A program made the position numbers and the translations under genes. Below are positions 1 through 64,000 of a stretch of 64,000 bases of DNA, piece after piece (position 1 is the stretch's first letter; the number at the start of each line of letters is the position of its first letter). Source of the DNA: Dipteris shenzhenensis (taxonomy: Eukaryota); the NCBI GenBank assembly GCA_047967505.1, contig CM106538.1; one strand, 5' to 3'. The notes beneath the pieces were generated by a model. It ran no database searches, was not told where the DNA came from, and was given only the letters and a program-made list of their open reading frames with translations.

Positions 1-785
1 AGGAATTAGCAACGGCTGCTAATATAAACTTTCCTTTCAGATTCTTGAGTTAAATCAAACTTGATCCCTCAATATGGCTAAATATAATCAAGATCACAAT
101 AAAGATTCAAGTTCATGGGCATCTAAAGCCCGTGTCATAGGTGGCAGCACTGCAGCCCACAGCAGCAAGATGTGCACAGGAACAGGGGCAGCAGCAACAG
201 ACAGGTCCAGAACAGCAGCAATAGGCACTGACATCAGCAACCTCTCAGTTGGCTGCATTGGCTGACTTGTCGGACAGGTCAGGTCAGTCTGGTCAGCTGG
301 TCTATCAGCTCCAGTCAGCTGACCCTGCCCTAAACACTATAGCAGTAGGGCCTTGAACATAAGTCAGCCTTTTGGGAACAGTTGTATGTAGCCAATTGGG
401 GAAACAGTGATAGACAGTAAATATTATCTACATGAGAGGGGGAAAAGGAGGGGGGGGAGGGGGCAATCCTGCATTCCCTAACATACACTCACAGAAGCAA
501 GCAAATGAGTTTGTGTGCCTTTTCAGTACATACCTCCGCACTTACAGTTAGATAACAGGCTACAAAGGGAGTAAGTTGGTTCCCTTGCCTGTTACATGAG
601 AGGGGGAGGGGGGGGGGGGGGGGGGAACCAATCCTGCATTCCCTAACATACACTCACAGAAGCAAGCAAATGAGTTTGTGTGCCTTTCAAGTTTCATTTC
701 AGTACATACCTCTGCACTTACAGTTAGATAACAGGCTACAAAGAGAGTAAGTTGGTTCCCTTGCCTGTTACATTGGTATCAGACC
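1..785 (+). mobile_element. 3' part of an LTR (ends ...TGTTACA at 772) followed by a tRNA-iMet-type PBS; degraded LTR retroelement, left end outside window
   Basis: TGTTACA at 766-772 is followed by T-TGGTATCAGAC (774-784), resembling TGGTATCAGAGC. The LTR-terminal ~165 bp is tandemly duplicated. No recognisable coding sequence follows. Confidence 0.55.
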
Positions 786-950
786 TTCAGTTTTCCTTGT
801 GAGGGATAAGTGTACTGGTTTATGGTAGAGACACACTCCGGCAACTTCCTAACCCCAGCATGGAGGATGAGGTGATGTCCTGTTAGCAGTTCTAGAATCG
901 ATATGAGAGAGAGAGAGAGAGAGAATGTGAAACAATGGAAGCTACAACTT

Positions 951-1472
951 TGACACGTCCCAGCACTCCTGAAACCTCTGATCTACAAAACAAACACACA
1001 CCACGTGAGAACTGAGCAGGCTGCTCACCACCCAACCATGACACCTACGGGATGTGATCCCGAATCAGGAGATGTCCCCTCCGAGCCACGAGCTGAGCTA
1101 CTGGCACGAACTCCCAATCAGATCCAAACCAGCCTGGTGTCCCATACCACCAGGTGGCGCTGTGAAGCCTAGGATCTGCCACTGGGCCTTGGGCTACGCT
1201 AAGATGCAGGCGCGCGTCCGCGACTCAATCCAGGAACAGACCTAGCACCTGGGAACGAAACTTGCTCCCAACTGCACACTGAGAAATGAACCCCCTGGGC
1301 CCCTTTTATAGACTCGGGCCCCGAGCGCCACAAATAGCGAAGACCTATAAATAGTTCGTACCCTTGCCACTCAACCCGAGAATCAAGCCTGCCTAGCTCT
1401 AAGCCTCCCCAGGCTACCTGAGCTAGTCTTGTGTACCCAGTACACGTCAGATACTAATCCGTGCACATGACA
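951..1472 (-). repeat. 3' LTR of Gypsy-1
   Basis: Direct repeat of 7105-7626 (about 99% identical), adjacent to the polypurine tract. Confidence 0.97.
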
Positions 1473-1490
1473 TACTCCCCCTCCTCTAAG
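1473..1490 (-). other. Polypurine tract of Gypsy-1
   Basis: Minus strand reads CTTAGAGGAGGGGGAGTA immediately before the 3' LTR. Confidence 0.9.
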
Positions 1491-1530
1491 AACTCACTCC
1501 TGAGTTCGCTAAAAAACCCGGAAATGTTCT

Positions 1531-4500
1531 CTAGAGATTTTGTAATGTCTCCCATGTTGCACCCTCCTCAACACGATCCTTCCACTTGATCTTGTATTCC
1601 GTGATAGATCGATTACGAATCTGTCTGTCACGAAATTCAAGAATACACTCAGGTTCGTGTGGAATAAAAGTCAAATCTGTAACTTCTATTATCTCGTGAG
1701 GAGAAACAAGTTGATCATCCTCACCCAAAACTTCTTTCAGTCTACTGACATGAAAGACTGGATGTACTTTAACATCAGGAGGTAATTCTAGTCGATATGC
1801 AACTGGTCCAATTCTTTTAATGACCTTGAATGGGCCACAATATCTGGGGGATAATTTCGGAACCAAACCAGTACTTAAGCTCTTGGATTCCTTAGGAATT
1901 CGCAAATATACCATCGTTCCTTCAGAGAATTCTCTAGGTGAACGATGTCTATTAGCATAAAATCTGTCCCGATCTTGGGCACTTCTAATAGACTCCTTGG
2001 CAAACTGCAACATTTCCTGCATGTCTAGCAAGAAGTTCTTAGCAGCATCATTTTGAATTCCTTTTAATCCAACCATAACTGGTGACTTAGGTTGAAACCC
2101 GTACATAAGCATAAAAGGACTGTAACCAGTACTAGAATGCTTTGCACTATTGTAAGCAAATTCAATCATAGGTAGATAATCCTCCCATGAAGACTGTCTC
2201 TTAGATACATATGCCCAAAGCATGTCTTCAGCCAACTGGTTAACCTTCTCTGTACTGCCATCGGATTGTGCATGATCCGAGGAACTCATACTTAGAGTAG
2301 TTTCTAACTTCTCAAAAACAAGTGTCCAAAAGTTGCTTGTAAACTTTGAGTCCTTGTCACTGACTATGTTAGATGGCAAACCATACAGCTTAAACAAGTG
2401 GTCTACAAACTCGTGAGCCAGCTGAACAGCTGAAATAGTTGTTCTAGTAGGTAAGAATCTAGCCATTTTTGTCAAACGGTCGACTATGACCCAAATGGAG
2501 TCATGACCCTTACGCGTTCGAGGCAAACCAGTAATAAAATCCATGGAAATACTTTCCCATTTATTACCTGGAATCTCTGATGGCTGTAATAAGCCCGCGC
2601 TCCTAAGGCGTTCTGCCTTAGTAACTTGACAAACTCGGCAACCTACTTACATAGTTCTCAATAAATGCACGCATCTTAGGCCAATAAAAGGTATGCTTCA
2701 CAAGAGACAGAGTCCTATGTATACCTGGATGTCCAGCACTAGGAGCATCATGACACTCCCAGAGAATCTTGGATTTAAGGTCTTGAACATCTGGCACACA
2801 AATCTTTTCATTCCAAAACAGCAAGCCGTTCCTAATCATCCACTGACCTCCCGCCGCCTGTACCGTAGGTGGCACAATCCCTGAGTCCTGGTCAACCATG
2901 GAGCTCCCATCCTGGACTCTCTGCCAATAAGAACTGAAATGACTATCAGTTGCGTATAGCCCTCTCAAGGATTGAAATAGGTCTGAGGATATTTCCGTAA
3001 ATGACAGAGCATTTACAAACTTAACTCGACTTAAGGCATCCGCCACACTATTCAACGAACCCTTACGATAACGTATTTCAAAATCAAAATCCTGCATTAA
3101 TTCTGCCCATCTAGCTTTCCGTCCCCTCAATTCCAATCCATCACACACATACTTAATTGACTGATGATCAGTCAATACAAGGAACTTTGAACCATACAAG
3201 TAGTGTCTCCAAACCTTAAGAGCATACACTATAGCATAAAGTTCCTTCTCGAGTGTGGGCCAACGATATTGAGTGTCGTCTAGCTTCTTACTTTCGAAAG
3301 CTACAGGTCTGCCCTCTTGGAATAGAGCTGCCCCAATCGCATAATCACTCGCATCGGCCTCTAAAACATAAGGCCGGGTAGGATCGGGTAATGCAAGAAC
3401 GGGTGCTTCCTTGATAGAGAACTTCAAGGTTTCAAAAGCCTTGTTCATTGCATCTTCCAAGAGATTGGCTGGGTAGACCTGCGTCCACGACCTTTCAATA
3501 TGTTTGTCAGGGGTGCCGTGATATGTGAATAATCACACACTGACTTCCGTAGAAACACCGTAAATCCTAGGAAAGAACGAAGTTGTTTCACAGTCTGAGG
3601 GATAGGCCATTCTAAAACCTTCTGGATACGATCCAGATCAATGCAAATACCTTCAGAAGAAATCTTGTGTCCTAAGTAAATGATCTCCTTCATAAAGAAG
3701 TCACATTTACTCATCTTGGCATAGAGCATATGCTATCTTAGAATAACTAAGACAATCCGGAGGTGTCCTATGTGATCCTCAAGCGTTTGACTATATACGA
3801 AGATGTCATCTAAGAACACTACAACAAATTTGCCCAGAAAATCCTTGAACAAATCGTTCATCATCTGCTGAAAAGTAGCAGGAGCATTGGTCAAACCAAA
3901 AGGTAATACAAGAAACTCGTAATGACCATACCTAGTTCGGAATGCGGATCGATCTATGTGTTTAGCATAGATACGGATTTGGTGATAACCCGTACGCAAA
4001 TCAATCTTAGTGAAATACTTCGCTCCGGCCAAACGGTCTATCAAATCATCGGAACGAGGTACAAGGTATCGATTCTTAATTGTCACTTTATTTAATCGTT
4101 TATAATCTATACACATTCTCCATGTAGAGTCTTTTTTCTTTCTTAAGAGGACAGGTGCAACCCAAGGTGATTTACTTGGGCATATATAGCCCATATTCAG
4201 GTAATCCTGGAGCTGTGAAGCTAACTCATCCTCCTCTATCTGGCTCATCCTATAAGGTGGTACACTAATAGGTTGAGCCCCTGGGACTAAGTCTATGCGA
4301 TGATCTACTGTCCGTTCTGGAGGTAAACCTTCCGGCAGTTGAGCAGGGAATACATCCTTAAAATTATCTAACAACATTCTCAATTCACGGTGTTCAAACA
4401 CACTTAAATCATTCTTGTTAATTACAGAAATAACAAATGAAGAAAGCGGAATCAAAACACACTGATAGACATCATAATGAGAAGTGTTTAATATATTCCG

Positions 4501-6068
4501 AAGCTGCATCGCAAATACAATAGGTCCCTGAGAAGAGGGAATTTTATCACACTGAATACAAAATTGGGTGTCCTTATCTACAAAAGAAAGGGTATGCTCC
4601 GTCTATCCAATCTAAATATTGTGGGTTTTAAACCACTCTATTCCGATTAACAAGTCTACATGCTCCAGGTGCATAACATAACACCTGAGAGCCCCTATGT
4701 AAGCTTGAATCCGGATAGGAAGCGCTTCAACCTTGTGATCCCAAAACTGCTTCCCAGCTGGAAGCTGCACCTCATAGGTGTGATCGCTAGGTACTGTGGA
4801 CAGCCCCATCTTCTGCATAAATTTGTAATTAACAAAGTTGTGAGAGCTGCCGGGATCAAAGAGAATGTGAACCTGTTGGTCCATAACTTCTCCATAAACT
4901 CGGAAAAGATCATGGGAACCAAACAACGAAGTATTGAAAGTGCAATTACAAGAAAGTGGGCAGGTAATGACATTCATAGAAATACCTGTCATCGAGACTT
5001 GGTTCGCTCCCTTGGCTTTGGTACCTGGACCCGCGCCTGGAGCTTCGGTCCGAGCGCTTACTTTTGATTCTTGCGCTTTGGACACTCATTCTTAGTGTGG
5101 CTCCGCTCCTCGTAGTAGAAGCAACGTCCTTCTTTCTTAAGCTTCAAAGTACGAAGGAAACGGGCTTTACCATTCTCTTTGCTTGAGTCAAGTTTTTCTT
5201 GGAGGCGTTGTCCGTAGACTTCGTCTCCCCGGTACCAGTCGTAGGCTGAAAGAACTTGCGTTTGTTCTTTCCACTCGTGTCGGAAACTGTAGTTGCTTTT
5301 GCACCGGCCATGGTATCATCATAAATACGCGCGTAATTCATGGCCTCTTGCAACGTTGTGCATTTGTTGTTCTTTATTTGCAACTTGTATGAATCTGGCA
5401 AACCATCCACAAAGAAACCTAACAAGGTTACTGGATCCATCTTTGTGGCCCTGGTCTGCAGATCTCGAAACCTTTGAAGATAAACTTCAAATGACAAGTT
5501 CAACTTTGACATATCGAGGGCTTTAAGCTTGCCAACGATATCATAATCGTCCTCCTTCTTCAGGAACTCCTTCCTAAAGACCCCTTCGAAATCTATCCAT
5601 GTATCCGGCTTAGGTTGGAGTTCCTTCCACCATAGCAACGCTTTACCTGACATGAAACTGGCTACAAGCTAGATTTTCTTCTCATCTGGGTACGGGTGGA
5701 ACTAGAAGTGTACCTGCCACTTGTGTAACCAAGTGTCAACAACCTCCTTTGTTCGAGACTTTTGATCTCCCGGAAAAGGGTCTGGAGTTATGTTCGGACC
5801 TAGCACTGAAGCCATGGCATCCACATGCGTGAGTGCCTGCACGGTGCTAGCCAGAAGAGAGAGTCGCCTGAATCCCTTGGAGTTGCTGTGTCAACCCCGT
5901 TTGATTCGCATTAACCTGCTCGAATTTTCCATCCAGAGCAGTGGTGAATTCACAGAAGGCCTTCTTCGTAATCAAATCGTCATAAAGACCCTGGTCTTCC
6001 TCTCCCACAGGAGTATAATCCAAATCCTGCTCTCCCATGGTGAACTCGGGATTTGCAGGATCAGACAT
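1531..6068 (-). pseudogene. gag-pol of Gypsy-1, interrupted by stops/frameshifts: gag (5144-6068), protease (4612-5085), RT (3445-4509), RNase H (2618-3460), integrase + chromodomain (1531-2544)
   Basis: Protease [104 protein letters not shown]; chromodomain EYKIKWKDRVEEGATWE. Confidence 0.95.
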
Positions 6069-6249
6069 AACTGAAATCTGATTTGAACGGATATAAACTG
6101 AGAGAAATAACTGAGGAAATCGAAACTAGAAGGAGAGTGGAGCAGAGAAAAACCGTCCCAAGAGATGCTGACGGAAGGAGATGCTGAAAACTGGCGAACC
6201 GCGGGCGCAATAAACCCGGAGTCTTGCTGAATTCGATGCAGGCTGCAGT

Positions 6250-6485
6250 GTACGGAATCCTGCAGCAAACCGTACCGTACGGTACCTGCTGCTGACCGTA
6301 CAGGTGACGCAACTGTACGGATGGCTGACGTGGCTGTACGGCTGCTGACACAATCCGTACGGTTGCTGACGCAATCTGTATGGACGCTGACGCAGTCCGT
6401 ACGGTTGCTGGCGTGAGCGTACGGTGGCTGGCGCAGGCTGTACGGTGATGACGCAAGCTGTACGGCTGATGATGCAGGCTGTACT
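6250..6485 (-). repeat. ~21-bp tandem array (consensus near TGACGCAAGCTGTACGGTTGC on +) in the Gypsy-1 leader, GTAC/CCGTAC-rich
   Basis: GTAC cores at 6315, 6336, 6357, (6378 GTAT), 6399, 6419, 6440, 6460, 6481, plus five more between 6250 and 6301. Confidence 0.9.
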
Positions 6486-7090
6486 GCAGCCTGTCGCAGG
6501 ATGTCCCGAATCCCGATGGCGCAGTCACGTCGTAGGGCAAAGAGGGCTCCTCGCAAGGCTATGGCTGAGGTTGGAACCTTGTCCAACTATATAGGGAACA
6601 GGGCAGCCAAATTAGGAAGCTCTGCTTCCAAAAAAGGCTCACCCTCCCAGCTTTGGAGGGTGGTGCTTTTTCGAAAAAAGCAACACCTCTCAGGGTGGCC
6701 GCACCCTGTTCCTGCTCCTTGCGCCTCTCCCTGCCCTGGCCGAAAATCCTTCCAGCCATGGCGCACCAACACAGCCTCCATCTCTGCGTTCTCGATCCCC
6801 ACGCAGCCCCGATCAGCCTCGAACTGCTCGCCTGCCACTCAGCTACTCTATCGCCTCTCCTTCTTGCACCTCTGCTCTCTCCCAGCTTCGTTTCCCTTTC
6901 TCACCTCAACCCTTCAGGAATTTCGAAATCTAGACTCTCTCTTTCTCCTACCTTTTCCCTACATCCTTACCACCCCTGATAACCCAGGAGCCAACCAGAA
7001 TTTGCAGCAGCAAATTTCGAAATTTAGGGCATACCTAGAGGAAGAAATCGTCCAAAGTTCTCGCATCAGAAATTCCTACCTCAGGAGCTG

Positions 7091-7102
7091 GCTCTGATAC
7101 CA
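7091..7102 (-). other. Primer-binding site (tRNA-iMet) of Gypsy-1
   Basis: Reverse complement is TGGTATCAGAGC, 2 nt from the 5' LTR. Confidence 0.95.
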
Positions 7103-7104
7103 AC

Positions 7105-7626
7105 TGACACATCCCAGCACTCCTGAAACCTCTGATCTGCAAAACAAACACACACCACGTGAGAACTGAGCAGGCTGCTCACCACCCAACCATGACACCT
7201 ACGGGATGTGATCCCGAATCAGGAGATGTCCCCTCCGAGCCACGAGCTGAGCTACTGGCACGAACTCCCAATCAGATCCAAACCAGCCTGGTGTCCCATA
7301 CCACCAGGTGGCGCTGTGAAGCCTGGGATCTGCCACTGGGCCTTGGGCTACGCTAAGATGCAGGCGCGCGTCCGCGACTCAATCCAGGAACAGACCTAGC
7401 ACCTGGGAACGAAACTTGCTCCCAACTGCACACTGAGAAATGAACCCCCTGGGCCCCTTTTATAGACTCGAGCCCCGAGCGCCACAAATAGCGAAGACCT
7501 ATAAATAGTTCGTACCCTTGCCACTCAACCCGAGAATCAAGCCTGCCTAGCTCTAAGCCTCCCCAGGCTACCTGAGCTAGTCTTGTGTACCCAGTACACG
7601 TCAGATACCAATCCGTGCACATGACA
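7105..7626 (-). repeat. 5' LTR of Gypsy-1
   Basis: Direct repeat of 951-1472, followed by TSD AACTT. Confidence 0.97.
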
Positions 7627-8019
7627 AACTTGCATGAGAGAGAAGACATGAGCATGAAGGAGAGAGAGGGGGGAGAGAGAGAGACCACACGTGATGAGAC
7701 TTTAGTCTGTACAAAGTTTAGGCACCTTGTATTTCAGTCCATGCAAAAGACACTCTTGGGTTCCTTCAAAGAGAGCCAAGAGCTCCACCCATTTGGGTCA
7801 TACACCATGCACTTGTGTGTCCTCCTCCACATACTTGTTTACATCCAATACCACAAAGTACAATAGGCATGCTCCATGTGACGCCATTAATGAGACATGT
7901 TTGATTCATGTGCCTCTTCTTGATAACCATGTGCACACTCATCTTTAACCTCAAGAAAGGGTTACTAGACCATGAGTCTTTCAATACCCTTAGACCATGA
8001 GTCTTTCAACACCCTCCCT

Positions 8020-8610
8020 CCATACTATTGTACACTACTTTAATTATGATGCTGGCGTAAATGCCCCACTCTTGGTGTACATGAGTGCCAAATCGGCATA
8101 CAAAACTGAGCTAAGAAAACTCCCCTAACTGCGACTATGGGGGGAGGAGATGGAGCTATGCTGCTGAAACAGAAACAAACCTTAACCTTGTTGCTGTCCC
8201 AGACCCCGCTGTAGACCGCGGGACGGCTGCCTTCAATCGCGATCTATAGGGAGTTCTATATGGCCGCCTCTAGAGCTAAATTGGCGGCAGCTGAGGCAGG
8301 AGAAAGGCTGGTACTGGATGCCAAACTGAGGGGCAGAGCAGCCCCTTACGTAGGCATGAAATGGCCAACTGAACTGCCCAACTAGCAGTCCTGGTTGACC
8401 AACCTAACTAATCAGGTCAACCGACTTGATTAGTCGGGTCAACTGACCCGAACTGGTCAGCAACCCATGTCGACCAAGAGGTAACCCAGCTGCCCCTTGG
8501 TTGTGCTGCTGGAAATCTCTCAAAAGGTGCAAAAGCTTCTAGATGCGCGATTTGCTGACAAGGCAACTAGTTGTCACTACAACCTAGGCTTGACCCTAGT
8601 GCATGTGACA
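8020..8610 (-). mobile_element. Old LTR (3'-LTR-like), homologous to 16037-16644
   Basis: Shares long blocks such as TGTACATGAGTGCCAAATCGGCA.ACAAAACT and GAAAACTCCCCTAACTG with 16130-16644. Ends TGTGACA followed by TTCCCCTC (PPT on minus strand). Left boundary approximate. Confidence 0.7.
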
Positions 8611-11519
8611 TTCCCCTCTTTTGAACTTGTTGCTAGGTGGAAACCTCGCAATGCTCTACGTTGGTGACCCAAACCGCTCTGGCGTGGCCTGTGACTTTGG
8701 AGAATAGGAAGGGACCTGACTCATCCCTGGACTAGGGCTCATAAAGGGGTCACAACATATGACAAAATATCTTGGGTCAGACTATGTGTCACACTACATG
8801 CTAGTGCAGGGATGCATGTGTAAATGATATCTTGCCAAATAGCAACCAAGGTAGCCGAGGATGGAACCGGATGCCCACCCATCCTAGACTATAGCAAGCA
8901 ACCCAAATGTTCCACACTGAGACACTGGCTACTACCTCCCACACGCTATCCTCCAGAGTGGAATGAGGATCTGTGCTATCAGGAGAAACCGCCTCGTGGA
9001 GCTCTATCCTCTAAATGCTCTGATCCTGCATCCGGTAAGCTGGGGAGACCAAATCAATCTGGAGCACGTGACCTCCCTCCAAGCCACCATCCTCCAAGTG
9101 TAGTCCCTCTGAAGGTTCTGCATGCAAGACAAAATCCTGAGGGCTCCCATCCAAATCCTCACTGCGCTGCTGTAGCTCCAAAGGCAATGGGGGATCATCT
9201 CTAGAACTCCAACACAGCAACAGTGACCACCCGTATCGGCTCCAACCATGGGCCTATGGGCAAGCCTCCACGGCCAGCCAGAAGAAGTAGGAGATCTTCC
9301 TTGGCCGCAAACTGGACCAAAGGCGAGTCCAAAACCTGGAACGGACCTCCTGAAGCACCCTCTGGTGCTACCCAATGCCACTCCCTCGAAGGGGTCCACG
9401 TCGCAGTGCCCATTTGGAGCCTCCAGGTGGTACAAGAAAAGAAGGGCACCTCATCCACCCGCGCCGACCCTAGAAGACCAAAACCACTCTCTCGGATCCA
9501 CCTGGACCTCCCTCAGGGGCCTACCTTCCCAAAGCGAAAGGCGCCATCTGGGGGCATCCTGCTCTAGAATGCTATGGGAACAATGTGCCACTCCTTCCCC
9601 AACTGGCCCACAACTCTGATCGTCTGCCAATGAATCCCATCCAGACTCCCGTCCATCTCTAGGTCTCTCTCAATGAGTGCCTAAACCAAGCCTCTAGGCC
9701 CTACACGGAAGAAACTGGGCTGATTGCTGCCGCACTGGATCATCATCCTTAAGGGGACCACAATCCGAGAAAACTGACCCAACCAATGGCTGTCCGTCCA
9801 ACGGAGTCCTTCCCACTAAAACTCAGGGATGGCGGGTCAATCTCCCTCATCCGCTGCCCTACCCATCGCATATGCGCTAAGGCTCCAAGCTTCACCTCTA
9901 GCTCCAAGGGTAATCTACTCCATCTGTCAAAGGAGCAAGCCAAGCCGCTGTCCCACTATGCCCATCCAATGTGAGTCCCGATGTCCCAGCATACGTCCAT
10001 CCTGATCTCTGATCTCTGGGTGCCACATGAGGGGTTGTCGCTCGAACTCCTCCCTGCAACAGGGCTGAGCACGGATGAGGCCACCTGCTAATCTCTGCCG
10101 ACCCTATGTAGGATCCTCATCATGGGGGGAACCCTTCCCCGTAAGGGGGGCCCCTGAGAAGATCCATCTTGTGATTGCTGCCACTGCCTTCCCATGCGTG
10201 GGATGTTCCTGAGAAGCCCTCGCTGTAAGAGGAGCTTTCAGGGTTTTGCACCAACGGTGAGGCTGCGCACAACCACCTTGCCCAGGAGGGCTCTGCTCTG
10301 CATCTCCGGATCAATGATACCCAATCCTCCCAATGCATGTGGCATGATCACCAGCTGCCAAGCAGGAGGCAATGTACCAAGCCATGGCAAGAAGGACCTG
10401 GTTTGCCACTAAGGCACGACCCGCAAGGGACAGTTTGGCCGAGCTCCAGTAGAGAAGCTTGAGCCGAACACTCTCGAGGACCAAGGCGATCTGTTGCTCT
10501 ACTGTAATATCAATACCCACCTAGCATCTGAGGTATCTTACTGTCTAGCCCCACGATATCCAGCGGAAGCCAAAGGCACTCCCCCACTCTCGAATCTCTT
10601 GTGTCTCCTCAGATCTTGTGAAGAAACCGATGGATTTTGTCCAGTTGATCCCTGCACCCGAGGCCTCGCAATAGATAGCCAGGGCTCCCCTGACTCTCTC
10701 CAAGCTCACTGTGGTGCCCTCTACGTACAAGGCTGTGTCATCTGCAAACTCTAAGTCTAGCAGCTCCTCCTCCTGTCTGATTGGGAGCCTCAACTCTGTG
10801 AGGCCCGCCACCTGCGATCTCAAGTAGTAACCCAATTCCTCCGCCACAAAATGGAAAAGAAAGGGAGCTAGGGGACAGCCTTGACGGACCGAGCGCAAGA
10901 GAGGAAAGACCTCGCTTGTGTGTCCACCGACAAGCATCTGACTAGAGCTCCCCGCATAAATCACAGAGACTCCTCTAATTAATCTGTCTCAGAAACCCAA
11001 CCTCTGCATAGTGCCCTTCAGGAAAGACCACTCCACCCTATCGTAAGCCTTCTCAAAATCCAAGAAAAGGATGGCCAAAGGCTGTGACTCCTCACTCTGC
11101 TGCTAGCATCTCAGAGAAGGAGGCACCACCCTGCTTGTCCTCCCCAAAATTCAGGTTGTTGAAGTCTCCTCCTACGATCAATGAGTCAACATCTGGAAGA
11201 CACTCTATCAGCCTTCTCCAAAAGGCCGGACGGTGCTGTCTGCACGTTGGGGCATACACATTCAGGATCCCCATCCTGACTCCCATCTAAACTACCCGCC
11301 CTGGGACAAGCTCACCCTGTTCATAGACCTCTGGAGCCACCGCCTATGAGACCGAGATGCAGACCCCTCCGCTGTCCCCTACAGCAGGAGACCACACCTC
11401 CGGGCCTCTCCCCGAAAAAAGGTGGTGTCACCGTCTGATATCTGATGCTGAGAACATGTGCTCCTGTATCAAAAGGAAGTCCATTTTGCTCGCCCTACTA
11501 CTGCCCTTTGCAACTTTTG

Positions 11520-11757
11520 CCGAAGGATTGGGTACTACAACTGACTACGAGCAAGGTCGTGGAACTCGTGCACATTCCAACTCACTATGGTCCAACTCAT
11601 GAGGATAGGGAAGAGAGCAAGCAAACCTCAATCTCAACACATGAGCAAGAAGAGAGCTTGTATTTCTCAAAGGTTGCATACAACAATGAAGACCAAAGTC
11701 AACCATTTGGCCTTTTATACAAGTCACCTTTTGAAGAGAGGGCCAACCCTATTTCTT

Positions 11758-11800
<43 letters not shown>

Positions 11801-12715
11801 GTTACAACCTCTTAGGCCCATATGGTGCCAAGGCATATGCTGAGTCTTACAACCTTCCCTCTGTCTTCAAATGGCTCTTGTGTTATCCATATACGGGATC
11901 CAAATGGCTCTTGTGTTATCCTTGCCAATTTGGGCGATTTCGGCCACTACCTCAGTCCTGAGCCATTTGAGGCTTAAAACCCGCAGGGCTACCTCAATCC
12001 TGAGTCATTTGCAGTTCAACCCCGTAGGGTTTGGATGGGGCAGATCCGTCAACATGCTCAAACGCACTTAACGTTGTCTCAAAACTAGTGGGAGCATTCC
12101 AAGCAACAACCTACAATAATTTCAACTCACTACCAAGCTTGTGTGTACAAAAATTTTACCTTGCACTCAAGGATTCACTGAATGACAACAATACAAACAC
12201 CCACAGTGTTGCATGCTTGAGACACCATACTCTCTAAATTGAAGGATGACCCGAGCAATGTGAAAGAAGTTCATAGCTTGGATTAGCTAGCTACAAAGAG
12301 GGCAACATAACTTGCATCACCTAGCTTTAAAGAGGGTGACATTAGCTACATTTTTTCATTTAAAATAAACTTTACCGTGCATCTGAGGATTCATTGAATG
12401 ACAAAACTACCAATACCCTAAGTACTCTTTTCACTTGGAATATGGCACGAGCAATGTGAAAGGGTTACACAACTTAGATCACCTAGCTGCAAAGAGAGCA
12501 ACATTTAGCAAGGCAAAAGGCCTGTGTACCATAGATTAACTAATTACAAAGAGGCCAACATTAGTTGCACTGTTTTACTTTGAAATAAACGTGAAATGGC
12601 TTGGGCACACAACATCGAAGATGTTATTGATTAGAAGGAATAACATGACTCTAGCAATTAGCCATCAAGTGAAAGCGATGCATGTGAGAAGCTTATGGGC
12701 ATCAATAAAACAAGG
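11520..12715 (-). mobile_element. Unclassified insertion inside the L1 endonuclease, probably an LTR-element 3' end
   Basis: Separates the putative ORF2 start (MDYSPSKRLEVLSF near 12757) from the rest of the APE domain. GAGTCTTACA followed by ACCTTCCCTC near 11850 resembles an LTR end plus PPT. Contains (CT)n at 11762-11797. Boundaries approximate. Confidence 0.4.
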
Positions 12716-13324
12716 AAAGGAGAGAACCTCAAGGCGTTTGGAGGGCGAATAGTCCATGTCCGTACGTCGGTGTACTAGGGTGAACATTGGCTCTATGCCA
12801 ATCTTCCATTGCCCACTTCATCATGAAGGAGACTTCCACTCCAAACAAATCAACAGTGGCCAATAGCCAGATCAATCTTTGCCTCAGGTGGCAATCTGAT
12901 AACCCCTACTCCCAAACCATACATTGGCTTCTCCTGCGCGAAGCTCAACTGAAAATTCACTTTAGCGCCAAAGGTCCAGTCCCTGTGGCTCCATCCATTC
13001 GTCCATCATGCATGAAATCTGATCCCCCAACATAGCATCAAATACCACTGGGACCCACTACGCTGATCGAACCCCCTTTCTAGGGCTGCAAGATCATAAG
13101 CGTCACCTCTAGAGACAGAGTAAGAGTCTGGAATCTCTAGGTAGTTCCACGGCCACAATCTCCAAAAGTCCTGCGGTAGAGGATGCCCAAGCTGGAGTTT
13201 GGGAGCTGCTGTGACCGGGAGAACGAGCCCCTTCCTTCTCGATCCCACCCTAAATGGAGGGAGGGGATAGGATGTTGAGACGACGAAACAGAAGGGGATG
13301 CTATCTTACCCTTGCCTAATGACC

Positions 13325-13550
13325 GGGGAGTCGAGGCAGGTCCAAGGGGGGGTGGGGAGAAGGGGGGAGGCTAAAGAAGCTGCAACGGAGGGAGCGGGGG
13401 GGCGGAGGGGGGGGCAGGTGGTGAGGATGACCATAGCAAGAGGGGCAAGGGGGGGAGGAGGGGGTGGGGGGAGCTTGGGAGGAGGGGGAGGGAGAGAGGA
13501 GAGAGAGGGATCCGAGGGGGGAGGGGGGCGGGGAGGAATAGGGGCAATCA
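13325..13550 (+). repeat. G-rich low-complexity purine tract
   Basis: Many runs of 3-8 G separated by short A-rich spacers. Confidence 0.85.
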
Positions 13551-14334
13551 TAGGCCCACCCTATTGATCAAGCTCCTTGGGGCTCTGGATCCCCTCCTCC
13601 TCAATCGATGCCAGGCTAACCTCCACAGCTTCCGCCATCGCAACATTAGGAGCTCCTGAGGCTTACTACTATTGACGCATGGGTTGCTGTGGTCGCTGGA
13701 CCTCCACTACGGGAGGATCGCTTGGCTGGACAATGGCCCTTGCCGCTGGGGGGGATCTCCAACCAAGGGCTCCTACAGCTGCTCCTTCGCAGGTGTCTCT
13801 CGAACAACACGCTCTCCCTGCGTCTAGCCCGTTGCTTGTGGCGCTTTTGAGCCAGTTTGCTTGGTTTCTTTTTCTTTTTTACCTGGGTCCATTCTCCCTC
13901 TGAAGGTGTCACCCAGGGGGTCTAAGACTCCTGCTGCTCCCGTCCGAGGAGGGGCTAGGCCTTGGTCTGCTGACTCTGCTTGCCTCACGAGGGTGGAGGG
14001 AGAAGCTCGGCGGCCCTGGCCACGAGGGCAGTCTTTGGCTAAATGACTGATCTGCTTGCAACGAAGACACTGGCCTGGTAACCCAGAAATCTCCACTCTC
14101 TGACGAAGGGTGCCCCCTCAAGGGTCTCGAGGAGGATCAACTCTGGGAGGGACTTTGAGCTCTCAACCACCAGTCTGATCTTGGGGACTCGTCATCTAGT
14201 ACCATTGATGCTGCCGAATTTGGCAGGGACTCCAGCACCGTGCCAAACACTCTACCAATGGAGGGGAGGATGGCTCTGTATTCCTTTGGGAACCCCTAGA
14301 AGCGGAGCGTCACCGGGAATAGGGGAACATGGTG

Positions 14335-14760
14335 TGTGGCAAGAAGGAGGAAGCGGGGAGGGAGGAGGAGGAGAATGAAGGCGGGGAGGAGACGGGGGAG
14401 AGGAAGGCGGGGAAGGAGGCGGAGAAGGGGTGGGATGGAGGCAGGAAGGTGGTGGGGAGGAGGCGGAGGGGAGGCAGAGAAGGGGGGGCGAAATGAAGGC
14501 GGAGTGGTGGCAGGGGAGGAGGCAGAGGGTTGGCAGGGGGAGGAGGCGGGAGATGGTGGGAGAGGAGGCAGGAGATGGCAGGGAGAAGATGGGGAGATGG
14601 TGGGGAAGGAAGGCGGGAGATGGTGGGGAGAGGAGGCAAGGAAGGAGGTGGGGTGAAGAGGCGGGGAAGGAGGTGGAAGATGGCGGGGAAAGGACGAGGC
14701 GGAAGAGGGCTGGAGGGAGGAGGGAGAAGGCAGAGAGGGTGGGCAGCAGGAGCAGCCAAG
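14335..14760 (+). repeat. G/A-rich low-complexity tract (GGAGGCGGGGAAGG / GGAGATGGTGGG-like units)
   Basis: About 425 bp of mostly purines on + with recurrent degenerate units. Confidence 0.85.
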
Positions 14761-16023
14761 GAGCAGTTGTTGGATGGCATAGCTGCTTCCCGAAGGGATA
14801 CTAGGACTGACATTGTCCCCTTGGGACTAAAAATGATGAGCGCACCTCTGATGAATCGACCAACGTGCTATCCTCACGAAGGGAACTGCAAGTGTAGACA
14901 CTAGTCACTGCTACTACTGGTTGCTCGAGACCTATTGAAGTGTCATCAACCTATTGACTGAATGATACTCCAACTACTGCCACCTTAACGAACTGAGGAA
15001 GGGGAACTGTGGAGGCTACTACATGACTATCCTCACTGCCAAGGAATCGTCAACCGTACTGCTGATAGCTACACATGCCACTCCAGCTGTGAGGGTACTC
15101 CTCCTGCTAGGCCTGGAACTGGTCTGGCAGCAGACTCCTCATGAGCGTGGAGGCTAGTGGGGTTGGAAATTGAGCCCACTAGTCCTAATACTCCTGATGA
15201 TAAGGTGAAATGTGAGTCATCCTGACTAAAGCTGATGTGGCCAACGTAGCTCCAAGGGTGGAGCACAACCCATAGGAATTGACTGTAGCTGATGAATACG
15301 CATGATGGATGAAAGACCCATCACATGTGTCTGTTGAAGCTGGCATGTCCCCTTGGCCCAAGGAAGGAAGACCCTTCACAAATGACTGTGAAAACAGTGT
15401 GCTCCCTTGATAAAGCTGATCCAGCTGATCGAGCTCCCAGGTGGAAGACCCAGAGGAACTAATTGGAGATCATAAAGCTTGGACGAGTGAGAAACCCATC
15501 CGAACTAACTGGCCCCAATCGGCATGACGTCTGGTCCCATGTGCAGCCGCCTCAAGGCGTTCTTGTTCCATCAGAAGCTGGAAATGGTCCAATTTAGTTG
15601 CATCCTCCTTTGTTTTCTTTTCCTGCTCGCGCAAGAGCTGGAGCTGCTCACAAAGGAGTCGATTCTACTTAAGAAGGCAATTCTGCTCCCTAAAGGCTCG
15701 CATGAGAGCTGCTATGTTGGCTGGGTCCATGATGGCAGACTAGTAGACCTGTCAACTGCTGCGACAATTGACTGCCAGAGAAAAAAATTCCCCAAACCTT
15801 GCCGCAAGGTGTCAACGCACACAGGTGAAGATGGGAGCCCACCTGATGCACGATGGAGGGAGGGAGGGAGAGAGGCTAAATGGAGTACTACCACTAGCCC
15901 AGGATTGGACCAAAAGACAATTAATATCCCCACCATGCTCCCTCCTCTGCTGACTGAGTCCCCATTCTGACCTTTGCTGCCAGGACTCCCTACAAACTTC
16001 TTCAGATCAGAAGAAAGCATGCT

Positions 16024-16644
16024 GCTCTTATACCAATGTAACATGCGGGGACGTGCTGTGAGAAAATAGATGAGCATACAAAGGAGAACTCAAGCATGAA
16101 AGACACAAGAGATCCTCCTAACTATTCCGCATTGCTTTATTTACGATGCTGGCATAAATGCTTTGAATAAGGTTGTACATGAGTGCCAAATCGGCACACA
16201 AAACTAAGATGAGAAAACTCCCCTAACTGTGACTGCAAGAGATATAGCTATGCTGCTGAAACAAAACTACCAAACCTGTTGCTGTCCCTGTCCCTGCTGT
16301 AGGCTGCATGGAGGTGCTGCCTTTTCAATCGCAATCTGTAGGACTGCTGTAGGCCACCTCTGGAGCTGGATTTGTGCAGCAAAGAGGCGGGAGCTGAGGC
16401 TGGAGGAAGGCTGATACTGGATGCCAAACTGAGGGGCAGAGCAGCCCCAAAAACCTGATTGGTCGGGGCAACATACTCGACTGGTCAGACCAACGGACAT
16501 GACCTGGTCAGCACCCATGGTGATCACCCAGCTGTCCGTTGGTTGGGCTGCTTCCCTCAAAAGGTGCTGCAATTGGTTGTGGATGCTGCGTTTGCTCACA
16601 AGGAAGCTAGTTGTCGCACTGCAACCTGGGCTTAACCCTGGTGC
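16024..16644 (-). mobile_element. Old 5'-LTR-like sequence (16037-~16644) with a degenerate tRNA-iMet PBS (16024-16035)
   Basis: GCTCTTATACCA (TGGTATAAGAGC on minus) lies next to TGTAACA at 16037. The body is homologous to 8020-8610 but clearly diverged. Confidence 0.7.
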
Positions 16645-17285
16645 CAAGCATTGAGTATGAGAACTAATGGGCAACACCTGCAATCAGTATGAGAATGAGA
16701 AGGCCATGTATCTGCTGGTTCAAGGCTCTGGCAGCCCAGGGCATTCCCTCGGACACCCGTTCTCAGCACGGTGGTGCCCCACTCCCCCACATCAATCTAG
16801 GTGACCCAGCCATATGCAACCAAGAAGACTGCTGTAAGCAGACCTATTCACCCACCTGACAGAATCTCGCCAGGCAGCAAGGGCATCATTTTGGAATCCA
16901 TACCACTCCTTGCATCATTTTGGAGCCCATACCACTCCTTGCAGCCTCTCTAATTCAAAAGTCCCTCTCATACAAACCCGAAGCAGAATGAGGACTAATG
17001 GGCAGGACACCTGCAATCAGTATGGGAATGAGAGAGCCATCTATCAGCAGGTCCGAGGCTCTGGCAGTCCACGGTATTCCCTGGGGCCCCATTCTCAGCC
17101 CAGTGGCGCCCCACTGCCCCGCCTCAATCTAGGTGGCCAGCAACCAAGAAGGCTGCTGTAAGCAGCACTATTCACCCACCTGACAGAATCTCGCCAGGCA
17201 GCAAGGGGCATCATTTTGGCTGTCATACCACTCCTCGCAGCCTCTCTAATTCAAAAGCCCCCCTCACACTCACCCCAAGCATTGA
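16644..17285. repeat. Two diverged tandem copies of a ~320-bp unit
   Basis: Blocks CACCTGCAATCAGTATG, CTATTCACCCACCTGACAGAATCTCGCCAGGCAGCAAGGG and GCAGCCTCTCTAATTCAAAAG occur twice, about 320-335 bp apart. Confidence 0.85.
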
Positions 17286-17299
17286 CATCATACGGGTCG

Positions 17300-17750
17300 T
17301 CATGCACTGGATCATAGGCCAGAATCACAGGGTATGTTTGAGGAGAAAGTTCCCTCTGATCACAATTTGGGCCTGAAATGGTACACCCCAAATAGATGAG
17401 TGATCTGATAATCTTCACTGCCTCCAACTGCTAGAGTCGCTAATGCTCTCATTAGTATTGAAGATCATGCATGACCTTGGTTTACCAAGACTGACCTTCA
17501 TATCTTGGGTGTCGGAGGGCATCTGTCTGCCCTCTGCTCTGCTTGAGATCACCACAATAGCAAGATGAGAATGAGAGTTTGTGCTATAGACAATCCCTCT
17601 CTACTGAATGTGTCCACAAAGGATACTAACGCAGGGTGGGAGACAGTGGGCCATCTGAGTGCAGTATTCCTTTAGGGGGAGTATACATGATGGACATCAA
17701 GTTAGGAAGGCCAAGAACGGAGAATTTATCATGTGCAATTCATATATCAT
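17300..17750 (-). mobile_element. Highly degraded RTE-X-like LINE RT fragment
   Basis: Minus strand GTCAGTCTTGGTAAACCAAGGTC...ATGATCTTCAA and AVKIIRSLIYLGCTISGP resemble VNLGKTKVMIFN and EPVEIVQSYTYLGAVFTGP of the copies at 54860-56030. Confidence 0.5.
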
Positions 17751-18807
17751 CTATATGGATACTGTATCAAGTATATAACAAGTACCTAGGTCCTAGTGTC
17801 ATGCACCAATGTAGTTACTTGTGGCAAAACTCTTAGACGAAGCGCATTAGAGGTCAATGCATATTTGGCCTAATGAAAAGTACTATTGATAGAGTGATGT
17901 AGGGTGACCATCGTAAAGCCATCCCTTCACTTGTCGATAATAGCCACACATAAGGCTCATGTTTGATCTAGGCTTCTGATTCGTACTAGACCTTGAGCTC
18001 GTGTTCATGTATGGGCTTTGCCTACGCAATACGATTCATCTTCATGTTCTCATGATCTCTTATCTCCTTTTCTATCTCGTGCTTATGCTTGTGCCTCAAT
18101 GACCCTAGTCCGTGTTTTATGGCAACGGGTCCAAAAACAATGTAATGGATTTAGTCCTGGCTCTCCGTTTAGGCCTGTGCAACTTACCATCGTCAATATT
18201 GTATATATAAGAATAATTAAAATTTGAAAAAACTTGTCATCTTCAGTCTGTTCATTGCTTTCATGCTTTATGCAAGCCTTTACCAGTGTTGAGCTGTAGC
18301 TGTGCTTAGAGTAGGACTTCGTCTCTCTTCTACACTCAGGCAGCTAACGCACTGAATTCTCTCAGGCACACACAAGCGTGCATGTGTATCAATGTATGTG
18401 CACTTTTGGATATATGTATGTGTATATATGTGCACGTGCATTGACCTCCAAACAGATCCATTCATACAACTTTGTGCATATGAAAAAGCATGGATGCGTA
18501 CATCGGAACAGAATTGTATATGTGTGACAATTAAGCTGTATACGTGACAAAAATTTGAGGAAAGGAAGTCTCCACAGCGTGATTATTCGCTGATTATACA
18601 TTGTTGCGAAGATGATGTGGTCTTATTTGCAACAGCACGCTTAAAAATTTTTGTGCATATTCAAGGATGCTTAAGGGAAGGATGGATTCTACTACAAAAA
18701 GCGAAGCATCTGGAACCCGAGAATGAGGATTTTCCGATACGAGTCAATGGCATATCATGTAACTATACACAAAAACGCCAACAGCTATATGCGGCTTGAG
18801 CACAAAC

Positions 18808-19089
18808 CTCGTTGGAGGAATTGACAACTGCATCCACGTCGACGTTCCACGCTTCTCCTTGCCAAAGATGTACCTTAGAGTTGATGTCGTGGTCTACCGG
18901 AAACTTGGGAGGCGAAGCATGAAGTAGAGAAAGCGAGGTCAGAGGATCGGCAAAAGATCCAAGCAAAGAGACGCTACCGCCAAGAACATCTGGAGGAGTA
19001 GGATAAAGCTCCTGATCGCTCCATGAGGGCACCTGGTCGAGCGTGATGACACGGTCGCCCACAACGGTGCTCCTTCGTGGCGACTGCAT
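18808..19089 (-). CDS. GDAP2: First coding exon (94 codons) of a GDAP2 homologue (macro domain + CRAL-TRIO protein)
   Basis: MQSPRR...VITLDQVPSWSD...KFPVDHDINSKVHLWQGEAWNVDVDAVVNSSNE matches the plant GDAP2-like N-terminus as I recall it (VVTLDQ.PRWSD, KFPVDHEINS.IYLW.G.PWNLEVDAVVNSTNE). ATG at 19089, phase-0 GT donor at 18807-18806. Confidence 0.92.
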
Positions 19090-19821
19090 TCCGACCAACC
19101 AATCATCCGACAGTGTAATTCATCCAAGCAATCAAAGCTGCTTTCCTTCAATCGGTGCAAACCCAAAATTGATTCTACAACAAGCTTCCAATTTTCGAAG
19201 CCGACGAACCAATTTCAAGTAATTACTATACGTGGGTTGTCAAGGGAACACGCTTTGACTATTGATTGGGACTGTCTAAAAAGAAGACCTCTCACATTCA
19301 ACTCGTCCTCCATCATAACAGTCGTACTCTATGACCCGAGTGTCCTAGCAGTCGTACTCTATGACCTCATGCTGATTTCTCTACCACCTTCCTCACTCCA
19401 CCTGTCTCTATTTATGGTCGAGCAACAATGTTTATGGTCCTAACGACACGACCTTGGGGAGACCTTATAGGGCTTATAGGCCACATAGAGCCTCGACTTT
19501 CTCGCCGCCCCGAACTTGACGCTCCATTAAAAAATTTAGCAAACGCCTCGACCTGCCCATTTTTCCACCAGTACATGGACCTCGAAGCAAGTGTGCGTTG
19601 CACGTTCTTGTATCACCACCGCAAATCTCTCCGAAGCTTCTCTGAAATTCAAAAATGGGCAAGAGTGGTGGGCGCAAGGATGCCTGTTGGGCAAGGGGGC
19701 TTGAGAGGGTGCCACGAGCCAAGCCCTTCATGCCACTTCTTACAATGTCTTCCTTTTTTATGAACCTTATTTTTTAGAGCTTTATAAAGGTGACACCTGT
19801 ATAGGTCCACTATGACACCTA

Positions 19822-19896
19822 TGTGTGTGTGTGTGTGTGTATGCATGCGCGCATGTGCATGTACCACATGCGTGCGCGCACACACACACGTGTGTG
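19822..19896. repeat. Alternating purine-pyrimidine (TG)n/(CA)n quasi-palindromic microsatellite
   Basis: (TG)n...TGCATGCGCGCATG...CATGCGTGCGCG(CA)n. Confidence 0.85.
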
Positions 19897-22099
19897 GAAA
19901 TGTTGATGGCGTACTAGCACAATCACTTGTCCCAAAAATGTTCCTTGCACAATCACTTGTGCTATATATGTTCCTAAGTAGTTACATTCCAAAGAAGTTA
20001 CTTGTGCCAAAAAATGTTCCTTGCACAATCACATGTGCTATCGTGAGAAGGTATATGATCTTTCATGGTACATCATTACATTATCATGAATAGTCCATGT
20101 GATGATAAAGTAAACAAAAGGTGGACTTGACCCTTTCTATATGAGTAATTGAATTCTATGTAGATGGACACCATAAGGCTTATAAAAGGCCTTTGTGGAC
20201 CTTATGGAGCATTTGATAAAGGATTAATATGGAGATTTGTATAAAAAGGTGTGCATAAGGTTCCCAATAATCGATTGAATCCTAACCGATCATCTCTCAC
20301 AAGGGTGTGGGGCTATATAAGGAGTGAGCCACTAGCAGCTCGGTCAACTTTAAACGATCCATTCGGATACATCACACTTAACATCCTCTAACTGGTAGTC
20401 CTGATGTGTGAGATTGGTGGCACTTATGACGTGAAGGATACGCATATGCTGGCCGCACCTCGGACTGTGTGTACTATTGCTTAGTAACCAAACTATGTGG
20501 ACTGCACTGATTACATGGCTACCATACTACATATGTGAAATGCGACGTGTACCCGCACTGATTGCATGGCTACCATACTACATATGTGAAATGCGACGTG
20601 TACCCGAAGACCCTCTGGAGTGCACATACGATCAACTGCCACAGAGGTCAGAGATGCCATGCGCCACAGGTTATTACTAAGTGCACCACTACACCGTAAT
20701 TCAGAGCCACCGCAAAGACTATGCACACAAATCTACGAGGCTCACGACTGACCACGTTAGGTACGTACGTGCAATGGTTTTCTTTTAATGGAAGTACATT
20801 ACTAGGGCTCATCTCGCCTTGGTGCTCATTGCTCTTGTGATCATTTTTATGATCATTGCTAACTCACAATTGGGAATATAAATTATCCTAATACGTAGGA
20901 GATACATGGTCGATATGACGATATGAAGGCTGTTGTTGGAGACACTAACAAACAGGATGATAGATGTGTTCTAGAATAAGGTAAGAAGCTATGTGATTTT
21001 GATAAGAAATTTTCAAAATCATCCTATGTATTAGGATGATATAAATGGTCCTAATACATAGGAGATACATTGTCGATATGACAATATGAAGGCCGTTTTT
21101 GAGACACTAATAAACAAGATGATAGACTCTGGAACAAGGTAAGAAGCTATGCGATTTTGAAAATAAATTTTTAGAGACCCACTTAGAGTTCCTATAATTA
21201 TATAGTTTTAGGGTTTTCCCATATGCAATACATGCTATGAGTATGAATCATTTGGCAATACTCACGTATGGATGCTCTTCTAGCATTACATTCTAGGCAT
21301 GAGAATCATAAAACTAATATGGCCATATAAAACCAATATGGATATAAGCCCTCAATTTTGGTTGAGACTTGAGACGAGGGTCCAATGGCAATGAAAAAAC
21401 TTGAGGACTATCAAAAGTGGCTCAAACACATGGGGTTATGAGTATATAAGAATATCTTGGAGTTTTACTCTTTTATCATTTATTATTGAGGGCTATATAC
21501 TTAACTCTAATTGAATTAAGATTCAAGAAATCTATGGGTGTCTTCTCACATTTTTAAGACATGTTACCAGATCAATGGTCATATCATCCGGCTAATGCCT
21601 AGTACACCCATTGATTTGTACTTTGTGGGATGATTTCAAAAAATCTTACATTACATTTGCTAGACACACATGCCATCACCAAGGTCTGCTTGCTTCTTTT
21701 TTGGGACATTTGGAGACTGATGATTCAAAGTACAAGGCTCTTTCAGCAGAAACACTTCAAACCCTAAGAGAACAAGAGGCTTGCATGCTGAGCTACAACT
21801 TAGGGCCAAAGGAAAGCCATGTTGATTGAGAGAGAGAAAGACACATGTGCATATTTAAGAGAAAATAAAGAAAGAAACACTATACAACAAAGACAAGAGA
21901 TCGCAACTACAATCATTCCTAGTTGCCATTGTGATGATGAGATCAGTTTGGCCTATGAGAGTGACACATCACTCTCATAGGCCCAACTCATTTCATCCTT
22001 GTTTTTACCTCAATCTACTTCAAATCTCTCATCTGCTCTAGATTCGTCATCCTTTCCATCTCAGTTAGGTTCCATGCAACATCAATGGAAGCCACTACC

Positions 22100-24000
22100 A
22101 AATGTTAGGTCTAGAGCCTCTTCCAAAAAACTTTCTGCAAATCATTAGAAATCTAATAACTCTCCCAATGAGGAGCTCTAGAGGGCTTGTAGCCTCTATA
22201 GCTGAGTTGAAATCTTCTTGCATTACTGATCATGTAATGAAAGAAGGGGAGTCTCTTCTCTCAGTGCCTTGCATCAATCCACTTCTACTCTCTAGGGTCC
22301 CATTGCATAAAATTTATGGGGACTCCTCCACAAAGCTAAATCCTCCATGGGCCCAAAGGGATAAGAAGGGGGTTTAGTAGGTCCAGGTACCATTGTTGTG
22401 AATGTGAGCCATGCTCCACATAACCTATGATCCTAATGACAAGTTGAAAAAGGAACTCTCAACAGAATATCATGTGTAGATCTAGACAAGATTGAACATT
22501 AAAGACAAAGTCATCCTCTCTTATCATCATACTACTATGATAATGAAGTGGAATACCTATCCATGTGAAAGCCCGGATCCAAGTAGGGCAATAAATAGGC
22601 CTATCATATGTATCAACCGAATCCATGGGTATGGATGCATCAATCTACTAAATTCTCCGTACAATTCCTTTGAGGTGACTTACTACTTGTAATTTAGGAT
22701 CCTTTGGAAGGTTTTTGAAAGCTTTCCAAGATCCCATAGACCTCTCTCCCATCTAGACCGCTACATATAATGAGAAGTTCCAAGTGGTTTGCCATGCTCA
22801 TCAAGTATGCTATCATTCCACATGATATATTGTCTATCAATATCTTTCACAGAGAAAGGGGGGAATTCTCTAAAGATTACTCCTAAAGCTGGCCCAATCT
22901 TTCATGATAGCAGGCTTAAGAGGGGAGGAGGGAGACCTGAGATGGGATGCAGTAAAGATCCACATAGTACTACCCATACAGTCCCCACTTGAAGAAGGAC
23001 TATAGGGCTATGTGCAACAAATAAAGGGATATTTCCATGGCTCTTGCCTAGGTATAAGTTCACTGACCATAACCTTGCAAAGCAAATCCCTACACTTTAA
23101 GTTTTAATATCACTTGAGAATCAAAGTCTCCCAAGCCACCTGGCTATCACATTTGTTGTACCATCTAGACACTCCATAGAAGGCCTCTTGAGCTAAGTGA
23201 TGCAATCCCTATAATGACACCAACAAGAGAAAACAAACCATGATATGATTAGCAGAGTCTGATTAGCAGTCTGATTAGCAACCACTACCCTAGAAACAAG
23301 GTCAATATTGGTTGAAATCCAAAAAAGGAGTTTCCTCTTGATGCTCTCCAATAACGAGCAAACTATTGTGAAGGAGCGATACCCATACCAACCTAGCATC
23401 CCAAGTACCTGATAGAGACATCCATATAAATCCAAGTAAAGCCAAAATCAGCCCCCCAATTTGGAGTGTCCTCATCACTAATCCAAAAGTCATTGGATTT
23501 ATGCCAATTAATATGTGCACTACTACAATACAAAATAAATCCAAGACTACCCTAAAAGAAGTGAGATTATGAGGAGTGGCCTCCATGAAAATAGTAGTGT
23601 CATATACCACGTCATTGTCTAAAAGCTCCTCATTCTACTCAAGGGAAGTCTCATCCCACAAATATCAGCTTAAGTTCTAAGAAATACTCATAACTTCAAC
23701 CACAAACAAAAAGAGGAAGGTCATCATTGACAAATTTATCTAGGAGTTTGAAACTTCTCTCCTTTGACCTCTCTAATAAGAATATGGCTATGGTTTTATC
23801 TAAGCAAAGAGGAAAACCCTCTAATGTAGGGCCCCCCCCCCACACACACAATTCCCCTTGCCTTGACTTCCCTATAATTGGAGGATTTAGGATTGCTTTG
23901 GGGATATTTGATCTTTTACCACCTTGTAATTTTTGAGATATCTCACCAGAGATGATAGGTTTTATGACATATATACATGGGTTCACTTGCCTACATGGTT
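22100..24000 (-). mobile_element. Older, heavily mutated L1-clade LINE RT fragment
   Basis: Remnants SRQGEL, ELLDNDVVYDTTIFM and LLFWISTNIDLVSRVVVANQ parallel RQGCPL, ELLDLEFADDTALYV and LLYWSSAKLSLAGRALVANQ of the L1 at 10311-10964. Confidence 0.75.
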
Positions 24001-26049
24001 GCAATAAGGAGTCTTCCACACATTTTCTCACTTAGGAACGTTATACCCATGAAGTTTTTGCAAGATAAGGGAAATGGTAATAGTTTTTAGCTACCCTTTT
24101 GGCTCCTTTGCAAAATTTTCCATGGGGAGCCTTCCACACATTGTTTGCTTAGGAGCATTATACCCATGAAGTTTCTCTCAAGGAAAGGGATATGATAATA
24201 ATCTTGATTTACTCACCTAGCTCGTTATTACTTTTTCACATGAGAAGTAAGGACCACATTGCCCAATTGGAAAGGGATTGTTACATCATGATCGGGTCCA
24301 TTACCCATACCCAGGATAGTGATATGGCCATTGGATTCATTTTTCTCATGGTGATGTGAATGATGTGAATATTTTTTATTAAGCATTACTGACCTCTCCC
24401 CTCTCCTCTATAGAATGCCTTTTATTTCCTTGCCAAAATTATTTTGTTCTTGTTTGTGATGTATCTTATCCACAATGTTTAATGGTTCAACGATGCCTTT
24501 GGATCTCTCCCCATGATATCATATCTTATCTTTAATAATAATTTGTGTGCACTTTGTGGTGGGCATTTATTGTGTGTATAACACCAGCATGTTCTATCTA
24601 AAATGCATTTTATTCAAGCTTATGGGCTCTTTTCAAATTGTCCATCTTCAAGGTTACTACATGCCCTTAGAAGAAACACCACTAGTCGCCCACAAACACA
24701 TGACCTTCAAGAATAGCTATTTATATATATCACAGGCCATAGTTTTCAAATTTTCATAGTTTCATCTTTGTTTGCAATCACATTGAGCCAATTTGCTATG
24801 CTGTTCTGAGTCACTTCTTCTAGTGGTGTAGTCAATGTTGATAGGATTAGAGACATCTTGGTAAATTCTTAGCCACTTTGTTAATACCTCCAACATGTTC
24901 TATTTGGGAGGTAAGGATTGCAATTGATGGATTATCTTCCTTCAATATCTATGCATGATTTCTATGCAAAATACAATTCCTCTTTTTGCCTCATCAAACT
25001 CATGAATTTCGAGAATTTTTATTCAAGAAAATTACTTTATTAAGTATGAATGTAAACCGTGGGAGCAAGCTCAAATGCGGGAGCACATCATGCTATGCAT
25101 AAGGGGAAAAAAACAGCTCAAAAGGAGCTAATAAAAAACCAAGGCAGAGGCTAAAAATGCCACCTCAACCCTAAGGGAGACTCACAGAAGAAAGGAGATC
25201 CTCTCCAAACAATTTTGAGAATTTTAAGTCCCTAGTAGGTGGGAAAATCATGTGCCTTAATTCAAAATTCATATCATGCTGGCCTGGGTCTTCTCTTATT
25301 ACACATGGTTTCTTGCTTTCTAGGATTCTCTGTGTAGATCATATCAATAAGATGAGAAAGCCTCTCTTGTATCTATTTTTTTGACTTCTATTTTGTCCAA
25401 AACAACATTGTTTCATGTACCTCTACAAGGATTATATGCTAAATGCAAAATTTGTGCTATGTGCTATGCATATAGTGTAAATGTAGATTACTATGTGTTA
25501 ATGCAATGTGCTATAAACCCAAGGAAGGTTACATTCCTTGGTCTTATATTTTTGGAGAGGAAATATGATAAATGCAAAGTGCTATGTTTGAAGTGCAAAA
25601 TGTTTTCCAATTATTTGCTGCTAAATACAAAGTGCTATGTTTAGAGTGCAAAATGTTTTCCAATCATCATATAGCACTTAGCAAAAGTGAGCTTGAAATT
25701 GAATATTGAAAATGAGAGTAGATGTTATAGCACTTAGCAAAAGTGAGCTTGAAATTGAATATTGAAAATGAGAGTAGATGTTATGCTAGATGATTGGAAA
25801 AATTGTACAAATCCTACAACCAAATAGCATAATGCAATATTCTTTCTTGATACATGTACCTAGCCAAACCTAGTCTTGGTTAGGTCTCGACTAATAGCTC
25901 CACACAATGGTGGATATACAAAAACGTTGATGTATTTTTGTCTTACCAATGGATTCATTTTCAATAGTTGATTTCTTTTTGGTTTCATCACTAATACCTT
26001 CATATAGCTCTACAAAAACAAGTGGCCTCCCCAACTCTCCTGCACTTTC

Positions 26050-26990
26050 GGTTGCATCCAGGATGAGCGGTACATTCTCCAACATGTTCGGACGTTTAGG
26101 CCAAACAGAGTTGGCTGACATGGAGAACCCCTTCGCCGGCATGTCTGCAGGAGGGGAAGGTCAGCAACATCTAGCTCCTGAACCACAGACCGCCACTAGG
26201 ATGGAAGCCACCTTCGTAGACCCAGGACCCTATGCCTATGCAAGACCTCCCCAATGGGAACACATGGATGAGGGAATTCAGGAGGCAAGATCCCAGCTGA
26301 GGGGATGCGAGGAACTTCCAAGGAGGGGCGCCTTATGAACCCCCCACAGTCCAAGTGCCACCAACCTATGGGGTACCACAGTTCCCACCTTATCGCCCAT
26401 TGCATGGAACTAATGTTCCCATGCCCTAGGACCCAACTCCTCTGAGAGTATGTCCCTTTCCATCCATACCTGTTGCACCGATGAATGCAAACCTTAGCAC
26501 ATCTGTTCCAATGCCAGTACCAGTAACTACGTGGATACCACCACTAGAGCACCAGGCTTAAGGCCAGCCCTGCGTCCTATCAGGCCCACAACAACATGAC
26601 CCTTGCCAATCACTTAAATAGTGTTAACTGATGAGGCAATGCGCATCTTGGTGAATGCCTTGGGAAGGGGGACCACACCACCTCCACCCGCCCCAGTGCT
26701 TCCTATAGGGATTGCAAATCCCTCGAGGAGCTAACCCATAGCAATCTCCAAGTTAATGACCAAGTTCCTAGGAGAAGGAGACCCGGTTGCCCATGTGGAG
26801 TGATTTGAGCAAATTTGCAAAGCTTTTGGTGCTCTTAGGGACCTAGAAATGGCCAATGCGTTTGGTCTCAACTTGGATGGCAAAGCAGGACAATGGTATA
26901 GGGCTCTCACCCCAAAAGAGAAAATCAACTGGGAGACATTGAGAAAGGCCTTCATTGTGGGGTTCACCCCAGCAACCAAAACTAAATCAG
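26050..26990 (+). mobile_element. Ty3/gypsy gag remnant (Gypsy-2, left part)
   Basis: KFLGEGDPVAHVE*FEQIC...AFGLNLDGKAGQWYRAL...INWETLRKAFIVGF is a retrotransposon gag pattern. Confidence 0.75.
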
Positions 26991-26994
26991 CCCA

Positions 26995-29844
26995 TAAAAG
27001 AAGGGGAAAGAAAGAGTTTGAAAAGCTTTATTTGGTGCATTTAGACGTATGTGGTCCCATGCCTACACGGTCATTAGGCAGGGCTGAATACTATGTGACA
27101 TTCATTGATGATGCAACTAGGAAAGTGTGGGCTTATGCTATAGCTCGGAAGAGTGATGTGTTCTAGGTATTTCAAAAATGGCTGGCCTTGGTTGAGAATC
27201 AGTCAGGTAGAATGCTTAAATGCCTACGGACTAACAATGGTGGAGAGTATCTCTCTCATGACTTTCAACATTTCTATGATACATGTGGGATTAAGAGGGA
27301 GCTCACATCCCCTCATACTCTAGAGCAAAATCCAGTTGCAGAAAAGATGAACCATAATATTCAAGAAAGGTTGCAATGCATGCTTTCCAATGCAAGTCTT
27401 TCTGGTGGTTTTTGGGCTAAGGCAATGAAGACTGCAGTGCATGTGATCAATAGATCACCTAGTAAGAGTTTAGATGGTGGTATTCCTGAAGAGGCATGGA
27501 GTGGCAAGAAGCCCTCTTACTCTCATTTGCGTATATTTGGGTGTGAGGCATATGCACGTGCCAAAAGATCTTCGAAAGAAGCTAGATCCTAAGTCTAGGA
27601 AATGCATCTTTCTGGGTTATGGTGAAAGTGGAGAGATGGGCTATCGTCTCTGGGATCCAGAAGCAAAGAAGATCATACATAGCCATGATGTATTCTTCAA
27701 TGAGAAGAAGATGCATAAGGCACCCATGAGGGATGTTGAAATGAGGAGAATCACTTTCCAGGATGTGAATCCACCTACATATGTTGATAGACAGCAAGCT
27801 GTCCATGCACCAAATGTGCAAGAAATGGTACCACCAAATACTCCCACAGGTATACAATCAAGGGTAGATGATGGATCATTTATTGGTGGAAATGATGAGC
27901 CAAATGTGGCTGATATGCAGGTGGGACAGCAAGCTGAAATGCCCTTGAGAAGATCATCTAGAGTGTCTAGACCACTTGATAGGTTTGTTCCAGGGGTAGA
28001 CTATGTGATGCTTACTGATTGCAGGGAGCCTTCTTGCTACAGAGAGGCTATGATGCGCGAGGATCAATGCAAGTGGGAGTATGCTATGCAATCAGAGATG
28101 AGTTCACTTATGAAGAATAAGACTTGGGACTTGGTTTCTTTGCCACATGGAAAGAAAGCATTGCCATGTAAATGGATCTACAAGATGAAGGTCACAGGTG
28201 ATGATGTGTCTAGGTATAAGGCCCGTTTGGTCGCTAAAGGTTCAAGCAAGAGAAGGGTGCGGACTTTGATGAGATATTCTCTCCGGTTGTGAAGATGATT
28301 ACACTTAGATGCATGCTTGGACTAGTGGCAGAAGAGGATATGGAGCTTATGCAGATGGATGTCAAGACAGCTTTCTTACATGGGGATTTGCATGAGGAAA
28401 TTTACATGGTGCAGCCAGAAGGCTTTGAAGAAAAGGGCAAAGAACATTTAGTTTGCAAGCTGAAGAAGAGTCTCTATGGTCTTAAGCAAGCGCTTAGAGA
28501 ATGGTATTAGAAGTTTGATGCTTTCATTTGGTCCCAGGGTTTTAGAAGGAGTGAAATTGATCACTGCCTCTACACTAAAAGGGCTAAGGATAATAGCCTG
28601 ATAATCCTGGCACTATATGTGGATGATATGCTATTGGCTAGCAAGAATACTTATGAGCTAGATGCATTAAAGGCCAAGTTGCATGAGGCCTTTGATATGA
28701 AGGATTTGGGACTTGCAGGTCATATTCTTGGTATCACGCGTGATCAGAGTAGGAAACTCCTTTGGCTTTCACAGAAGGAGTATGTTACAAAAGTATTGGA
28801 GTGTTTCAATATGGAGGGGGGGAAGGCAGTGAGTACTCCATTGCCTCCATATGTGAAACTGAGTCATACAGATAGTCTCAAATCAGATGAGGAAAGATGG
28901 CCAAGGTTCCTTATGCATCAGCAGTTGGGAGTCTTATGTATGCTATGATAGCTACTAGACCAGACATTGCATTTGTAGTGGGAGTTGTTAGCCGATATAT
29001 GGCTAATCCAGGAAAGAGGCATTGGGAGGCAGTTAAGTGCATCATGAGGTGTATACATGAAGGGTACCAAGGAGATGTGCATCTGCTTTGGTAAAGGAGA
29101 CATGCGTGTACTTGGGTACACAGATTTAGACTATGCAAGGCATGTGGATAGTAGGAGATCCACTTCTGGTTATGTGTTCACCTTTGCAAGTGGTGCAGTA
29201 TCGTGGATGTCTCATGCACAGAAGTGTGTTGCTTTGTCTACCACAGAGGCTGAGTATATTTTGCAACCACAGAGGGTTGCAAGGAAACTATATGGCTTGA
29301 TCGGCTAGTGGGAGATTTGGGGATTCATACAGGTGTACCGACATTGCATAGTGATTCCATGAGTGCTATTCAGCTAGCACGGAATCCAGTCTTTCATACA
29401 AAGACCAAATACATTGAGGTCAGGTACCATTTCATCAGGGAGGTTCTTGAGGACAAGCGCATAGAGCTTGTCAAGGTTCATACAGATGATAACCCTGCAA
29501 ATATGCTGACGAAGAGTCTACCTAGTCAATGGTTTGAGTATTGCCGTGTATTGATGGACATTGGATAGTATGCTCATAGTTTGTTCTCCCTTAAAGGCAC
29601 ATTGTCCTTTAAGTGGGAGGTTGTGGGGGTTTAAGGTCACTGTGCCTTTGTCCCGGTTATGTACAATACTCAAATGCATATATAAATGAATGAAAAAGAA
29701 GATTAGGGTGTTCTGCACCCACCAAAACTTGTGTGGCTCTCTGTTTCTCTCTCTCCCTCTTTCGTTCTTGCTTTCGTTGAGAGCACTCTCACTTAGGGAG
29801 TTTGAGCCCCAAATCGCCTAAGCCTTGGAGGTATGAGGCTTACA
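26995..29844 (+). mobile_element. 5'-truncated Ty1/copia element (Copia-1, Tnt1/Tork-like): INT-RT-RH plus 3' LTR (29622-~29844)
   Basis: LVHLDVCGPM, YYVTFIDDATRKVW, KLDPKSRKCIFLGY, RYKARLVAKG, QMDVKTAFLHGDL, LYVDDML, PDIAFVVGVVSRYM, NPANMLTKSL. PPT AAGTGGGAGG at 29611-29620 precedes TGT. Confidence 0.9.
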
Positions 29845-29949
29845 CAAGTGCTATTTGGGAGCCAGCTAGGAACACCTCCTAACGCCAGGCTTGTCCCAAG
29901 TGCTCTTATATGGTTAACACAACGCTATTTCCGCTAGGAGGGAGAGATG

Positions 29950-31100
29950 GAAAGAATAGCAAGATGCCTTGAATTTCCAAATGTTGATGAAGAAAGAAAA
30001 GGTATAGAATGTTTCCAAACTATGCAAATCTGGGCAAAGGCTAAAATTGATGAGTTAATAAGGTCAAGATTCACTTTTGTAGTGGACCTAAGAAAAATGG
30101 ATATTTCCCATCAATGTAGTACCTATGAAGAACAAAAATCTGAGGGGGTATGTGGATTGTAGGAAGTTGAATGAAAGGAATGTCAAAGTCTCGTTTCCAC
30201 CCTTTGCTAAAAGCATTCTAGATAAAGTAGTGGGGCATGAGATATATTCATTTATTGTATATGGGTACAAGGGGTACAACCAAATCACCATGACCAAAGA
30301 AGATACAGAGGATCAATTTCATCATTGAATGGGTGAAAACTCAAGTGATGCCAAAATATGCACCACCAACATGGTGGACACATTCTAGGAGTACATTGAT
30401 GGTGGACACATTCTAGAAGATCACATTCTAGGAGTACATTGATGAACTCCTAGTACTTATTTGGGGTGACTTTTTAGTGTACAAAGTACAAATCCAATGC
30501 AAGTGGAATGTCTATAGAAGGTTCTTGAGAAGTGCAAGGAGCATAAAGTCTTCCTTAATCCATACAAATATGCATTTTTTTTCTTTTAGGAGTATTGTTG
30601 GGGCACACCAATTCGGATGAATGGATTATGAAATAAAATGAAGATTAGTGTCATTTAAAGATGAAGGATCCAACCATTGTCAAGCAAGGTCAAATAGGAT
30701 TTTTAAGTTTCTCTTGGAGACTTATTAAAAAGATTACTAGAATAGTTGAACAACCACATCTTACAAGCTACAAGGAAGGAAGCAAAGTTCAAATGGGGGA
30801 GGCATATCATTTCAAAATCTACAAGAGATGGCAGTAAAAGCTCCAATACTTTAAAAATTCAATTTGAATAGGATCTTTTATGCATTTCAATGCATCGAGG
30901 ATGGTTATTGGGTTGATTGTCACTCAACCCAAATAGAACATGGATTTTTATGAAAGACAAATATTTACAATGGTGAACAAAAATTACTCCACAACTAAAA
31001 GGGGAGCACCGGGAGTGTCATACAATATTCAAAAGTTTTGGCAAGCAGTGCTTTTTTGTTCTTCTAGGATAATCAAGCATTATTGTATTTGACCAACAGA
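29950..31100 (+). mobile_element. Heavily degraded gypsy RT/RNase H remnant, non-chromovirus (Athila/Tat-like; Gypsy-2, right part)
   Basis: LRGYVDCRKLNE...FPPFAKSILDKVVGHEIYSFIVYGYKGYNQI resembles the Athila/Tat RT motif (LDGYSGYNQI). Confidence 0.7.
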
Positions 31101-34100
31101 ATAATCATCGAATTAATAAGTCTTGGTACTTTTTCACCCATCATGCATCTTGATGAAGATTCTACAAAATCAATTTATGTTTCCTCGTTACAAAATCCAT
31201 CCTACTCAAAATGACACTTGAGGCACTCAGATTTGATAGGGACAAATTTACAAGATAGTCTAGCATTTTTCCTTTTGAACGCTTTCCGAACTTCGTATCA
31301 ATCCTCCTTTGACTTTCTTCTAGAATATTTTCCATTTAATTTAAGGACTCCCCTCTCCTTGTAGCTTTGTTTATCTCAACCTTAAGGGGGGAGATAGAGC
31401 TAACCTCCATAGTGAAACTCTACTATACATGACCAACATGGTCTTGATTTTTTGCCTTCAAGTACCTCCTCTCATACTTTTCATTCACACAAAATAATTG
31501 TGACAATGCACTAGGAGTCACACATAGAGCACACAATAACTCAAGCTCGTTGCAAGCCTTCTTATGAATGAGAAGCCCTATAAAAGGATGTATTGGGTCC
31601 CATATACAAGATGGGATTCTCCCATAGCTATATCTAAGGCATTTTGAGTCAATACGTAGGGATTTATGTTAGCTGCTCATAGCGAGTCACATAAGGGAGG
31701 CCATCCATCTCCATAGATCAACTCACCATGTTTTGTAGGCCCTTATTGAAATACTCCTCTTTAAAGAGGCCCATTTTGGTACGAGTAGGATTTAGAAAGC
31801 TTGGAGAAGGAACCACTTATATCTTAAGTGTACAACCTGGTGCCTAGATTAGGATTGTATTCTCTTAGAACAATACTTATGTTCAAACCATGGATCAATT
31901 GGCATAATAAGTTTGTGGTGACTCCATACCATAGGGGGAAAACGTAGGCTTATGGTGGTGGGCATAATAGGGTAAATTCTAGACATTTAGGCTCCATGGT
32001 CTCGCCCAAAAGAATGTGCACTTTATCTTGGTAGTACAATGCCTTGATATTAGAGAGCCTCCAGTAAATTTTACTATTTTTAGTTTTTTCAAGATCTTGC
32101 TTGCAAGAAAATCCTTGGTGATGCACAAGGTTCTTCTAATGATGGATTGGTATGTACCTTTGTGCTATTTCTAGCATGATCATGTAAGAACAAAAATTTT
32201 GATAGGCTTTCAAGCCTTTTACCCTGTGGAAGACAAGATGTGAGTCACCTATATAAGTCATTTTTATCAAGTGGTGGGAAGGCTCCAATCAAATTGGTAG
32301 GGCCAATTTTCTTAGAGAAAACTATATGTGAGTCACCAATATAAGTCATTTTTATCAAGTGGTAGGAAGGCTCTAATCAAATTGGTAGGGCCAATTTTCT
32401 TGGAGAAGACTATCACTATCAATGCAAGACAATCATCACAAACCCAAAATTCTTTAGCAACATGGATGGAGAGCTATCATAGCTAATATTCCATCACTCA
32501 AGTGGTGCACCTCAATGCATGCACCACCACATAGTAAATACCTTCTTCTAGGGAATTACATGATAGAGATGATGGATGATTGGTTTATAGTATAAGGATT
32601 CGATATCTGGTCTAGTACTAAACACTATTTGAGAACAAGTGGATTGGCATCTTTCTTTAAAAGAGGATTGCCCACTACAAGTGGTATCATGCAATCCTAA
32701 GGAATGGTTTTGGGTACTAATTATCTCGTCTAGTACCAAATACTAATTGAGAAGAAGTGGATTAGCATCTTTTTCTTTGAGAGGATTGCCCACTATAAGG
32801 GGTATCATGCAATCCTGAGGAATGGTTTTGGGTACTAGATAACCTATAGATAGATTGAATTCCCTACCAATATTTGATCATACTATTGTGCATGATCTAA
32901 ACAAGCAAGAGCCATATTTTAAATAGTATTGAAAGCAAACTAAAATTATTACCACTAGAAGAGGCTCCTTAAATAAACTAGAACAACAAAGGAAAAACCA
33001 CTATCTATGATGCACCATCCTTGATCCTTGATCCTTGAAATTTTATTAATGTGCATTCTTTCTTCATAATGTAGTTGGTGTCTTCAAAGCGAATTCTAGG
33101 TTGCACATTACCTAGTTGAGCAAATTTATGACAAGCATATGCTTGTAGAATTGATCAAATATATGTGAAGATATATATTTTTTATTCCACTTCTTGAAGC
33201 ATGTCTATTTCAAAGTTTTTTTAGATATAAGGTACCCTCGCATAAAAAATGCCCTCCCCACCTTCACGCTCTCAACCTAGGTCAATGCTCTTCAAGTGTA
33301 ACTTTTTTAGATGTATCTCGTTGAAAATGCAAGCATTCTCAAAATTTGTGCTTTAATCTAAGAATTATATTCCACGTAACAACAAATAATTTGTTATAAT
33401 CATAGTGAATGTTTAAGGGAGCATAGGGAGGATGATAAAAAAGTTAACATAGTCTATATACAAATGATCAAGAATGGTGATATTTTTCATTCATGTTTAA
33501 GGGAGCATAGCAAGGATGATAAAAAAGTTAACATATTCTATATAAAAATGATCGAGAATGGTGATATTTTTCATTCACGTTTTGCCTATACATGATGAAC
33601 ATGGAGCCTATTAAGAAATGATGAAACCTCCTTACTTGCTACACTTCATGCTCGTTCTTCACTTTATAATTTTCTTAGTTTGATTTCTAAAAGGCGGTTA
33701 TTTATTAAGGGGGATTTGCTTCATACTACGTTTTTAATTTTTTCCTTGAAGATGTTTTTGCTCTTGTGAGAGCCTTTATTTTAAAGTACAAAGAGAATAA
33801 TATTTACATTTTTCTTGAATATGTTTTCACTATTGTGATAATGGTTATTTTAAAAACGAGAATAATATATGAAGATTTTAGTTTCCATTGTCAGTATCAA
33901 GAGAAGCAACAATCAATGTAAGGTAGCAAGAAGGCTAAATTTTATTAGATAGTAACTATTATTATTTAAAGAAGATAACATATAAAAGTTCACAATCAAA
34001 AAGTCTACAATCAGATCAACCTATATGGAATGAATACTTTTTTGTATAGAGGCAACTATATGGTTTTTTTAAACATAAAAATCCAGCTATATTAGATTAT

Positions 34101-37100
34101 AGGTGTCTTTTTGTTAAATGAAAGATATGAATGGAAGCAATATGAGAAAAAAATATAACATGGGGATTAAAGGATATTATCTATGGGCTCATGCCTCATT
34201 GTGCAATTTCCTAAATAGTAAGAGACAGTAAAGGCCCCATTTCCTTGTGACTTTGCAAGTGATTTAGGGTGAGTAGAGAGGCAAGGGACACCAAAGAAAA
34301 CTGATGAGTAAAATAAGCACATACTATGTGTTGCACAGCTAAACATTCTTCCATCCCCTACATGTCATTAAAGAAGACATGCAACAAGCATACACAATGT
34401 CATTGAGACATCTCTAGGTGTGGAAACAACTTGTTAATTCTTTTAGTGAGTAGCTATAAAGGCAAGCCATCAAGGTAGAAGATGAATTGAAAATGGTCAG
34501 TTGGAAATAGAGGCATTGATGCAAGAGAACATAACTTAAAGAGACAAATCATACTACCAAATTTGAAGTCAAATACCGCCATGCCTTTCACAAAAACTAA
34601 GGGATAATATGAACACAAAACATTTCTATAATGGCAAGGGCCATGCAACATAAATCAAAGAAATAAAGTAGGGACCTTTCATAATTTGATTTTACTTTGA
34701 AGTGAGAGCATTAGCTTGCCTCCATTCATATAGCTAACTTGAGGCTAGTTACAACCAAATGCCTCTAAATGGGAAGCATCCTAACATGCACTCCACTCTA
34801 ATATTGCTATCATAGACCATGCTACAAAACAAGAGATGAACTAAACACATGTATTAATGCAATACAACAAAGGCGTAGATGGACAAATTAGATAACCAGA
34901 GTGAAACAAACTCTTTTAAAAAACATTATTTCTCCTTTTAATCATAAAGAGAGGTTCGACCAAAATTCTGATATAATAAATGGTAAGTCCATCAGTTTTT
35001 GGTTTTATTGGAAGAAGGCTCACTAGAGTAGTTAGATCTAACTTTTGTTTTAATAGCAATGAGTTACATAATGTTATACTCTCACGTTACATAATCAATT
35101 AAAATATTGAGGCCATTTGTTGTAATTGCAAAGTTATTACCATCAACTTCAAAGTGTTCTAATATCTCAAAACCTCCTGTAACAATGAAAAGTTGGTTTG
35201 TAAACTGAATCTTTAAGAATGTAAAGAAATTCTAAAGTAGCATGCACTCATACCTAAAAGAATTGTCATTAAATTGCACCACCATGTGTGAAACATAACT
35301 AGCCCCAAGTAAAGCTTAGACCTAGGAATAGCTTTTATAGTTGTATTGGTGTCAAGCGAAGGCCCAACAATTGTAAATGTTTATGTATCCAACTTTACCA
35401 ATAAGGGAAATGATAGGTTATCATCGCATCACCTGTGGTCAGATTCAATATGGGGAGGAGCTTGTATTTCATTCCTTGAAGTGGGATCACAACCCTTAGA
35501 GAGGATGCGGGCTTGGGAATTCCCAATTTTAGGTCCCTTTGGTTGGTTTAGAGAAGGTGTTTTGGTTATAATTACATAGTTTATGCCCAACAGAGTAGCT
35601 TTTTGGATGAACCTTGGTGCTCGGTCGCACTAAGTGATCAATTAGACAAATTGGAATAAAAGAAGTAGATAGCCATGATATTTATTGCATATCCAATTAA
35701 GGTAAAAGGTCATAATTGCTTGTGTAGGGTTTGAAAAAGTTTAACTAGATGGATTGATGCTACAATATTGTGCGATGATGCTTTATTTTTGGAATTGATT
35801 TCGACCAAGTGATTCCTCTTTCTACAAAGGCATGCCTCCCTCTCAATTCGAGGAGGACATGATAGACGAACAAGTGAAGCCTCGCATTATTAGATATAGC
35901 TTCTTACTGCCATCAAACAACAATTTGGTCCACATGCACAAGATATTGAGCCAAGCCAATGCAGGGGGTTCAAATAGTCTAGCCTAATAACAACATGTCC
36001 AATTAGATTTTGGTGGCATTTATGTTGGAAGTGGCCCAAGGGATTCTTTTAAGTAGGAAAAAGTATCATGTGGTATACACAACCCTTACAAATGAGGATC
36101 TAGAAATTCAAACTCAATTGAATAAGGATATGTTTCAAAATCGATCCCATGATCTATTAGAGAAAGAAGACCTTATTTAAAGGTGGTAGGTCGATCTTGA
36201 CAAACATATGATTTTTATTGAGAAATTTATTATTATGAGAATGGCTAATGTTTTACACACATGCTACCAAGGAGGCCAAGCAGGATGCTCTCAATTGAGC
36301 CTACCCACCTATTAGGCCCACTTGGTTTAACTTGCATAACCATTTGTCACAAGCCCACTTGGTTTAACTTGCATAACCATTTGTCACAAGTCCTGATCGT
36401 TTTACGGGCTTGGGTAGATTATCATTTTAGGTGATACTACAACCTTGCTCATCTATAACACTCATTTGGCATCCATAATTAGCACTAGCATTCGTCCCCA
36501 AAATGCTTCTCTTAGTCCTTTGTCACATTAGATAGCTTTTAATGTGATGTTTAGTGTGAAGGAAAATAATCATTACTTCTATGACCAATTATCTTATGGT
36601 CAAACTGAATTCAACATTTTGTATGTTCATGTCATGATGGTGGTTATCATGATTTTTTGCTATATGTTGCTTACCTCTATAGGCTTGAGATAACTTTTTC
36701 TCAGTAATCATGATTGCCAACTATACATCATCGACTCTATAGCGTTTAGTTGTTTTTTCCCTTGTGTAAAGATATGAATTCAGCAATTTTCAAAAAACAA
36801 AAGGAACTAAGCTCATGAAGGTACATGCAAGGAAAATCCTCAAAATATTTGGCAAATTGAAAACCTCAGGGATGGAGTCATTTTCGAAGACTAGATGTGT
36901 GTTTGAGTGTACCTACGCATACATCAAAAGTATCTAGTGTCTACTCTCAAGTTTAGCATAGTAGATTGAAACACAATATTGTGCTTTTGGCTTATGGAAA
37001 AAGCAAATAAAGCTTGAACCTTGGCATTCTAGCATGCCTAACAGTCCCCTTGTGATAAGTTTCAAGTAGGAGACTGACAAGGAAAATGTCAAGTAGGAAG

Positions 37101-38426
37101 CACATCTATCTCTTTCAACCAAGTATCCAACTAGTAAACTCACAAGAGGCTTATTCTGGCAAAGTTGCAATTCACGAACAAGATCTAGAAACTTGGTTGT
37201 CCAACTTTTGGTGTGCTTTTGCCAAAACAGGACGGGGGTTGTTAGGGTTATAGTAGCTTTTTGAAAAATTTACATTTTATTTTCAATTACTCGATGAGAT
37301 GTGGCACTTCATTGATTGTAATTTATTAAGGTGTAACGTTTTTAGGTTGATTAAATTAGCGCTAAAAACTGTTATCATCTACGTGCATCTCTAGCCAAAC
37401 TCTACAACATGATGCGAAGATTGTCTATGAATTGTTTTGTAACACCCTCCTTCCTAACTTGTGTTATTTAGCTTGCCATCTTACCTTTGTGTCTTCCAAA
37501 TTTGAGGCATCCATTAGCTCACATCCAAGCTAAATGTGGATACTCTATCAGGTCCATAGCATTGGTATACAATTCGTGTGCTATCTTCCAAATTTGAGGC
37601 ATCCATTAGCTCACATCCAAGCTATATGTAGATAATCTATCAGGTCCATAGCATTGGTATACAATTTGTGTGCATAGTTAGCCGACGTAAATGGTTAGTA
37701 CACATTATCCAAGATTATCTTCACCATCAAACATCTATGACATTCTTTAAATTGGGTTCCCAGCTGTATTTTCCTAGTCGTTTATGGAACTATATTCCTT
37801 CAAGTATCTTTTGGATGGCTTTAATGTAGTGCTGGTAAAGTAATGAACTTATGCCTATTTAATTAATGACAGCGGCTGATAACACCATAATGGACTGGAT
37901 CTTTATAGCTTTGTGTCATTGTTTCGTTTGTCATGCCCTTCACATTGGAAGAAGGGTCTAAAGGTACACACATATTGATCCAGGGGAATGCACGCCCTTG
38001 ACAGTTTCAGTACAGAGGAAAACATTTCCGCTAATGTTTATTTGATGTTTCTGGCTGCATGATGATTTCATGTCTCTTATGCTATGCTTGTGATGTGTGC
38101 TTGCTTGGTGCGAACATATGATATAGGATTCTCCTTGTAGGCCATCCTCTGGTGGTTCTAGTGATACGCTATAGGCCATGGCATGTGCCTTGTAGGCATA
38201 AATAAAGACACTTATAGTGTTAGTGTCTTTTAGGCCACATAGGACACTTAGTCCTATGTTACACCTAGGACACTTAGTCCTAGGTCTAGGTACTTGTACC
38301 TTGTACTCCTTTGTTTTTGGTTTAATCTAAGTTTGACATGACGGGTGTTCTTCTGCGACCCTTTGCTACCTGCACTCTCTCTCATTCGACCCTTCAGTGG
38401 TATCAGAGCCAGGATCTTCTTCCTGT

Positions 38427-38645
38427 GCACCCTTTCTGTATAGATCGTACTAGTTGCCCGTACACCTGCCGTACAGTGCTGTACCTGCTCCCAAGCACCC
38501 TTTCCGTACAGATCGTACTAGTTGCCCGTACACCTGCTGTATTGTGATGTACCTGCTCCATCGTTCAACAAATCTGCTATCCTGCGCCATTTCTCCGTAC
38601 AATCCGTACAATAGTACGGACGTCTGTACAGACACGTACGGATAC
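38427..38645 (+). promoter_or_regulatory. CCGTACA/GTAC motif array in the Copia-2 leader (putative SBP/SPL sites)
   Basis: 13 GTAC cores in about 195 bp, with tandem TCCGTACAA-TCCGTACAA at 38594-38611. The array is seen directly; the function is inferred. Confidence 0.55.
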
Positions 38646-39737
38646 CATACATTTCCTGCAGCTGCTGTTCCAGGGACTTCCAGGAGTTTTTCATCGGCAA
38701 CTTCACAGGCGTCTGTCCACAGCACTTCGCAGATCCCCATCAGCTAGTTTAGGCCTTGTACGGCTGTCTTTTCACACCGGGCTACTTCTACAGCAGATCG
38801 TGATCTGTCTAGGACACTCTTCAAGGATTTCTAGCAGCTACATCGTTAGCTCAAAGCCTTTTGAGGCAGTTCCAACCATCTTGTAGCTGCTCCTTCACCT
38901 CGACTTGCTGCTGCTGCTCTGCTGGAGACTCTATCTCCATCGCAGGTACATCTACTGGCTAGGCGACCAGCTGGATACAAATTTTCAGCTCGCAATCCGT
39001 ACTAGGCTCTATTTTGAGGCAGCTCCAAGTGGCGAATGCTCATCTACAGCAGGCGCCTACTCCACGCAAGTTATTTAGGAGCCTCTCTAGAGTTGTCCAA
39101 TTTGCTCTCTACAGGATACTACAGCCTCCCTTTTGCTGAACCTACTGCATTGTGACAGTATTTGATTGTCAAACCCTAATTTCCAACATGAAAATTTAGG
39201 ACTTTTGACATCTAGACCTTCAACCTGTCAATACAATATTTTGGACAAGGTTGACAACTGAAATCTTTCCAAAAATTGAAGTTTTCTGTTAATTTCAGGT
39301 TCAGGACTGTCACATTGTGCCACGTCATCACTCAAGTCAACAAAATTTGAGGCTTTTGTGTTGGGAGCTCAATTTCAGCTGGTGTTTGGGAAAGTAAATC
39401 ATACTTTTGCAGTTTAAAGCCTTGAGGCTATACATTGGGTCAGATTTGCATACATTGGGTCACATTTGCAAAAATTTCAGCAAAATTTGGGGCTTTTCTG
39501 TATTTGCCCTCTTTTTGGCCTACTTGCCCTCAATAAATTTGGGGCTTTTGCTAGATTTACTGTTTTTGCAGTGAACATTGCCTGCCACAGTCACATTTGG
39601 GTCATATATGCATTTGCCCTTTGATTTGGGTCAGAAATTTGTAGATATTTGCTGTCATTTTTGGACAGCCAGCTTTTTGCAGTGATAGCCTTGAGGCTTT
39701 TGGGTTTTCAGGTCTTTTTCAGGGTATCACATTTGCT

Positions 39738-42700
39738 ATGGCTGGGAACAATCAAGATTTATTTGGAGTTCTTCGTGAACAAGATAAGTTGGATGGCACC
39801 AACTATCCGATGTGGTCTTATCTCATGAAATATATTCTTGTTGCAAAGCATTTGTGGAATATTGTTTCTGGGGCTGATCTGAGGCCAGCCAATGCTACAG
39901 TGGTCGCCTCTACTGCTGGTCCTTTTGCAGGGGGTACTACTCCTGATGCCTCTTCCTCTAGCACTCATGCTGTTGCTCTTCCAACTCAAGAACAGTCAAG
40001 ATGGGATGCAAGAGATGCAAATGCACATTCATGCATTGCTTTATTATGCAAGAGAATCATTATTCCACACATCCGGTCTTGCAGGACAGCAAAGGATGCT
40101 TGGGATAAATTGGCTTCTCTCTATCAGATTCGCAATGAAGCTCGTGTTGCATATTTGAGAAGGCAATTACAGGAAGTCAGTATGAATGAAGGTGAGTCTA
40201 TGGATGCATACCTGACAAAGGTCAGGGACCTCATGGAACAGCTTGCCAACATTGATGAGGTGGTGCCAAATTCACAGCTTGTCAGTACCACATTGAATGG
40301 ATTGCCAGATACATATCAAGGGTTTGCTACAACCCTTCGATTAGTGGCCATGGGTAATCCAGACCACTATTCTTTTGATCAGCTAGTGACTTTGCTTTTG
40401 CAGGAAGAGCAAAGTAGAGCTATTAGACAAGCCATTATTCCTGATCATGCATTTGCTTCACAGCAGACAGGAAGAGGCAAGGCTTCCAAGCCTAGGGGCA
40501 AGCCAAAATCTGCGCATAGCAGCTGCAATTCCTTCCATGCATCTAAAAATACAGCAGATAAGTCAAAGAAAAAAAGATGCAACTATTGTCGCAAGCCTGG
40601 ACATGACATTTCAGAATGCAGGAAGCGCATTGCTTCGGAGAAAAAGAAAGCAGGATTGACAGTTAATGCCTCTCATGCTATTGAATCCCATGAGCCAGAA
40701 GATGCTTCACATGCACATGCTCTTCAGGATGATTGGGCATGGGCTGTCCATTGCTCATTTGATCCCTCCAAAGCTGATGCATTCTTTACTGCTAATGATG
40801 CTTAGTCCTGGTACTTTGATAGTGGTGCTTCCAAGCATATCACATCTTGCAGACAGTTGTTTCATTCTTTAGCTGATGCACCTCGAGGGGGGACTGTCAC
40901 ATGTGCTAATAATGCTTCATATGCTGTAAAAGGAATTGGAGATGTGCAGCTCACATCCATTTCAAGCCATCCTGTTACTCTGACAAATGTTCTTTTTGTG
41001 CCTGGAATTGAAGTCAACTTGATTTCAATTTCAGCAATTGCCACTTCAGGTTTCAGAGTTATTTTTGATGGCTACAGATGCCTAGTTTATGATCTTCGTG
41101 ATGACAATGCCATAGTTCTCACTGGCACTTTGCAAAAGGGGCTTTATCACCTTGATCATCACTCAGCTGCACTTTCTATTTAAGCATTGGCTATTTCAGA
41201 TTCACAGCTTGCTCAAACTCATCTTTGGCATGAGAGAATGGGGCATCTCAATTATAGAGCTCTTGAAAAGCTACATTCACAGCAGATGGCAAATGATGTA
41301 CCTCAAACTCACACAGTTTCCAAACATGTGTGTGAGGGTTGTCTTTTGGGTAAGATACATCGATTTCCTTTTCACAAGAATTGTCCAAAACTCTCACAAA
41401 GGAAATTGCAGCTAGTGCACAGTGATGTCTGTGGCCCAATGAGGACAAATGCCATTGGAGGGTACAGATATTTCATGACTCTCATTGACGATTTCACAAG
41501 ATATTGCTGAATATATCCTTTAAAAGCCAAATCTGAAGTTTTCTTATGCTTTCAAAGGTGGCTGAATATGGTTGAGAATGAATCACGATGCAAGCTTGTC
41601 ACCCTCAACACAGATAGGAAGGGAGAGTATATGTCTAAGGAGTTTGATGCATTTCTGTCTTCACGCGGCATTATTCACTCATGTACTACTCCTTACACTC
41701 CTCAGCAGAATCCCGTTTCTGAAAGGAAAAACAGGTCCACAATGGAGATGGCCAGATGCATGCTTAAGGCCAAGTCTTTGCCTAATAAATTTTGGCTTGA
41801 TGCAATAATGTGTGCCAACTATGTGCTGAATAGATCACCTACACAGGCATTGAAGACTGTTACACCTTATGAAGCATGGAAATGCAGGAAGCCTTCACTT
41901 TCACACATGAGAGTTTTTGGGTCTCTTGCATATGTTCATGTACCATCTCAGCTGAGACATAAGCTTGATGACAAGGTAATCAAATGCATATTTATTGGTT
42001 ACAGCCAAGAGAGCAGAGGGTATCGGCTATATCAACCAAATACTGGGAAGATTATTGTCAGTAGAGATGTAATCTTTGCTGAACATTCAGCTTCTCCTCT
42101 TGTGGACTGCAAAGCAAAGCAAATGTTGACATGTTTGATGCCTTTGAATCTTGGTTACCTCTGCCATCATCAGAAGAGGATTTTGACCAGCAACATGAGC
42201 CTCCTGCACGCCCTCCACTAAGGAATAATCAGCCACAACCTCATGCTGATTTGCAGGTTTCTCTTCCGGCACAAAATGATCCCACTATTCATGATGCAGT
42301 CATTGAAGAAAGAGCTGTCAATAGACAGCAAAGGCAAGTTCCCAGATGGCTTCTTGATACATTGAGAGACAGCAAACAAGATCAGCCTTTTGCTGCCCGG
42401 ACAAGATCAGGGAATAGACAACATGGTCACTTTCTTGAGTTTGCACTCCTTGCTACAGCTTGCAATGAAGAGCCTCTATGCCATAAAGATGCTTTTGACA
42501 GCAAAGAGTGGATGGATGCAATGAGAGCTGAGTTACAATCTATTGCCAAAAATGACACATGGGAATTAGTAGATCTCCCTCCCGGCAAGCATGCCATTGG
42601 AACGCGGTGGGTCTACAAATTAAAAAGGAAATCTGATGGCAGCATAGATCGATATAAAGCCCGTCTTGATGCAAAAGGGTATGCCCAACAACAAGGCATT

Positions 42701-43991
42701 GACTTTGAGGAGAGATTTGCTCCCACATCCAGGATTACTACCATTAGATGTGTCATTGCCATTGCAACCCATCATCATTGGAAGTGCACCAGCTTGACAT
42801 CAAAACTGTGGGGATCTGCAGGAAGAAGTCTATGTCACACAACCTCCTGGCTTTGAGGTTGTTAATTCTGAAAATAAGGTATGCCGGCTTAGAAAAGCCC
42901 TTTATGGTTTGAAGCAGGCACCCAAGGCATGGTATGCCAAAATTCGTGCACACTTACTATCCCTTGGTTTTCAAAATAGTCCCACAGAACCCACTCTTTA
43001 TGTCTGTGGGAGTGGATCTGATTTTTTAGTGCTGATTTTATATGTGGATGATATGCTCATCACAGGCCCAGATACTCAGCAAATTGCAGCTTGCAAGGCT
43101 GATTTGCAGCAGATTTTTGACATGTCAGACATGGGACGGCTCCATTATTATTTGGGCATTCAGTTTGCTCATGTTGAGGGGGGTATCATGATGTCTTAGT
43201 CCAAGTATATTGGACAGCTCCTTGATCGTTTTCAGTTTGAGGATTGCAAGCCAATCTCTACTCCAGTGGACCCTGGCTTCAAATTCTCAGCTCATGATGG
43301 GAGCCCACCATGCGATATCACTCTTTATCAGCAGGCTGTTGGATGCCTTATTTATTTATGTCACCCCAGACCTGACTTGCAGTATGCAGTATCTCAGCTC
43401 AGCAGATTCATGCACATGCCCAGTTCACAGCATTGGTAGGCAGTGAAGAGAGTCTTCAGATATCTCAGAGGCACTCAGGATTTAGCCCTTTTCTATGGTG
43501 ATCAGGGTTCACTTACCATGCATGCTTACACGGATAGTGACTGGGCAGGATGTTCCGACACCAGAGTATCACATACTGGCAATTGTTTTTTGCTTGGCAA
43601 TTCATGTATCTCTTGGCTCTGCAAGAAGCAACCAACAGTTGCCACGTCTAGCTATGAGGCTGAGTATAGGGCAGCTTTCACCGCTACAGTAGAGTGTGTT
43701 TGGCTTCGACAGTTACTTACAGATCTTGGTATTCGCCAGACAACCTCCACTATTGTCTACATTGACAGCCAGAGTGCTTTGGCCATTGCGCGTAACCCAG
43801 TGTTTCATGCGCGTACCAAGCATATTGAAGTTCACTATCATTATGTTCAGGAGCGGTTGTCAGCAGAAGACATAGAGTTGTCCTATCTTCCCACAGAGGA
43901 CAACATAGCAGATATGTTTACAAAGGCACTTCCTCGTCCCAAGTTCGAAGTCTTTCGACAGGCTTTATACTTGGTTCCCTTTGTTACATAA
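39738..43991 (+). pseudogene. gag-pol of Copia-2 (gag with CCHC knuckle, PR, INT, RT, RH), with several stops/frameshifts
   Basis: KLDGTNYPMWS, CNYCRKPGHDISEC, WYFDSGASKHIT, LWHERMGH...CEGC, LVHSDVCGPM, YKARLDAKGY, LYVDDMLI, YTDSDWAG, NIADMFTKAL. Confidence 0.95.
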
Positions 43992-44566
43992 TCTGACATC
44001 CCTTGTACATTCATAGGTGGCTATATCCTTTTGGATGAACATGTGCCACCATGACTAGAAAATACCAGGTATTCTGAGATGTTTCCAGAGTACTTCAGCC
44101 CATCCCATGGAGGGGGGTTTGTAGGCCATCCTCTGGTGGTTCTAGTGATGCCCTATAGGCCATGGTATGTGCCTTGTAGGCATAAATAAAGACACTTATA
44201 GTGTTAGTGTCTTTTAGGCCACATAGGACACTCAGTCCTATGTGACACCTAGGACACTTAGTCCTAGGTCTAGGTACTTGTACCTTGTACTCCTTTGTTT
44301 TTGGTTTAATCTAAGTTTGACGTGACGGATGTTCTTCTGCGACCCTTTGCTACCTGCACACTCTCTCTCATTCGACCCTTCACTCCTTTGCAATGTCACT
44401 TGGATAGGGAGGCATCATACTACATCTAAAAATGGCAGATTCTAACTTGATAATTAACAATGAATTGTCAACCTAAGAATCTATATGCCTTACCTTACAA
44501 TGACTCTTTACTGTGTCAAACGTGCCATAAGCACTTGAAAGTTTAGTCTTAATACACAGCATATGG

Positions 44567-44683
44567 TCAACCGGTATAGCTTTCATTTGCTCCCTGAGAC
44601 CAAGATTGTTCCAACTGACCAAGAGCTACCATGCCTGGTGGAACAAAAACAATGTCTCCCCAACCGAGTTCATCAACATGATC
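44567..44683 (-). CDS. TIC22: Tic22 terminal coding exon (DHVDELGWGDIVFVPPGMVALGQLEQSWSQGANESYTG*)
   Basis: W.D(I/V)VF(I/V)PPG is the Tic22 C-terminal motif. AG acceptor at 44685-44684, TGA at 44569-44567, phase-0 join with the previous exon. Confidence 0.88.
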   Translation of the reverse strand, partial: DHVDELGWGDIVFVPPGMVALGQLEQSWSQGANESYTG

Positions 44684-44774
44684 CTGATCACAATACCATG
44701 GTATTAGAGGAGAAACCTCCAATTCATTTCCTTCAATGTTTTGATAAAGACACAGAAAATCCAATAATTCTCAC

Positions 44775-44810
44775 CTCCATTTGTTTCAGAACTATTTCAA
44801 GGCTCCCAAC
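44775..44810 (-). CDS. TIC22: Tic22 penultimate coding exon (VGSLEIVLKQME)
   Basis: 36-bp exon with TATGCAG acceptor and GTGAGA donor; matches Tic22 VGSLEDVL.KME; 91-bp intron follows. Confidence 0.88.
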
Positions 44811-45366
44811 CTGCATAGAAACGAAATAATGTCAAAAAGCCTTATGTGCATCATCCGAAACTGAAGTTGAATCCTCAACTACAAGGACCAAGGTCAACTG
44901 CAGCTCAAGTGGTAAGGATACATGACATAAGAAGATCTCTTGTTCAAATTTTGCTTTGTGAACCTAACACGGGATGGTACTGACCCCTACGCATGACATA
45001 GTCGACCATGGCTACAACCATGGATGGTAAAACATCTCTTGGGCAAGGATCATCCCCTCACATGCAAATTCTGAGGAAAGGAAGAATGATCCTCAAGAAA
45101 GTTTTAGGTGCCATTTTGTTACAGGAGGGTAGGAGAAAGAAATGCACCATGAGGTTGTGAGCTGAAATTGGCCAGTGATTAAAGAGAATAGAACCCTCAC
45201 CCAGACCAAAAGGGTCATAAAAACCAGCTTTGCTAGCCCGCAGGGGCTGGGGGGGTGAAGAGGATCAAGAAATCATGTATAGAATTTATTGCGTTAAAAA
45301 GCTTCAAGAATCACAAGAAATGTTCATATTGACAGCAGAAAGTATAAAACAAAAACGGAAAACCAC

Positions 45367-45450
45367 CTGTATGTCAGTGTTTACTTGGAGTGATGGATTG
45401 ACTTTTTGCTGCTGTTTGGATGCTCTTTGAAGAGCCTGATCCATATCCTC
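45367..45450 (-). CDS. TIC22: Tic22 internal coding exon (EDMDQALQRASKQQQKVNPSLQVNTDIQ)
   Basis: 84-bp phase-0 exon with TTGCAG acceptor and GT donor; resembles Tic22-like EDLEKSL.RAS.QQ..LNP....DIQ. Confidence 0.85.
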
Positions 45451-46569
45451 CTGCAAGTTCAAAATAAATGATTACACAGATGGTATGAAGAATTGAAACT
45501 CTTTTTTTATACAGGGATCATTTTCCAAATAAACGGTTCTTAACTTCCTAATCCTTTACTATCATTTTGGGCCTTGGCACAAGAGGAGGTTATTTTCACT
45601 CCAACGGTTCTTGCATCACGCTTCTTTGCCTATTCCCGGTGACAGAGCTAACCTCTTCCATCCCCCTTCATCCTGCTTGTGTTATTCAAAATAACTTCAG
45701 GTTTTCACAGCAATTAAGAACTCTAGCTGGGTACGTCAAACCTCTATGCTCTAATTTCCTTTCTAAACTTTCAAGTAAAACTTATTAGAATAATATCAAA
45801 ATAATCTCTTCCATTCCCCTTCACCCTGCTTGTGTTATTAAAAATAACTTCAGGTTTTCACAGCAATTAAGAACTCTAACTGGGTATGTCGAACCTCGAT
45901 GCTCTAATTTCCCTTCTAAACTTTCAAGTAAAACTTATTAGAATAATATCAAAATCAATCTGTTGCTCTAATCCCAGTTGAAACTAGCAATTCTTGTAAC
46001 AAATGCAAACCTTACCCTTAGTTTTACAAAGCAAAAACGTTTATTTAGTCTCTTGTGCACGTGTGTATTCAACACTTATAGCATAAAACCTTGCTTAAGA
46101 ACCCCAGGTTTAGCATGAAAATTTACACAAATAGATAAATGCTTATGAAAACAGGGTATTTAGACTTTTATTGGAATCATCTGGAATTTGCTATAAATTA
46201 AAGTATTTTGGGATTGCACAGCCATCCTCATATACCAGGGAGATACCCCTTTTAAGGATACTCATCAGTTCAAAAAACTGCATAAGATCTTACATAATTT
46301 CCTTTGAGAATGAAATTTTGTCCCGCGAAATGGTCCAACTACATTGCAAATGAAGAAATTGGTAGGTTGTGAACATCACACTTTGTCATTGCTGAGATGT
46401 GCATGCACTTTGGCTACTGTTAGCATATATAGTCACCATGAAATGTCTCAAGATGATAAAACGTGTGCGTTTCCAAATTTTGCCTCTTCGCCCTCCTTTT
46501 CTAGAATTTGAAACCGCACTGCAAAGGAGGAAAATATAGGCATGGAAGTTTGCTATTTCACAACTCCCC

Positions 46570-47735
46570 AATCTTTAATTTACAACAAGAATGGAATCCC
46601 CAATTCACCACAAGAATGGCAGCATATCATGAGATGACCCCTTCATAAACTTGGGAGAAGATATAGGCAAGTACTCAAAAGACCGTGCAATCATCCTAGC
46701 TGGAGATTTCAATGCACAAACAGGATCAAGGCAGGCTATCATAACTGTAGAAGGGAAAGGCCCATTATGCATGGAATAGGTAGAGGAGGACAGTGAAAAA
46801 GAGCTGGAAGAATGCGCAGGAGAAACCACCCTTATGGGAAAACAGCTACTCACCCTATGTGGGTGTTTTGGACTTAAATATGCAATGGCACGCATTTTTC
46901 AATGACACAGGAGGCTACACGTGCAAAACCCCAGATGGATCAAGTGCAATTGACTACACGATTATAAGCCCCTTCGCAAGGCATATTATAAAGTACCTCA
47001 GGATTGATCAAGAAACATTGAAGTTTGACCACAGGGCCATGTCTCCCAGGATCGAAGGAACACGACTAGGTGCAGATAAACAGAAATACACAGCACCCCC
47101 ATGGTTGAGGATGGACTACAAAAGGGATCAATTATACGAGCAGAAAATAGAAAAAGCAATATCTCAGGTTGGCATGAAGAGGGAGTCAAGTGGATGGAGA
47201 GATGGGGGCTACATGCTGTAGATATCCCAGACGCAGAAAATGATACAGAAATTATGGCAAGACAAAAATGGAATGCTAACCCGATGGAGAAGTACAACAT
47301 GCAAGAATATGATATCTCAATCTAGAGGTAGAAAAGGGTAGATGGTCCAAACCACGCGTTCCCAAGAGGCAAGAATCTGTAAAATCTGACCAAAAGGAGA
47401 GAGAGAAAATGAAGAGCATGCACTCTCTCACTGCAGGGCATACATGCATATCAGGGAAAATTACAAGGTAAGGTATAACAGAAATGGCCTCAGCCTAACA
47501 GTCATTATGATCCCAACTGCCAAGCAACTAGGTGCATGCCTTAAGGAAACTCTGAGACACCACAATAAAACATGGAAATAGCTGATAAGTTGGCGAAGCA
47601 CATACTAATCCCTTGGGGTTACCAGAAAATGTATCAGGCAGATGTAAAAGAGTCACTATCCTTATGACATTGGCTTCTAGTCCCATAGACCTTGTAGAGT
47701 CTCAAGCGGACTTAAATAGAATCACATCATATCAA

Positions 47736-47790
<55 letters not shown>
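46570..47790 (+). mobile_element. Internally deleted RTE-X-like LINE (APE joined to C-terminal Cys/His region), ending at (CT)n 47741-47790
   Basis: IILAGDFNAQTG, YTCKTPDGSSAIDY, FDHRAM, then LEVEKGRWSKPRV...ENEEHALSHCRAYMHIRE. Confidence 0.7.
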
Positions 47791-47793
<3 letters not shown>

Positions 47794-48517
47794 ATACTAT
47801 GCATTGGAGGGCTGCCCAAGGATTGCATTGGCCTTTTCAATGAAGAAGAGGATTACATAGCAGACGAGAGGATTGCATGTCTCGAGAAGGAAATACCACA
47901 AGTAGATGCGATCATAATGATATTAGCTGTCTCTCCCATACAGGAATGCAAGTACAAGTGTTTTTCAAGGAGAGAGCCAGGAGAATTAAGATTCTTCGAC
48001 AAACAAACAAGTTGAAGGGCACAAGGATTTGGATCTCTGAGGAACTACTCTATTCACCTCCTACATACCTCGGCTTCACAACCAAAGAGCTCAGGATCAC
48101 GAGGGACTGTGGACTGAGCACTTTGCACAAGGGATGGAGGTCCTCGCCCCAGTCCTAGCGCAATTGTTCAACCAAGCTATATGTCACGGATTTCCCCCCG
48201 CTTGGAGCACTACCACTATTGTCCCGATACACATGTCAAGAGTGATGAAAAAGAGAGAGCAAGTGAGACAGAGTGCTGAACGTAAGTTGCAATAGATAAG
48301 ATTAACAACATACAAAGCAGGGAAAGGTTTTGTCTAAGTGACAAAACCTTATCCTTCACTAACCGTAGTTAGTGAACTAATTGGGGTTAGGGGGAAAAAC
48401 CTCTAAGGAGGGAAAAGTGCCCCTAACCTACTTATTACATTACATTGGTCACTGCCTAGAATATAATAATAATTCTAACACCCCCCTACAGTGCCAATGT
48501 CATGTACAAGGAAATGA

Positions 48518-51500
48518 TCAATCACCAAAAGGAGATAAGTTCAGGGCACTGCGAAATGCCTCAAACTTCTCACGTGGAAGTGCTTTGGTGAAGATGTTTG
48601 CAACATTGTCATGTGTTGACACATAGATCATACTTATCTCTCCTGCATGCAACTTCTCTCTAACATAGTGATAGTGAACCTCAATGTGCTTCATGCGAGC
48701 ATGAAACACATGATTCTTTGCCACTGCTATAGCACTCTGACTATCAGTGAGAATCAGAGAAGGACCCTCCAATGAAAGACGAAGATTAGCAAACAAACGA
48801 CGCAGCCAAACACATTCAACTGTCGCTGTGAAAGCTGCCCTGTACTCAGCTTCACATGAGGAGGTAGCCACTATAGATTGTTTCTTGCTCAACCAAGAAA
48901 TGCAAGCATGTCCTAGAAAGAAACAATTCCCACTAGTGGACTGCCTAGTATCATAGTCTCCAGCCCAATCTGAGTCACTGTAAGCATGCATCTGCAAGTC
49001 ACCCCCCCTGGGAAATATCAAGCCAAAAGACTTTGTACCTTGCAAGTAACGGAAGATGCGTTTTATAGCCTGCCAATATACCTGCTCACTTGAGAAACTG
49101 AAAACTGAATATTAGGTCATGTATTGCAGAGATAAATGAGGCATCTAATAGCCTGGCTATAGAGTGTGGCATCAACTGATTCACCTGCATCATGCATTGT
49201 AAGCTTCAGCCCCGGCTCCATGGGAGTGGACATAGGCTTGCAATCATGCATGTTGAATCTGTCCAAGAGCTTTTGAACATACTTGGACTGAGACATAACA
49301 ATGCCACGTTTCTCTTGAATAAATTGGATCCCCAAATAGAAATGTAACAAGCCCAAGTCTGACATCAAATGTAGCTTTCAATTGGACTTTGAAATCTGCA
49401 ATTACTTCCTCATTCGATCCGGTGAGCATCATGTCATCTACATAAAGAATGATGACCAAAATATCCCCCCCATCCTTCTTGATGTAGAGGGTGCTCTTAG
49501 TTGGACTATTGTGCAGCCCCTTGCTGGTTAGAAAGGCATCAATTTTTGCATACCATGCACGTGGGGCTTGTTTCAGCCCATACAAAGCTTTATTCAGCTT
49601 GCATACCTGATGTGCATTTCCTGAAATTTCAAAGCCCGGAGGTTGCTCGGCATAAACCTCTTCCAACAAGTCTCATAAAGGAAAGCTACTTTAATGTCCA
49701 GCTGATTAACATTCCATTCAAAATTTGCAGCCATTGCTATAACTAACCAGATGGTGGTCATCCTGGATGTAGGAGCAAAAGTCTCCTCATAATCTATGCC
49801 CTTTTTCTGAGCATATCCTTTTGCAACCAGCCTTGCCTTGTACTGATCAATGGACCCATCTGGCTTTCTTTTGACTTTGAAAACCCAACGTGTACCTATG
49901 GCATTCTTGCCTGGTGGCAAATCCACAACATTCCAAGTCTGATTTTTATGAATACACTGCAATTCATCGTGCATGACATTCATCCAATGCACATTATCCT
50001 TTGCTTCTTCAAATGTCTCAGGCTCCTCCTCATCAAGAAGAGTACCTGCATAAGCTGATTTAACAGAAAGAGCCCCGCCTGTGTGCCTTACTGCACTACG
50101 AGTTCTGCCAGGCAATGGAGCCTCAAGCTTACTCTCCCTGAGAGTCTGAAACAACAAATTCATACTGTTTTGGCTACGTGTATCTCTTGAATTTCTTGCC
50201 TGGCAACTTCATCCACACCCTGAGGTGGCCCTAAATCAGCCAGAGGTTGAATTTGGACATGTGGATCTGGAGGAAGTTGCTGTAAATTCTGAGTTTCAGG
50301 AGGGGAACCAAATGCTATAGGAAGCATCCCCTCAAACACATCATGTGAAGAAGCTAGAATCTGAAATTCAGCATGTGTATGTGCGGAATTTTCAGAGAAT
50401 ATAACATCTCTACTAACAAAAATCTTGCGTGTAGCAGGATTGTAGAGACGATAGCCTTTGCTTTGTGAACTATATCCCACAAAAATGCATTTGAGTGCTT
50501 TATTTGACAACTTGTGTCTAAACTCCACAGACACGTGGACATATGCAACACAACCAAAAACTCTGAAATGGTCCACTGAAGGCTTTCTCCCATGCCATGC
50601 CTCATAGGGAGTGATTGTCTTCAAAGCCTTTGTAGGAGCCCAATTCAAAATATAGTTGGCACACATGAGGCCTTCTAGCCAAAACCTGTGAGGCAACTTC
50701 TTACTTGTGAGCATGCATCTATCCATCTCCATGGCAGTGCGATTCCTCCGCTCAACTTTGTCATTCTGTTGAGGTGTAAGCCTCACTGTAAGCTGATGCA
50801 TGATGCCTTTCTCCTTCAAAAATGTCTCAAATTTATGAGACATATACTCCCCCCCTCGATCTGTTTGAAGTGTCTGCACCTTGTGTCCTGTCTCATTCTC
50901 AACCATAGCCACAAAGTGTTTGAAATGCATAAACACTTCTGATTTTACCTTGAGACCATAGACCCAAGTATAGTTGGTAAAGTCATCTATGAATGTAACA
51001 AAATAGAGATAACTCCCAACAACAGGTGTCCTCATGGGACCGCTGACATCACTGTGAATAAGCTGTAATTTCCGTGTAGCTTTCACTGCACCATCCTTCT
51101 TGAAAGGAAGTCTATGCATTTTGCCAAGAATGCAGCCTTCACATGCATGAGGAGGAGGCGACTCCAAAGGAGGCAATGCATCAACCATATCATGCCTCTG
51201 AAGTGTCATTAAGCTGCCATAGCTCATGTGCCCATACTTGGCATGCCATAACTCCGCATTATGCATCGTAGTAGTGGGAGTGCTAACTGATAATGCAAGA
51301 TCGGATCTTTTTTCATATAGATCAAGCTGAAAAAGACCCCGATACAAAGTGTCAGACAACATCAAAGCATAGTCATTCTCTTTGTCTCTGACTGCACACT
51401 TGTCATCATAAAAAACAACCTGAAATCCTCCTCTATTGAGTGAGGACACTAAAAGCAAATTCTTCTTTATCCCTGGCACATAGAGAACATCTGAAATTCT

Positions 51501-52725
51501 GAAATCAGTGCCATCAGTGGATGTGAGAATAATGTCTCCCACTCCACACACTGAATAAGAAGATTTATTCGCATGAGTTACCTTCTTTTTTGTGGGTGGA
51601 GGATGCAGAGATACAAACAGACTCTTCTTGAAAGTGATGTGCTTTGAAGCACCGCTGTCAAAATACCAAGTATGAAGTGTCTCATCGACACTAAGAGAGC
51701 ATGCATCCTTTGAAGGATCATAACTGCAAGTCAAGAAAGCATATGGGTCATCATCATTAGTGGCTGTAACATCTAAACTACCCGTTGAAAAATCTGAAGT
51801 GCAAGACAGAAAGGCATAGTGCTCTTCAACAAAGTTGGCCGCAACATCTCCCCCATCATAAGAATGTGGAATTGATGCATCTGACACAGCCATACCGGAA
51901 TCCCTTTTCTTCTCTTTGGCTATGCACTTCTTGGATTCTCCAATATAATGACCTGGCTTCTTGCAATAAATCACCCTTTGCCTTATAAGAAGGCTGTCCA
52001 GAATCAGCTTTATGCTGATGTGTGGGCTGATTGGCATGTGGCTTTTGCTGCCCTTTACCCTTGGGTTTGAACTTGGAGAGCATAGCATGCTCGCCAGCCC
52101 AGGTTGCCATATTTCTGTGAGTCTATTCCTCCTGCAACATAAGTCTTACCAACTCGTGAAAAGAGAGAGGATTGCTGCCCCCCCTCAATGCCAAATTCAG
52201 CGAGGTGTGGAAATTGAGATAGGACTCAGGAAGAGAGTTCCGAGTGGTGGTAATCATCTCTGAATCCAGAATGACTTCATCAATATTCAGCAATTGTTCC
52301 CTCAAGTCCTGAAGCTTTGTGAGGTGAGAATTCATGGAATCTCCCTCCTCCATATGCGTATGGGAAAGTTCTCGCTTCAGAAAGAAACCCTGGCATCATT
52401 TCTTGCTGCAAACATACTCTTTAGTATCTCCCAAGCTGCCATAGACTCTAGAGTCCCATCTTTTTTGCTCTGCTGTGGGAGCTCCTGGAGCGGCTGCTCC
52501 AACTACTTGTGCTACATTTGCACCTCTACCCCTACCTCCAGCTGTAGGAGTGACAGGTGTGGTCACTGTATCTAGTCTTGCTTCATCTCCACTGACATAA
52601 TCCCAAAGATGTCTACCAACCAAGATATTGCGAACCATGAAACTCCACAAGGAGTAGTTGGTGCCATCCAACTTATCCTCCTCTGTGAGAACCCCGAACA
52701 CCTCATTGGGGTTGTTCTGAGCCAT
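48518..52725 (-). pseudogene. gag-pol of Copia-3, frameshifted
   Basis: MAQNNPNEVFGVLTEEDKLDGTNYSLWS, WYFDSGASKHIT, LWHAKYGH...CEGC, LIHSDVSGPM, YKARLVAKGY, LYVDDMML, YSDSDWAG, NVANIFTKAL. Confidence 0.95.
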
Positions 52726-53289
52726 TTTCACCAGATAATCTCAAAAAAAAACAGTAAACTGACTAACTGAAATCCCTTCCTGAGATATAAAATGCACAAG
52801 TAAAATCTGCAAAGAAAAATCTGCCCACAGTGACAAATACTATCACAGCCTGTCAAAGGCTCAGAATGCACTTCGATTATCTTGCAAATACTCTCCAATG
52901 TCACTAATAAGTCCAAAACTGCCTGCAAAACTCCGAAAATGCTTTTACACTGCCAAATTGCATCCGAATTGCAAAAGCCCCAATTTCTTAACGGAAATTG
53001 CCTGCAAAAGAGGGCAAATTGCCTGAAAGTCCCGAAAATGCAAGAAATTGCAGTGCAAAACTAAAAGCCCCAAATTTTGAGCTGAAATTGAGCCAAATTT
53101 CCCAAATAGTAATTCTCTTGCAAAAGTCCCAATTTCTTGGCCAATCTTTGCAATTTGCTTGCAATGTGTGCCAAAAAATGCACACCTTGCAAATGATTCA
53201 GAAGTCCCAATTTCTCGGCAAATAGAGATATTTGCAAAAAACCAATGCCCTTTGCAATGCCCACACAACACAAAAACACCCACACGTGG

Positions 53290-53636
53290 GATGTACGGCA
53301 AACAAGAAGAGCTGGTACGGCACACGTACTTTCGGCAACTGCTCGTTGAAGCTGATGCAATACCGCGCAGATCTGTACGGACTAAATGTGCAGGTTGTAC
53401 GGACAGCGCATGTACGGCTAGCGTAGGTACGACGATTGTACGGATGGTGGTTGTGGATACAGACGGAGGCGGCGCTGCTCTGTAGTGCAGGTACGGACTG
53501 GCAATGTACGGACGACGACGTGAATGCAGGGCCGTACGGGACCAGCAAGAGCTGTACAGATGGAAGAAGTACAACACTCCAAGCTTTCGCTGCAAGTACA
53601 TACGGCCGCACGACTGATAGGTGCAGGGTGTACGGC
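53290..53636 (-). promoter_or_regulatory. CCGTAC(A) motif array in the Copia-3 leader (putative SBP/SPL sites)
   Basis: 15 GTAC cores in about 345 bp, 10 as GTACGG on + (CCGTAC on the element's sense strand). TCCGTACAA at 53395-53403 and 53436-53444. Function is inferred. Confidence 0.55.
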
Positions 53637-54197
53637 ACCTCGAGGCTAGAGCTGGAGCTGGAGCTTTGTGAGCTTGGGAGCTCAAGTCGAAGATGTGGGA
53701 GCTAGTCCACAAGGCAGGAGCTCAAGATCTAAGAGCACTCTCACACACGGACAATGGAAGGAGCCCGGGGAGAGAAGCAGATGCTCTGATACCAAATGAT
53801 GAAAAAGAGAGAGCAAGTGAAACAGAGTGTTGAACGTAAGTTGCAATAGATAAGATTAACAACATACAAAGCAGGGAAAGGTTTTGTCTAAGTGACAAAA
53901 CCTTATCCTTCACTAACCGTAGTTAGTGAACTAACTGGGTTTAGGGGAAAAAATCTCTAAGGAGGGAAAAGTGCCCCTAACCTACTTATTACATTACATT
54001 GGTCACTGCCTAGAATATAATAATAATTCTAACAAAGAGACCCCATGGATACTGGGAATTACCGCAAACTCATGATTGGCCACACACTGGCTAAGATATA
54101 TGGATCAGTAGACCACATCTTCACCCTAGGGGCCATTATCAAGGAGGCGAGGTCTAGGAAGCCAAAATTCTACACTTATTTCGTCAACTTTCAAAAG

Positions 54198-54791
54198 GCC
54201 TTTGACACTATCCCACGGGCTCGCATGATCAGGAGGCTTTAGGAGATGCAAATCCCGGATGTCAGGATATGGGGGTGATGTGAGACAGTCAAAGGTAGAG
54301 TATGTGCCCTAGGAGGTCTATCAAATTGGGTTGAGTATGATTGGAGTGAAGCAGGGATGCCCCCTCTCGCTGACACTCTTTGGACTTTATATCGATGAGA
54401 TCACTACCTTCATTGATAGTCATGAGGTGAGGGATCACTACTCGCTGACCTGATGGTACAAATACTGCTATACAGTCATGACATAGTCCTCATAGCCTTT
54501 GACACTATCCCACGGGCTCGCATGATCAGGAGGCTTTAGGAGATGCAAATCCCGGATGTCAGGATATGGGGGTGATGTGAGACAGTCAAAGGTAGAGTAT
54601 GTGCCCTAGGAGGTCTATCAAATTGGGTTGAGTATGATTGGAGTGAAGCAGGGATGCCCCCTCTCGCCGACACTCTTTGGACTTTATATCGATGAGATCA
54701 CTACCTTCATTGATAGTCATGAGGTGAGGGATCACTACTCGCTGACCTGATGGTACAAATACTGCTATACAGTCATGACATAGTCCTCATA
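54198..54791 (+). repeat. Near-perfect 297-bp tandem duplication within LINE RT
   Basis: 54198-54494 is repeated at 54495-54791; I see one substitution (CGCTGAC vs CGCCGAC). Confidence 0.95.
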
Positions 54792-55949
54792 TCCTCCTCC
54801 GCAGTGGGTATCCAGAAGCACCTAGAGGCCCTAGAGGTGTTTTGCAGTCAGAGAAACCTACAGTCAACCTTGGCAAAACCAAGGTTATGATTTTTAACCC
54901 TTTGTGGGCCGTGCTTCATCGACACAGTTTCACCTACCGAGGTGAGCCTGTGGAGATTGTGCAGTCCTACACATACCTCGGAGCAATTTTCTCAAGTTAA
55001 ATCTTCAGGATGGTCCACGCGGCTAGAGCACAGCCATGGAGCTCTAGCTCGACAAGAGCAACAATGCTTTCATGCACATTTTCAGGACCCCCACACGAAG
55101 CGATGGCTCTTTGATACACTCGTGAGACCCACAACCATGTATGCATCACCCTTTTGGGGGGGTGACCTTTTCGGCGACAAATTGTAAGAGTTTTGAGACT
55201 ACGGCTCTGGATGATCCAAAGTAAGCCCTTAGTTCCCCATCAGATTATACAAGCAGAGTTCACCATGACACCTCTCTAGATTGATGCTATCTTTCAGATA
55301 GAGACATATATTCACTAGGTTTGGACTCTACCTAGATGGAGATTGCCGAGATTGGCACTAGAGTCATCACGATGACTTGTAGACAGTGGGGTCCATGCAT
55401 TTTATGTGTTTCCAAATGGTTTGATAGCCAGGATGTCCAGATGGATTGACTCCCACCCTTCCAGTACAGTTTGGATGCCCCATCCTCCCTAATTCCATAA
55501 GATGAGGCCAACCGTATCATACGGTTAGATCTGTTACAGCTCTACATAGCACAGAGAGGCCTCCCGAAGACGTTAATACATCTTTCTCTCTCTTTCTTTT
55601 CTCTCTCACGACCCACAGGGGTACAGTGGCGCTTGTCCATCGTAGGGCCATTACTAGGACATCACAGCGGCCACACATGTCACCAGCCGCCAACATCCCA
55701 TCGTAGATTTTATACTAGCACAGCAGCCTCACACGACAACACACCCCTCTCAGGCTTGACACCTCGCTTCAGAGAGAGTTTTTCTCACTATGCATTAGTG
55801 CGGTTATGTTCATGATTATGGGTTTTCCACTGTTTTTTTGTACTCATCATTGGTGTTAATGCCCGCTTAGTGGTTCCACTCGTCAGATCATTGTATCAAG
55901 TTTCTTTTAGTCTCATAGACCCTTTGGCCTTTGGAAGACTTTTAATAAA

Positions 55950-57693
55950 TTGTATGGCCCATGGGGAGCCAGTGGAGATAGTGCAGTCTTACACTTACCT
56001 AGGGGCAGTATTCACGGGGCCAGGCTTCACAATGACCCATGCCGCCAGAGCGTGACTCATATGAGGGAAGGGGGCCCTGGCCCGATTAGAGAGACAGTGC
56101 TTGCACGCGCATTTCCAAGATCCACCGACGAAGGGCTAGCTTTTTAACACTCTCATGAGACCGGCTGCCATGTATGCAGCACCTTTTTGAAAGACTGGCC
56201 TTTCAGCTACTGAGACTGGAAGGGATTTGAGAGGCTATAGGTGATCATGGGACCCACGATGATTAGGAGTAAGCCTTTAGTTCCCCATCAGATCATACAG
56301 GCAGACTTCACCATGACACCACTCCAGGTGGATGCCCTCTTCCAGACTATGATGTTTCTCCACAAAGTTTGGGCCCTACCTCAGTGGAGATTACCGAGAT
56401 TGGCACTGGAGTCATCTTGACGCCTGGCAGAGAGAGGCTTTGATACAACATGGTATGCGTGAGTGTCCACACAGTTTGATAGCCACAGCATCCAAATGGA
56501 TAGGCTCCCCCCCTTTCAATACAGCATGGATGCACCACCAGAGCTCCTTCCACATGATGAGATTAACCGTATCATACGGTTAGACCTTCTCCAGCTTCAC
56601 ACATCTCGGGCTTGGCAGGAGTTCCCTACCAAGACCCAGTTCTATCATGACCACTTTCTGAGGATATCGGAGCATGGTCTCATCATCAGGCCCCAGTACC
56701 TCGAGCATAGGACAGTCTCACATGCCTTGCGGATTGCTATTGGACAAATACAAGTCTTGTCCCTTCAGCTGCGGATTGAGGCTGGGAGAGCGGCCGGCAT
56801 ATCTAGAGAGCAACGGGTCTGTAGACTATGCACGATGGAGGAGATCGAGACAGAGGAGCATTTTCTATGTGTTTGTCCGGCCTACTATGAGATCTGAGGG
56901 TACCACTGTCTCTTTTAGGAGGGGCTCGGCTTCGAACCACTCACACGGCTGATACATTTCCCCGACCAGGTCTGCATTGGGCTCTACCTGATTCAGATGC
57001 GGAGACACAAAGATTCCCTTGTAAGGCAAGGTAGAGATCAGCTACTACAGTCAATGCCTTAGGACACCGAGCTAGACCGAGCACAGACACGCATCATTGA
57101 TTTTTACGCATCCGAGCCCAACACTAGATGAGATCGAGGGGGAGGAGCTCCAGGAGATGAGAGCACCATGGATCAGCAGTGAGACCCGTGATCACCACGA
57201 TATGGCTGGACGAGAGTTGTGGAGACCCACACGACACGTGGGGCGACTAGAGCACGCACAATTGAGGTTCGACCTATCTCAGCCCTCCTCAAAGGAGACC
57301 ACCAAAGACAAGGCATTACTCTGAATGTAGCGCATCGAATACAAAGATGCAAGAGAGCACACCCCCGGCCACCGCAGGAGACAACCCGACAGACACACAT
57401 ACGTGAGCTCTTTGCATCACATGAGAGGGCCGTTAGGGAGTCGGGCTTTATAGAGCCTCCACATGTACTTGGAGCTCTCGTTCTGAGCAGTTGATTGCCC
57501 TCTTTTTCCTACTATGTTTTGTACCAGTTGTACTAGGTTGTTTGCATTCTTATCATTTAGCACTCAGCAAGGGCCTTAGTGAGCCCTTTGCTTCAGCCCA
57601 CAGTGGCTTGTATGGGTTACATATATCTTGTATCTTGTTTCATAGACCCGCGAGGCCTCCTGAAGATGTTAATACACCTCTCTCTCTCTCTCT
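55950..57693 (+). mobile_element. 5'-truncated RTE-X-like LINE with C-terminal zinc-binding region, 3' UTR and (CT)n end
   Basis: EPVEIVQSYTYLGAVF; LRIEAGRAAGISREQRVCRLCTMEEIETEEHFLCVCPAYYEI; homologous to 54940-55580. Confidence 0.85.
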
Positions 57694-57699
57694 ACCCCA

Positions 57700-60600
57700 C
57701 GAGTTTCCTTCTACCCACCCTTGGGCTGTCTTGCTCCCCCCGCTAGGCTTTATAGTTCATACTTTTCCTGCCCACACGTTTTCTTTTGCCCACCATTGGA
57801 CTGTACTGCAACCCTTGCTAGGTTGCCCCCCCCCACATATGCCAAATCTGTCTTGCTAGCCCAAGGGACCCTCTCTATCCCGCTCTCTTTGCCAAATTCG
57901 ATTGCTCATCCTCTCTCCCGTTCAAGCACATGGCCACAAGGAGCTCTCCTTGAGAAGTCCTCTGTGACCAATTCGAAACAGCCCACGGGGTGCAAACCGA
58001 GAGCCAACCAACCCGTATGTGCATAGACATGCTCTTCTGGATAAGCTCCTAGCTGAATTTGTCTGCCCAGCTCTCCCCGTACTCACGCGACGTGTTCTGC
58101 AGGAGATCTCTGCTGCAATTTTCTGCTCAGCCTTCCATCCCCTCGCGCGACGTGCACTTTCCGTGAGATCCAGGGCCTTTGTTTCCAAATTCATTCCCAT
58201 GCAATTCTGCCACGTGGCAGAATTTGTCCTTGCCCTCTTATTTTTCCCAGGGTCCTACCCACATGCAAGCCCAAAACTCACGCCCTCGTGACATATATCT
58301 CTCTTGAAACATGGTAAGCAATCTCGATTGCATCTGGATGTTATAAGGGTATGCAATAACTGAAATACATGTGACTATATCATTGTAGAAGCATGTATTA
58401 CAAACTGACATAGCATATATGATTGTTCACAGCCTAGGATAGCAATCCATATACACTGCAAAAACTATTTCATGATGACTAGTACAATGATCATAGAAGT
58501 CCCAAGGCAGATATACTATCAGCAAGTAGTACCTCGGGTGAACATACTTTGTCACCAAGCAACCTCTAGATATCTGAGCCTATCTGTATAAAAGCAACAG
58601 AGGTACTACCCCTCTCTTGAGCATCAGGCAATGCTCCAGACCTACACTCTGCTGAACCTGAAGGAGCCACAACCGAAGTTGGTTCAGCTTAAATGCTTCC
58701 AGGTTGAGCTGTAACAAGTGAGGTATATCTACCATATCATCCTCTTCCAGTCACTTTGCATGCAATGATGAATAGTTCCTAAATTTCACCAAGTAGCGAC
58801 GAGAGACTCTACCTCTGATTTTCCTTATGTGCCAAAATCTGCTTTGGAACTAGGATCTCATCCATCTCCTCAACCGTTGGTTGCATCTCAAAAGACATAT
58901 CCTCTGGCACATCGCCCTTGAAAGGCTTAAGAAGACTCACATGGAAAGCATTGTGAATCCTCCAATGCTCTGGTAGCTTCAACATGTAAGCTACATCGCT
59001 TATCTTTTATGAAACTTGAAAAAGCCATAGTATCTCATACTAAGCTTGGGAAAACAGTCTTTGCCCCTCTTCTATTTCAGCCTTGCCTTTTCAAAATGCA
59101 AAAGAAACCCAATCACCTTCTTACTAGTTCACGACGGTGACATCAGCTGCCTTCTTTTGCTTTGCCTGAGTCTTTTGGAGAGCTTGCTTCACCTTCTGAT
59201 AAGTATGCAAGATAGGCGGGACTTTCCTCCCTCCTTCCACTATTTCAAATGGAGCTTTCTCGATGGAAGTATGCACAGTATTGTTGTAAGCCACTAAGGG
59301 CAAATACTGCTCCCACTGTGTATATACTCAAACACACAACATTTCAGCAAATCAAGTATAGTGAAATTAGCCTCTTCGGACTGCCCATCTGTTTGAGGAT
59401 GAAAAGAAGATGAAAACTTCAATGTAGTGCCCATGAAAGAGACCTCTCCAAAGAGACTCGTCATGCGTGGATCTCTGTCACTCACGATAGACTGAGGCAT
59501 CCCAAGATGTTCTGCATGCCATGTGATCCATTGTAATTTTCTTCCTCTCACCAGAATGAAACGTGCTTGCTTGCTAAACTGGTATATATTAGTCCAAAGG
59601 CCATCATTCCCCATAGGTATCCAAGGAAGGTCAAATATAATGTCCATGGCAATGCTCTCCCACGGTCTATCTGGGATTGGCAATGGCTGCAACAACCCAG
59701 GTGTTTTTTGCCGGTCAAACTTGACCTTCTGGCAGAAGATACATGTTCTCACAAAGGCATTCACATCCCATCTCAAATCTGGCCACTAGAAAAAGTGCTC
59801 CATTGCCTTCACCGGGGTATCAATGCCTCTATGCCCTGCATACGGTGGAGCATGACTTTCTATCATAACCTTTGACCTCAACTGCTTTGTGACACTAAGG
59901 CAACCATGCATCATCAGAATGCCATCCTTGAGAGTATAATAGTCATGCCGTGGATTATTAGGCAAATGGTCATAAATCCTTGAGAAATCATCATCCCAAG
60001 CATACGGGTCCTTCATTGCATCCAACTAACTGTGGTAAGCAATGGTTACTGCAGAAACCTGATGTTTCCTTGACAATGCATCTGCCATTACGTTTTTTAA
60101 CCCTCCACATGCACTTTTTAACCCTCCAAGTGCACTATCTGAAACTGAAATACTGATAAGAAATTGGCCCAACCCATATGGTTTTCAGATAACTTCATCG
60201 GAGTAAGGAAATATCTCTCAAATACTGATGATCTGTTTGCACTGTGAAATCAGCCCCAAGTAAATAGTGCTTCCATGTAGCAAGGGCATGAATTACAGCC
60301 AGCAATTCCTTCTCATGAATGCCCAGATGTCTTTCATCATCTTGCAAAATCCTATTTTCATAGGCCACTATCTGTCCATCCTGCATAATGACCGCTCCAA
60401 GGCCATTCTTTCCACATGCATCTGCTTGGACGGGAAAAGATTTTCAGAGATCTGGTCGGATCAATACTGGATCCGAAGTAAGCTTTTCCTTTAGCATCTC
60501 AAATGCTGCAATCTGATTTTCGGCCCTTATGAAAGATGCTCCCTCCTTTTGCATTGCATAGCGTATGAACTGCCTATAGTACGAGCATAAGCCCAAAAAG

Positions 60601-62325
60601 CTTCGTACTTCATGCAAATGTTTCAACTATGGCCAATGGCGAATTGCTTCAATCTTAACAGGGTCCATGCACAGTCTATCCTTAGAGACAATGTGTCCCA
60701 AAAATTGAATCTCAGGCATAAAGAATTCACTCTTCTTTGCATTTATGATCAACATGTGCTTGCTGAGTTCTGCAAATACTATTGCCAGATGCTTCTTGTG
60801 CTTTGCCTCTCCATATCCCAATCATCATCAGTAAAAAAAATATTTGCTGAATTTCTCTTTGCTGTAACCTCTTCACCAGAGACAATCACAGGCTTACCTC
60901 CTTAAGAAAGATGGTGATGCCCCGCCAATGGAACCATAAAACCAGCCTCAAGGCCAGCAAGAGGGCGGTAATTAACAACTAACCAGCCAGTGCTTTCACA
61001 CTATAATATTCAGCACATAACTCAAACACAAATTGGGAGCTAAAGTGGTCCTACTTGGTACAAGCACACATAATGGCCCCAAACCCTTGGCTCCCCTTTC
61101 GGTATTTCTTTATTCTTAGGCAGACCCTGAAAACAAAGATTACACATGGCCTGCAATAGCTTTTGCATTTAGAACATTCCACCTCCCATTGGCCAAAAAG
61201 GCCCATGCAAACCCATGCAAAGCCTCTGTGTTCATTGTTCTTACCAAGCATATACTATGCTGGTCACTGCTTTGTCCAATCCCTGGCAGATGGCATTTAT
61301 CTCTACCCAACCATAGGCACACAGCCCGAAAACTGTTACTAGCAGCCCCACTTAACCACACAATCTTCCATAGATGCCACTAGTGCCCACAAGGAAATCC
61401 ATCTTCTCAAGCAGAGAAATTAAGCATAATTACACAGCCAGCATCAAAGGAAGTGCCCGTGTGCATCCCTTGCTGAGCCAAGCAAGCTTTGAAATGCTCA
61501 GCCAGCTTTGAACAAAAGAAGTCGCCCGAAATCGACCCGAGGTGAGCACACAGCCCGAGGTGACGATCAACTTGCAGCAGCCAGCCTCCCAGCATCAGCA
61601 CATGACGTAAGGCTACGGCCTTCACAATCTACAGGCAACGTCCCACAGCCAGCTTTCACATCTTGATTCTCTTTCCCGCACGTGCGACATGTTGTGGGCA
61701 GCGCTCTCTTTGCCGAATTCGTTTGCTCAGCCTTCCTCCCGCTCAAGCACGACCTGGCCACAAGGAGCTCTCCCCTCCATGACCAATTCGCAACATCTCG
61801 AAGCAGCACGCGAGCTGCCAAACTGAGAGCCAACCAACCCATAAGTGCATAGGTGTGCTCTTCTGGAGAAGCTCCTAGCCGAATCTGTCTCCCCGTATTC
61901 ACGCAACGTGCTCACCAAGAGATCTCTGCTGCACTTTTCTGCTTAGCCTTCCATCCCTTCGCCGACGTGCACTTTTCCATGAGTTTGTTTCCAAATTCAT
62001 TCCCATGCACATTGAATTCTTGGTGTTTTGGAGATTCTACCACGTGGCAAAATTTTCCCTTGCCACTCTTTTGACCACTCACTCCAAGGCCAAACACTTC
62101 AAGGCACATTAATTCCTAGGGGGGGCCTTTGCACACCTAACAATCCAGGGCCTTGCCCTCTTATTTTTCCTGGGGTCCTGCCCACATACAAGCCCAAAAA
62201 CTCAACCCCCAAGGCACATTAATTCCTAGGGGGGCCTTTGCACACCTAACAATCCAAGGCCTTGCCCACTTATTTTTCCCAGGGTGCTACTCACATACAA
62301 GCCCAAAACTCGCACCCTTGCGATA
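57700..62325 (-). mobile_element. Degraded Ty3/gypsy chromovirus (Gypsy-3): RT end, RH, INT, chromodomain (~58700-60830) between two diverged LTR-like repeats (~57700-58293 and ~61690-62325); gag/PR not seen
   Basis: IQFLGHIVS, VRSFLGLCSYYR, HEKELLAVIHALATWKHYLLG, PGLLQPLPIPDRPWESIAMD, HPQTDGQSE, RRYLVKFRNY...LEEDD. Flanks share blocks such as TGGCCACAAGGAGCTCTCC and CACAT.CAAGCCCAAAACTC. Boundaries approximate. Confidence 0.8.
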
Positions 62326-62828
62326 TATTGATCCCACTTGCCCCCTCGATTCCCCTAGGGGTTGCTCCCAGATGCCCCTGTAATGTGACCTCAATCTGGT
62401 TTGGGGGGGGCTCTCTAGTCACATTGAGGGGGGATGTGATCCCACATCCCCCCTCAATGTGACTAGAGAGCCCCCCCAAAACCAGATTGAGGTGCTACTC
62501 ACATGCAAGCCCAAAACTCGCACCCTTGCGATATATTGATCCCACTTGCCCCCTTGATTCCCCTAGGGGTTGCTCCCAGATGCCCCCGTAATGTGACCTC
62601 AATCTAGTTTTGGGGGGGCTCTCTAGTCACATTGAGGGGGGTTGTGGGACTAGAGAGCCCCCCCAAAACCAGATTGAGGTCACATTACAGGGGCATCTGG
62701 GAGCAACCCCTAGGGGAATCGAGGGGGCAAGTGGAATCAATATATTGCAAGGGTGCGAGTTTTGGGCTTGCATGTGAGTAGCACCCACATCCCCCCTCAA
62801 TGTGACTAGAGAGCCCCTCCCCAAACCA
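62283..62828. repeat. Nested inverted-repeat (fold-back) structure
   Basis: Hairpin at 62388-62493 (~51-bp arms, 4-nt loop) and hairpin at 62491-62785 (~138-bp arms), built from one ~156-bp unit. Confidence 0.92.
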
Positions 62829-64000
62829 AAGATCCTCGCCTTCCTTCGCCATCCCTTGATGCTTAGCTTGAGCCTCCCAAGCCACCCTACATAATTTTTA
62901 TTCATTATGCTCCTTTCTAACCTTTGTATCTCATGCTAGTCCTTCCGTCGTGAAGTTAGCTTAGAATCTGTATAAAATATTTGTTATTAATTACAATATA
63001 TTTATGATAAACAAGAAAGACTAGGATATTTTAAGAGCATTATAATCTTTCAAGTTCATAAAGCATCTTTAGTTGTCATAAGTTGTACAAGGAACACTTT
63101 GCGAACAAGAAACTAAATTGATTATGAAGAACTTCCTTCGAGAGCAAAGGTAATCGTAAGTTGTGCAAAAAAAAATTTCCAAAATAGAAAATAGCTTTAT
63201 TATGAGAAAAACTTCCTTCAAGAGCAAACGTTAAGAGTTGTCACACCATTGGTTTAGAGAAACTCAGCCAAAAAAAAAAAACTTTTAGGGGTGAGCCCCC
63301 TAAGGTATATCTTTTATCCCCACTCGTAGACAAGTAAATGCTATGGGCAATTTCCCACATGTGAGGAAGGAGATTAAACGTCCATGCAAAATATATACTC
63401 ATCAATGATGGGAAAAAAATTTTGCAAGCTTTTTTTCGTAAGCTTTTCTAGGAAATCTGTGAGCTTTTTACACTAACCCAACACACACACACACACACAC
63501 GCATGCACTCCTTTTAGGTGTGGACAAAAAACTCCCAACTCCAAAGAGACCAAGAATCCTACATTAAAGTACGGAATCTTTTCATAAACTTTTCAGGCTT
63601 CGTGGAGAGTGTGCAAACTCTTTTCACACATTCGCACCTAGGTCTTTAGCCATATCTATGGATTACATGAAGACATTAAATTTATCTATATAGATCCTAG
63701 ATACCTATATCTGTATATATCTCCATATGCACCATGGTCGAGATATCAAGAATCACATATCAGATTAAAAGTATATATTTATAGTCTAAGTCCCTTGAAA
63801 AAAAAAATCCACACTTGATACACATAATTTGGCGCAAACTCTAGCTGGGCCCTGCAGATGCACTTTTTCCTAGACGGGGTTTTGAAAAATCGTCCAAAGG
63901 TATCCGTGTTTATAATCGTTTCTAGGGTTTTTGGGCCTTTTGAGCTCATTACAGGTGTTAAAAGTGCCAAATTATGCATATATAAAAAGTTTGCATTGAA

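Follow-up and report, generated by a model that had tools for sequence, protein, structure and literature searches.

Arrays of host-factor sites in the leaders of retrotransposons have so far been known family by family. In Drosophila copia, the untranslated leader reportedly contains an enhancer with sites for host factors, the motif of which is, to our knowledge, not common to different superfamilies. The Drosophila gypsy element carries twelve Su(Hw) repeats in its 5' untranslated region (PMC2493044), and the VANC motifs of Arabidopsis VANDAL transposons are short, dense, non-coding and tandem-amplified, and share the same orientation (PMC5735166). The repeated motifs (RMs) of Sirevirus copia elements, present in 8-32 CpG-bearing, non-coding copies for which a regulatory role was proposed, are CGG-CCG palindromes found in the LTRs and ahead of env; they are described for Sireviruses only, with neither a common factor nor any GTAC given for them (PMC2829016). 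As for GTAC itself, SBP proteins, which are present in all green plants, bind a GTAC core (PMC3617394), the SBP-domain site is given as CCGTAC(A/G) (PMC6508781), and the banana miR397 promoter is described as having 11 clustered GTAC motifs.

The arrays described here lie in the leaders of one gypsy (G1) and two copia (C2 and C3) LTR retrotransposons, within a stretch of 64,000 nucleotides of Dipteris shenzhenensis DNA that we refer to as the window. They are built like the Su(Hw), VANC and Sirevirus RM arrays, and are a member of none of these groups. The likeness to the Su(Hw) array concerns position and number only, with about a dozen sites in the 5' leader of an LTR element (13-16 GTAC in our case); the Su(Hw) array belongs to one animal family, involves a zinc-finger protein and has a demonstrated function, whereas the present arrays consist of a 6-7 bp word in plant gypsy and copia elements, known from sequence. 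The Drosophila copia leader enhancer also differs from them in motif and in host. The first-pass annotation of this DNA had drawn an analogy with VANC, which holds for the dense, same-orientation, non-coding motif, with a tandem origin visible in two of the three arrays. It fails in that VANC motifs are family-specific, whereas here the motif crosses superfamilies. VANC motifs are also bound by an element-encoded protein and have demonstrated demethylation; here no such gene is seen among the frames scanned, and non-motif CpG, a proxy for methylation loss, is retained in one element of three. Unlike the Sirevirus RMs, the present sites are located in the leader, with none in the LTRs, and their motif is different from those in Table 3 of PMC2829016. 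The SBP/SPL response elements (CuRE) have the same GTAC core and the same CCGTAC(A/G), but those described lie in host gene promoters, and in the literature covered none appeared as an array in a retrotransposon leader. What appears to be new is a single motif that is common to gypsy and copia and matches the SBP site. No description of LTR leaders with SBP/SPL or CCGTAC arrays came up in the literature covered, although subscription papers and supplements lay beyond this coverage and motif tables there could hold one. Neither SPL nor SBP is named in the accessible part of a study of factor sites in H3K27me3-marked transposons (10.1101/2022.10.24.513474), and the accessible part of a wheat SPL study makes no link between GTAC and LTR leaders (PMC11290141).

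The window is repeat-rich plant DNA, and besides the three elements it holds two further LTR remnants without a recognisable leader. G1 (951-7626, minus strand) is a chromovirus-like gypsy element with a chromodomain integrase, in which the Pfam families Retrotrans_gag, protease, RVT_1, RNase H and integrase were detected, with Chromo falling under its curated cut-off. Its LTRs are 522 bp long (5' LTR at 7105-7626, 3' LTR at 951-1472), and a leader of 1022 bp (6069-7090, minus strand) extends from the primer-binding site (7091-7102) to the gag ATG at 6068. C2 (38136-44382, plus strand) has LTRs at 38136-38397 and 44120-44382, a primer-binding site at 38398-38409 and a gag ATG at 39738, and C3 (48243-54034, minus strand) has 238-bp LTRs (5' LTR at 53797-54034, 3' LTR at 48243-48480), a primer-binding site at 53783-53794 and a gag ATG at 52725. 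All three primer sites are of what we take to be the tRNA-Met type. Perfect 5-bp target duplications flank G1 (AAGTT), C2 (CTCCT) and C3 (AAGAG), and the LTR pairs differ at 5/522, 7/264 and 6/238 positions, respectively. The elements had been described as intact, which is correct for the LTR pairs, target duplications and primer sites but not for the coding regions, whose frames are broken in all three; because these regions are in pieces, none of the elements is a working copy.

They had also been described as unrelated. This stands for gypsy versus copia, but C2 and C3 are 33% identical at the amino-acid level in gag, 55% in integrase, 55% in RT and 63% in RNase H, and on these protein sequences they are assigned to different families of related copia elements. 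Their leaders have in common a second motif block, located 3' of the array and rich in TTTGC, AATTT and TTGGG(G/A)CTT (39030-39737, plus strand, in C2; 52726-53270, minus strand, in C3), which G1 lacks, and the C2 and C3 arrays may be inherited from a common source. Owing to this kinship there are two deep lineages and not three, so that the results below refer to a sample of one window, three elements and two deep lineages.

Counted over the whole leaders, GTAC occurs 13, 16 and 15 times in G1, C2 and C3, compared with means of 1.7, 3.2 and 2.0 and maxima of 7, 8 and 8 in 500 dinucleotide shuffles (with the C2 leader run to 39800 in these counts). Sense CCGTAC occurs 9, 7 and 10 times, where about 0.1 is expected and the shuffle maxima are 2, 3 and 2. 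For the clusters alone, our recount gave the same numbers as the first-pass annotation, with 13 GTAC at 6250-6484, 13 at 38447-38639 and 15 at 53293-53633, and with 9, 6 and 10 sense CCGTAC. No CCGTAC is present in the LTRs of the three elements, and in the coding regions sense CCGTAC is found once in G1 and not at all in C2 and C3. Outside the arrays the density of GTAC is 2.5/kb; after the arrays, the densest 250-bp interval contains 7 and has no CCGTAC cluster. A fourth GTAC cluster, at 30265-30489, was discarded, as it has 7 GTAC and no CCGTAC. The extended word CCGTAC(A/G) is found 34 times in the window against 2.5 expected, and 30 of these occurrences are inside the three leaders, which are all the complete leaders that the window contains (3/3 with an array). 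In each leader CCGTAC is the commonest non-simple 6-mer (in C2 with a tie), and it is also the top 6-mer shared between them, and no four-letter 6-mer reaches seven copies in any of 41 comparison stretches of 1050 bp taken elsewhere in the window. The arrays are real and well beyond chance, and they are apparently under constraint.

Each of the three is constructed in its own way. The G1 array (6249-6484, minus strand), with 13 GTAC and 9 sense CCGTAC(A/G), consists of a tandem of about 8.7 units, each 20-21 bp long, and of two sites that lie beyond it, and the palindromic CCGTACGG accounts for three of the nine sense sites. Elsewhere in the same leader there is a TATA-like word at 6593, directly upstream of the array, and the leader contains six antisense TGACG. 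The C2 array (38435-38641, plus strand) has 13 GTAC, 6 sense CCGTACA and two C>T-decayed copies, and includes a 68-bp duplication (38427-38559) and a 9-bp doublet (38595 and 38604), with outlying leader sites at 38757 and 38997. The C3 array (53292-53635, minus strand), with 15 GTAC and 10 sense CCGTAC, 8 of them followed by A/G, is aperiodic and its site flanks are unrelated. The repeats noted in the first-pass annotation (a 21-bp tandem in G1, a 68-bp duplication and a 9-bp doublet in C2) are all present. A coding role of the arrays was ruled out by the site spacing, which is not in multiples of three, and by the frames lying over two of the arrays, which have no Pfam family (21 frames scanned, two of them leader frames). 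With a helical repeat of 10.5 bp, the GTAC spacing is in phase for G1 (p 0.04) and for C2 (p 0.02) but not for C3 (p 0.43); the test was run with three periods and with two definitions of the motif.

The proposal that the leaders share a motif, rather than one captured block, agrees with our comparisons. A single transduced block was ruled out, as the arrays cannot be aligned: the best gypsy versus copia pieces are 23 nt or shorter, with E 0.05 or worse, and flank identity across elements is 0.24-0.28. Within the copia elements, the site flanks resemble one another only as much as random places do (0.27 in C2 and 0.28 in C3, versus 0.26). When the G1 tandem is compared with its unit consensus, 3 of 60 motif positions are mismatched versus 31 of 148 elsewhere (Fisher p 0.003, for a motif chosen post hoc), and among the eight aligned units one motif is altered, by a CpG transition. 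On statistical grounds, the unit that is shared and kept is the 6-7 bp motif and not its surroundings, and the base table over the 26 sense sites gives CCGTAC, then A/G in 23, with little beyond. This CpG-bearing motif sits in elements with CpG-poor coding regions (0.23-0.25 for the copia elements). The sites are not perfectly held, since four of the six internal differences between the two C2 68-bp units are C>T within motif copies, and in the copia leaders roughly a third to a half of all GTAC words (6/16 in C2 and 5/15 in C3) have no CC or GG flanks.

The published SBP-domain site, CCGTAC(A/G), is matched by 23 of the 26 sense CCGTAC (p ~1e-5 under independence, although the sites are not independent). 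The SBP consensus invoked for these leaders is thus retained in this form, but not in the longer form TNCGTACAA, which is poorly matched, with T at -1 in 11 of 26 sites and the final A in 6 of 26. Our preferred reading, which we hold with evenly balanced confidence, is that the leader arrays would be homotypic sets of predicted sites for host SBP-domain (SPL) proteins, forming a regulatory module downstream of the LTR promoter that would operate as the Su(Hw) array does in Drosophila gypsy. The arrays are non-coding and lie between the primer site and gag, and two of them derive partly from local duplication of 21-bp and 68-bp units, the third having no period; slippage in the leader would build such an array and selection would keep it. 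The motif would then be maintained by selection among transposing copies for one trans-acting factor, probably an SBP-domain protein given the published consensus, and the array would have been reached separately in a gypsy and in a copia lineage, with the two copia elements possibly having inherited it. The module would act on the integrated DNA, most likely by raising or timing transcription. This suggests that different jumping genes may tap one host switch, whereas any control of the elements by copper or miR156 is speculation. One observation runs counter to a DNA enhancer, in that sense-only sites outnumber antisense-only ones, a bias that an enhancer does not need.

We put forward more tentatively, as a possibility, a wider form of this reading, in which unrelated LTR families throughout the genome of this fern-like lineage would have converged on candidate SBP/SPL leader arrays, with one host factor family gating or shielding most transposition, and many thousands of mobile SPL modules. 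Such gating could, for example, tie transposition to developmental phase via miR156-controlled SPLs, or the arrays could be the counterpart, in plants, of the Su(Hw) array. Fern genomes are large and methylated. If SBP-domain proteins do read the arrays, a motif kept by both gypsy and copia would suggest that transposition is gated in common by a single host regulator and offer a direct handle on the activity of LTR elements in such genomes, and these elements would spread SPL modules across the genome.

The shared factor could be a different one, either an anti-silencing protein of the VANC type, encoded by a transposon and supplied in trans, or a further host family whose core includes CGTA, and its effect would be local demethylation; we consider this credible but unlikely. 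The C3 array zone does retain non-motif CpG, with an observed/expected ratio of 0.84, compared with 0.31 for the remainder of the leader (p 0.008) and 0.25 for the coding region, but the contrast between array and rest of leader is missing in G1 (0.46 versus 0.65) and in C2 (0.33 versus 0.28). VANC motifs are family-specific, whereas the array motif crosses superfamilies, and the SBP consensus is matched through the seventh base. Apart from gag/pol, the 21 frames scanned in the elements gave no Pfam family, and the two leader frames gave none at all, although a partner could lie elsewhere in the genome. The version of this idea in the first-pass annotation, that the arrays keep the leader unmethylated, finds little support, and is weakened because CpG is raised in C3 only, one element of three, and because the C2 motif copies show C>T decay.

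We judge it decidedly unlikely that the motif acts in RNA, as the site of a host RNA-binding protein or as a self-complementary GUAC serving dimerisation or packaging. The arrays are within the transcribed leader, the sites are sense-only in 22 cases, antisense-only in 5 and both in 4 over the three arrays, with the same lean in all three elements, and the G1 array has a more stable fold than its shuffled versions (z -4.1). The strand bias had been taken to allow an RNA-level role, but it is weak evidence for one because tandem duplication keeps orientation, which reduces the independent trials to two or three, and it offers no argument for RNA because same-orientation arrays are also described for the DNA-binding VANC21. 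A shared RNA fold was ruled out, as the folding z-scores of the arrays are -4.1, -1.7 and +0.2 in G1, C2 and C3, no stable fold common to the leaders was found, and the leaders have no Rfam match. In addition, the Gag families differ between gypsy and copia, which would make a common Gag signal unlikely, and in related copies of C2 the part that is kept is the 3' leader block by gag and not the array zone.

It is improbable that a single ancient motif-bearing repeat spread from one family to another, through template switching or through nested capture, and was then turned over by slippage with no selection on the motif. Another leader block is indeed common to C2 and C3, and leaders turn over quickly, but the gypsy and copia arrays are unalignable, and neutral turnover would not spare the motif, a CpG-bearing word, while the flanks reach random identity. 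The turnover was observed on comparing the 5' end of C2 with the contigs of 4 of 22 sequencing runs (organisms A, A, B and C). All four runs cover the C2 LTR, gag, and the 3' leader block from about 39340, and all four have zero cover at 38697-39101, which by itself is no evidence. Two contigs of X6 bridge the array zone of C2 with sequence that is unlike or missing, and one X3 contig bears the first C2 array unit (38355-38528), which over its 174 positions shows 11 different letters and 4 gaps. In one low-depth X4 contig, from another organism, the primer site is joined to the motif block at 38594 with the DNA between unaligned; the motif-block stretch is of about 39 letters, as estimated from bin depths, and the short side of the joint has 22 letters at 80% likeness, such joints being of a kind that may come from repeats. 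A leader intron was also considered, and no GT..AG-ended joint is listed at the C2 5' end, which is not a test of it. The contig data, with single contigs at 80% likeness, fit weakly with a C2 leader zone that would be fast-changing yet motif-keeping, and the X3 and X4 contigs lend weak support to our preferred reading.

A coincidence, in which leaders often contain some repeated word and the same word arises in two lineages by chance, is highly improbable: very many windows were surveyed and a given 6-mer would occur in a 21-bp unit at about 0.4% (a rough estimate from shuffle rates), but every complete leader in the window carries the motif array, the G1 sites also occur beyond the tandem and the motif is constrained within G1, and none of 820 control pairs (41 stretches of the window) share a 6-mer at such density.

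We also searched for arrays of this kind in other collections. Among 87 other gypsy loci no array was found, and no 300 bp had more than two CCGTAC on one strand. These loci comprise 79 from the best 80 of 156 gypsy-integrase relatives in a prokaryote genome collection and 8 from a virus collection; they sit on contaminant and virus contigs, some of them are almost identical to others in the set, at least 3.5 kb is available upstream of the integrase match in 33 of the 87, and the coding-start call is broken in several. Another 11 primer-site loci and a pair of 'plasmid' records resembling copia were likewise without an array, and the copia gag alignment had no matches in the prokaryote genome collection. 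In the virus collection, primer-site patterns gave 119 loci, none matching the retroelement proteins of the window, a second primer-site scan gave 9 loci, none with an array, and the copia protein scans gave no copia leaders. In metagenomes, a scan for CCGTAC(A/G) occurring three times in close proximity gave at least 119 loci, 40 of these with short flanks only; among those listed none was an LTR leader, and a Met primer site or retroelement protein match occurred in 0 of 119, a shallow sample that is not proof of absence, and most of the listed triple-motif loci resemble ordinary tandem or Pro-Tyr coding repeats. In the collections examined, gypsy elements do not carry such arrays as a rule, and the feature is lineage-restricted at most. 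For both of the window's proteins that were searched, the closest named homologue, ranking below unnamed or mislabelled matches, is from the fern Ceratopteris richardii, with 44% for the copia gag and 53% for the gypsy integrase.

Besides their arrays of CCGTAC words (candidate SBP/SPL sites), the leaders of the two related copia elements carry a second block of dispersed motifs that adjoins gag, located at 39030-39737 (+) in C2 and at 52726-53270 (-) in C3. The word TTTGC occurs 12 times in the C2 block and 11 times in that of C3, against about one expected, and TTGGG(G/A)CTT is present in two and four copies, respectively. The C2 block is covered in all four sequencing runs aligned to the 5' end of this element, from ~39340 on, and folding of the copia blocks was no better than that of shuffled sequences (z ~ -0.9). 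This block is a candidate RNA signal of the copia lineage to which both elements belong. Within the C2 duplication (38435-38545, +), each of the two decayed CCGTAC copies has two C>T changes amid intact neighbours, as though a site loses its protection once one base has gone, a pattern seen in two cases only.

The leader of the chromodomain gypsy element G1 has additional words of its own. In its tandem unit (6250-6484, -) the CCGTAC site alternates with an opposite-strand TGACG word, the half-site of TGA bZIP factors; the G1 leader has six copies of this word, and the copia leaders have almost none (1 and 0). A TATA-like word at 6593 (-), ~110 bp upstream of the array, is a possible internal promoter of G1; another TATA-like word lies within the LTR, at 7464.

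Other retroelement remnants are present in the window. A third, more distant copia (~27000-29630, +; 36-47% to C2/C3) extends from integrase to RNase H, without gag or a recognisable leader; directly upstream (~26700-26990), inspection by eye suggests a fragment of a gypsy-like gag. An old gypsy remnant with an internal deletion (57881-62009, -) is flanked by repeats 77% alike, and neither primer site nor array was seen in it. A LINE-like stretch (~8017-16644, frames on the minus strand), flanked by ~600-bp repeats 69% alike, includes an RT fragment (10548-10988) as well as zinc-knuckle-like and proline-rich frames.

In public records, copia sequences appear labelled as bacterial plasmids (L347, L348) or bacterial proteins (P0004, P0132-P0142), and gypsy elements are present in many prokaryote genome bins; both probably represent eukaryotic contamination. 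Three metagenome contigs (L126, L208, L223), which are not LTR leaders, contain dense aperiodic arrays of ACGG/CCGT and GTAC palindromes that give the impression of being a eukaryotic mobile element's subterminal repeats.

The window also contains a near-perfect 297-bp tandem duplication directly outside C3 (54198-54795), a 153-bp duplication (45649-45961) and an inverted repeat of 142 bp in which a duplication is nested (62282-62786), along with numerous further two-copy tandems 50-120 bp long.
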